A program made the translations under genes and the position numbers. DNA of 64,000 bases from Antedon mediterranea (Eukaryota; Animalia; Echinodermata), in contig NC_092678.1 of NCBI RefSeq assembly GCF_964355755.1, positions 25,375,365-25,439,364 on the forward strand, given 5' to 3'. Below the pieces are notes generated by a model. It was given only the letters and a program-made list of their open reading frames with translations, ran no database searches and had not been told where the DNA came from. Shown here one piece after another: positions 1 through 64,000 of this stretch. Each line of letters opens with the position of its first letter. The first letter of the stretch is position 1.

Positions 1-1055
1 ACTAGATGGTAGTGACTCTTTAAACCATTGCTTTGACTGTCTTTTAATTTGCGTACAAAGTGTTTTCGATTTGCGCCAAGCTAGGCTGAGGTAGGACCTA
101 CAGTTGCGTGAGCTGTGTTGTCATCTGAGAAGGTTTCATTTGCTGAATAAAATATGAAATAATATAAAAAAAACAGCAACATGGGATAATTTAGGGGAAA
201 TCCCCACAGTAATTGAATGTAGCCTTGTGTGTTGATTAGAACCAGGGGTTCTTATACTTAGATAGTTAGATTCTAGTGTACTTAAATGTTAATACGGTTG
301 TGCATTAAAATTTAACTGCCTTTATTATTTAATTTAAACAAAATGTGCATTTCTACTGTAATGCACATTTTATTTGTCTGTCCCAGACAGTCATAATAGG
401 TTAGTATTCATGTACAGTACTTTACAGTACAGTGTCTGTATTATTACTGTCTATTGTAATAATATACAGTCATTGTATGATGCTCATCCCTTTAACACTG
501 TATGTCTGGGGCCCATTGTACTGTACAGTGGTGTGTTCTGAAGTTTGAGCATTCAGTCACTACTAATACTATATCTTCCATGCCTCACAATCAATATTAG
601 TGGGAGTTTTTTTATTCATTTCATTAATTTTTAATTAATAATAATAATGGAAATTTGTAAAGCATCCGTCTAAAAAAAGACGCTCACTGTGACAAATTAT
701 ATTCAATTTAAAAATTTATAAAAATAAGGGAATATGTGTATAAAAAGAAAACAGTCTGGAACAACACTGACTTTCAATTTTCAAAAACACAACCCTGGAA
801 ATGATCACACCCTGGGATTTTATCTTGTGATTTTATAATAATTCTTTTCAGTTAAGTACAGTACTGTAATTACAATGCAGTTACTAAAACATACATTGCT
901 CTTTTATACCAATTTCTGTTGATTGTTCAGCACTTAGTGGCCTGCATTTTGCGCTATTAAATTGAACATTACTGTATTATATTTAAATATTTTTTGAGAA
1001 GCTCATTTTAAAGATGATTCTTCAGTTGTGCTTCTGTACATCAATCCACATACTG

Positions 1056-1747
1056 TACTTACTGTATACAGTTAAGTACCCTTACTTACAGTATACAGTT
1101 AAGTACCCTTACTTACAGTATACAGTTAAGTACCCTTACTTACTGTATACAGTTAAGTACCCTTACTTACTGTATACAGTTAAGTACCCTTACTTACTAT
1201 ATACAGTTAAGTACCCTTACTTACTATATACAGTTAAGTACCCTTACTTACTGTATACAATTAAGTACCCTTACTTACTGTATACAATTAAGTACCCTTA
1301 CTTACTGTATACAGTTAAGTACCCTTACTTACAGTATACAGTTAAGTACCCTTACTTACTGTATACAGTTAAGTACCCTTACTTACTGTATACAGTTAAG
1401 TACCCTTACTTACTGTATACAGTTAAGTACCCTTACTTACTATATACAGTTAAGTACCCTTACTTACTGTATACAATTAAGTACCCTTACTTACTGTATA
1501 CAATTAAGTACCCTTACTTACTGTATACAGTTAAGTACCCTTACTTACAGTATACAGTTAAGTACCCTTACTTACTGTATACAGTTAAGTACCCTTACTT
1601 ACTGTATACAGTTAAGTACCCTTACTTACTATATACAGTTAAGTACCCTTACTTACTGTATACAATTAAGTACCCTTACTTACTGTATACAATTAAGTAC
1701 CCTTACTTACTGTATACAGTTAAGTACCCTTACTTACAGTATACAGT
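1056..1747. repeat. 27-bp minisatellite, ~25 copies
   Basis: Unit TACAGTTAAGTACCCTTACTTACTGTA; explains ORF 1014-1766. Confidence 0.95.
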
Positions 1748-2822
1748 ATTAATAGCAGTATTCTGATATTCCTTGGTTCCCAAGGTGTTTAAAATGTTTA
1801 CAACTGTTGTCATAATTGTTCTGAATATTTTCTTGTTTGTGTTTTTTTGCAAGCTGAGCTCACAATTGAGGAAGTATTTATATTTCATGCAACAGACATT
1901 AAATTAACATGGAAAAGATTCATTAGGAGTGATGTGACGTTGCTTCCTCTTGATAACTTAGTTTGATCTTCCCTGCTCTGCTCAGTTGTCACATGACTCT
2001 GTTCCACAACTCAAAAACAACATCTGCTTAAATATCAAGCTGTTTTAAAAATGTTATCAAATACAATTTTAAATGTCTGTCTATTGTAGGTTTTTTTTTT
2101 AATTTTAAAGTTTTCAATACAGATTTATATTGTAACATTTACTAGTACTGTAGTTAGTGTTTTTTTAAGCGTCTTTCTAAAAAAAACTACAATAGAATTT
2201 TTCTAAATTCACAATACAGATTTATATTGTAACATTTTTACTTACAGCACTGTTGTAGTAGTGTTTTTATTGTTGTTTTTTTACATTAGACTATAAACTG
2301 ATTAAGTAGATGTATGTAGTGTTTTTCTCCAAAATTACATCAAATTCAGTGCAAGGAAACACACTAAGAGTTTGTATCCTGTTCTGTGTTGGGATTGACA
2401 CATTATTTTTTTCCCAAATGCAATTTTTTGAAGTTTAAAAGGATGATGTATTTATTTTCTAGGCATATGTTTAAAATTATAATGTCACACAATTTTCAAA
2501 AACTTGGCTTGCTTCAACAAAAAAATGTGTACAATCTTTATTCATTAATCATCCATAATAATAATAATATTTTGTTTGAAGGTTTGCAAGGGGAAATCAA
2601 TTGTAGATATGAAGTTTGTGGTGCACTACGTATCTTATTTCTGAAAAGAACTGTTGAGTTTCTCGACGTTTGATCAATATATATAATAATTTATTTATTT
2701 TTTAGAACTAATAATAGTAATACGTGGTGTACCGCAAACTTTATATCAACAATAATAATGTTTTTTAAATGATTACAGTTGTGTTTTACTTGGATTGTCT
2801 TCAGTGTATAATTAAGTGACAT

Positions 2823-3432
2823 ATTCATTATTGCCATTGATTATTGAGTGCCATTGATTATTGAGTGCCATTCATTATTGCCATTGATTATAGAGTGCCA
2901 TTCATTATTGAGTGCCATTCATTATTGCCATTGATTATAGAGTGCCATTCATTATTGAGTGCCATTCATTATTGCCATTGATTATAGAGTGCCATTCATT
3001 ATTGAGTGCCATTCATTATTGCCATTGATTATAGAGTGCCATTCATTATTGAGTGCCATTCATTATTGAGTGCCATTCATTATTGCCATTCATTATAGAG
3101 TGCCATTCATTATTGAGTGCCATTCATTATAGAGTGCCATTCATTATTGAGTGCCATTCATTATAGAGTGCCATTCATTATTGCCATTGATTATTGAGTG
3201 CCATTGATTATTAAGTGACATATTCATTATTGAGTGCCATTCATTATTGAGTGCCATTGATTATTGAGTGCCATTCATTATTGAGTGCCATTGATTATTG
3301 AGTGCCATTGATTATTAAGTGACATATTCATTATTGAGTGCCATTCATTATTGAGTGCCATTGATTATTGAGTGCCATTCATTATTGAGTGCCATTGATT
3401 ATTGAGTGCCATTCATTATTGAGTGCCATTGA
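2823..3432. repeat. Compound 17/12-bp minisatellite
   Basis: GCCATTSATTATWGAGT units interspersed with the shorter GCCATTCATTATT variant. Confidence 0.9.
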
Positions 3433-3602
3433 TAAAATAAAACATTTTAAAAATGTTTACAGTTGTTTTACTTGGTTGTTTTTACTGTTCTGTGTGTCAT
3501 TGATTGACATATTGATTTAAATTGATTATAGATTACCGGTATTAAATGTCATTGATAACTTGTTTCTAACTTTTTAACAAGGTATTTATTTGTTTATTTC
3601 AG

Positions 3603-6600
3603 CTGTACTACAGATCTGTGCTAACAAGGATCGTCTGGTAATTTTTATTTTGAATAATAATTTGACGAGCTTTCCTTTTGGGGATGGTAGACGTCCTAGA
3701 TTGTAATTTAACAGACCGTAACGACTCGTGTAACGTGGACAAAACACGTTCCATTTGTCATGATTTTTTAACTTACCGTCTTCTTCGTCTACAGTACGAA
3801 AGCGTGCTATTATTATTGCAACTCCAAATATTTGGGTGATTTGACAAATTAAATGATTGATTATGAATTAATTAGTCTTCTTTCAAGAGGGTATACAGTG
3901 TTCTGTAGCCCATCATTCATAACACTGCTTTTCACTTGGGAATTAGCACACAAAAAAAAAACTTAATTTGTTTGATTTGGCAAATAATTTGTATCAAGAA
4001 GGTATACTGTTGCCCATCATTGATAACACTGCCTTTCACTAGAATCATTAACACACAAAATAAACTTTAACATTTGTTTGATTTCGCAAATAAAAATATT
4101 GATGACCTTATTCATTTTGAAATGTCTTTCACATTTTGCTTTATGATAAATGTTTGGCAATAATATTAATGATTAAATTCACTTAACTATGTTTGTTTGT
4201 AAGATTATTCCCAACTGAACCTGTTGATACAGTTCCCATCCCAAATTTCCGTATCAAAGGTCAATTCTGAATTTATTCCGGTGGGAAAAGATAAGTTTGA
4301 AGGGAAAAATTAAGAGTCCTTGATATGCAAGTGTAAGGAGCTATAGATACAGTTAATATTATCTTGATCTTTGATCGATTGAAACGAAAGTGATTAATAA
4401 AAACCAGTAATATTCCCAATTTAATAACGCTCACTCAACCATATCCTTCCTTTTCTGTAATGTTCTTGGTTTCCAATGCGAAAAAAAAGTTGGTAAAATG
4501 ATAAAATGTACATTAGCAGCGGCAGACTGCATTAGACTGTAAACTCATAAAATAATATTGAGTTGTAACTCATAGATATGAACATATTATATTATGTTTA
4601 GTCTGTTTAGAAGTCATGTGAAATGTTATCATTGCCTATGTGAAATGTTATCATTGCCTAATATGTTAAATGTTAACTTTGCCTATGTTAAATGTTAACA
4701 TTAATGATACTTGCAATTTCTTTACTGTTTTTAAACCATAAGAAAATGTTAAAATATTACAAAAAGATGTAATGTATCATTGGAAATTTTGGGGGGATTT
4801 TTTATATTTTAAATATATGTAATTATTTTATTTGTTTTGACAGTGTGGCTTAAAAGGGAATCACATTGTGACAATGGTAGAAATACTGTATAAAGCATTG
4901 GGAAATGTGGCAGGTATGTAGGGCGTTCGTTGAATAATATCAATTTGCATACAGGTGTTGAAAATTATTAAAGAAGGTCCTGAGCACTGTACTTCAGTGT
5001 GACTGATTAAAAATATTGTCGTCAAAATGTCATTTTTAGGTGATAATTTGTTTATTTTTTGTGTTTTTTCCATGATTAGGTGATTATTACTGTGGCAGTG
5101 GGACAGGAGAGTTCTCTCTTCAATCCAACATGTCGTTACCTGAAGCTAGAAAATTCTTAAAAACTGAGATTTCGGTAAGTAAATTTTGAAATGATTTTTA
5201 ACGTTTAAATGCCATCTTGCGCCAACACATCGTCTCCACTTGTGCTTATAGTGCGCCACCTAGCGTCCCAGCAAGGCCGACTGCTTTAGTTCACTCGAGT
5301 GTTGTTGTGTTAGTATTTCAAATGGTTATTGTTTATAATCATCATAAGATAGTAGCGTCTTTATTGCTGTTGTGTCACATCAAGAATTGTGTTTGATTAC
5401 TGTATCTGATAATTTAAAAAAGGTTACCATAAGTTACAGTACAAATTAAACCATAGAAGTACACTAGGTACTCTGTAAAAATGTTTAAATGGAAGTCCGA
5501 GTAGACTATATACTACTACTAGTAGTAGTACAGTATATACAGTAGATTAGTATAATATAGATACAATACAGATTATCTATAGACTACTACTACGTAGTAG
5601 TAGTAGTAGTCTATAGATTAGTAATATAGATAGAATACAGATTACTACACTGTAGTATAGGGTAAAATGTGAGGGGACTAATTAAGGACCAGACAATTCA
5701 TGAGACAGTCTGCTGCCACTTCTTTTATCTTGACTACAATTAGGAAGTTGTTAAAATGATTTCCTTTTCAATGACAGTCATGCATATCATTTCATTTTGT
5801 ATCCAATGATTTAATACTTTTAATAAACATTACCTCCTTCTGTGGGGTTTTTTGTCAGACACTATAGTTTAATGTTTTCCTAGTACCATAAGCTATTAAT
5901 AAATATTTTAACTGTTTTCGTGTAAACTTTCAGACTATTATAATAAGTTGTCACATTTACGTGCAAAAATAACTTTGAATGAACTTGTAAATGTTGTCTT
6001 TCCTGATCAAATTGCGACTTATTGGAAGAAAAGACAGTGTAATGCTTTAGAAGCCACTCTTGTTCTTCATACTTGTTAACATGTGGTTTTGTTTTGCTTT
6101 TTAGAAAACTTTAAAAGAAGACCAATCAGTGTTTGATACTTTGCAGCACTTTGAAGACATGCTGAAGAGCTTAATTGAACACCCTGAATGGGGTCTAAGG
6201 TCAGATTAATTGAACACCCTGAATGGGGTCTAAGGTCAGATTAATTGAACACCCTGAATGGGGTCTAAGGTCAGATTAATTGAACACCCTGAATGGGGTC
6301 TAAGGTCAGATTAATTGAACACCCTGAATGGGGTCTAAGGTCAGATTAATTGAACACCCTGAATGGGGTCTAAGGTCAGATTAATTGAACACCCTGAATG
6401 GGGTCTAAGGTCAGATTAATTGAACACCCTGAATGGGGTCTAAGGTCAGATTAATTGAACACCCTGAATGGGGTCTAAGGTCAGATTAATTGAACACCCT
6501 GAGTGGGGTCTAAGGTCAGATTAATTGAACACCCTGAATGGGGTCTAAGGTCAGATTATGACAGCAAACAATTACCACCCGAGAATTACTTAGTATAAAT

Positions 6601-9600
6601 TACATCAAAGTACGGCAAAACATCTGACCAATTACTCAACACCCTGACGCAAGCTACTCCACAGTAGTAATTACAATTACTCAACACCCTGACGCAAGCT
6701 ACTCCACAGTAGTAATTACAATTACTCAACACCCTGACGCAAGCTACTCCACAGTAGTAATTACAATTACTCAACACCCTGACGCAAGCTACTCCATAGT
6801 AGTAATTACAATTACTCAACACCCTGACGCAAGCTACTCCACAGTAGTAATTACAATTACTCAACACCCTGACGCAAGCTACTCCACAGTAGTAATTACA
6901 CTTACTCAACACCCTGACGCAAGCTACTCCACAGTAGTAATTACAATTCAATTACTAATTCTATAATTGGTTATGCTAAATTTATATTGTAGGTTCTCTC
7001 AAAATCTCATACTTGTTGTCACATTTATTGTCAAAATGTCCGTTAAGACACCAACAGAACTTCTAAATAACTAAGATAAGATAATACGATTTATAAAGCA
7101 CACATATCCACAAAGTGTTCAAGGTGCTTGTAAAAACCATGAAAAATACTAACTATATCCGGAAAGAAGGATTTATATTATTTTAGTATAAAATAAACCA
7201 AATATTAAAGTATATTTTACAAACCCTTAATTGCAGATCCTATGATAGCAACGGACCAGTGAACCACGTTACCAAGACGTTCATGATGGAAGAAGTTAAA
7301 TGGTTGAAATCATCGCATCCCATCATGCCCCTCAAGTGCCGTGTTTCACGTTCCATTTCTTATGTATTCGTGCGTTTATTCTTTCTCGGTTCAGGTGCGT
7401 TATGTTACCATTGTCTAAAGTTTTGTGAGGACATGTGGCAGGATTGTCAATGTATTTTGACCGAAACATGTAGATTTACTCAGTTTTTTCAAGCTAATAC
7501 ATTGTTTTACTTCATATATTTTAATGTGTCCTCACAATGCTGACATTTTACAGTCCCAGGATGCTTTGCACCCATAAAGCATTGTATTTATCAGTTTCCC
7601 CAGGTCATGATATAATACTGTGTACTTTTCTAACATTCAAAGTTTTTTTTTAAGTTTCAGTTTATGTCATTTATGTGTATGCTGCCCTCTGTTGTTCAAA
7701 TAATCATAAACTTTTACCATTAATCATTGATTAAAAACTAATCTTGATTACAACATGGACACAATATTGTTGTGGTTCAGTTACTTACCCTCGGACACAG
7801 TTATCACTAACTGTGCGGTTAGGGGGGGATGGGGCGGAGGAAGAATTAATTACCCAGGTAACTAACTACAGACCCAATGTTGTTATATCTTAGTAAGCTT
7901 TTAATATTTCTTTTATAACTGCTTTGTGTTTATAGTTGTATTCATTGTGTGGGGTGTTTACATATTCATCAAACGCAGACAAGTGAGAGAGGAGGAAGAA
8001 CTGGGCCAAATGTATCAACTGGTAGATAGAATTATAGGTAAGAAGACATGATATCAAATGTATCAACTGGTAGATAGAATTATAGGTAAGAAGACATGAT
8101 ACCAAATGTATCAACTGGTAGATAGAATTATAGGTAAGAAGACATGATATCAAATGTATCAACTGGTAGATAGAATTATAGGTAAGAAGACATGATATCA
8201 AATGTATCAACTGGTAGATAGAATTATAGGTAAGAAGACATGATATCAAATGTATCAACTGGTAGATAGAATTATAGGTAACAAGACATGATACCAAATG
8301 TATCAACTGGTAGATAGAATTATAGGTAAGAAGACATGATATCAAATGTATCAACTGGTAGATAGAATTATAGGTAAGAAGACATGATATCAAATGTATC
8401 AACTGGTAGATAGAATTATAGGTAACAAGACATGATATCAAATGTATCAACTGGTAGATAGAATTATAGGTAAGAAGACATGATACCAAATGTATCAACT
8501 GGTAGATAGAATTATAGGTAAGAAGACATGATATCAAATGTATCAACTGGTAGATAGAATTATAGGTAAGAAGACATGATATCAAATGTATCAACTGGTA
8601 GATAGAATTATAGGTAAGAAGACATGATATGAAATGTATCAACTTGTAGATAGAATTATAGGTAAGAAGACATGATATCAAATGTATCAACTGATAGATA
8701 GAATTATAGGTAAGAAGACATGATATCAAATGTATCAACTGATAGATAGAATTATAGGTAAGAAGACATGATATCAAATTTATCAACTGGTAGATAGAAT
8801 TATAGGTAAGAAGACATGATATCAAATGTATCAACTGGTAGATAGAATTATAGGTAAGAAGACATGATATCAAATGTATCAACTGGTAGATAGAATTATA
8901 GGTAAGAAGACATGATATCAAATGTATCAACTGGTAGATAGAATTATAGGTAAGAAGACATGATATCAAATGTATCAACTGGTAGATAGAATTATAGGTA
9001 AGAAGACATGATATCAAATGTATCAACTGGTAGATAGAATTATAGGTAAGAAGACATGATACCAAATGTATCAACTGGTAGATAGAATTATAGGTAAGAA
9101 GACATGATATCAAATGTATCAACTGGTAGATAGAATTATAGGTAAGAAGACATGATATCAAATGTATCAACTGGTAGATAGAATTATAGGTAAGAAGACA
9201 TGATATGAAATGTATCAACTGGTAGATAGAATTATAGGTAAGAAGACATGATATCAAATGTATCAACTGATAGATAGAATTATAGGTAAGAAGACATGAT
9301 ATCAAATGTATCAACTGATAGATAGAATTATAGGTAAGAAGACATGATATCAAATGTATCAACTGGTAGATAGAATTATAGGTAACAAGACATGATATCA
9401 AATGTATCAACTGGTAGATAGAATTATAGGTAAGAAGACATGATACCAAATGTATCAACTGGTAGATAGAATTATAGGTAAGAAGACATGATATCAAATG
9501 TATCAACTGGTAGATAGAATTATAGGTAAGAAGACATGATATCAAATGTATCAACTGGTAGATAGAATTATAGGTAAGAAGACATGATATGAAATGTATC

Positions 9601-12600
9601 AACTGGTAGATAGAATTATAGGTAAGAAGACATGATATCAAATGTATCAACTGATAGATAGAATTATAGGTAAGAAGACATGATATCAAATGTATCAACT
9701 GATAGATAGAATTATAGGTAAGAAGACATGATATCAAATGTATCAACTGGTAGATAGAATTATAGGTAACAAGACATGATATCAAATGTATCAACTGGTA
9801 GATAGAATTATAGGTAAGAAGACATGATACCAAATGTATCAACTGGTAGATAGAATTATAGGTAAGAAGACATGATATCAAATGTATCAACTGGTAGATA
9901 GAATTATAGGTAAGAAGACATGATATCAAATGTATCAACTGGTAGATAGAATTATAGGTAAGAAGACATGATATCAAATGTATCAACTGGTAGATAGAAT
10001 TATAGGTAAGAAGACATGATATCAAATGTATCAACTGGTAGATAGAATTATAGGTAAGAAGACATGATATCAAATGTATCAACTGGTAGATAGAATTATA
10101 GGTAAGAAGACATGATATCAAATGTATCAACTGGTAGATAGAATTATAGGTAACAAGACATGATATCAAATGTATCAACTGGTAGATAGAATTATAGGTA
10201 AGAAGACATGATACCAAATGTATCAACTGGTAGATAGAATTATAGGTAAGAAGACATGATATCAAATGTATCAACTGGTAGATAGAATTATAGGTAAGAA
10301 GACATGATATCAAATGTATCAACTGGTAGATAGAATTATAGGTAAGAAGACATGATATCAAATGTATCAACTGGTAGATAGAATTATAGGTAAGAAGACA
10401 TGATATCAAATGTATCAACTGGTAGATAGAATTATAGGTAAGAAGACATGATATCAAATGTATCAACTGGTAGATAGAATTATAGGTAAGAAGACATGAT
10501 ATCAAATGTATCAACTGGTAGATAGAATTATAGGTAAGAAGACATGATATCAAATGTATCAACTGGTAGATAGAATTATAGGTAAGAAGACATGATACCA
10601 AATGTATCAACTGGTAGATAGGATTATAGGTAATAAGACATGATATCAAATGTATCAACTGGCAGATAGAATTATAGGTAAGAAGACATGATATCAAATG
10701 TATCAACTGGTAGATAGAATTATAGGTAAGAAGACATGATATCAAATGTATCAACTGATATATAGAATTATAGGTAACAAGACATGACAACATGCATGGG
10801 ATCATTATCAATGACATGAATGTAAACATTAATGTAATGAGTACCATAGAAAGAGTTGTAATGTTGATAAACACACATTAAGTCACCTTAAGGTCTTAAG
10901 CTCTGTCTACACTATCATTTGTATTTGTGACAAAAAGTGTGATGTGCCCATACAATATATGGACATATCACTTCCATATTTGGGCATATCATTTCCATAT
11001 TTGGGCACATCACATTTTGTTTGATAGTGTAGACAGAGCTTTTTGATAACCAAATTGAGTCACAGCCATATCTAAACCCATCCTTAATAAATTGGAATCT
11101 GTTGAACTACAGTATACTGTACAATTGGATGGTAAAGATATTTTCATGCATTTTGACAGCTGAACCAGTTTTAAAAAAGTACAAATAATTCGACTAATGA
11201 AACACTTATTCCAGTTGGTTACATTTTACAATGATGTCACTTCCAGGGATGTGAAGTTACCATGGTAACATGCATAAATTGGCTCCGTTCAAATTGGTCG
11301 AAATAAGAAGTGTAGCATGAACCCTGTGTGACTAATACAGTCTACATGTGCTCTATAATAATGGTTTTAATTGTAGATTTGCTGGCTAGCTTTAGCTGCT
11401 ATTAATAAAGTCTAGACAGGTAATTGTGCCAGTCATTAACTTGTGTGTGTTAACTATGTTTGTTTGGTCTAAGTTTTAGAGGAGTGGGACATAATTGAAT
11501 TTGGTGAACTTGCACTATAAAATAGACTTCCAATTTGAACTTTGGTGCTGCATAAATTGAGGACATTCATTTTGATTCACTTTAAGTGTATTCTGTGTCT
11601 TTTATGTGTAAACTGTCTTTGGGGTTGGACCAACCAACTCCACTACAGGGATTAAGTTCACTTAGGTTGACCCTGGTCTCCCCAATTTCATCATGTATAT
11701 AATATTGAAGTAGACCAAATAATAAAATGAATGAAATGAAAGGAAAAGTACATAAGGGTTGGGACACTCTTATTAATTAAAGAGACATTTTTTAGTCAAA
11801 CAAAAGCAATGTTTTTATTAGGGAGACACTTTGTGAGTCCCGAAAGGTGTCCCCTTAATAGAGAGTTCAATCTGCTTAATGTATGATCCTAATGTCCTTA
11901 AAATAACTTCTTATTTTTGTACAGAATTCTTACAAATCAACGGAGATAAATGTCAAGCTATACCACATGTCAGGGATCGTCTAATACCACCCTCAGAAAG
12001 GTACAAGAATCTAGCCCTGAATGTCTATAAACTAATCAATGTTTGAGCCCTACTTATGCATAATATTGTACGCATTGGTCAAAGTGATTGACCTTAATAT
12101 CATGACATTGATTATTTTGTAGCCCCGAATGTGTATAAACGAATGAATGTTTGAGCCCTAATTATGCATAATATTGTATGCAATGATCAATGTGATTGAC
12201 CTTAATATCATGAAATGTTATCATTTAACTGTCACACATTTTATGTTTCATCCAATATTTAATCACCATAAGTCTGCTTAGTTATTGTAATAAGATTTAC
12301 AGAAGTACTTAGTACTTATACTCCAATTACTGTAGTATGAACTTAACAACTTAGTATGCTACACATTCACTGTATTTATCAAACATTTAAATTTGTCCAT
12401 TTAGGAAATTGAGGCAGCGTGTTTGGGACAGAGCTGTCCGTTACATCAACTCCGAAGAATCGAGAGTTAGAGTAGAGACACAAAGCATTGTGGGAGAAGT
12501 TTTCTCTACATGGCGCTGGTTGCAACCGCAAACGACTGTTTCTTTTACACCAACAACTGAAACGGTAAGTTTAACAATTAACTCAATACAATGTTTTTTT

Positions 12601-15600
12601 TATTCATTTAGCATCCATTCAACAAAACATTTGAAATCACTCACCAAACACACTCTTAAACTGCCATTAAGGTGAGCGAGTGCAATCACTTGCCTAACAC
12701 ACTCCTCAAAGGCAGTTTAGTGATTAACAACACGATTAAATTTGGTAAACTTCTACACACCAAAGTACAAACAGCACACCTACAGCACCCCTGAATGTAT
12801 TAAGGAGTGCAATTTGTAGCACACCTACACACCAAAGTACAAACAGCACACCTACAGCACCCCTGAATGTATTAAGGAGTGCAATTTGTAGCACACCTAC
12901 ACACCAACATACATACAGCACACCTACAGCACCCCTGAATGTATTAAGGAGTGCAATTTGTAGCACACCTACACACCAACATACAAACAGCACACCTACA
13001 GCACCCCTGAATGTATTAAGGAGTGCAATTTGTAGCACACCTACACACCAACATACAAACAGCACACCTACAGCACCCCTGAATGTATTAAGGAGTGCAA
13101 GTTGTAGCACACCTACAATTTTAAAAAGACAAGGCTTGAATAAATACAAACAATTTATTATTAATGATTTGAAAGTTTGTTTTTCTATTATTTACTACAA
13201 GTTCAGAATAATTTTAGCTGAATCATGCATTCTCATTTCATTTATTTGACATCATGTCCTGATATACAAAGTGAGATCAAGCATAATAAAAACATATCAT
13301 AGAAATATAGTACAATCATGGAAGGAGTTACAAATTTTGACTTTGACTGTCTGTTTTCTTTCCGTTATCTTGTAATCCTTGACTTAATATCAATGAATCA
13401 TTTTTTAAACTTTTTTGTCTGTTTTTTTGTTGTAAATTATTAACAATTTACAATAAAATTATCTGACCTTCCTTAAACGGGTACATGTCTAAAATGCACC
13501 CCCAAAAAGGAGAACGCGAGAAAGAAAAATTAACAATTAAATAACTTTCACAGTTTATAATTTTTCAAATGAAATCCAGTAATGAAATTAAGTAAATAGG
13601 AAGAACATTCAAGTAAGAACTTAATTTAGAACCATTAATGATGTTAATATTATTGTCAACTCGTCCTTTGACCCAATGTTTGTCCTTTGACCAAATGTTT
13701 GTCCTTTGACCCAATGTTTGTCCTTTGACCCAATGTTTGTGCTTTGACCCAATGTTTGTCCTTTGACCCAATGTTGTGTTCAACTAAAATTTGGTGATAA
13801 TATTGTGTTAAGCTCTGTCTACACTATCAAACTTTATGCGAAAAAAAATGTGATGTGCCCATATTTGGACATGATGATGTCATTTCACTACTGTATTTGG
13901 GCATATCACTACCATATTTGGGCACATTACACTTTTTTTATAGTGTTGACAGAGCTTTAGTTAGGAGATTTATTAACAAACAATACAAAAGATTTGACTC
14001 ATTAGCTGTAATACAATGACTGTCTAGACAGACATAAAAATGAGACAATATAAATAGTGGCTACTGGCCTAGATGCAGGCCTCAAGAGTAGTAGTAGTAC
14101 TGTGATGCTCCTCATCACATTCTATATCCAGGCCACTCCATTTCCTTGTAATAAGAGTTCTGATGATGGCTGGTGCTGTGCCCATCGCGTCGGAGACGAT
14201 GGTTTCCTCGGATGAAGATGATGTTGATAATAAAACTTGTCTTTCTTTTTTCTCGCAGGATATGAAGTCGGGCAAAATCAAAGTTTGGCAGGGTCAAGGT
14301 AAGATAGTTATTTTATTTTTTTGTTTCTAAATTAAAGATGTATTGTCCCTTGAAACACAAAAAAATGAAGGTCAAAATATTCTAAATTTAAAGTGGCCAT
14401 ATCAAAGTAATATTAAAGTTATTCACTTTAAGTCGAAAATTTGAGCCAAAAACAACAAGTTTACGTAATTAACAGGTAAATTAGCTTGATTACATTTCAT
14501 CTGGAAAATCGTCACGAGCGAAAGTAAACAAAGATTTCAAACCATGAGTACGCATTATGCATATGCTAAATTAGGATTGTTTACAACTTGTCACGGTTAA
14601 GAAGGTATTTTCACACAGATCATGAGGAAGTTTTATGATTATGCATACAGAGTAGCCAAACAAGCGCGTTTCATTATGGGATATGTTTTGATTGAAAACT
14701 TTGACTGGAAGTCAAAGTTATTTTTTTAACAAAAAAACGTCTGTATTTCAGTAAAATTTTTTTTTTTTTTTCGGAAAAATTTTTGGTGATAGTTAATAAC
14801 TATTATGATACTTCAAAATGACCCACCTTTTTTCGAAATCTATTATTTTTTATTTTTTTGGAATTAGTCAAAGGGACAATACATCAGTTTAAATTCAATC
14901 AAATCTTCCAAAATATCTTTCTTTAAATAAACTCTTCCAAATTTCTCCATAAGTAATTTTGTTTTCAGTCTGAAAAACTTTACTTTAGCTTTAGGCTAGA
15001 ACAACTGGGCCAAGTTTTGAGAAATTTTTTTTTTTTTAATCATTTTGGAGGCCAAATTTCCAGAAAGTTTGACTGTACTAATGTCAGTAGCCTTTTGTTT
15101 GTTTGTTTGTTTGTTTGTTTGTTTACATCTTGAATGCAATCACAATAATTATGCTGTGCTAATGAAAGGTTTCTGGTTGTAGCTTTTGAGAACTTAGACA
15201 CGGCAGTGAAGACGGCTCCCGGTATCTATACTCAGTTTTTGAAGATACGCAACATGTTTGACCAATCATTGTAAGAACATTTTATCAATTCAAATTTATT
15301 GTATTCATCATTTATTTCTATTGTTTTTTAAAGATTTTTTACATTTTTAATGTTGTCTCAATTTTTATGAGATATTTTTGACATGCAATTTGGCCATTTG
15401 GTCACAGGAGATGTAAAGTTGGTCAGAATTATTTTATTTTTTTGGAAATAATGAGAATATATACAAGTACATACGATTGATGGCTTAGGATCTTACAGTT
15501 ACACATAGAAGATTTTAATTTTGACCCTTTATATTTAATTGCGATAAATAATATATGTTTGGATGTCTATTGAAACAATTGCTTTGTAACTATACTATTA

Positions 15601-16800
15601 TTTTTTGCTTTAAATTAACATTTTTTCAAGTTAACAATTTTTGTTTACATCCAATTTTTTGTCCAAGTGTGTGTATTACTATTTGCATATAACACAGTGG
15701 TTATATATGTTTATTTGTTTGTTTACAGAGAATCAAACACCAATGACTGGCAGGTAGAAATTGAAGATGCTATTTTAGACAAGGTTGGAGATGGCGTTAA
15801 GGTTCTCCACATTGCAGTCGATAAAAACTCACCAGAGGTAAGTACTTATTTTTAGTTTAAGTTTGTGCTGAGTGCAATCCTGAGTTTGTGCTGAGTGCAA
15901 TCCTGAGTTTGTGCTGAGTGCAGTCCTGAGTTTGTGCTGAGTGCAGTCCTGAGTTTGTGCTGGGTGCAGTCCTGAGTTTGTGCTAAGCATAGATTGCAGC
16001 TGAGCTATCTAAACGTGGCAGTTTCAAATACAACAATGTTTAATTTAATTGTGATTTTTGCTCTTTGTTTAGGGTTGTGTGTATAGCAAGATAGAGACCC
16101 CTGTGCAAGCTAGCTATGCCTATAGAGCACTCCAGGGCAGCTGGTTTGATGGTATAATATCTTATCATATCTTTTATTCTACAGTATATATTATACAGAT
16201 ATTGCCTGCTTAGAGGGGAAATATAACATATTTACTTGGCTATGTAATATATAAATGTAAAGACAGAGAAACTCTTAACTGCCAATGTATATTTAAATTT
16301 TAATTTGTCTGATTTTTCATATGTACTATCTTTGAAATATTGTAATGATGGATGATGAATTTGTGGTTCATAAAATAACAATAAAACAAATTTCAACTTT
16401 TAAAATAAAAAATAAATGTTGAATAATTTTACCCGAAGTCTCTGTCTACACTATCAAACTAGTTTGACCAACAAAGTGTGATGTGCCCAAATATTGTAGT
16501 GATATGACATCATCATGTTCATGTATGGGCACATCACATTTTTTTGTCACATAAAGTGTGATAGTGTAAACAAGTCTTACAGACTTTTTTGTTCCTTGTT
16601 TTCACATCTTTTGCATCTTTAATATTTTGTTGTTTTTTTTGACAGGTCGTCTAGTAACCGTAAAGTACTTAAAGCCAGATCGATATTACTACCGATTTCC
16701 ATCAGCGCGTGACATGGTGACCCCTCTGGTGCCCTCTACTTGTAAAAAGAAATCGCTTTCAAGCATGGACTTTGCAAGACCAACTATTGAATCAACATAA
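3603..16800 (+). CDS. LEMD3: Inner nuclear membrane protein MAN1 (LEM domain-containing 3), 3' portion; 5' exon(s) not identified in window
   Basis: GT-AG exons in continuous frame: 3603-3637 (least certain), 4844-4913, 5080-5174, 6105-6199, 7237-7394, 7936-8037, 11925-12000, 12405-12564, 14259-14298, 15183-15270, 15729-15837, 16073-16151, 16646-16800 (TAA). The peptide has MAN1 hallmarks: second TM segment then EEEELGQMYQLVDRII, IPHVRDRLIPP, VWDRAVRYINSEESRVRVE..WRWLQP (MSC/winged helix), KVWQGQAF, and the UHM/RRM LKIRNMFD..HIAVDKNSPEGCVY..GSWFDGRLVTVKYL..YYRFP. Confidence 0.93.
6171..6558 (+). repeat. 35-bp tandem array, 11 copies, spanning a LEMD3 exon end and donor
   Basis: Unit TTAATTGAACACCCTGAATGGGGTCTAAG|GTCAGA; the first copy is the real exon end at 6199. 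Confidence 0.95.
6628..6950. repeat. 45-bp minisatellite, ~7 copies
   Basis: Unit CAATTACTCAACACCCTGACGCAAGCTACTCCACAGTAGTAATTA. Confidence 0.95.
8007..10787 (+). repeat. 48-bp tandem array, ~58 copies, spanning a LEMD3 exon end and donor
   Basis: Unit CAAATGTATCAACTGGTAGATAGAATTATAG|GTAAGAAGACATGATAT; donors from 8038 to 10774 every 48 bp. Confidence 0.97.
10899..11040. mobile_element. MITE family A (PIF/Harbinger-like)
   Basis: TIRs AGCTCTGTCTACACTATCA / TGATAGTGTAGACAGAGCT; internal CCATATTTGGGCA motifs. Confidence 0.85.
12753..13117. repeat. 72-bp minisatellite, 5 copies
   Basis: Repeats of ...CAGCACACCTACAGCACCCCTGAATGTATTAAGGAGTGCAATTTGTAGCACACCTACACACCAA... Confidence 0.9.
13664..13775. 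repeat. 19-bp minisatellite, ~6 copies
   Basis: Unit CCTTTGACCCAATGTTTGT. Confidence 0.9.
13811..13956. mobile_element. MITE family A
   Basis: Same TIRs; TTA on both sides (3-bp TSD). Confidence 0.85.
14336..14888. mobile_element. Non-autonomous TIR element with TTAA flanks (Kolobok-like)
   Basis: TTAA|AGATGTATTGTCCCTT ... AAGGGACAATACATC(AG)T|TTAA; purine-purine 5' end plus TTAA target suggests Kolobok. Confidence 0.65.
15860..15984. repeat. 23-bp minisatellite, ~5.5 copies, 23 bp downstream of a LEMD3 donor
   Basis: Unit GTTTGTGCTGAGTGCARTCCTGA. Confidence 0.9.
16437..16577. mobile_element. MITE family A (diverged ends)
   Basis: CTCTGTCTACACTATCAAAC...GTGATAGTGTAAAC. Confidence 0.8.
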
Positions 16801-17482
16801 GTCGTCAAATTTAGTCTCCAATGAACCAGCAAACGATTTTAGTTTAGTCTCCAATGAACCAGAAGATTTTGAATGAGCAGTGCCAGATACCATTTCAATT
16901 GGTCAACATTTGCATATGCTAATTAATATTCATGAGCATTTAAAATGTGATTGAATGGTGATAAAGAGATTTTCATTCAATATCTATTTGTTTGTAACGA
17001 TAGTTAAATAGAATGTCACTAAATTAAACGCGTCTTTGGTAATGTATCAATAAATTGTTACTGGTCAAATGTGACCTGGTTGGTGTCCTGGTTGGTGTCC
17101 TATTGCCCAAATATGGCATTACCTAATATGGCACAGTAGCATAATGAACAATTCTCCAACCTTCGTCCTTGTTTATGGTTGCCGATTGGTCATGCACAGA
17201 TGTTTGTTACGCTTCATTGCTTCATAATCTTTGTGCTGATTCATGCAATCCTTACAAGATCAATTTTTAATATTTATGGTTCAAATTGAACAACAATTTT
17301 TGACAACAGTAATGTTTTTCTTTTACTAGTGAGCCTTGTTGCTTTATTACTAATCAGTCTTGTTGCTATAGCTGATATAGAGGTCATAGGTTATCTCTAA
17401 CAATTCTGCATTATTTATAATCTATTTGTATTATTTGATCAAGTGTAATCACATAATAGATTGAATTGTAGAGAACCTAACC

Positions 17483-17790
17483 TTCTTAAACAACCTACTT
17501 ATCTCCTTGATCTTCTTCCCTCATACACCCCTCTTGCTTGTCTTCGGCTGATCAAAACCTACTACTTGTTCCTAGAATTAACACCAAATCTTATGGACAA
17601 AGGTCTTTTATGTTCTCTGCTGCTTCTCTTTGGAATTCTCTCCCTCGTCATTTTACTAAATCAACTTCTATTGCTATTTTTTTAAAAGAACTTAAAACGC
17701 ATCTTTTTAACATCCATGATAAGCGCCTTTGATTTTTACTTCGGTTTAGTTGATTCTGGCGCTATACAAATACCTAAATTATTATTATTA
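17483..17790 (+). mobile_element. L2-type LINE 3' fragment
   Basis: Frameshifted PTYLLDLLPSYTP..SADQNLLLVPRINTKSYGQRSFMFSAASLWNSLP..KELKTHLF, followed by AAGCGCC...GGCGCTATACAAAT and a (TTA)n tail typical of L2 ends. Confidence 0.82.
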
Positions 17791-17865
17791 AATAATTTCT
17801 TCATGATTAAATAATCTTGCCTCTGATTTTGGCTAATTACAAATACCATGCTTGGGCAAACCTAC

Positions 17866-18012
17866 AGCTCTGTCTACACTATCAAACTAGTGTGATATGC
17901 CCAAATATGGTAGTAATGTGCCCAAATGTGCTAGTGATATGACATCATCATGTCCATATTTTGGCACATTACATTTATTTGTCACATAAAGTTTGATGGC
18001 GTGGACAGAGCT
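17866..18012. mobile_element. MITE family A
   Basis: Both TIRs present. Confidence 0.85.
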
Positions 18013-19995
18013 TAACACTGTATATGTACAATATCATGCTCCAGTACAAGCCCACCTCCTAATTTTGCCTAAACTAGAGTTTTAGACCCTGATCTCCATT
18101 TGGCGTTACAATTCTGTTGATCCCCGTAACTTTAACGATCGACAATAAAAAATGTCTGGAAATCATGATATTCTATCCCTCAAGTCCATTGTTAATATAA
18201 TCCAAGTAGAATTACATAATTTTTCCCAAATTTCTTAGCTATTCCCTATGCTTTGGTCATATACGGTGATAATGAAAATATTATAATGAATTTTTTTGGC
18301 TGATTTATCATTTACGGCCTTTGAAATTTGTCATAACGCGTTAATTTATGAATCATTGAATTGTATTATATTAGATTGTAGAAAGGGGAGCGACGTAAGA
18401 ATGAAAACCAACTGTAAATTGCCTATAGTCGGTGTGTTATGTGTGTGATACAATTAGATTTTTATTATATAGAAGTAATATGTAATCATAATTAGAATTG
18501 ATTGAATTTAAAGGAACAATGTAAATGATGATTAGCTGGTCATCAGTGGCGTGATGGCTGTGAGATAAACCCAGGGGCTCCAGAGGTTAGAAGGGGCCCC
18601 AGAGTATATGCAGCCCAGTGTTGAAGGCCCTCTTAGGATTGCTAAACTATGGTCTTTTACCATGGTTATGCCACTGCATCCAGAAATGTGTTCACTTGCC
18701 CATTGGTTAAGAGAAAGGATCCTTTTTCTATGTTATTGACTGTCAATGAATGATGCATCAGAAGCATTTATGTATGTCATTTGTGTTGACTCAATCACAT
18801 TTTGTATCTAGATCCTGGATTTAAAAAATATAAGGTGCAAATTATTCGTATGATTAGAAATAATAGGCAATTGAAATGTGTTGGATTTAGTATACAGTCC
18901 ATCATTCAAACCATCCCTTACAATTTTTCCCTCCCCCCCCCCCCTCCCTCCCCATGTTATCTTGTTTACCTCCCTGATGTCTCTTATTGTTGTGTTTCGT
19001 CTCAGAATAGTCAATGACATGAAAATTCATGTTATCTCAGAAAACTGATATTGATTTTTAAATAATGAATATTCATATGTCTGAATACAAATATATTCAT
19101 TTAGCCAATGAATATTCATGACCCAGAATACTGATATATTCAATTACTCAATGAATATTCATGTTGTTATATGGTGCTAACTAAACAACTTATTCATTTT
19201 TATGTAAATATGTATTTATATAATTTAGCTCGTATGAGATGTTCTTTGTATATTTTCATGTACTCTCCACTTGTGTCATTAAACCTATCTTTAACATTAC
19301 TTACTATATACAATGTTATGTACAATATACTTTGAATGTTAGTAACCAATTCCTGTATCGCAAATAGCATCAAATGCATATTTGATAACGTATCATGCCA
19401 CGCCCATTTTTGTATATATTCTGCCACACCCATTTCTTATTTACATGCCTTTAAATGGGGAATTTTGTGTTTGATTTTAGAAATTTGTTTTTGTTTAAGT
19501 ACAATAATTAAGGTGTTCTTTAAAATATAATAATTTGCGAATTGTATACATATATAGCAATGATGCTTCCATTCTGCTGCCGCTCTTGTTGTCGTACTGG
19601 ACACATTTCATAGTACTGAGCATACCCACCGTTGACACTTAATGTTGTCATGATAAATATATCATCATCATGTGATGAACTACATAAAAGAACAATGAAA
19701 TAATATGTGCTATTGACAACAGTGGTGGATGTGACAAATATCCATATACTGTTTGTGTTAAGGGAGTAAGACTCCTAAAGGGTTTTAAGTTTGATAGATT
19801 CCAGTACAGTACTAACTGCTTAAAATATATATACATTCTCTACTGAATAATCATTTAATTATAAGTACAATCAACTCTCCTAAAACCAAACACCTTTAAG
19901 TTACTCTAATGCTTTTAAGAATGTATTTCAAATACCTTTTAGGTCGTCAGAAATTCTGGTTTTGGGAGAGTTAGCATAGCATACTCCCTAGCTTA

Positions 19996-20135
19996 AGCCC
20001 TGTCTCACTATCAAACTAGTTTGACAAAAAAAAATGTGATGTGCCCAAATATGGTAGTGATATGACATCATCATGTCCATATATGGACACATCACATTTT
20101 TTTGTCACATAAAGTTTGATAGTGTAGACAGAGCC
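19996..20135. mobile_element. MITE family A
   Basis: Both TIRs; TTA/TTA flanks. Confidence 0.85.
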
Positions 20136-20584
20136 TTAGACATTTTATTTCTCAGTCCAATATTACAGATGTTTGATAAGCATGGCATGCAATCATCAAA
20201 TCTTCCATTCTCTGCTGGCCTTGCATGCTACTACCCCCTACAGCAGCAGCAACAACAAATCAACGTGTAAATATCCCAACTTGATTTTGTATTCAACAAT
20301 CATGCTCTGCTTCAGTCTATTTTGAAGTGCATTTTGTATTTGTATTTTTGTATATTAAAATCTGTTATAACAATCTCAATTGATCATTGAAAATGCAACT
20401 AAATTTAAACTGATTTGATTGGTCAAATTTTATTCTGGTTTTTTGTAATATTGAGGTGTCTTCGGTCGGTGTATATTAAAATCTGTTATAACAATCTCAT
20501 GCAAAAAATGCAACTAAATTTAAACTGATTTAATTGATTGATTAATTTTTGTAAGAATATTTTTTGGGGAAAAATAAGGACATT

Positions 20585-21085
20585 AGGGAGGTTTCGCAAC
20601 CTTACGAATACGATAACGAAAACGGATACGTCACACATTTGTGAAACTTTTGAGCTGATCCCCATTTCATATTCCTAAAGCGTATTCGTGTTGACGAATA
20701 TCACCAGTCATATTCGTAACTACAAAACGAGTATAGTTTTTGATCTATTTTGCACATTTTGTATTTGAATCAGGAATGATTCATGATTATAATATAATTA
20801 TAGATTTATTGAAAGTAATTTACTAAAGTAATTTACTAAAATGCCAAGTAAATTTTGATAAATAGCAGTTTTTAAAGTCCTCACTCGCTTTGATGTTACG
20901 CTAGGCCTAGGCAGCCAAGCACCAAGCAACACGTTCCTGCGGTTCTCTCAAATTTACCGCAGTCATATTTTGGACGCGCCTCAATATTTCATTGCCTTGC
21001 GAAACAGATTTTTTATGGCTTACGAAAACGAATACGTGTGCGTGACGTTTTCGTTATCGTATTCGTAAGATTGCGAAACCTCTCT
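20585..21085. mobile_element. 500-bp non-autonomous TIR element
   Basis: ~40-bp TIRs AGRGAGGTTTCGCAAYCTTACGAATACGATAACGAAAACG; ATT on both sides (possible 3-bp TSD). Confidence 0.8.
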
Positions 21086-22329
21086 ATTAACATGACACCA
21101 AATTATAGTCATCGCTTTTAACCAATCCATGTTCCGATAGCTTCCGCAACCCACAGTAGGGAGCGTTTGATTTGCCCAACGACCAAACTATGTCATGCTT
21201 ATTCATTGTACGTTTGCATGGAAGTTAATACTGCTTCCTCGTTTCCCATTATGACACAATTTAGATTGTTTCTACATCCAAAAATTGACCTCTGACCTAG
21301 CTTCACAAATCAAAAGCTTTCTAATTGTGTTCACACGATGTGTTCACATGTTCATAATTCTTTGGCATCATGTCGTTACAAGCCCCAAGTATCACTGTAT
21401 AACAATGGTTTAGTTAGCATGTCATTATGTTAGTATTTAAGCCTATACTTTGTATTGCTAAAATTAGAATATACTTCTTTCTTTTTTTCATTTATCTTAT
21501 TTAATAAACTTGTGTAATTTACCAGATAACAACAAATAAAAAGGAAGTTTTGTAACGGTCGTCGTACAATATTTGATCCACGATTCCTCCATCTCCTCTC
21601 CCCACATCCGTGTATGTTGAACACAGAGTGCAAACATAAATTTTTGATTGCTCTTCTATGAAAAAAAACCATTTTAATTAAATAATAACGGTCGTTGTAC
21701 AATATTTGATCCCTGATTCCATCTGTCTCGGATTTGTATCCATTTTGAACAAAGTTCAAACATAAATATTTGCTCTTCTATGAAAAAAAAACCGTTTTAA
21801 TAAATTAAATACACCAGGCTCTGTTACTATATTATTTATCAAATTTTAATTATTCAAATATTACCATGGTAACCAATGTAATTAGTGCAGCATATAAATA
21901 AAAATTAACATTTCATTTCCGAAGATTCAGATTCAGATAATATTTATTTAGATAATAATGAATGAATATATACAAAATAGAAAAAAGATATTAAAGTGAA
22001 CATAGATAAAGCAGTAATTGGTAGTCATTATTATCATGGATCCCTTCTAGAAGTTAAAAACTTGTCTCGATGAGCAGCAGCCTACCAAATCAAACCTTAC
22101 ACAGGTTATATATACAGTGTGTAAATTAAAAATTCTTTTTAAAAAGGCAGATTTTATTTATAGTTTAAATAATTGTATCTTTTTAAATATAATGCTACTC
22201 TAATTTTAAGTTAATATGAAATTATAAATCATATTTAGATTAAAGACCCCAGAAGTTTAATTCGTGTACGGTACAGGAAAGGGGTACATTCCACACTTCA
22301 TCTCCTTAGCAACAACCTTAACAACCTCC

Positions 22330-23511
22330 TTAGCAACACTTAGTTTTTCAATAAGTCTAATTCCGCTTTATGTACCATCTGATGAATGTTAAACTTTAAC
22401 TCGATTCTAACCCTCTCTGGCATTCGTCGAATTGTCTCCGCCATCGAACAAAAAAAATAATCGAGGTCGTCTTTCTGCGCATCAGCAATCTTTGCCTTCT
22501 GCGCTAAATATTCCGTGATACAATCGTTGGCATCAAAATTGGTGGAAGGGCGTCGTCTTTTAGCGAGGGCTGGTGTTGATGTTGTTAATGAGACGAACGA
22601 GGGATTGTCTTGTCGTATGTGATTATACTCGTCTTCATTGTGTTCAATGATACTGACAACGCTATTGTAGTGTTCTTCCTCACTTACAGTGTCTGGTATT
22701 TCGAGGCTACTGCTACTAAAATATTGTGGAAAAAAAATTGTTAAATTAAATAAATGATCAGAACTTTGAGAGTGCTAGTTCCTTAAGAGTTTTTTAGTGG
22801 TTAATTCTGCATTCATAATGGCTACCATTAAATGTTTAACTGTTATTTATTATTTTATTTAAATATTATTTTATTTAGTTTATTTGGTACTCACTCTCTA
22901 AAGTGTGGTGTCAGAAATGTGAGAATATCTGCATATTTGTATTTCTTTATAACTTTATCTGTGGCAACTTTCTTGCGGCTGCTGTTAAATGCATCTCTCA
23001 CATTGTTCCACTTTTTCCGTGCCAATTCTCCTAAACAAAAGAAAAAACATTACAATTATTGTATGTCGATTCTAAGCTAAACTAGCATAGCCTTGTTATT
23101 CAAATACAACAATTAAAACACCAATGCCGATGGCAAAATCGATCTCCATGGTTACGTCAGTACTTCAACAATTTAATTCATTGAATTTTGAAATCTAGGC
23201 CTAGGCCTATGCCTATCTATAGCCTACTCTAAATGGCCTACATTTCATGGCCTACTACTACTACTAGACTAGCCTACCTACTTAAACTTAGTTAGGCCTA
23301 GCCTACCTAAGGCTCTAGCTAGGCCTTGCCTACCTAAATAGAGGAAGTAGCCTACACAAAACTCACCACTCATTCCTGTCCTCATCCCTATGTCTTGCCA
23401 CATGTCCCTTTTCATTGGAATGTTCTTGAAGTTCGGATCAGATTTGTCATATAACATAGGATTTTGTTCAACTTCTGCAATCAAAGTTTCAATTTTGTGA
23501 TCATCAGTCAT
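22330..23511 (-). CDS. MADF (Myb/SANT-like) + BESS domain protein, 3 coding exons
   Basis: Minus-strand exons 23511-23367, 23030-22895, 22715-22330 with GTGAGT donors and AG acceptors join in frame. N-terminus LIAEVEQNPMLYDKSDPNFKN..KRDMWQDIG..ARKKWNNVRDAF..YKYADILTFLTPH fits MADF; C-terminus DDLDYFFCSMAETIRRMPERVRIELKFNIHQMVHKAE fits BESS; TAA at 22332-22330. Only the first exon appears in the ORF track. Confidence 0.85.
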
Positions 23512-23891
23512 ATTTAACAACACTTCCTAGCAACTGGCACAAAAACACACTTTAACTTTTAATTTAAAAACTTTTTAAAAGGAAAATCGATCGATGGCAT
23601 GCACGTATCTGATTGGTTGAAACTTTTTATCGTCGTTGATAAAAAAAAATCGGTCAACGTTATTGTTCAGACGTACTGCTGACTGGCGTTTTAACGTTAA
23701 CAAAATCGTAAAACTAAACTGCTCTATCCACCATTTTGCTTTTGTTTTATCGGTATCGTTATCGGTGGCGTGACCTATGACGTCAACGACACTGAGACGT
23801 TGGGGGCGGAAAGACTAAAAAAACATAAACAGAGCATGTTTTGAAGGCTGGCCTAGCTCGACATCATCAGGAGAGAGATAAAAAGGCTAAA
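23512..23891. promoter_or_regulatory. Probable bidirectional promoter between MADF-BESS gene and ACOX1
   Basis: Divergent ATGs only 380 bp apart; CpG-richer than flanks; perfect CRE TGACGTCA at 23778-23785, reverse CCAAT (GATTGG) at 23611, GGGGCGG at ~23803. Confidence 0.6.
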
Positions 23892-26800
23892 ATGTCGTCA
23901 GTTAATCGAGATTTACAGAAGGAAAGAGATAAAGCAACAATTGATTCTTCTCTTATAACTCATATTTTGGATGGAGGAATAGAGAACACAAATTACCGGC
24001 ATTATGTTGGTAAGTATAGATAAATGAATAGGCCTAGCTAGTACTAGTATAGTAGTAGAGCTAGCTAGGCCTAGGCTAGCTACTGCTGGACTAAGATAGA
24101 TAGTAAGGTAGCCGGGCCGGGCCGGGCCGGGCCGGGCCGGGAGGCGAAGTTTATCTCCTAAATCAGCCATGCATGTCTGCCATCCATTGGCTGCGCGTTG
24201 TGCAAGTAGGCCATCCAGGGACCATAAAAAGAATTTCATTGATAAACTGCAGAAAGATGTACAGTTGATAAATGCTAATGTTATGCGCGATTTGAACGAT
24301 TTGCGCAATTTGAAATTGCGCAAGGATTTTCTTGCGCAATTTAAAATTGCGCAAAAAATTCCTTCCAATTTGAATTGAAACATGTGTTTCAAATTGCGCA
24401 AGCAACGTATTAAATTGCGCAAGTAATCTGCAAATTGCGCAAGGTTTTTCGACAGATTGTGAAATCATGCACACCCATATTTTTTAGTAATTTCTAAGAA
24501 TGATTCAAAATTAAAGATAATATCGCATTTCCTTACCCTCCCGGGAGCTTCCTTACCCTCCCGGGAGCTTCCCTCCCGAATTTTTTTTTTCCGAATAAAA
24601 AAAATCTTGAATTCCCAATGGTTCTATAAAATACCATATTCACACATAATATGAGGAGAAGGTATAAATAAATACCAATAGTATAATATAATAATTTCAA
24701 TTCAAATATCAGTACTAATGACGATTAATTAGAAACAATAATTAATACGAATTATTAGACGTCTACTATTTAACTTAAAAATTAATTTTAATGACAAAAA
24801 ATATCGACCTTTCGGTACCATTCTCAACAACAAATGAGTACAATAATAAAAATAACAAACAGTTCGTTTTCAAATTGCGCAAAGGTATCATATTGCGCAA
24901 GAACTATCTTGCGCAATTTACAAATTGTGCAGCGCAATTTGAAATTGCGCAAGGATTTTCTTGCGCAATTTCAAATTGCGCAAGTTGATTGCGCAATTTA
25001 ATATTGCGCAAGAAAATCCTTGCGCAATTTCAAATTGCGCAAGAATTCTTTGCGCAATTTTAAATTGCGCAAATCGTTCAAATCGCGCATAACACTAACA
25101 CTGCATACGTTTCGCATTATTGTGGTTGTGTGTGAATTTGAATAAGTGAAACAAAAATGATGGGGTACTATTTCTGTGTAGATTTTAAAATTATGTTTTT
25201 ATTTAAATAAATATATCAATTTCTTAATTTCAGAGAAACTTCTTCTTGAAGACCCAATATTTGATGAAAAAGACAGGTACCTGATTGGTCCAGAAGAAAA
25301 GTATGACCTTTCAGTCAAAAGGTCACTGCACTTATCTAAACTTTTGAAGAAGCATAACATAAAACTAGATGGTGACGCTTTGCTTCTTATATCAAGGTTG
25401 GTGTTTGTAGTGTGCAGTCAATTTTGACATAACCCACAAAAGTGACCAAAATGTCTTGCATACAACATCATGATAATGCATTTATTTTATTCACCTTCCT
25501 ACTGTCCTTCCAATAATGTCATTCACCGTCTGAAAAACTCAATTTTGTATGCATTATTTGTTATTGAAATATATTGATAACGTAGTTTCCATAAGTACCT
25601 CATTTAGGAAAAATTCTGTTTAATAGAATATTTCTCCTTTTTAACATAATTGGTTGTGAACTCAAGGTATGCATATATTTACCAGGGAATAATTTTACCA
25701 ACGTAGCATAGCAAAAAGTACCTTACTGCTACACATTTATTTAACATTTGATTGCAAAAAAGTACAATACAATTTAACTATGTTTCTAAACTTAACATTC
25801 AGTTTGATAAGCTAAATATTGTTAAGTATACTGAACACACATAACATAAGATAACTTTATTTCATCCACAAACAAGTGGAAATAATGATGCTTGTCTCAT
25901 ACAAAGATAAAACATAACAGAAAAACAAATATCAAAAGAATTCTATCCTAAAGTTATCAATGTAAAGTCAAATCATCAACATAATGTAACACATTGTGTT
26001 TGTGTTATTGTAGGACTTTGAACTCCGATTTGGCTTTATCTATTCACTATCTAATGTTTATGCCGACTATCGAGAGGCTTGGAACCGACGAACAAAAAGC
26101 AAAATGGATAAAGCTTGCTAGTGAATTCAAAATAATTGGCACGTATGCCCAGACAGAGCTGGGCCATGGTGAGAAACTTGTTGAATTCTACTGCATAGAT
26201 AGCTAGGCCATGGTGAGAAACTTGTTGAATTCTACTGATAGACATTTTTTTTTTATAAAGAAAATAAATCAAACTGAACAAATATTATTTTATAAACAAG
26301 CTTCCTATTAATATCAAAGAAATCAAACATTTTGTTCAATTTAAGAAAGAATTAAAGAAACATCTTTTACTTAAATATCAAGCATTTTAATTATATATTA
26401 TTGTTCATTATTCTCACTTGTTCTTTATATTTTTTGTAACCATGTTACCGTCTGTCTGTCTCAACCTTGTCTGTCCATCATTTCACCGCTACTTATGTTT
26501 TCTAATAATCATCCAAAACTCGCCTTAAAAGTCAAACTATTTTGCATAATTTTCAGGAACATATTTAGGTGGACTTGAAACCACTGCAACTTATGATGCA
26601 TCAAATCAGGAATTTGTCTTAAATTCACCAACTTTAACATCTATGAAATGGTGGCCAGGAGGATGTAAGTATTGACTGGAATATGAGCTCACCTTCTAAT
26701 TTACAGTGATTTTCATACAGAAGCCCACCCACTATAATTACAGAATTAGAGGAAAGGATGTCGTAATGTATTGATATACCCAAATATGGTAGTGATATGC

Positions 26801-29800
26801 TCAAATATGGTAGTGATATGCTCAAATATGGTAGTGATATGCTCAAATATGGTAGTGATATGCTCAAATATGGTAGTGATATGACATGTCCATATATGGA
26901 TGGATGATTGATAGTGTACACAGAGCTTTACAGTTAAGTTTACCCATATTAGTTCAATTTCAATCTAGCTCCTAGTATAAAGTAACTTTTCTTTCACTTT
27001 TGACTTTATCTTTTATGTAGTGGGTTTAAGTTGCAATTATGCTGTGTTGTTGGCTCAGCTTGTGATTCAGGGTAAAAAATATGGACCTCATGCATTCTTG
27101 GTGCAAATACGAAGTCTTCATAATCATCAGCCACTCCCAGGTATGTATAACACCAGCCGCGCCCTGGTATGTGTAACACCAGCCACGCCCTGGTATGTGT
27201 AACACCAGCCACGCCCTGGTATGTGTAACACCAGCCACGCCCAGTAATGTTTAATATCATCGGCCACACACAAAGACCTTTGAACCTAATCTTTTGACCA
27301 TACAATCCACATCTTATTTTGAGAATATAATATTTTGAATAAAGAATTGTAAAAATAAAATTACTAATTATTTAAACTATTTTCATATTTCAGGAAGACA
27401 AATGGGTGACATTGGATTGAAATGGGACTATAGCACTGTAGATAACGGCTTCTTACGTCTTGATAACGTCAGAATACCCAGAGATCAAATGCTAATGAAA
27501 TATACTAAGGTTTGCTCAATTTTTCCAAAATTCATCTTCAATATTCATATTAAAGAATGATCATCTGTCACAAAATGTCTTCCGGATGTTTTGCTTAGTG
27601 TTAGCTCTGTCTACACTATCAAACTAAAAAATGTGATGTCATATCACTGGCATATTTGGGCACATCAAACCTTTTTTTTTTGTCAAACTAGTTTGATAGT
27701 GTAGACAGAGTTTTAAAGGGTTTTCACGAGTGTGGTATTGTGTCAGTACAGCCTCATATTTATAACAAGACCCATTTGTATTATGTAATTGTGATTGACC
27801 TCATTGTCTGACATGTGACCATGTTTCTATCACTGTCATTTTAGGTGGCACCAGATGGAACATACAGTACAACTGGCAATATCAAAGTAACATACGGTAC
27901 AATGATATCAGTCAGGCTCACAATTATAGCGTTCAGTTTCCTTGAACTTGCACGCGCCCTTACTATCGCTGTTAGGTACAGCGCTGTGAGGAGACAGGCA
28001 CCATTAGAAATTGGGTAAGTTTTAAATTGAATATATGAAGTAGAATTTATGATCCGATGTCATCAAAACTTCATCAGACATTGAACCCTTCTTATAAGAT
28101 ACAGAAGCCAGATGAAATTATTTTTATTCAATACAAATTCTTTATTCATTCCACATGGGGCAATTTCAATTCATATGTTATTATATAGAGTGTAGTTTAA
28201 GAATTATACTTTAAGTTAAACTTATGGTAAATGTTCTAACCCTAACCCTCTAATTATTGCTAGGCCTACACACCTAATATCTCACTTTTTTATTCCTATA
28301 TATCAAGAGGGGATGAAGTGCAAATTCTTGACTACCAAACACAGCAACAGAAGCTATTTCCAGGCCTAGCTACAGCATATGCATTTTGTTTTATTCATCA
28401 GAAAATCACAAAAATGTATCACAAAATGGAGACTGAAATAATGCAGGACAATTTCCAATCCTTGCCAGAGGTGGGTTAATAAATTAATTTTTTATGTTTT
28501 CAGTTTTACATTTAAATATACAAAAAAATATGTTTTGTTAATCTCCATTAAACTGCCATTTTCTTTTGTGTTTTTGAGCTGTCATCCATTCAGACTCTAG
28601 ATAATAATATAAAATCTTTGGTTTTTGAATGAAAGTTTTTACATTTCAGCTTCATGCTCTGTGCTGTGGGTTGAAGTCTTTTTGTACGTCTACTAGCGCT
28701 GAATTTATTAATATTTGTCGGTTTGCGTGTGGTGGCCAAGGATTACTGATGTCAAGTGGCCTGCCCTCAATATACGCAAGATTCTCAGCATCATGCACAT
28801 ACGAGGGCGACAACACTGTCATGATGCTGCAGCTTTCACGGTAAATTTGTGTAAATTATCTCACAATATTTCAAGATCCTTAGCATGCCAGCCTAAAGCT
28901 CTGTCTACACTGTCAAACTTTATGATAAAAGAGTGATGTTCCTAAATATGGTAGTGATATGCCTGAATATGGTAGTGATATGACATCATTGGTCCATATA
29001 TGGGCACATCACATAAAGTTTGATAGTGTAGACAGAGCTTAAGCTGACTATTAATTATATTGTATATTTTGTTGCATTGACATGTTTCAATATTTATACA
29101 TATTTGTAAATTACTTTAGATATTTGTTGAAGTGTTTGAGGAAAGCACAAGAAGGGGTGACAATAGAAGGCTCAGCTTCGTATCTATCTGATATTTCTGA
29201 TGATCAACTCACTACTTCTGATGACTGCTGGACTCAGCCTCAGTTCTTGTGCAATGCATTTAGAATAAGATCCTACAAGTATGTTCATTTTATTTTAATT
29301 ATTGATATTTGTTTCTTAAAATGTATCTATGATAAAGGCAAATGTCTGAAAACAATGACAATGTTGTTGGTATCAATGGCTGATGGAGATACAAAATAAA
29401 ATAAGCAAAAAGCTAAATCAAAATAGCCAGAAAAATGTGCAGAACTTCGGATAACACTAGCAACAGTGCAAGATAAAATATATATATGAATATAAATATA
29501 ATCATTTTATGTGTTCTCATGTTCAGAGTCAATACTGAACTGAAATCCTAAATCTTGTAGATACATATAATAATAGAGTTGTGTTTGTCATGCAAAGATT
29601 GTCCAACTCGTACAAGATTTAACTCAAATCTTTTAATAATAGCAGTAACTTTCTTTGATAGACTTGTGATGGCTGCTGGACAGAAGATTGGTGTTCTGTT
29701 AGCCAATGGCAAGACACCAGGTCAGGCCTGGAACGAGAGCCTGGTCCAGCTTGTCAACTGTGGAAAGGTAAGCATTTATTTGGTTGATGATTTAACTTTT

Positions 29801-32800
29801 TGACTTGTATTGATATTGATAACTTTAGGATAGAATTTTTTTGATATTTGTTTTTCTGTTATGTTTTATCTTTGTATGAGACAAGCATCATTATTTCCAC
29901 TAGTTTTGTTGGCGATCATATTATAATACAAATACAGATTGCATCGAATAAAAGGAAAATGATTTATATAAATTAAATATAATAATAATATATACACTCT
30001 TTCGTAAACTCTCTCATGTGCATTATTGAACTAACAACTTGTTTTGATTACCTTTGATTGTAGGCTCATATGCATCATGTGCATTATTGAACTAACAACT
30101 TGTTTTGATTACCTTTGATTGTAGGCTCATATGCAGTATTTTGTTCTAAGTAGCTTCGTAGAACGCCTTACAGATTTACAAACAACGTTTGCTATAAAAA
30201 CCAAACTAAATGAGCTATGCCAGCTATTTGGCTTGTACTACATAACAAGGAATAGAGCGGATTTTATGATGGTATGTACATGTAGTTACAGTCATCTTCA
30301 CTTCTAATGATGGTATGTACATGTAGTTACAGTCATCTTCACTTCTTATGATGGTATGTACATGTAGTTACAGTCATCTTCACTTCTTATGATGGTATGT
30401 ACATGTAGTTACAGTCATCTTCACTTCTAATGATGGTATGTACATGTAGTTACAGTCATCTTCACTTCTAATGATGGTAAGTACATGTAGTTACAGTCAT
30501 CTTCACTTCTAATGATGGTATGTACATGTAGTTACAGTCATCTTCACTTCTTATGATGGTATGTACATGTAGTTACAGTCATCTTCACTTCTTATGATGG
30601 TATGTACATGTAGTTACAGTCATCTTCACTTCTAATGATGGTATGTACATGTAGTTACAGTCATCTTCACTTCTAATGATGGTATGTACATGTAGTTACA
30701 GTCATCTTCACTTCTAATGATGGTATGTACATGTAGTTACAGTCATCTTCACTTCTAATGATGGTATGTACATGTAGTTACAGTCATCTTCACTTCTTAT
30801 GATGGTATGTACATGTAGTTACAGTCATCTTCACTTCTTATGATGGTATGTACATGTAGTTACAGTCATCTTCACTTCTAATGATGGTATGTACATGTAG
30901 TTACAGTCATCTTCACTTCTTATGATGGTATGTACATGTAGTTACAGTCATCTTCACTTCTTATGATGGTATGTACATGTAGTTACAGTCATCTTCACTT
31001 CTTATGATGGTATGTACATGTAGTTACAGTCATCTTCACTTCTAATGATGGTATGTACATGTAGTTACAGTCATCTTCACTTCTTATGATGGTATGTACA
31101 TGTAGTTACAGTCATCTTCACTTCTTATGATGGTATGTACATGTAGTTACAGTCATCTTCACTTCTAATGATGGTATGTACATGTAGTTACAGTCATCTT
31201 CACTTCTAATGATGGTATGTACATGTAGTTACAGTCATCTTCACTTCTTATGATGGTATGTACATGTAGTTACAGTCATCTTCACTTCTTATGATGGTAT
31301 GTACATGTAGTTACAGTCATCTTCACTTCTAATGATGGTATGTACATGTAGTTACAGTCATCTTCACTTCTTATGATGGTATGTACATGTAGTTACAGTC
31401 ATCTTCACTTCTTATGATGGTATGTACATGTAGTTACAGTCATCTTCACTTCTTATGATGGTATGTACATGTAGTTACAGTCATCTTCACTTCTAATGAT
31501 GGTATGTACATGTAGTTACAGTCATCTTCACTTCTTATGATGGTATGTACATGTAGTTACAGTCATCTTCACTTCTTATGATGGTATGTACATGTAGTTA
31601 CAGTCATCTTCACTTCTAATGATGGTATGTACATGTAGTTACAGTCATCTTCACTTCTAATGATGGTATGTACATGTAGTTACAGTCATCTTCACTTCTT
31701 ATGATGGTATGTACATGTAGTTACAGTCATCTTCACTTCTTATGATGGTATGTACATGTAGTTACAGTCATCTTCACTTCTTATGATGGTATGTACATGT
31801 AGTTACAGTCATCTTCACTTCTAATGATGGTATGTACATGTAGTTACAGTCATCTTCACTTCTAATGATGGTATGTACATGTAGTTACAGTCATCTTCAC
31901 TTCTAATGATGGTATGTACATGTAGTTACAGTCATCTTCACTTCTTATGATGGTATGTACATGTAGTTACAGTCATCTTCACTTCTAATGTATGTATGTA
32001 CATGTAGTTACAGTCATCTTCACTTCTAATGTATGTAAAGCTCTGTCTACAATATGTGTTGTGCTCATATATGGACATGATGATGTCCTATCACTACCAT
32101 ATTTGGGCATAACACTACCGTATTTAGGCATATCAAACTAGTTTGATAGTGTAGATAAAGCTTTAGATTGCTATTGCTATTAGGAAGGATTTTCTGTATT
32201 GTTTTACATAAATCACATTCATCATAAAACATAAAGTGGAGTTAAATCTCATTAAATGTGTAACTTTATATTAATGTTTTTGTCTGCATGTTATTATTAT
32301 CTACAAAAGCATATCAAATGTGCTAGTTGTGTTTTACACTAAGTTAGTTATGTAAAATGCGATTCATAACATTTTATAGGTGCTGTAATATAATCTATAA
32401 AATTACTCTATTAAATTTACAATTTACTTTTATCACTTTTTATTTATAATAATTATATTTGCTATAAGTTACTTTACAGCATTTACAAAAAAGACATTTC
32501 ATAAACGTATTCTATACATTTAATTTCTATACTTTTTCCCGTGGGAGATTTCTTACAAGTGTTTTCTCCAAAGAGAAATAAAAATGACTCAAGTTTGATA
32601 TTTATCTTCTGCTATCTTTGCACTGACATACTTATAGTCTAATCATTGCAATGTATTTCATCACAATATCAACATGTCTAGGAATTCACATCACAGCTCA
32701 AAATGCTCACTATAAGACATTACATTTACTACATGAATTACATTCCTCACATTAAAAGCAACATGTGATGTATTTGCCTACACAGATCTTTTCATATTAA

Positions 32801-35578
32801 CATTAAATTCAATGGTGGGCTAATATTAGATTATAATTGTTATTTATTAATTTAACTAGTTTTAGTGGGCCTCCTATCACAAACCCCTTGTGGTTTCTTA
32901 AAGGTCCCTTTTATCGTTAAAATTATGTTTTACTCCTTGCTTGTTTTTGTTGTTTGTGAGATGAATAAAGAGATTTATGTTATAGTAATTAGATGTAGTT
33001 ATTACCCACACACAAGATAGAATGAGTGTTATTACCCACACACAAGATAGAATGAGTGTTATTACCCACACACAAGATAGAATGAGTGTTATTACCCACA
33101 CACAAGATAGAATGAGTGTTATTACCCACACACAAGATAGAATGAGTGGGCTGGTGTATTTCTATATTATATACAGTTGGTACTTATTGATTGTTTAAGC
33201 TCTGTCTACACTATCAAACTAGTTTGACAAAAGTGTGACATGTCCATATATGGTAGTGATATGCTTAATATGGTAGTGATATGACATCATCATGTCCATA
33301 TATGGGCACATCACATTTTTTTGTCACATAAAGTTTGATAGTGTAGAATTTAAGTTGATAGTATTTTAAAATTTAGAGTTTGTTGATGTGTACACCAGAC
33401 TATAGTATTTGTTGGACTGATCAGGAAAAAATTTCATCTTAAAATTTTGTTTAGAAATATTGCTAATATAAACTGATGTTTGAGTCGAGAAACATAGTTT
33501 TCTATAGTATATTTTGCTACACAATTGTAGAATTGTGTAGCAAGAAGGTTGTTTTGTATAGCTTTTTGCTATGCTACACTGGCGAAATTATTCCCTGCTG
33601 ATATATATTTTCTACAAATTACACCATGTAGTCAGTACATCCACTTACTGTTGTTCAGTTTCATACAGCGACTTTGTACTGTCTCGTACTGTACACTTTA
33701 AGCTAAATCAGGAGCTAAGAAATAAAAACAACATTATTTATGAGCGCATTCATTAAATGACACTGATCCAATAATTACTGATTGTATGCCTTTATACAGC
33801 AGCAGGCTGATTAACAATCTCAAGTCTGTAGCACAGATTTTGGTTTCAACGTTAATTGGTTGGATTAATCTGTTTCTGACGATGACACTATTCTCTTAAT
33901 TATATTCACGGATCTTTATCCATTCTGTTGTCTTGGTCTCATATATACATATACCTTGCGGTTAGAATCTTTCTACGGTTTGAATATTTCTTCATTTCAT
34001 TTTTAATTATTTTAATTTTTCATTTCTTTATTTGACAACAAGCGGTCCAGGGGTTGCGACAGCAACAGAGCGCCATAACACATTTGAGTCCGCAACTCCT
34101 GTAACATACAACATAATACAAACAGAGCACCATAACACATTTGTGTCCGCAACTCCTGTAACATACAACATAATACAAACAGAGCACCATAACACATTTG
34201 TGTCCGCAACTCCTGTAACATACAACATAATACAATATATAAGCATAAACTATAGACACATTTTTTAGTGTTCAAATTGTTGTTTTGTAATTTGTTTTGT
34301 TACAGTAGGTTACAATCAGCAATCCAATATAATAATAATGCAATAAATATAATTCAACAACTTGGATTAAAAAGATCAAATTTTTATAAATGTCACAAAT
34401 AAAAATTAACATTTTACTTTACAAATAGTTTCTTTCCAGGAGCTATTAGAGCCTTAAACATCATGTAGACACTTTTTGTAATGTTTTTGTTTTGAGTTTG
34501 TGTTGTGTCCGTTGGATATTGTGCTCTGCCAACAGAGCAAACAGAATTTCTATGTTTTTTCTTGATAATAAATGATACTTGACTTAAATAATGTTAGTTT
34601 GGTTTGCTCGAAAAAACTGACTTGTCGCCACGGAGCCTAAAAAAAAAAAATGAAATAAATAAAATTCTTTCTGACAGATAGAGTGATACAATTTTTAAAT
34701 ATAATAGTATTATTAATATGATAATTTAATATTCAACATTCTGTCTTAATGCACTGTTTTGTTTCAGGATGGGTACTTGACCCAAGGACAGATTTCAGAA
34801 GCAACTGAAATATACCTTAAGGTGCTATCAAGTATAAGGTAAGGCAATGTCTGTGGTATGTCACTCTCAAAAAACAAAACAAAACCATTATTGTGTACAA
34901 TTAATCTATAATTAATCTAGATGTCAATGTCTACCAGATGTCTATATGTAAACGGTTACCTGAACCAGTAGCAATGTGCAAGACATGTTTCTAAGTCTCT
35001 ATGCTATCATAAGTTACCTACAAAAATAATGTATCCATTATACAGTGATGTTGTATGTACTTAACATGAATAATGTTGTATATAGGCCTGAAGCCGTCAG
35101 TCTGGTGGATGCGTTTGACTATCGTGATGAATGTGTACATTCTACATTAGGATGTTATGATGGCAATGCTTACCAACGTCTTTATGAATTCGCAAATAGA
35201 GGAGCAAGAAATCAGTCGCCAGTAAGATGCTTATTCTTATTCATATTGCTCTTTGACCCATGTCCCATAAGTTTACTAAAGGCCACCAAGATTTGATCAC
35301 AAGCGTGATTTTAAATCTTGTAGGCCTGTCATTTGTTGGAGAAATGTGTGGTAACAAATTGACCAAAATCTACTAAAAAAAATATATTCTGCACCATAAA
35401 TTTTAATTGTCAACTTATAAAAAAAATGTTTTAGGAAAGAATTTACCTTTGAGTTATTTGACATACTTTTTATACTTCCAGTATAAATGAGCAAATTTCA
35501 TTTTATTGTATACAGGTACATGAAACATATGACAAATACCTTGTGCAGCTCATCAAAGGAAAGCCATCTAAATTATGA
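23892..35578 (+). CDS. ACOX1: Peroxisomal acyl-CoA oxidase 1-like, 15 exons
   Basis: Exons 23892-24009, 25234-25396, 26014-26168, 26557-26664, 27021-27140, 27394-27509, 27845-28014, 28308-28470, 28650-28840, 29120-29278, 29662-29767, 30125-30271, 34768-34838, 35086-35221, 35516-35578. Motifs: [93 protein letters not shown] (catalytic Glu), [12 protein letters not shown], and C-terminal PTS1 SKL-stop. ACOX1 rather than ACOX2 is by resemblance only. Confidence 0.95.
24276..25097. mobile_element. 820-bp TIR element (hAT-like ends) with TTGCGCAA subterminal arrays
   Basis: TARTGTTATGCGCGATTTGAACGATTTGCGCAATTT... inverted at both ends; no clean TSD seen. Confidence 0.78.
26285..26390 (+). mobile_element. 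Very short LINE 3' remnant
   Basis: [25 protein letters not shown]-like RT C-terminus. Confidence 0.5.
26757..26927. mobile_element. MITE family A, one end lost, internal 21-bp unit expanded to 5 copies
   Basis: CAAATATGGTAGTGATATGCT tandem; right TIR TGATAGTGTACACAGAGCT. Confidence 0.8.
27128..27245 (+). repeat. 26-bp tandem array, ~4.5 copies, spanning ACOX1 exon 5 end and donor
   Basis: CAGCCACTCCCAG|GTATGTATAACAC then CAGCCACGCCCTG|GTATGTGTAACAC copies. Confidence 0.9.
27603..27712. mobile_element. MITE family A
   Basis: Both TIRs present. Confidence 0.85.
28897..29039. mobile_element. MITE family A
   Basis: Both TIRs; TAA/TAA TSD. Confidence 0.88.
30266..32035 (+). repeat. 41-bp tandem array, ~43 copies, spanning ACOX1 exon 12 end and donor
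   Basis: Unit ATGATG|GTATGTACATGTAGTTACAGTCATCTTCACTTCTW; the first copy is the real exon end at 30271. Confidence 0.97.
32039..32162. mobile_element. MITE family A abutting the end of the 41-bp array
   Basis: AGCTCTGTCTACA...GTTTGATAGTGTAGATAAAGCT. Confidence 0.82.
32998..33148. repeat. 30-bp minisatellite, 5 copies
   Basis: Unit GTTATTACCCACACACAAGATAGAATGAGT. Confidence 0.92.
33198..33347. mobile_element. MITE family A
   Basis: Left TIR intact, right TIR truncated. Confidence 0.82.
34064..34235. repeat. 57-bp minisatellite, 3 copies
   Basis: AACAGAGCACCATAACACATTTGTGTCCGCAACTCCTGTAACATACAACATAATACA repeated. Confidence 0.9.
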
Positions 35579-35686
35579 TGTCATTGTTGAAATCTGTGAT
35601 GTCATTGTTGAAGTCTTGATGTCATGGAAGTCTGTGATGTCATTGTTGAAGTCTTGATGTCATCATGGAAGTCTGTGATGTCATCA
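35576..35686. repeat. TGATGTCAT-based degenerate array starting at the ACOX1 stop codon
   Basis: TGATGTCATTGTTGAARTCT / TGATGTCATGGAAGTCTG units. Confidence 0.8.
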
Positions 35687-36762
35687 CTTAGGATTATAAT
35701 TACCAATCAAAATTCTATTTTGTTATTACAGTGTTGCATTCGGTTTAGATTTTATTATTGGGGTTAAAAAAAATAAATATATTTTATCAATTTTTAATTA
35801 TATTTTATATTATAAAATATTCATGTGAACAAACAACTTCCTCGCCTTCATAATGTAATTTAGAATGAAATATTTTTCTCTGTCAATTAGTGTTTCCAAG
35901 AAAATTTGAAGCAAGTGTGTGGGTTGAATTATTGGAGATAATAAAGACATGATTGAATGATGTAGTATAATGTATGCAAATATGAAAGAGTGAAAAGTAC
36001 AAACGATGAAAAATGATGCGCAGGGGTGATTGGTGGGAGGGCGGGGGGGAGGGCGTGGCTTGTATTTGTTGTTAGGGATAAATTTTGAATTGAAAAATGT
36101 ATTGATAAATTAATTGAAAAATGTATTGATAAAATGATGATGAGGTAACTGAATTCAATACAATAAATATCGTTCAATGTTAAATTTAAATTATAATAAT
36201 TATGTTCTTCTGTAGTATTGTTACTTACATTTGTGTACCTCCGTTCAATGACACTTGTTATCAAGGCAGCAAACGTTAAACATCTCGTAATAAATATTTA
36301 CATTCAAAGTAGATTAGTTAGACACTATTAATTTAATGTCGTTAAGCAATACAGGCAATAACAATTCAGATTTAATGGTAAGGTTGCCTTCAAATTCTAG
36401 GGTTTTTGGTTCAAATCCAGCAAATACAAAATAACTAAATATTACACAATCACATGTGATAACATGTGTGACGTCGTATTACAGCATTTGCCTATGATAT
36501 TGTACACATTATAGATAGATACAGTTCTGCAAGAAAGTGGTCTTGCCTGCAAATCAGCGTTATTTTTTTCAATGCTTTATGCTATGTTTTGGACAACGTT
36601 TAGTTTGATATCGTAGTACACATGGTCTATCATATTTGTATTCCGCGATAATCGGTTTTAAATGCGACATTAGAAAAGGAGGACAGTGACCTTTATGCAA
36701 TAACAGTAAAGGATTCATTTTGACATTTTCAAATCAAAATCAAAACTTCGTAATAAATTAAA

Positions 36763-37008
36763 AGCTCGTTTTCTGGTGCGCAACGCAGGTTCGTACGCGC
36801 AATACACGTATTTTACCAATTACAAGCGGCAGTTCGGATATCTATTGCTTGTAAATCGTTGTTCCTACAAGCGACGGAACGCAATGACGTAACGTAACGT
36901 AATTTGGCCAATCACAAGCGATAGATTAATCGAACAGTGGCTTGTCATTGGTCAACTCGCTTGCGCTGCGCGTACGTCCTTGCGTTGCGTCATCGGAATC
37001 ATGTTTAA
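36763..37008. mobile_element. MITE family B (related copies at 41481-41592 and 61566-61684)
   Basis: Imperfect inverted ends CGCAACGCA.G..CGTACGCGCA; shared CCAATCACAAGCG / CGCTTGTGATTGG core; the other copies have GCTYGGTTCCCACTA...GAACCAAGC ends. Confidence 0.65.
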
Positions 37009-38856
37009 GATGGAAGAAATTCTTGATACATAGCTTTGCCATATATCTTGCGAGCCCTTTTTCAACAGGTCATAACAGGTGATACCCGTTTGAGCATTTT
37101 TACTCCCTGTTTATTTAGCTTCTATACTCTGCCATTTTTCATATCTTAGCTCTTGAGTGTATTAGATATTTTAGTTTGAAAGCCAACTGTCTGTAGATGG
37201 GGCCAGGTGGGTCCTTGTACTCAGTCCAACCATAAATTGGGAAGGCACGCGGGTTGATGAAGGCTGGACTGTTATGTCATATTGCTTATATACTGTACAG
37301 GTGATATTTTTAAAGTCACTAATTGCGTATACAATATCCTCATTGTAACACGTTTAGTTTATTTATCTGGGGTCAGTTTTAAATCGACGATTTAAATATT
37401 TCTCTTCTGTCAATCATCAATTAGGTCTTTTTTTCTGAGCTGATACATTTATTATACAGACTGCTCTTGAGCTTATCGTATGGTATCCTATCTTTTAAAA
37501 TTACGTATCGTATTCCTTTAAAGTTACGTATCCGAGCTTTTTAACGTTACGAATATATACAATAAATTATACCGTACGATATATTGCTCGTTAAAAATAC
37601 AATTTATTTCAAAATGAAAGGCTGTGTTACCAAAATGTCTTTTAAAATATTTACAGAACGACCGTTCAATAGTGCGTACTATTGCACGTCATATGACCCT
37701 CAATCGTCCAATCAAATTCCAGGAAAAGTTTTATATAACATTAAATATTAAATTCAAGGTTTAAATCTTATACTACTTCCATTCCGCAACTCGTGTTTAT
37801 ATTTGATTTGTCGACAGCTACTTGATAAATGAGCGAATACATAATAAAGTACCGGTACAAATAAACAGTGCAGTAGATAACGGAATAATATGACCACCTA
37901 TGGTCACATTTCGTCAGTGACACCAAGACTTGCACAGTTACGAGGAGCGCATTTTCAAAGACTCTGAGCTTTCGAACGCGCGCGTCACATTCATGTTGTG
38001 ATCGGTATTATAGTCTGCTGAAATGTACGAACTGTTAACATTCATCAAGATATTAGGTATAGCCTATAATACCTTGTTGTTCATAGTATGAAATACAGTA
38101 AGCTATAGCCTACACTACATGATCGGATTCTCAAAATGATGATAATCAGTTTTTGAACGCGCGCGTCAAAATCATGTTCCTGTTACGAATTATGTACATC
38201 ATCAATCAAGATTATACCTTGTTGTTCAGTTTGAAGTACAGGACACTAATGTATAATGAAACATATACTACTACGGTAATACAATTTAGAAATAATATAA
38301 ATATATAAATCTTGTAATCACCATTGTGAGCTCTATACTAAATGAAATTCCACTTAAAAAGGTGTAAGTACAGTAGTCTTCTAATTAGCACTATATTGTA
38401 CAGTGAATATATCTTCTTTAAAAATAGTTTAATACGTTAAATGTAATATAGCCCTATAGGCCTACATCGTTGTTGTGCGTGTCTCTTCAAAATACGCCAT
38501 GCGTTACACAAGTAAATAAGCTGACACGAAATTTAAGCATAAACGCGTTACAAAAGTGAACGTGTTTCCAACTCAATTTTTAGTGGCCAAACTTTCTTCA
38601 TTATAAAATAATAATCAAGGCAAATATTTCAACAATACATGAACAAAGCTTTGTCCTCCATCCATCCACATCATTCTGTGTTCGGCAACTCTCTGGTGGT
38701 CAGAGCAGCAGCAGCAGCAGCTGCTATCATAGACAACATCATTGTCCCCTGATCCATTCCTCAAACTTCTATTATGATGTTCATCAATTAAACTGATATA
38801 ATCGAATGTCCAGCCAATGGTCAGTTAATGTCCAGCCAATGGTCATTTATAAGCTC

Positions 38857-39159
38857 TCAATCATATACGTTCCAAAACTGATTATGGCCAATCAGTATCG
38901 GGGCCCCTTCACCGAATTCCTTTTCCGCCACTTTGTTAAACGGAATTGGCAGAAGAACATCGACGTTGTCTTGTGCGTCCATCCCTTTGCCCTGTTGGGC
39001 GTTGTCTAAATGTAGTTCCCATGGTAACCGGCATTGTCGGGTCTTTGATTCGCGCCGTCCGCCATAGTGGCAGATCCTAAGAACAATTACAATAATAAAC
39101 AACAGGAAGATGATACTACAGATAATTAGGAACGCCCAGACTGCCATGTGCAGTGCCAT
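38857..39159 (-). CDS. Candidate 100-aa single-pass membrane microprotein, unknown family
   Basis: ATG-initiated non-repetitive ORF, GC-richer than its surroundings. One ~23-aa hydrophobic segment (AVWAFLIICSIIFLLFIIVIVL) is followed by a basic patch (R..GGRRESKTRQCR). TATAAA lies on the minus strand at 39220-39215. No family recognised. Confidence 0.55.
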   Translation of the reverse strand: MALHMAVWAFLIICSIIFLLFIIVIVLRICHYGGRRESKTRQCRLPWELHLDNAQQGKGMDAQDNVDVLLPIPFNKVAEKEFGEGAPILIGHNQFWNVYD

Positions 39160-41055
39160 TCTCTGTTATCTTTTTGAACAAGAATTGAGTATTTAAATAT
39201 TTTTTTCAAGACGGTTTATAGATCAGTTCCTCGTCGTGTGCAGTCTGCTTGATAACCGGTCACAGATATCTATAAATAAAACAGATAATGATATCATCGT
39301 AAATTTGTTCAACGCCTTTTAGACACGTGCGTGCCATTTTCATCCTTGCTTAAACGCACGCGTCGAATGTGTATTGTTTCACCATTCTTTGGTTTCACTG
39401 ACAACATTTCATATGTAAAGCTATCACTACTAGACATAACAGTGTTTACATTATGTATGAATCCTGCTATAATTAATACCGTATATGGATCATGGGCTGT
39501 GATACCTAAAAGCCTCAATAGGCCTATATTGACGATATGGACAGTAGCTTTACAGTGCAGCAGCTTACCGCCATTGAGAATTCTGTCCTATCGACTTAAA
39601 ATCTACAGTTTACTTACTTAGATTTAACGTTAAGGAATTAGCTCGTCAACCCGTCTACAGCTAGCCGTTCCGTCTTCGTTCGATAACAGATAATAAATCC
39701 CAGGATGGAACGAACGTGCGCTACGTCCTGTCCACACGACAGAATTGCAATTAAGACTTGACATAGAATCTGACGATATACCATATCAGACACTTTATAT
39801 TATAAAACATAAACATAGTACCTGCTGTTACATGGACGATTCTCGATCGTCAAAATGCGCCAGTCACATGATAACGTCTAAAAATCAGGATTGATTAATT
39901 AAAAATTAACAAGACATAACTATGTAATATTATACAATATGCGAAAGCAGACGATGGTAATTCGAACCAATGACATTTTCTCCCGCGCAAATATAATTTC
40001 ATTACAATTGAGTAGTTTATAATTATTCAACGATACTGTTAATAATACTATAGATTGAGACAATTAACAATGTTTCCTTTTATAGGCTTTCGGATAATGA
40101 AACATAATGTTATGATTGTATTCGGAGAGAAATAGAGGGGGTTAATCCAGCAAAGTATAAGAGAATGTTTTGCACAGATATCAAAATTAGTAATCCGACT
40201 CATACAATGGAGTACATGCCTATACTGGCTACTATGATGTGTAACTTAGATGAATCTTTTCATTACATTTTGTGTTGCAAAAACCGTAAAACGCAATGAC
40301 ACCACAGAATGCGCGTAACGGAAATGCGTTTCGGAAACGCGTACCAGAGAAATTAATTATGTGCTACGCGCGCGCCGGCGCCTGTTCAAGATCGTGATAG
40401 GATTGTCCTCCGTTGTTGCATGGTCCGGCGGTAAATACCAAAACAATTAATATTGTCCCTCTCCAATTTTGAGTTATAATTTATAATGAACTAACTAAGT
40501 CAAATACATTTATTATTCATTCACTTTTGGTATAATCAGAAACATGAGAGAGAATGTAGAACTTATCGACAATCGATATCGATCAATCACCAACCAAGAA
40601 CCAACCAACCGTGACCTTTTGGTAAATGTTTGATCATTGAACCGTGAAAGGGCTCAGAGAAGCAACAACCTTGTGTGCCACGCGAGCATCATTTTTACAC
40701 TAAAAAAGTAGGTAATTTTCTAAGCTTTTAAAAAAGCAATTTAAATTGTTGTATATGATTCTGTTGATTTTATTAATTTATAATATACAACTATATGGTA
40801 GAAGAACTTCAGTTAATTATAGTTAGGGCTAGAGGCTAGGCCTAGTGTGTGTGGGAATTTACTGTGAGCGAGCAGCACACATCACAGTAAAATTCCTAAC
40901 ACAGTACACTGGCTGCCTGGCACTGCACCGTCCATTTCTACCGCAGTATATGTAGTGGTAGTGGGGCCTAGCTCTGATTTTTGGGTGAGGAGAGAATTTC
41001 TAAAAGAGTGACCACTACTAATGAACTGAACATTTTGTTAACAATTTTAGACACT

Positions 41056-44000
41056 ATGGACATGCTGGATTATGGAGACTACCCCGATGATGGGGACTAC
41101 CCCGATGATTTGTACAATATGATGGGAGGTATGGGGGGAGATTACGGTGACTATGGCGACTATGCAGATTATGGTAATCAGAAGATGGAGCCACCAACGT
41201 ATGCGGAACTTGTTACCGAGTGCATGATACCAACGTTACAGCAAGGAGCGGCCATGCTTTCACATCTTGTGTTTTTTTGTATTAGTATTAATATTGTAGC
41301 TCAAGTTGGTAAGCTTCACGTTAAGCTCTGTCTACACTATCAAACTAGTTTGACAAAAAAAGTGTGACATGCCCAAATATGGTAGTGATATGGCCAAATA
41401 TGGTAATGATCATCATGTCCATATATAGGCACATCACATTTTTTTGGCATATAAAGTTTGATAGTGTAGACAGAGCTTTAACGCTCGGTTCCCACTAAAG
41501 ATGTGGCACAAGGCATCGATTACCAATGACAAGCAGTTTGACTAATCTGTGACTTGCATCCTTGCGTTTTGTCTCTAGTGCGAACCAAGCCTTAGCAAAT
41601 TGAAAAAGAATTATAAATTTATTTTTTAACCTTTAAACTTCAATGTTGAATAAACATACCATTAAAAGTGCACCACTAATGCTAATTTGTTCATTTTATA
41701 TAGCGAAAGTAAAACCAATTTTAACGTTTGCATGAAGAAAAAAGATATATAAAGGTTGAGAATGTCTCAATTTTCAATTTCAATTTATATTCACAATATA
41801 ACACATATAATATACAATAACATAATGATGAACTAGTTTGTTAATAGATAAAATTGCATATAAATACAATGAAAGTCAATTCATCATTAATACATCATTT
41901 AACTGGTCTGTTCTTTTTTCCTGCAGGTATGCCGTCCGTCGTCGTTCACATTTTGTCCATAGCAGTTGGATTCACAAGCGTTGCCATGGTTTTTGAGAAC
42001 TTAATACTACACATCATCTATCTGTCTGTATTAGGTTACACTCTTCTTCTGATCACATCACTCCTTGACATCAAACAAAAAGGTGCATATGTTGGTGTAG
42101 GCCTCGTTTGCTACCTAATCTTTTGGTAAGTATCTTTAAATTACTGTACTTACTGATGAACTAGCTTAATATTTTGATTGTGAGCACATGAAAGATGACA
42201 AACCTGTACATTAAACCGAGGCAATCTAACAACAGGACATTGAACTCGCCTTGCAAAGATAGGAACTCGTAACATTCCTTTGATCTTATGTCTGGCTGCG
42301 ACAAATACCAACAGAACTGTACTATGTACTTATTCTCCATTCTCTTCTTGATTAAACCAAGCAACATACATACATACATACATAGTTGCATACACATAAC
42401 GCCATACAGTAAATATCAAAGTATATTAGTTAAAAGCCATTCCATGAAAAAAATCCAGTCAGATTTGAACCAACACACTGTGATTGGGAGGCAAGCACTA
42501 TTAGTACCTAAGCTACAGTGCCATTCTGGTTATATAAAAAAAGGAATTTTCCCAAACTTTTTATTAATACATCATCAAAATGAAGTTTAGATTGTAACAT
42601 GTTTGACTTGTTTTTTAAGGGAATTCTTCATAGCAGAACCAGCAGAATGGCATAGAATCAGAGGTATAGTATTTCACTTTATTCAACTTAGTGCTTATCC
42701 TCTAAAGCACTAGTTTGCCAAAAAAAGTGGGATGTGCACAAATATGGTAGCGATGTACCCAAATATGGTAGTGATGTACCCAAGTATGGTAGTGATATGA
42801 CATCATGTCTATATATGGGCACATCACTTTTTTTTCACATAAAGTTTGATAGTGTAGAAAGAGCTTTAGTTTTTTAAACAAATAAAAGGTTAAAACCTTT
42901 TATTTGTTAAAACAGGACCATATGTAAAACAGGTACTACAACTAATGTGTTTTTGTCCTGTATAAATATGATTTAAATAAATAAATGGTTTAAGAAGTAA
43001 TTTCGTGTATTGCCATGATTTTAATTTGTAGGTGTTCAAATGGTGCTTGTGATGAAACTGATATCATTGGCGTTTGATTGTGATCATGGTGTGGTCAAAG
43101 AGATGCCGGACATTGTCCAGTTCTATGGCTACGTGTTCTTCCCAGGCACCGTCATTTACGGACCCTGGATGAGTTATTCAACGTATTGCAAACTTACAAA
43201 CATTCCAATAGTTGTAAGTTAATATATTGTTTGAATGTTTGCATGGCGACGATAGGAGATTGTCACTCCTGAAGACGATCAAAGTATATTGATTGAAACG
43301 TCAAAAAACACTTTAACTAAACTAAATATATGTGGTGTAGTACCGCAAACTTATAATCTTTATCAATCAGTGAAAAAATCAGCACTGTGGTCATGTCACA
43401 AGAGTTGTCAAAACAATATAGATTATCTGATAAACTCTTAGAAAGTAGGAAGCCTTATTTTAATATTCAATATTTTTATTGAATAATGTTTAACTCATTA
43501 TGCCAGGTACTGTCATCATTTTATGTCTTTTTGTAGAATTTTAATTGGGTTTGCAGTTTGTTCCTCACCTGTGTGAAAGCAATGCTTTGCTTACTCATAT
43601 CCACGTGTATAGCTACCACTATATTTCTAACATACGATTACAGGTTGGTTATCACTAAAGCTCTGTCTACACTATCAAACTTAATGTAACAAAAGAATGT
43701 GATGTGCCCATATATGGACATGATGATGTCACAGCACTACCATATTTGGGTATATCACTGCCATATTTGGTCACATCACACTTTTAGAAAGAAACTAAAA
43801 CATTTTAACCATTCTGTCTAACACAAACCACACATACATTAATTTTCTTCTATTTGGCCTGTTTGATATATACTCCTCAAGTAAACCTTCAACCCATATT
43901 GTACAATATCATTTATTGATATATATTTTTTCTCTGTAGATGGTTGCATGCATATCGTGATGCGTTATCATTCCGTTTTAGTCATTACTTCATCAGTTAT

Positions 44001-46249
44001 TTGTCTTCGTTAACTTGCATAGCATCAGGGCTTGGCTTCAAGTCAAATAGCGATTCAACAACTTGGTAAGTGTTTTAGAAACAACTTACAATTAAGCTTT
44101 AAGTACAGCCCAATGGTCTTTGTGTTTTTGCCTTTTAAATTGATAGTGAATGAGAGTGTTTAAAAGGTTATTTTGCTTTGTAGGGATTATCCCGTTAGTA
44201 AGCCGTCATTGGTGGAGATTCCTAGATCACTTGTAGAAGTAGTTACCAATTGGAATTTACCAATGCACACTTGGCTTAAGACATGTAAGTATCTATGCTT
44301 AGAGTTAAGACTGACTTAATTCTGGCTTCTGCACTGATCAATAAAACCCATCAACAGTGGTGTAACGTAGAGACCTAAGGCCCCTGGTTTAGGAACAGTA
44401 AGCTGTTTTCTACATATTTTAATGCCTGTTTTTTTCTATGGGCACTTCTCAGAGGCCCCATAAGCCCCACAGCCCCTGGCTATTTGTTTGATTGTACGAC
44501 ATAAGATTATCTGTCTGATCTTTGAAATTCCAAAATCTTTATTGTGTTTATCAAGTATATGGTACTGTATAAAATATGTTGTTGTTATTTCAGATGTTTT
44601 TAAAACTACGAAACAGTTTGGTAACTTTACAGCAATTCTAATGACCTATGCCGCCAGCTCTCTATTACACGTATGTTATTGTTTTATAGATCAAAATTTC
44701 AATTTCTTAATATAAATTAACTTTGCTATGATCGTTGGTGTTGACAGACAACCAAGTTTCATGAGGATGGTGAAATCTTGGAGTACCGTAATATGATAAT
44801 TAAAGCAATCTTTAGGTCAATCTGATATCTAGTTTGATAAATCAATTATTTTCTTTCACATCAGGGTCTTAACTTTCAACTTGCAGCTGTATTGCTTTCA
44901 TTAGGACTCTATACCTACATTGAATATGGTAAGACCTTTGACCTTTGAGTTATGTAACAACTAAACTACATTATAAGGATATAATATAAACATAATATGC
45001 TTTTCTAACTTGTGTAAGTCCTTGATTGACACCAAAGTGTTAAGGTGATGTCATGAATAATGTTGCCAAACTTGAGACAACATAATAAAATGTATAATAT
45101 GTTTTGTTTTAGTATAAGCAACACCACACCTTTCTCTCTTCTACCACTTTTTACAGCCAGTTTAACTCACTAATAATTGTTATAAGTTTTGTTGTTCTGT
45201 ACAGTTTTTAGGAAAAGATTATCTGAGATCTACAGTGCGTGTATTCAAGCAAAACGATGCAAGAAATGTGAACACAAATATACTTCTGTAAGTATGGTGA
45301 CATTTATGGATTTTTTTGTAGCAATACTTGTTATTATGGTTTTTTATTTCATACTCTTTGAAATAAAAATTGAATTGTGAGTAGAGAACAAATATATAAA
45401 AAATCAATGTAACATTTTAAAAGTTTCTAGCAGAAAAAAACCAACAATATAGTGATTTAAGGTTAAAAAGTAACATTAATAGAATAAGCTCTGTCTACAC
45501 TATCAAACTTGATGTGACAAAAAAGTGTGATGCGCCCATATATGGACACGATGATGTCATATCACTAACATATTTAATCATATCACTACCATATTTGGGC
45601 ACTAGTTTGATAGTTGACAGAGCTTTAGATTTACCATGTATATTGCACACACATTGTAGTAAGTAAATGTATTATTTCTTGCCTTTTTGCAGTCAAATGT
45701 ATTTGTCATATTAATAAATATACTGTTTGGCGCCCTCGCTATGTTTCATCTTGCTTATCTTGGCGTTATGTTTGACAGTGATCCTGAGAAAGAGGAAGAG
45801 GTGAGAGTTTATTTTACTGCAGTTATTGAAGTAACTACATTTGTTTTTAAAACCTGCTTAATCAATCACTTAGGAAGCTTTTTTATATATAAACACGCTG
45901 TTTATTGCAGTGACTGCATTTCATAAATACAAATTACAGTAAAAAAGGAAATTATTGTTTACATGTTTCCTAACGTACTAAGTATAAGGACCGTTCTTAC
46001 TGAAAATAAGCCTCTATACTTAATTAAACATGGAGGTTTGAAATAGTACAGATGTATTTTTAAAAATATATTTATTTAATCTATAAGTTTATTTGCCTTT
46101 CAATGTACAGTTACTGTATTATACTAATGTGACTGTTTTTCTTGTAGGGATACGACATGAGCCACACCCTTGCTAAATGGTCAGAATTGGGTTTTGCTAG
46201 TCATTATGTTGCCATAGCAACTTATATTTTCTACTGGTTGATCAAATGA
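41056..46249 (+). CDS. PORCN: Protein-serine O-palmitoleoyltransferase porcupine (MBOAT, Wnt acylation), 12 coding exons
   Basis: Exons 41056-41308, 41927-42125, 42620-42663, 43032-43213, 43537-43643, 43940-44065, 44184-44284, 44594-44670, 44865-44928, 45205-45287, 45693-45800, 46148-46249. Motifs: [105 protein letters not shown] (catalytic His), [21 protein letters not shown]. Confidence 0.96.
41324..41477. mobile_element. MITE family A
   Basis: Perfect 22-bp TIRs; TTA/TTA TSD. Confidence 0.9.
42706..42865. mobile_element. MITE family A (left TIR partly deleted)
   Basis: Internal CAAATATGGTAGTGAT units and right TIR. Confidence 0.8.
43659..43785. mobile_element. MITE family A (right end lost)
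   Basis: Left TIR and internal sequence. Confidence 0.8.
45487..45624. mobile_element. MITE family A
   Basis: Both TIRs present. Confidence 0.85.
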
Positions 46250-47069
46250 AGATGAATGAATGTACGTCACAAAGAAGAAAAAGAGAAAAAATGACAAGAA
46301 TGAATAAATATGTTGCAAAAAAGAAGAAAAAAACAGTTTTCATATTATAGTTAACATTGGTTTCAAAGCAGTTGTGTTAGCTAGCCTGTCTTGTCAATTT
46401 TGTTGCTAATTTAATTTGCCTTGACTGAAAAATATACATGGTTTAATATAAAAAAAATGTGCCTTATAAATAATAGATATATTTTACCAAAAAAAATGTA
46501 TTTGTTTAAACTTTTGTATAAATACGTATAATGTATTGTTTATGTACGAGACCAAACTGTTTATTTATTCACGTAAATTAGCATACAGAATTCCTCTGTA
46601 TAAAAGTGTAAAATTTTCCCTCGTTTTTAGACCAAATTTTCTTTTATAAATCTGATAGTCTTTCAAGAATTTGTCATGTTCTGCTGGTGGAGGTTGATGC
46701 TATACTTTTTTGATTTGCTTAGTTTTTAGTTTGGACTACCAAAATAATGTTTTATTTTACAAAAATCATATGGACATCCAAAAATGGATTCTGAACATTT
46801 TTTATGATATGTTTTTATAAATTTTTTATTCGAATATATTTTTTAAAATTGCTCTTTTTTGGTCGTTGGAAACTCTCAATAAATAATTTCTGTGCCAAAA
46901 TATTTGATTATTTCTCATGATATTAATGTCTGCTGCCCTCTGTTGAACTTCTGTGATGACGTAAATGTTTACTAAAAACGCCCTCTTTACGTCAAGAATC
47001 GGTCGATTTCACGAATCAAAACAGACGGTATATCTGCAGCTGACTGTCGGGTGGCCAACATGGCAAAAG

Positions 47070-50000
47070 ATGGCAAATATTAGACGTAGGAGTTTGGATG
47101 AATTTTCACCAGAAGAAAGCTCAGAATTAGAAGACGAAGATTACATAAAAACACCTTTCGGTTCAGAAAGGAATTTTAAGAAATCAGAATGGACTCGTAA
47201 TACTTCAACGCCCAATCATTTTGGAGCGAATGACTTGCGCGCTAGGCCACCTCATCATCAAAGTTTAGAAGCAAACAGACCAGTCGCAACCCCTTTTCTA
47301 TACAGTGCAGATGCCAGTCAAATGGTGGTTCTAGATCTTGATGATGATGACAGTATTTTTGATGAAATTACCGATGAAATTGATGAAGAAGATTCGTCTT
47401 TTGATGAACATTTATCATCTATAGTTAGAGAAAATAGATTTAGTAAAGTTCGTAAAGAGTCTTCAATTGTTGATGATTTGTTGTCTGAAATTTATGATCG
47501 GTGTCAGCCGTCAAAATATGCAGTTGATAGTGATGGATATACGGAATATTCAAGTACTTCAGAGGGTGCATACCATAGTAGTAGGGGTGATGGGTTTGGT
47601 AGCAGTACACCTCGGTTAAGCCGAGCTGCTCTTGCTAACAAAGGTAATTTTAAAAGCCTAACAAAATAATAAGATAATTATTATAAATTATATTTATCAT
47701 TTTTTTATTTGTCAAAGTATGAATTGAATAAATTTTCCGTTTTTAATTTTCTACGAACAATTCATGAATTAACGAATCATTCAAAAGGGGCCAACTTAAT
47801 CAATTTTATTATTTTAAGAATTATTGCTATTTAAATTAATTTATCTTGTTTGCTTCAAATTGTGTAAATAATTAATTATTTTAATTTTCAGATGTAGATG
47901 AGCTTCGTGAGATGCTACAGCAGTTGAAAAACAGAGTTGGGGTCATGTCAGGTCGATTAATAAAACAATTAAAACGAAGGGATAAAAACCTAGCTAAGTT
48001 AACAAAGAACCAGGATGTAATAACGGCTATCCTTCAAGCCGTGTCACAAAAACGAAGTAAGTTTTAAAAAAACGTTACCTGAGATCTAATTACGTTCCCG
48101 CGTGAAGCCCCCCTAAAAAAAATAACATAATAATAAAGATTATTTTGAATACTTTAATTTTAAGCATTAATTTCATTTTAACTTTGCAGGAGTTGACACA
48201 CGGATTCGCTTTAGTATCAGACCAAGATCTGGAAAGAGAGCATTCAGACAGGTATGTATAACAACAAACAAAGATAATTTTTTAATATTAGTCTAGTTAA
48301 AGCTCTATCTACACTATCAAACTAGTTTGTGCCCAAATATGGTAGTGATATCATCATGTCCATGGGCACATCACAATTTTTTGTCACATAAGTTTGATAG
48401 TGTAGACAGAACTTCATAACAATTCATAATAATATTCATTTAATATTAATAAACTGCCTTTGGTTAGTTCATTTGTTGGATGACTTAAACTATTTTAATA
48501 ATTCTTAAAAGTCATCATTTTAATCTATTAAAGTAGTTTTAATGTAACTTTAATTTGAGGTCAATACAGTAGATCGATGAATATTGGGTTTTATTTTATA
48601 TTGTTTATTTCGTAGTATTTCAGTCTAGAAACATCTTGTCGTTATGTAATATGTCCGTAATGCATGTTATTGTGTAGTTATAGTGATGTGAGTAGATTCA
48701 ATATATTATGTGATTTTAGTCATCATTGAATAATAAACACAACATAAGGATATTATTTTGATTACCATCTGCTGCTAGAATAAAAGTACTGAATGCCTTT
48801 GCAAATATTTTAATTGTAATTTTTTAAATCAGATAATCACGTTTTATGTAACTGTTAATATCTGTGTGTACTGTATGCATCCATTTGTTAATTGTGTAGA
48901 TTGTTCATTTTCCATATTAAGGAATATGTAAAGTATCATGTTTTTGGTAAAAACAAAGATCTAACATTAACATTCTACCAAATTAATTTGATCAAAGTTT
49001 ACCATTTCATCAACCAACCAGCAAAAACAGCCTAGAGAGCCTAAGTAGAAATCTACTTCAAGAGTATTCCCATATGTACAATTGTATTTAAGGAGAACAC
49101 CTTATTTGCATTAGATATTTGTAATTAGCTGCAATTTGTTATGTAATGATTAATCAGAGAATGTTTTTTAATAGTGCGAGGTAACTGATAAAAATGACTG
49201 ACTGTGTACTTACTAGAAGGTTCAAATCATGTCATATCATTTTCGGGAGCCAATCCAGCGTTATAGATTTAGGGGGAGGTTAAATATTTCATAAATGATA
49301 AAACGATCCGTCAGGTTGCAGAAAAAAATAAAAATAGTCATTATTTTAATTAAAAAGACATGGCTGTTAAATTTTAGGTTAAAACCCCCGCCTAAATCCA
49401 TGGCTGATTGTCATAATTGTTGTCATATTTTCTGTATACTATTTACTGTACCAGAAACCGTTAATACATAATATAGCTACTGTATGTACCTGTATACAGT
49501 CATAAAACAAATTGATTTTTAAGTAATAAAATCCTATCATAAATTGCGCACCAACAAATCAGTTCCCAACACTTTACTATGACTGGATTACAAATCAGAT
49601 TAAAAGAACCATGTGACCACACCAATCCAGTCGCAGTCAAGGACAGGGCTTTGTTTTACACATACGAGTAAATATTAATATACAGATAGTAACTTGTTTA
49701 CAATAACAGGTGACAAATTTGTATGTGTCTGTTCGTTAAGGCGTAAACAAAATGGCCGTATGTCAATAGTTATCCCTCAAATGAGAATGAGCATTAACGA
49801 AATTAAACATGTTTTGCTATGATTAAAGCAAACCGCAATATTGTAAATGTTATTTGATTATATTCTACAGTAGATATAGGAGAGCAGTGGACACCTACAA
49901 TTCTTGTTTCTTAAAGTCCTGAGTTTTGTTAGTCCATTCTACTGTTTATTTAATATTCATAATTTACAAACACCACAGTGGATAAGCATAGGCGTTTGTC

Positions 50001-53000
50001 ACCACTGTTTTTCAGCAGTGCAGTCACGGCAACTATGTTTAATACACTGCATTATCAATTTTAAGCGGTGGAAAAAAATGTTCTAATTTGTTTTTCAATC
50101 ATACACAGTGATGTAGGCCAATCTTTTAAGAACAATTTACAGTAATTTTTTATCTCATACGATCCTCCATTCAGGAGTTACAATTTTTTAATTAACATGT
50201 CATTAAAACCCCTGAAAACGCTAATTTCTGTTGCTTATCCTTCCCTGCACAGCCTTATTTTTCATCGATCGAAGATGTCTTCTGTTTCCTGAAAAAGGGC
50301 TATTAAAATGTAAATAGTATTAATGTATCTATACAATATTAAGATATAATACATGTATTATTTATATTAACATAATATCTTTGTAGTGGTACGATGCCCT
50401 GAGAGCTGTTTCACGTCTTCCCAACGGCATTCCTCACAACATCCGTAAGGAAGTATGGCTAAGCCTAGCAGATAGACACATCAGCCATCTCAAGATTGAT
50501 TGGAAAAAGACCGTAAGGTTCGCATTCAACGACCACAGTAACCCTGACGACGATACACTTGGCGTGCAGATTGTTAAGGTAACATTTTATTGAACACAGA
50601 AAGTGCTTTTTTCTTTGGTAAAGATCTATCTACACTATCAAAATTTTTGTGACAAAAAAAATGTGATGTCCCCATATATTTTATTTCTTACTGTACTATT
50701 GTCTGGGCAAACAACTATGTTTCAAACCTCAACAAAATTTTTATTCTCCAAAAAAAAGCTATTCGCCTCATCTCTGGTGCGTCACGCCTAGATCACACTA
50801 GTGAGCTTTTCTCTGACCTTAAATTATTAACTGTCCAAAACATCAATATCCTCCAACAATGCACCTTCGTCTATGAACATGTCAACTGTCTACTTCCAAC
50901 CAAACTTTCTTGCAACTTTATAAAAAATAATAGCATTCATACCCATAAAACTAGATCCTCCTGTAATCTCCACCCTCCCCTTACCAAATTAACATTAATG
51001 CAACATAATATCCGTTATAGTGGCACCAAATTATTTAATGATCTCCCCGACGAAATTAAATTGGCACCTTCAAAAAATACATTTTCTTTTAAACTTAAAC
51101 AAATTCTACTCCATAAATAACTAATAATAATAAAACAACATGTTTATTCTGGGTTTTCTGTGCTTCCATAGTATTTTATTATTATTAATTTGTCATTTAC
51201 ATGTTTGTCTTGTTTTGTTTCTGTTTGTTTAAACTCCAATATGATTACAATTTCTTAACTGGCTACCCGTCACAAGTTTTTTTGGAGGGAAACCTCCAAA
51301 TGTTATTACTTTCTGGGTGTTGCCTCTTAATTATTTATATTTAAATTGTTATTTTGTTTACTTTGAAATGATAAGAAATAAATGTTATTATGAATGAATG
51401 AATGAATGAATATGGACATGATGATGTCGAATCACCACCATATTATTACACTTGTTTTGTCAAACTAGTTTGATAGTGTAGACAAATCTTAAAGCTCTAT
51501 CTACACTATCAAACTTTATGTGACATGATGATGTCATATCACTACCATATTTGGTAATATCACTACCATATTATTACACTTGTTTTGTCAAACTAGTTTG
51601 ATAGTGTAGACAAAGCTTAAGATCCATGCTTTTGCTTAATAAATGTGAACTTGAATTGAATACTCACCCACTCACAGCAATGTACTATATTATTAAAGCA
51701 ATGAAAAATGAATGTGTTGCAGTGATATTTTAAAACTATATTAAATTTATATCCTAAAGCTCTGTCTACACTATCAAACTAGTTTGACAAAATGAATGAT
51801 GTGCCCAAATATGGTAGTGATATGCTCAAATATGGTAGTGATATGACATCATCATGTCCATATATGGCACATCATATTTTGTTGTTACAAATTACATACA
51901 GTAAAGTTATAGTAGATAATGCAGACAGAGACTGAGCTTTAAGATCTGTCTACGCTATCATTATCAAACTTTATGTGACAAAAAAAATTTCTGGTGTTTT
52001 TTGGGCAAATCACTACCATATTTGGGCACATCACACATTTTGTCAAACTAGTTTGATAGTGTAGACAGAGCTTTAGGATATAAATTTAATATAGTTGTTT
52101 TAAAATATCACTGCAACACATTAATTTTTCATTGCTTTAATAATATAGTACAAGTGTAGGCAGAGTTTAAGAGTTAAAAAGTGTCTTTTATGAAAACACA
52201 GTTAAACTCATTTTTAGTGAATATTAAGTAGAACAGAATACAATTATACTGCCGTATATAAACCATTGATATGAATGCCACAAGTACCAGACTTAAGTAG
52301 ATTGACTTAGAAATTCTCAAAAGTTCAATTATTATTTTTATTATATATTTTTTGCAGTTTATTGAATGTCTATATTGTTATATACAGCAGTGACGCTGAT
52401 TATTTTAGTTAATGTAAGGTACTTTGTTATGGTCCACTGGTACAACAATTATATATTTTACTGAAGAAATAACTTGACTTCTTTTATACTTTTTAAATTT
52501 AATTCTAAATAAGTATTGTTCTCTCAAGTCATAATATAGGATTATTGGAAGGTCACACTTTGACCTATGCATTGACATAAGTACTTTATTGTGTTTGCTG
52601 ACCAGACTATGTTGAATTAGAGAATAAGAATATCTCTGATTATTAGAGTTAACTTGTCTCAATAGTAAAGCCTACTGGACTATATTATTTATATTGGCAT
52701 TTTTACTAAAGCACTGCATATTGTTTTACTACAATAATGAAATACAGTATTTCTAAAATTTTCAACGACACTTGAAATTTTTCCATTATAATCATCAGAC
52801 AAATCATAGATCAGGTGACCACCACTGACAAATTTTTCCCAGACTCATTGTTGTATTTCTTTCATTATTATTATTGTTATCATTATATTAGATTATTATC
52901 TGCTATAATACACTGTATACTTATTAGGTGTACTTTTAATCTCAGAGCTAAGCTCTCACAAAGGATTAGAATGTTCTGTCAATACCTTACAATAGTTCCC

Positions 53001-56000
53001 ACAAACAGGATGTGTTAAGTAAATAATAAATGTGCTTTGATTGGTTTTGTTTGTATAATTTAAAGGTGAACTTTTAGCAACCTTTTGTTTTTTATTGAAT
53101 TGTTGTAAGATAGTAACTAACTTGTATAGTGAATGTATTCCCACAGAGCCTAGATTACCGTATATCCTCTGGTATAATCGATAGTTTAATACCACTTCTG
53201 GTCTAATCCCATCCCTACTTTAATCCCACCCCTACTTTATGTCTGATTTCACAAACAGGTATATCCCATTTATTGACTTTTGGTCTGGATTTAGCCTCTC
53301 TCTAGCCAGTTCAGATGAGTTTTTACAAGAAATGCTTACCAATCATTTTTTTTTTTAGTGAACCAGGGTTTCCTCTGGTATAGTCCCACTCTCAAAGTCT
53401 GCCCAATTTTGTGTTCTGGTGGGTGGGATTATACCAGATGATATACAGTATACGGTATATTGTAGTTTTATGAATTATCTTGTACCTTTATGTTTCAATG
53501 TCGTCTGACTTTGTATAGTTTTTAAGAGGGCCTCTTCAAGTCAGCTGTAGAGCTGTTAGAGCTACCCTTTTAAAATAAATAAATGTACTTGTCTTGCAGG
53601 ATCTTCATAGGACTGGCTGCAGTGGGTTCTGTGGGCAGGAAGCAGAGGAAGACAGAGTGGTGTTAAAGCGTGTATTGTTGGCCTATGCACGTTGGAACAA
53701 GTCTGTTGGATACTGCCAAGGCTTTAATGTTATTGCTGCTTTGATACTAGGGGTCGTTGACCGGGCTGAAGATGACGCACTGAAAGTAAGATGATCAACC
53801 AATATCAAATTTTTAGAATTTTGTATTTTTAGTTTTAAGTACTTTCTGATTTAAAATTTAAAGTTTTAATTTATCTATTCTCGAATCACAGACATACAGA
53901 TGGTGTTTGTGAACTCACATTGTTGTTTTCTTTTTTTAGGTTATGATTTTTCTGATAGACCATGTGTTACCAGATAGTTATTTCGCAAATAATTTGAGGG
54001 CGCTGTCTGTTGACATGGCTGTTTTCCGGGAACTGCTTCGTTTCAAACTGCCTGAGCTTTCTCGTCATTTGGACCAACTGCAGAAAGCTGATCATGACCC
54101 TGCAACTGGTAAGTATTACAATTCTAACAAACAAAAAAAGTACAGTAGAAGGGCACTCAGAGAGTGCAAATCTCCGCCTAGGCTTTTGAAAATTGAAAGA
54201 CATGTTCCCATACAGCTATGAAACCATCCTTTAAACTCTTATGAAAATTGGGCAATCACTTTTTGAGTAATCCTACAACAAATATAGAAAGAAACACACA
54301 CACAACGCAAAAAACATGGCCTCCTTGGCGTAGGTAACTAAACAAAACTAGACTGGAGTACAATGTAATCATAATTTAGACAAGCACACATTTATGTGGA
54401 TTGTGGATTGCAAAAGAAACATTTACAGCATAATAATTGCTTACCATTTACATTTGTAAGACTGTTCTTGTTAGATTTGTTAGAGTGTTCTTGTTTTTAA
54501 TTTCCAAGACTATGTCTTAGAATGTTAATGGTAGACTCATCACTTGTGTGCACTTAAGAATGAACTAATTGTAGTACTTGAATTTCTAAGAATCATCTAA
54601 GTTACTGGTATTTGTTACATTTAAGGGCAATTGACGCAGCATTACTTTATAAGCACATATCTGGTTTCAAGCTCTCAAAAAATATACAGATATTGTAGAT
54701 AAATGTTACATGAATTTATTATTGGTCTATTAATAGTACATAAGTGTATATATATATTTCACGATCGTGCAATAGTATGTTCTATTGTACACCATGTGAC
54801 CTACAATTGTTCAATCAACTGAAAGGAATTGATTTAGGTATGTTATAGATCAGAATAATATTCCTTTCATTTCTACACAGGTTGTTATGAGCCTCCTTTA
54901 ACTAATGTCTTCACAATGCAGTGGTTCCTGACGTTGTTTGCAACTTGTCTACCTCAGTCCCTTGTGCTAAGAATCTGGGACTGTATCTTCCTAGAAGGGT
55001 CCGAGGTGCTTTTGCGTGTTGCCCTTGCCATTTGGGCTAAATTAGGACCGTAAGTTTTTTTAAAAATCTTTCTATGTTTTTATTATACATTTTTTTATTT
55101 ATAATAATACATTTTATGAACATAAAGGAAACAACAGACCTAAACGTTCAACGAAAAAAAAGTTTGTAATTTAAAAAAAAACAGCTAACATTATTACATT
55201 ATTATACATGGTAATGTAGTGTATTATAGGTGTCTTTTTATTATTATCATGTCCATATATGGACACTATCATGTCCATATATGGGCACATCACATTTTTT
55301 TGTCACATAATCATAATCATAATCATAATCAGAAATCATAGCACTGATTTTTCAATTATTTTGTAGACAAATTGAAGAGAACAATACAGCAGACGAATTC
55401 TACACAACAATGGGGATGATGTCACAAAAGATGTTGCACGAACACTACATCGATGCCGATGATCTCATCCAAGTAAGAACTACACTTAGTGTTGCTTGAT
55501 ATGCAGACCAATCCCAGAATTCTCAGGATTTGTCTCGTACCAAAAACAGCGCCATCACCTAAGCCCCATACTAGTTTATTTCATATCTTAGAATTAGTGA
55601 GTTTAAGCTATTGAGTGTGTGCTGAATATAACTAGGTAGAACAAACACTGATATATACATACAAATTAATTTTGACATATTTTCTTTCTTTTTTTTAGAC
55701 AATATATTCAATAGCCCCATTTCCTTTTCCCCACCTAAGTGAGATACGAGAGAAGTACATGTTCAGCATTACGCCATTCTCACCTGTTGGTTCCCTAGCT
55801 AAGTCATCCGAAGATGAGAAGGATAAAGGCAAGCCTACGTCACACAGTGATGAAGAGGCAGACAAGGACGAGGAGGACATTAATATTACATGTTTTACTA
55901 GTATCTTTCCGGTACCCATTACACCTCCCAAGTATAGCATTGAGCAGGGTAAGTTAATATAACATAAACGAATATTTGATTGGAGGATTGTGGGTCACAT

Positions 56001-59000
56001 GATGTTCAATAGACATACTATTGAACACTAAGTGTATTTTGTTTGTCCTTGTATCAAAATCAACTATAAGACTAAACTTTATTTTTAAGTTTAAGTAAAC
56101 CAAGAACTTAGAAAAATTAATTCAAGTAAACGATAATGAAATGTTAAAACAATTTAAGTAAAGTATTGCACAAACTGATGATGACAAAGAATCGTTTAAT
56201 TTATAACATTTTTAAGGTGAAAATGTAAACCAGTCAGCTGACAGCAACGACATAACTCGTGCAAGTCCTGGGGCATTTGGCGCCAACAGTGAGTACCAGG
56301 CTAACCAGTTCTCAGTAGCCATGTTGGAAAGAATGACCGTTGACATACAAGCATTGAAAAGACAGTATGGACGTATACAAAGGAGACAACAACAAGCACA
56401 TGTTATCTATGGTCCTGGCTCTAGGCTTAACACACAGCAACGAGGTGAGGCCAACACTTAACCACTTACCTACTTTTTCATTATCATTATACATTTTTCA
56501 TTTTGATAATATTGTATTAGCTTTTTAAAGCTCTGTCTACACTATCAAACTAGTGTGGTGCCCAAATATGGTAGAAATATGTCCAGATATGGTAGTGATA
56601 TGTCCATATATGGGCACATCACATTTTTTTGTCACATAACGTTTGATAGTGTAGACAGAGCTTAAGAGTTTTACCAGATATGAGTCGGTGTTACTTCTTT
56701 GGTGTCGGTACACATTCCCACCACTTAATGATTGAAAACTTAACTTTTACCCTTTTCATTTTTTTGGGATAGGGTCAGATTAACTACCGTTTATAAGTCT
56801 AGCCACAAATTGACCTTATTTTAATGACTAAGTTTTTTCAAGGTCATTATTATATTATAATTTTTTTTTAATTGTGCATGTTTTATTTAGTCCTACCATT
56901 TATATTTTTGTGGGAAAACTTTTGTGGAAATCCAAACAGGAATTGAGATATTCAAATATATCTTTAGTAGAAATTATCTGTGAATTGTTTGATAGGGCGA
57001 CTATTTAGTTTATTTTCACATCAACTACCAAAAATATACTTTTATTTTGGTTTATTGATTTTACCAAACTGCATAGTCAAAAGTATCACTGTACTGTGTG
57101 TGTTGTAAACAAATTATAATTACCTCACGATCAAAATTATAATTTTTAATTATCATTATGTTATGTTTATTTAGCTTTTCTTTGTTATCAGTCAACAACA
57201 ACATTTTATCAACCATTGTGTGTTTATTATTGCATCACCTTTCTCATCACCTTTCTTATCACCTTTTATTGATCATTCCATCATTTTTGGGCTGGTTATG
57301 GTATCACAGTTTTCTTTTTTCTTCACTTTGCTTTCTTTTGGTGGTGCTTTTAATCATTTATGTAGCTGATGCGTCAGAAGAACGCCACGTTACTGTGGTT
57401 GACAAATCGGACGGTAGGTTACGTTTTAAAAGTAGGCTGGTTACTAAACTAGATCCACTAAAATGTATGTTTATTATGAATGGAAGAAACACAAAATTTA
57501 GTCTGAACGCTTTTAATTTTTTTTGTCTGAGTGACAACCAATTGTGATTTTTCCAGTTGAGTTCATTACAATACTCCCCCAATTAAGCTTATTGATTTGA
57601 TAGCTTTTAGTGGATCATCATGTTATATGGTATAACCAGTCAACTGTGCATGTTCTCACTTATATTATAGTTGAGTATAATATCTATATGATGGTGTAAT
57701 CAAATCTCTCATTTATTATAAGTTATATTTTACAAGGTTATATAACACATTTGTGGTCCCGAAGAACAGTGGACGTATCCACCAATCACACTTGGGCTAA
57801 GTGAATCACTAACTAATTCTCCTAAATATCTTACTTAAGTGTGATTAATGAATACAGCCACAGGTATGGTAAATATAGTTCTGCTGTAGGGTTCCAAGAA
57901 ACTCAATAAGTCTCGTACTTAATGTCGAGTCTCGTACTTAATGTCGAGTCTCGTACTTAATGTCGAGTCTCGTACTTAATATTGAGTCTCGTACTTAATG
58001 TTGAGTATCGTACTTGGGAGCCGTTTTATAAAGGAATACAAAATCTTTGTAAATAACTATAAATATAAAAGAGAGGTTTGTAAGTGGTACTTAAGTGGTA
58101 CTTAGTAGTTGTGGTACTTAGTAGTTGTTTTAATTCACTTTTTTGCTGGTTTTGAATAATTTGTTTTTTAAATCATATTTGATTTTCCTAATTTGTTTTA
58201 ATGTGTTGTGTTATTTTATAGTTTAGTAATATTTGTTTACATGCTTCCCTCCAATTAAAGAATTTAAACTTAATTTGTCTTCTGAATAAACTGGAGTGTT
58301 TCATTGAAGGCATATAGTTACAGGTAGAAATTAGTGTTATATTAAAGATGTATTTTTCCCCAAAACATGAAGATTGAAAAATAAAGATTAATAAAATCAG
58401 ACTTTTAATGGCCATTTTGCAGTTTTAATAATGTTATTTACTTATGTCAAAAAAAACCAACAAAATAATTATTTCACTTATAAAAATACAAAGAAACAGT
58501 TAATGTTAACCAAAAACCATTGTCTGACAGACAATGTTAGGGTGACACTATATCTCTAAAGATATATATAATTGAAACTAGTACTAAAATACAAATTCTT
58601 TATAATGATTAATTACAGTAGTTTAGTTTAGTTATTTGTATACTGTACAGTATGTGGACTATACAGTACATACTTGTTATATGTTTTAGCATAATGTATA
58701 CTGAATATATTGTTTTGTTCATTATTTTGTCATGTGTGTAAATTAGTTATTTGACAATCAAAGCTGTTGGGGACTTAAATAGTATACAGTGCTTATTATA
58801 CTGTAACCATGGAGTTTGAATTAGATAGATAAATAACAACTCCTTGGTTACAGTATAATATAAAACAAATATAGCTTTTAACATCTCTGAAACAAAATGC
58901 TTATTCAAGTTTGATGGGATCTTATTATGGGATACCACCAATGCACAAATCTTTACCTTATTCCTGGTTGTCTACTTAGCCCTAAGCTCCACTTAAACTG

Positions 59001-60849
59001 TCATCTATATCAACTCTATACAGTATAAAGTGTATATCTAACTGTTAATAGCCCAGAGCCTAGAGTCCATTTTCTGGAGTGTAAAAACATTGCATTATAT
59101 GTTAACAGGTAGAAATGTTGGTTCTAAGAGAGGCCTGACGGCTAAGATTGAGACCCCAGCCGCCATGAATCACCTGTTTGTTGATAACCAAGGTAAGAAA
59201 TCTTCTCGGATAAGAACTTAAAACTGGAGGTCCAGTGTGCACATCTGGCTCGTGTGCACTTTAAAGAACCCAGTACATCTTTTGGAAGAGTAGGGTTACC
59301 CCTGTGTACTGGTCCATTCAACCCCTTGGTCAGCCATTTAGTGACAGCACTGGACACAAAGAGACCCTTATGGGAGTAGAAGTTGTGGTATGTGTCGTCC
59401 ACACCTGTGCGCAATTCAGCCCAGTAGGCTGCAAGTCACAGATTATTCCCATTTACATTTATTTTTAAATGAACGTTCATTTAATAATTATTATATAACA
59501 CGAACAAATTTACTTTTGCATATCCTTTTACACTTTTATTTTCTATAGGTCTGGGAGCTAAAAACATCAAAGTTACAGTTGGACCACATATATCTCCTGT
59601 TGTTGATATAGATGAAGTAATGAGTAGTCTCCATCATCCAGCAAGAAAGGTAAAAACATTCAAGGGTCTGGATAGAAGACTAGGCAGAGGCAGAAGTACT
59701 GGCAGTCTTTCACAGCAGTCCTCGGGTCAAGATTTCGGTAGCGGCAGTACACTGACCTCTTTGAATGATGACGATAGGTTGTCAATCACCACGTCAGGAT
59801 CGTCCTTAGATTGTAACACGTCCATGAACTCTGACCTGAGCACGGAGACGATGATGGCAGAAGCGGAGGAGATTATTGGAGAGGTTCTGAGGAGCAGCAC
59901 AGAAGAGGAGTCTGTTTGTGACCAGGTCACAGAGTGGTTGATTGATTTTGGGTTTGAAAGTGGTGAGAAAAATGAAGATGAAAACAGTGCTGATGGTGTA
60001 TCCGTGTCTGAAAAAACATCTAAAGAAAATGGAGATGAAAACGAAGAGATGAAAGAAAAGTATAAAAACAAGGAAGAAGAGAAAGTGAATGATAAAGAAA
60101 CAGAAAATAATTCCGTAAAAGATTCCAAGAAAATAGATAGTGGGAATAAATGTGAAGAAACAAATTCTAAACAGCAAAATACGATGTCTGCTATTGAGAA
60201 AGACACTTGCACTAGAAACCAGTTGGGTAATAGTTTGAATAATTGTAATGAGAAAACTAAGTTAGATACAAATCACAATATGAACAACTGTAACATAGGA
60301 TCAAAACATCGTAATCTGGAAACTGCCGGTAACCAGACAACTCCCAGTAACCAGACAACTCCCAGTAACCAGACAACTCACTGTAACCTGGCAACTGCTG
60401 GTAACCTGGCAACTGCCAGTAGTTTGTATGAAGCAAAAGTGACAAGTAAACCACCATTATCACGGACAAGTAGTCTTGATCGTCCTACTACACCTGTAAC
60501 GCCAGATGCGAGTACTTTTAATGTTTCTACAATGGGTTTCCAGCCTCAACTTGTTGACACACCTCAGGCGCATAAGTCGCATCGTATGCGTCCAAGATCC
60601 TCGTCAAACTGTAGCAGTCATAGTGGTGATAGTTTAGACGGCGATCCTTTTGTCCAAAAGTCTCCAGAATTTTATCCGTTTCCAACCAGAAAAACTAAAC
60701 ATGATGTCCAAAGGACTAAAAATGGCTTAAAAGTTGGGTTGTACCCTCCTGTTCACGACAAAAATGCACCAAAAAAATCTCAAGTAAATAAGTGTTTATC
60801 GCGAGAGTTGAATGCGCACTTGAGACACATTGTAGGATCAAAAAGTTAA
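47070..60849 (+). CDS. TBC1D30: TBC1 domain family member 30 (Rab-GAP)
   Basis: Exons 47070-47643 (alternative in-frame ATG at 46965), 47892-48056, 48190-48251, 50387-50578, 53600-53785, 53940-54108, 54881-55049, 55367-55472, 55699-55948, 56217-56444, 57366-57413 (tentative), 59549-60849. Motifs: SSIVDDLLSEIYD, TAILQAVSQKR, QWYDALRAVSRLPNGIP, QIVKDLHRTGCS (R finger), VGYCQGFN (Q finger), NLRALSVDMAVFR, YEPPLTNVFTMQWFLTLFATCLP, ERMTVDIQALKRQY, FYPFP. Confidence 0.93.
48301..48413. mobile_element. MITE family A
   Basis: Both TIRs present. Confidence 0.83.
50622..51489. mobile_element. MITE family A copy split by a LINE insertion
   Basis: Left part 50622-~50679 ends ...CCCCATATAT; right part resumes TATGGACATGATGATG at ~51410 and ends in the TIR at 51489. 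Confidence 0.8.
50680..51409 (+). mobile_element. 5'-truncated non-LTR retrotransposon (CR1/L2 group) 3' end
   Basis: Reads LQKKAIRLISGASRLDHTSELFSDLKLL..HTHKTRSS..IRYSGTKLFNDLPDEIK..FSFKLKQILL-stop, a typical post-RT C-terminus; then a 3' UTR, AATAAA and a (TGAA)n tail. Confidence 0.82.
51493..51617. mobile_element. MITE family A
   Basis: Both TIRs; TAA/TAA flanks; adjoins the previous copy. Confidence 0.85.
51758..52072. mobile_element. Two inverted MITE family A copies (51758-51938, 51942-52072)
   Basis: Separated by TTA; part of a larger inverted duplication. Confidence 0.82.
54144..54337. mobile_element. Short Helentron/HINE-like element
   Basis: 5' TAGAAGGGCACTCAGAGAGTGC hairpin, subterminal inverted pair CTCCGCCTAGG / CCTTGGCGTAG, (CA)n tract near the 3' end. 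Classification is from recalled structure only. Confidence 0.5.
56529..56662. mobile_element. MITE family A
   Basis: Perfect TIRs; TAA/TAA TSD. Confidence 0.9.
57909..58015. repeat. 19-bp minisatellite, ~6 copies
   Basis: Unit GAGTCTCGTACTTAATGTC. Confidence 0.88.
59130..59466 (+). mobile_element. Deu/Nin-domain SINE-like remnant
   Basis: CTCGGATAAGAACTTAAAACTGGAGGTCC...TTAAAGAACCCAGTAC...AAGAGTAGGGTTACCCCTGTGTACTGG resembles the DeuSINE central domain as recalled; ends in (CATTTA)-type repeats. Confidence 0.6.
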
Positions 60850-60860
60850 GTGTTGGCAAT

Positions 60861-61019
60861 AAAACGTGAGGAGGCCTCAAACTGAGACGCATTCCAAACC
60901 TGAAACGTGAGGAGGCCTCAACTGAGACGTATTCCAAACTTAAAACGTGAGGAGGCCTTAAACTGAGACACATTTCAAACTTAAAACGTGAGGAGGCCTC
61001 AAACTGAGACACATTCCAA
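60861..61019. repeat. ~41-bp tandem array, 4 copies, 12 bp after the TBC1D30 stop
   Basis: AAACGTGAGGAGGCCTCAAACTGAGACRYATTCCAAACYT repeated. Confidence 0.9.
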
Positions 61020-62443
61020 GTCCGATCATAAAACCTTCTTGTAAAATATCAGAAAAATATATAATTTTTATCTGCATTCGAAAGTTAATTATATTTGAAT
61101 AGATTTAGATTATAAAAGCAATTACTGTATTTATTTTATGTGGGATAATATAAATTGTTAGTTGTTGGTCTTCTAATACATTACATACATAGGGATTATT
61201 AAGATAAATATTTATTTATGAAAGACTTTTAAACAAAAACTAATTACACTAATTAAATCATTTTAGATGTGTATGAATTTTTATTTTTTTTCATTTTTAT
61301 TACGTTTTATTCAAAAGCAATTTAAATTATTGAATTTATATTTTAATCTATTTAAGGTGTTAATTATGTGACTATTCCATAATCATTCCATTTTTGTGCA
61401 ATGAATTGAATGCTTGTTCCCTGGTAGTCCCAGATATTACCTCCAAGAAATATGGAATTATAGTCAAACCCCTCCTTTGGGACACGCCTATTAAAGGGAT
61501 ACTTTCTACGGGGCAATATATAAGATGTATAGTAAATCAGATCCACTGAATGATATTCACTGTAATACTTGGTTTCCACTAGAGATGCAAGAGAGTTGAC
61601 AAATCACAAGCGATGAATTATTCGAACTGTCGCTTGTGATTGGTCAACACACTTACATTGCGTCTCTATGTTGGAACCAAGCTTAAGGTAATATATTTTA
61701 TCCTAATTTAATGGTGACACTTAAAATAGAATTTGTGAACGCTTTTACTGAATCTAAATTAGTTTAGCAAGCAACATGCAGATATTTGATTGGATAACGC
61801 TTCATCTGGCCCTTTTTGGACCTCCATCATCACCTCATCATCTTGAATTATGTGTGCAAATAAGCGGGATAAAAAAAAAATTAAAATTGCATTGGTTGGT
61901 AATTTGTAACTGGTGGCTCATTTGCAACCCACTCCATTTGGTTGCATCCCTATCTAGGTCGCCTACATCTGGTTGCGGCTCCATCCAGGTCAGCTACATT
62001 ATCTACAACCAAAGGATCTGCTTTTCTCCAAATCACTTGACACAGGATCATCTGATTTGGATTTTGAAATTTATGACACGAACAAAGGAAGAAATCAGGA
62101 TTTTGTAGATTTAGATGAATTTGAATTTATTGGTATTAGGGATTAGTTAGATATCATACTGTGTGTCTGTGTAAGCCCACCCGGGGCTTATAACTGGGTC
62201 ATTAAGTAAATAACATAATAATACTGTAAATACAACAATATTATTTACTACTTGCACACTTAACCCACCTTCTTGGTTGTCCAATTTTGCTTGCTTTTCT
62301 TTTTTTTTTTTTTTTAAATTGATTTTATAATGAAAACATTTTAATTCAAGGTTAATTCAATTTGTAAAGTTTTTAATTTTTTATATAATTATTTTGAATT
62401 GGCAGTAAATTTGGGGGTATTTACAATTTTGCGTTTTTTTACA

Positions 62444-62534
62444 AACCAGTGGCCTGCTCTCTTATCTTCAGATAACCAGTGCCCTACTCTCTTATCTTCA
62501 GATAACCAGTACCCTACTCTCTTATCTTCAGATA
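62444..62534. repeat. 30-bp tandem array, 3 copies
   Basis: AACCAGTGCCCTACTCTCTTATCTTCAGAT repeated. Confidence 0.85.
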
Positions 62535-62879
62535 CTAATTTACATGTGTAAAGTATAAATGTGAAATATTAAATTATAAATATTAATTTATGAAAATTAG
62601 AAGAAGTAAAAATTGGTTTCATAATGAGAATCAATATTCATATGAATTCACTCTTTAAAACTAAATAATTGTTCTTTAGTGTGTGACAATATATTACTGT
62701 TTTGGTTCTTGTATGTTTTAATTGTAGAAGCTCTTTCTTTGAAAAATATGTAAACTGTAAGTTATTCATGAACAGTTTAGTTTATAGTTGTATGTCAGAT
62801 CCAGCAGTGGCACACTCTTGAGTGTGTAGTACTTAAGATTCATGTATACTTATTTTGTATTTACATTTAGATGCTATTA

Positions 62880-63053
62880 AGCGCTATCTACACTATCAAA
62901 CTAGTTTGACAAAAAAAGTTTGATGTGCCCAAATATGGTAGTGATATCATTATTATGCCCAAATATAGTAGTGATATGACATTATCATGTCCATATAATT
63001 ATGAGCACATCACATTTTTTTGTCACATCAAGTTTGATAGTGTAGACAAGGCC
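62880..63053. mobile_element. MITE family A
   Basis: Both TIRs, slightly diverged. Confidence 0.82.
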
Positions 63054-63821
63054 TTGATTTCCGACGACTTAACTACGTCATATTAATTTATTTTGCGCAT
63101 GTGCAAAAGTTATGACATGATTTCTTGCTTCCCACCTCAAAATAGTTTTGTAATTTCTAGGTCCAGGAGGACCTGATCTAACTCAGTCCTAGCAAATCTT
63201 AAGCTCTCCAGACAGATGGTATTATTCTCATAAGTCAAAGTCTTGTAGCCTTAAAGTACACATATTTAATGCAAGCCCTTGTCATTGAGTACTAACTTAA
63301 TGTTGGGGTATGCCACTGATGAGATCAGGGATGGTCACTATGAGGGCGCAGTAACATGTAGAATACACCCTAACACTTAAAATACTCTACTTAATACTCA
63401 CAAACAATTTTCACTAATCCCAATGCATGTTGCCAATTTTTTTTGTAACTATATTATCACTTAAAAGTGTTTATTAATTTAATAATACAGTAGTCATATA
63501 TACATGTATAAACCACTGGATTGCATACATGATGGGATTTTGATTTAACCTCCCCTCCCAACCCATGGTGCTACAGAATTAATTGTACACTCTTTTGTCA
63601 AGTTTCTTTTAATTTTTTTGGCTTTGTTTCAAAGCCGTTTCATGTGATATTAATAATTATTTGTACTTTTGTCTTTATTGTTTGTGCAATAGCATTTATT
63701 GAAGAAGACAAAGATTAAACCACAATATATAATTTAGTTATTTGTCATACTTTTTTAATAGGTGTCATTATTTTTATAAACATATATTCTAGTCAATAGC
63801 ATACTTATACAACTTGTTTAA

Positions 63822-63931
63822 AGCTCTGTCTACACTATCAAACAAATATGATGTGCCCATAAATGGACATGATAATGTCCATTTGGCAACATCACACTTT
63901 TTTGTCTAACTTTGATAGTGTAGACAGAGCT
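63822..63931. mobile_element. MITE family A
   Basis: Both TIRs present. Confidence 0.85.
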
Positions 63932-64000
63932 TTCCATTCCGGAATTATTTTGGATAACGTTTCCAATGTAATGGATGACAACAAACACTAATAATTTGCA

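Follow-up and report, generated by a model that had tools for sequence, protein, structure and literature searches.

Tandem arrays that repeat exon-intron borders in two crinoid genes: likely neutral minisatellites of the mirage type

Why should two genes in one stretch of a crinoid genome carry six tandem arrays, each of which repeats that gene's own exon-intron border? We analysed the whole of this stretch, a window of 64,000 nucleotides from Antedon mediterranea, using exon models for four genes, all on the + strand, which translate without internal stops and supply 48 donors and 49 acceptors. A MADF gene (two donors, two acceptors) was excluded from the nulls used below, and its inclusion would raise expectations by about 4%. 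The first of the two array-bearing genes, which translates openly over 408 aa, we take to be LEMD3/MAN1-like from its likeness to human LEMD3, together with a weak Pfam MSC match in the exon at 12405-12564 (E 0.0023, short of the cut-off); its spliced contigs contain the joins 6199-7237, 7394-7936 and 8037-11925. The second, open over 661 aa, has Pfam matches over the cut-off to ACOX, ACOX_C_alpha1 and Acyl-CoA_ox_N. The models place authentic donors after 6199, 8037, 26168, 27140 and 30271 and an authentic acceptor at 30125, each of which falls within the first or last unit of its own array. The genes and arrays are as follows.

4844..16800, + strand: LEMD3/MAN1-like gene, 12 exons within the window, the 5' part lying upstream of the modelled exons
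6171..6558, + strand: 35-bp x 11.1 array (TRF), unit of the final 29 nt of the exon plus the initial 6 nt of the intron
8007..10787, + strand: 48-bp x 57.9 (58) array (TRF), final 31 nt of the exon plus 17 nt of intron
23892..35578, + strand: ACOX1-like peroxisomal acyl-CoA oxidase gene, 15 exons, C-terminal end SKL, with spliced contigs
26157..26242, + strand: 44-bp x 2.0 duplication (TRF) spanning the donor after 26168
27128..27242, + strand: 26-bp x 4.4 array (TRF) spanning the donor after 27140
30014..30135, + strand: 61-bp x 2.0 exact acceptor duplication (TRF), 50 nt of intron plus 11 nt of exon
30264..32031, + strand: 41-bp x 43.1 array (TRF), final 8 nt of the exon plus 33 nt of intron

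TRF recovers all six arrays where a sequence-only reading of the window had placed them, five across donors and one as an acceptor duplication, and bears out two further points of that reading: no other array in the window is as long as the 48-bp one (2781 bp) and the 41-bp one (1768 bp), the third in length measuring 692 bp, and the six units are unrelated, the top shared words including no 8-9-base word common to two of them. The units are 26-61 bp long and lie across authentic boundaries that spliced contigs support, within the range of roughly 10-160 bp that characterises mirage minisatellites. They are local copies of the gene rather than a dispersed element, the first or last unit falling within the open reading frame each time. 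Decoys identical to the authentic donor make up the 35-bp array (11 identical donors, the authentic one after 6199), the 44-bp duplication and most of the 48-bp and 41-bp units, and one decoy of the 41-bp array, where the authentic donor follows 30271, has a full GTAAGT. Other decoys are not kept: +5 is altered, with loss of G, in 7 of the 58 copies of the 48-bp array, and all three 26-bp decoys read CTG/GT against CAG/GT at the authentic donor, a difference at -2. The same two arrays bear marks of concerted turnover, in that multi-unit blocks recur in the 48-bp array and the 26-bp decoys have changes in common that the exon copy lacks. In the 61-bp duplication, 30125 is the authentic acceptor and 30064, upstream, the decoy. 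We also considered whether arrays sit at stronger donors and rejected the idea, the match to the U1 consensus (5-8 of 9 positions, against a mean of 6.5 elsewhere) being no better than at other donors.

Could the arrays be artefacts of assembly? The near-identity of their copies is the sole point in favour. We compared sequencing runs X1 (possibly the window's own source sample), X5, X6, X8 and X9 as contigs, taking X5 and X9 as RNA by their spliced contigs, as the run records label none as RNA. MITE copies swamped the first contig comparison, leaving its tables of joints and loose ends uninformative. In X1, a contig of the 48-bp unit has a depth of 388.5 against 8.95 in the flank, that is 43-fold where the window predicts 40.6, and the unit recurs in a second sample, X5; the bin of the 41-bp array in X1 has a depth of 190.8, about 12 times unique depth, and the units carry structured variants. 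Because the two long arrays are also present in sequencing-run contigs, an artefactual origin is largely refuted for them, and we regard it as hardly credible.

A related species, organism B, differs from the window at 9 of 262 exonic bases (X9). Its comparison with organism A is one of array presence or absence only, since contigs collapse arrays. Organism B has no high depth at either the 48-bp or the 41-bp array (bin depths at the latter of 29.7 and 17.9, against 190.8 in X1), which points to fast turnover, and one of its contigs exits the donor at 8043 into sequence resembling the window's post-array flank. At the 26-bp array, contigs resume at 27213 in X1, X6 and X8; this array is likely present in organism B as well and seems to predate the split between the two organisms. 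The 44-bp duplication is without cover in X6 or X8, and a hole proves nothing.

What, then, does splicing make of the extra sites? The RNA evidence comes from one organism A sample, from an individual other than the window's, in the form of contigs, which drop rare forms, and the presence of an array in that sample is demonstrated for the 48-bp array only. In these contigs the authentic site is found at five of the six junctions, that is the first donor at four of the five donor arrays and the exon-proximal acceptor as well; the 48-bp array stands outside the count because the copy used there is not distinguishable. At the 35-bp array, the spliced contig opens with a base unique to the first (exon) copy, and hence leaves from the donor at 6199. 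Contig offsets are constant under a first-donor model at 26168 and 27140, and with first donor and last acceptor across 30271 and 30125; the contig exits the 41-bp array at its first donor, and the 61-nt insert that the decoy acceptor would bring is absent. Wherever the copies can be told apart, the original splice site is the one found in assembled RNA, and for this reason the arrays are likely harmless.

One might nonetheless suppose that the decoy donors affect expression by binding U1 snRNP or diverting a share of transcripts to NMD, making LEMD3 or ACOX output depend on array length, and the sequence-only reading, which found every extra site unproductive, had offered such a function as one of two options. 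The observation holds as far as it goes: every extra donor, as well as the acceptor at 30064, leads to a premature stop, and each 48-bp unit has one in frame. However, it does not go beyond chance. Of 73,592 duplications simulated over all 48 donors, 61,468 are unproductive, and at this per-site rate of 0.835 six out of six is the chance expectation (p ~0.34). The many decoys that equal the authentic donor, including the one with a full GTAAGT, would suit a regulatory function, as would the depth of 54.5 that a contig of the 48-bp unit reaches in the RNA run and the finding that human tandem repeats can shift splicing (PMC10078293). Yet that depth is just ~16 times the intron background of 3.5, and unspliced RNA or DNA of a many-copy array accounts for it, while the RNA contigs keep to authentic sites. 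Because the related species is without the two long arrays and the decoy donors mutate, a regulatory role is unlikely; we hold the tuning of output by array length to be quite improbable.

Equally, the arrays might be stages of intron gain, or recursive AG/GT ladders in which a later AG serves as acceptor and yields a new intron or mini-exon. AG/GT does occur within the units of 35 and 48 bp, the first of which could accommodate an in-frame mini-exon of 30 nt, and lancelet globins have been the subject of a mirage-to-intron model (PMC3087553). Against this, the AGs make poor acceptors: the pyrimidine fraction upstream of them is 0.39-0.50, compared with a mean of 0.71 at the 49 true acceptors, those in the two tested AG/GT units are without a pyrimidine tract, and two of the three tested AGs have another AG in a zone where none of the 49 true acceptors has one. 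The RNA contigs contain no such join. The Rogers model (PMC3443670) likewise relies on a tandem duplication that repeats an AG/GT signal, but makes its new intron from a duplicated exonic segment; here real intron ends lie in the units (all six include intron), the arrays merely lengthen an existing intron, and no new RNA joint was found that would mark a new spliced intron bounded by an exonic duplication. The intron-gain route that the sequence-only reading had mentioned differs in this respect, and we consider intron gain or a recursive ladder most improbable as an account of these arrays.

The same reading had also raised the possibility of a mutational bias at exon edges, for which the question is whether arrays lie at junctions more often than they should. 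All enrichment counts concern one window that was picked after the fact for the pattern. TRF finds 55 clusters in it, 49 of them off any junction. Donors with an array number 5 of 48, against 1.2-1.5 expected (p 0.006-0.014), a figure that pure chance placement does not fit well; the expectation is 1.25-1.47 in the first set of placements (p 0.0075-0.014), 1.45-1.47 once positions are matched for GC (p 0.013) and 1.36 if arrays may not leave their own intron (p 0.007). Acceptors show no excess (1 of 49 against 1.3-1.5). For any junction the count is 6 against 2.5-2.9 (p 0.034-0.07), or against 3.5-3.9 at TRF score 30 (p 0.13-0.19; donors alone p 0.028-0.045). By gene, arrays lie at 5 of 25 donors in the first two and at 0 of 23 in the other two. 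The 27 units away from junctions have a higher GC content than background (mean percentile 0.66, KS p 0.008); GC bias was rejected as the sole cause, since GC matching lifts the donor expectation from 1.21 to ~1.46 only. No common seed motif could be established: CCCTGAATG occurs in the units at 6171, 12012 and 12753, with p 0.02 at k=9 and 0.12-0.66 at five other lengths. Further duplications lie close to donors or stop codons.

12012..12213, + strand: 108-bp x 1.9 duplication (TRF) that starts 12 bp past a donor and does not include it
15860..15984, + strand: 23-bp x 5.4 array (TRF) that starts 23 bp past a donor
16810..16862, + strand: 33-bp two-copy duplication that starts 10 bp past the LEMD3-like stop codon (own detector; TRF is without it)
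35576..35684, + strand: degenerate 21/38-bp array (TRF) that starts at the ACOX stop codon
60860..61019, + strand: 41-bp x 3.9 array that starts 11 bp past the TBC1D30-like stop codon by TRF, or at +71 by our own detector

These suggest that the 3' edge of a coding exon may be a preferred birthplace of short tandem duplications, whether or not it carries a splice signal. Our own detector finds 30 duplications, of which 9 lie across a 3' coding edge or begin no more than 25 bp from one (1.88 expected); for 5' edges the count is 1 of 30. Four of the 3'-edge duplications had gone unlisted by the sequence-only reading (4 against 0.79, p 0.009), and at three of four stop codons a duplication begins 0-11 bp from the codon. 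The 25-bp cut-off was, however, picked post hoc (p 0.076 at 50 bp, 0.21 at 100 bp), the window was selected for its pattern among very many, two of the four genes have no donor with an array, and the direction of transcription is confounded with that of the chromosome because all four genes lie on the + strand. The proposed mutational bias is weakly supported, by a donor excess that stands under several nulls, GC matching and intron conditioning included, and by the duplications just past donors and stop codons. There are hints that the excess is a bias to the 3' edge of coding exons and not to the splice signal, and the chance that some of it is real is about even; as an addition to the explanation below, we put the 3'-edge bias forward only tentatively. 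Its cause would likely be recombination or repair that slips where a conserved exon adjoins a divergent intron between two haplotypes, or else, likely too, a transcription-linked pause, with selection pruning events on the acceptor side.

The explanation we favour, with considerable confidence, is that these six unrelated arrays, each repeating its own exon-intron border, are neutral minisatellites of the mirage or F7 type, which persist because splicing probably keeps to the exon-adjoining site. A piece of 26-61 bp would be duplicated by slippage or break repair, unequal exchange would then lengthen some copies, and the duplication would be tolerated in that an intact exon still ends at the first donor or begins at the last acceptor, the surplus copies being removed with the intron. 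The recurring multi-unit blocks of the 48-bp array are as expected from unequal exchange. Against the neutral explanation stand, beside the limits of the RNA evidence, the apparent age of the 26-bp array relative to the split of organisms A and B, the poor fit of pure chance placement to the donor count and the use to some degree of the nearest decoys in human 6-16 and CBS (PMC1557585).

Repeats of this kind are already known from lancelet mirage minisatellites and from human F7 and CBS. Lancelet mirages (Adh3, TnC, the globins BflGb6 and BflGb9, PGBD5; PMC3087553, PMC3902484) similarly repeat their own exon-intron border in tandem, several per gene or locus, with unrelated units of tens of bases on donor and acceptor sides, and leave splicing undisturbed; here, in contrast, the host is an echinoderm, copies number up to 58, and donors outnumber acceptors five to one. 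The human set (F7 intron 7 37-bp VNTR, CBS intron 13, 6-16, lamin B2 and PDGF arrays; PMC1557585) shares a first unit across the donor, identical pseudo-donors after it and use of the most upstream donor, which in F7 is the only one used. Those are scattered single cases in which donor choice was followed in minigenes, whereas we have 5 of 48 donors in one window and one sample's contigs. CBS 844ins68 (PMC2630376) resembles 30014-30135 as a two-copy duplication (~60-70 bp) at an intron-exon junction where the exon-proximal site wins, the copy adjoining the rest of the exon being used and the mRNA normal; it differs in that its allele has a linked mutation, which is spliced out, while the copies here are exact. 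The count of repeats at exon-intron boundaries in PMC2812944 is confined to human segmental duplications. Our literature search, in which most subscription papers were beyond reach and absence is thus unproven, found no genome-wide test of arrays at splice donors, nor one for mirages outside lancelets. It also found no paper on a human UPF3A VNTR.

Mirage minisatellites would thus extend to a likely echinoderm, which offers, with rows of up to 58 near-identical donors, a dense natural case of the first donor being chosen, and a caution to those who annotate genes or map short reads. There is some chance, though less than even, that tandem duplications in this crinoid arise by preference at the 3' edges of coding exons, past stop codons as well as at donors, and the same might hold for other marine invertebrates of high polymorphism. 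If so, mirages would have little to do with splicing as such and would be the visible trace of a mutational hotspot, either at a conserved/divergent border or at a transcription-linked site, and their unexplained origin would gain a simple genome-wide test. Were the bias to hold across the genome, it would point to a mutational mechanism for mirages, whose origin PMC3087553 terms unclear while already proposing intron gain, and to a steady supply of duplicated splice sites.

The six tandem arrays singled out by the sequence-only reading were reproduced in full with Tandem Repeats Finder (TRF), in position, unit and copy number: five span donors (after 6199, 8037, 26168, 27140 and 30271), one spans an acceptor (30125), and the window, with a GC content of 30-37%, has no arrays longer than the two with 48-bp and 41-bp units. 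Exon models were built by hand for four genes, all of which (4/4) translate without an internal stop:

4844-16800, partial, + strand: LEMD3/MAN1-like gene, hand-built exon model
23892-35578, + strand: ACOX1-like gene, hand-built exon model
41056-46249, + strand: PORCN-like MBOAT gene, hand-built exon model
47070-60849, + strand: TBC1D30-like gene, hand-built exon model

When single exons were compared with Pfam, 7 of 11 gave a match, with ACOX domains, MBOAT and RabGAP-TBC passing the cut-off and MSC being weak; beyond these domains, the names LEMD3/MAN1, ACOX1, PORCN and TBC1D30 are our assumption. The sole protein match of a TBC1D30-like exon among 1560 candidates belongs to Anneissia japonica, a feather star (67%); the whole model aligns with that protein end to end (71%), which makes a crinoid the likely source organism. 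Head-to-head with the ACOX1-like gene, with ~380 bp separating the start codons, lies a small gene of three exons (23511-22400, - strand) that encodes a MADF DNA-binding domain (Pfam E 1.1e-07) and is possibly of transposon origin. Inside a TBC1D30-like intron, 57737-57863 resembles an exon bounded by AG and GT and would shift the frame; it was omitted from the gene model and is possibly a poison exon or pseudo-exon.

The 48-bp and 41-bp arrays are not assembly artefacts. In sequencing run X1, from the window's own kind (organism A), the 48-bp unit forms a 78-base contig with a depth of 388.5 versus 8.95 on the flank, a ratio of 43 where the window's copies predict 40.6 (a figure that leaves aside the second haplotype's share), and the bin with the start of the 41-bp array reaches 190.8 versus about 16. 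X1 may be the source sample of the window; the 48-bp unit is also present in a second sample, X5. X1 covers 6950-8036 half as deeply as the ACOX region (8.95 versus 15-17), an indication that two haplotypes differ strongly there.

Evidence on splice-site choice comes from one sample, X5, listed as guessed RNA and with spliced contigs; it represents another individual, in which array presence is demonstrated for the 48-bp array only, and rare forms are lost from contigs. At 26168 and 27140, spliced-contig coordinates fit the first donor (offset constant at 6/6 points); for 30125 and 30271 together they fit the last acceptor and first donor (sum constant at 5/5 points); and at 6199 the first base of the spliced contig is the one preceding the exon copy only. 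The join from 8037 to 11925 is present, the donor copy used being indistinguishable because the exonic part of the unit (31 nt) equals the contig word length, which we take to be 31 nt for Logan. The depth of the 48-bp unit in X5 (54.5, against 3.5 for the intron background, a ratio of about 16) is explicable without any use of decoys, that is, of extra splice-site copies.

The suggestion that decoy-donor arrays act on splicing is thus unlikely to hold, given that the X5 contigs fit the exon-proximal site at five of the six junctions. Every extra site does bring a premature stop in our gene models, as had been claimed, but so it would by chance: simulated second donors are unproductive at a rate of 0.835 (six of six, p 0.34), and the observation therefore carries no weight. 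Intron gain through the internal AG|GT sites of the arrays, a route already proposed for the lancelet repeats discussed below, is likewise unlikely here: the internal AGs tested lack a pyrimidine tract, with 0.39-0.50 pyrimidines upstream versus 0.71 at 49 true acceptors. We envisage instead that a short piece would be duplicated through slippage or break repair, and that some duplicated copies would grow by unequal exchange. By eye, several units carry short direct repeats at their ends; none was seen at the junction of the 61-bp duplication. With the exon-proximal site in use, as the contigs partly show, extra copies would be removed with the intron, leaving the arrays nearly neutral. We regard the six arrays as real and likely neutral.

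Is their position at junctions more than chance? TRF found 55 array clusters, two of which, wholly exonic, were excluded; under the null, arrays were collapsed to a single unit and placed uniformly. Five donors were spanned, where the null predicts 1.47 for all 53 arrays (p 0.014) and 1.25 for the 42 arrays outside MITE-like (small transposon-like) elements (p 0.0075). Acceptors matched expectation (1 versus 1.3-1.5), and junctions of any kind gave 6 versus 2.5-2.9 (p 0.034-0.07). The donor excess persisted under GC-matched placement (40 arrays; donors p 0.013, any junction p 0.05), when 26 intronic arrays were each confined to their own intron (p 0.007), and at TRF score 30 (117 arrays; donors p 0.045, any junction p 0.19). 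Against a general rule weigh the split between genes, with donor arrays at 5/25 donors in the first two and 0/23 in the last two, and the choice of the window for the pattern itself. For non-junction arrays, the founder units exceed the non-exonic background in GC (mean percentile 0.66 for 27 units, KS p 0.008). Four units (6171, 6629, 12012, 12753), spread over 6.6 kb inside the LEMD3-like gene, have CCCTGA in common, and three of them contain CCCTGAATG; a shared motif is not established, with p 0.02 at just one word length out of six.

With our own detector (43 clusters, minus 9 MITE, 2 exonic and 2 low-complexity), 9 of 30 duplications span a 3' coding edge or start no more than 25 bp away, versus 1.88 expected, and 1/30 lies at a 5' edge. 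Four of the nine are new beyond the six arrays, lying 12 and 23 bp past donors and 10 and 15 bp past stop codons; alone they give 4 versus 0.79 expected (p 0.009) at 25 bp, a cut-off set after data inspection, but the p value rises to 0.076 with a 50-bp limit and to 0.21 with one of 100 bp. TRF also reports an array 11 bp past the TBC1D30-like stop codon.

16810-16862, 35576-35684, 60860-61019, + strand: duplications near stop codons, starting 0-11 bp from the stop, in 3/4 genes
12012, 15860, + strand: duplications past donors, starting 12 and 23 bp after the donor

Since three of four stop codons have an adjacent duplication where a splice site is absent, the bias, if real, lies with exon ends rather than with the spliceosome. 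The four genes share one orientation, which confounds transcription direction with chromosome direction. The proposed mutational bias thus gains from the donor excess and the 3'-edge duplications, but loses from the two genes with 0/23 donors, the post hoc cut-off and the pattern-chosen window; that the 3' edge of coding exons is a mutational hotspot for tandem duplication strikes us as a tentative idea, somewhat less likely than not.

A MITE-like element roughly 100-150 bp long is very abundant; it has inverted ends and contains a 21-bp repeat whose copy number varies. A strict end pattern fits 9 copies, inspection by eye shows further ones, and sequencing depth over the element exceeds 100,000. 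One copy (32041-32160) directly follows the 41-bp array.

10901-11038, 27605-27710, 28899-29037, 41326-41475, 56531-56660 and others, strand not given: MITE-like element copies, by sequence pattern

In ACOX intron 1, the two ends (24301-24354, 24911-25072) of an element at 24277-25100, possibly a non-autonomous transposon, abound in palindromic TTGCGCAA repeats and look mutually inverted by eye.

Runs X6, X8 and X9 represent organism B, which is closely related (X9 shows 9 differences over 262 exonic bases). There, the 48-bp unit has a depth of 54-55 in X6, inside the 31-64 range of unique sequence, and a contig exits the donor at 8043 into sequence resembling the window's post-array flank; the 41-bp array bin reads 29.7 (X6) and 17.9 (X8), and the match of the X6 contig there is confined to 30082-30284, the letters to either side being unlike. 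Both long arrays are therefore absent from B, as the 61-bp duplication probably is. A restart at 27213 common to contigs of X1, X6 and X8 makes it likely, judging from this break point, that A and B share the 26-bp array.

The junction arrays of the window belong to an already known kind of repeat. The human F7 37-bp VNTR spans a donor and its most upstream donor is the only one used (PMC1557585); CBS, 6-16, lamin B2 and PDGF are further cases, nearest decoys also being used in two (PMC1557585). CBS 844ins68 (PMC2630376) is an acceptor-side precedent for the duplication at 30125. Lancelet 'mirages', minisatellites repeating a gene's own exon-intron border, occur on both sides of exons and leave splicing undisturbed; how they arose is described as unclear, and they have already been put forward as a source of intron gain (PMC3087553, PMC3902484). 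None of the literature searched tests arrays at donors across a whole genome.

Decoys inside the arrays drift: +5 is changed in 7/58 copies of the 48-bp array, where multi-unit blocks recur, and 3/3 decoys of the 26-bp array differ at -2. One decoy of the 41-bp array, at 30477, has acquired the full GTAAGT consensus and beats the authentic donor in U1 match; it constitutes a natural test of first-donor choice.
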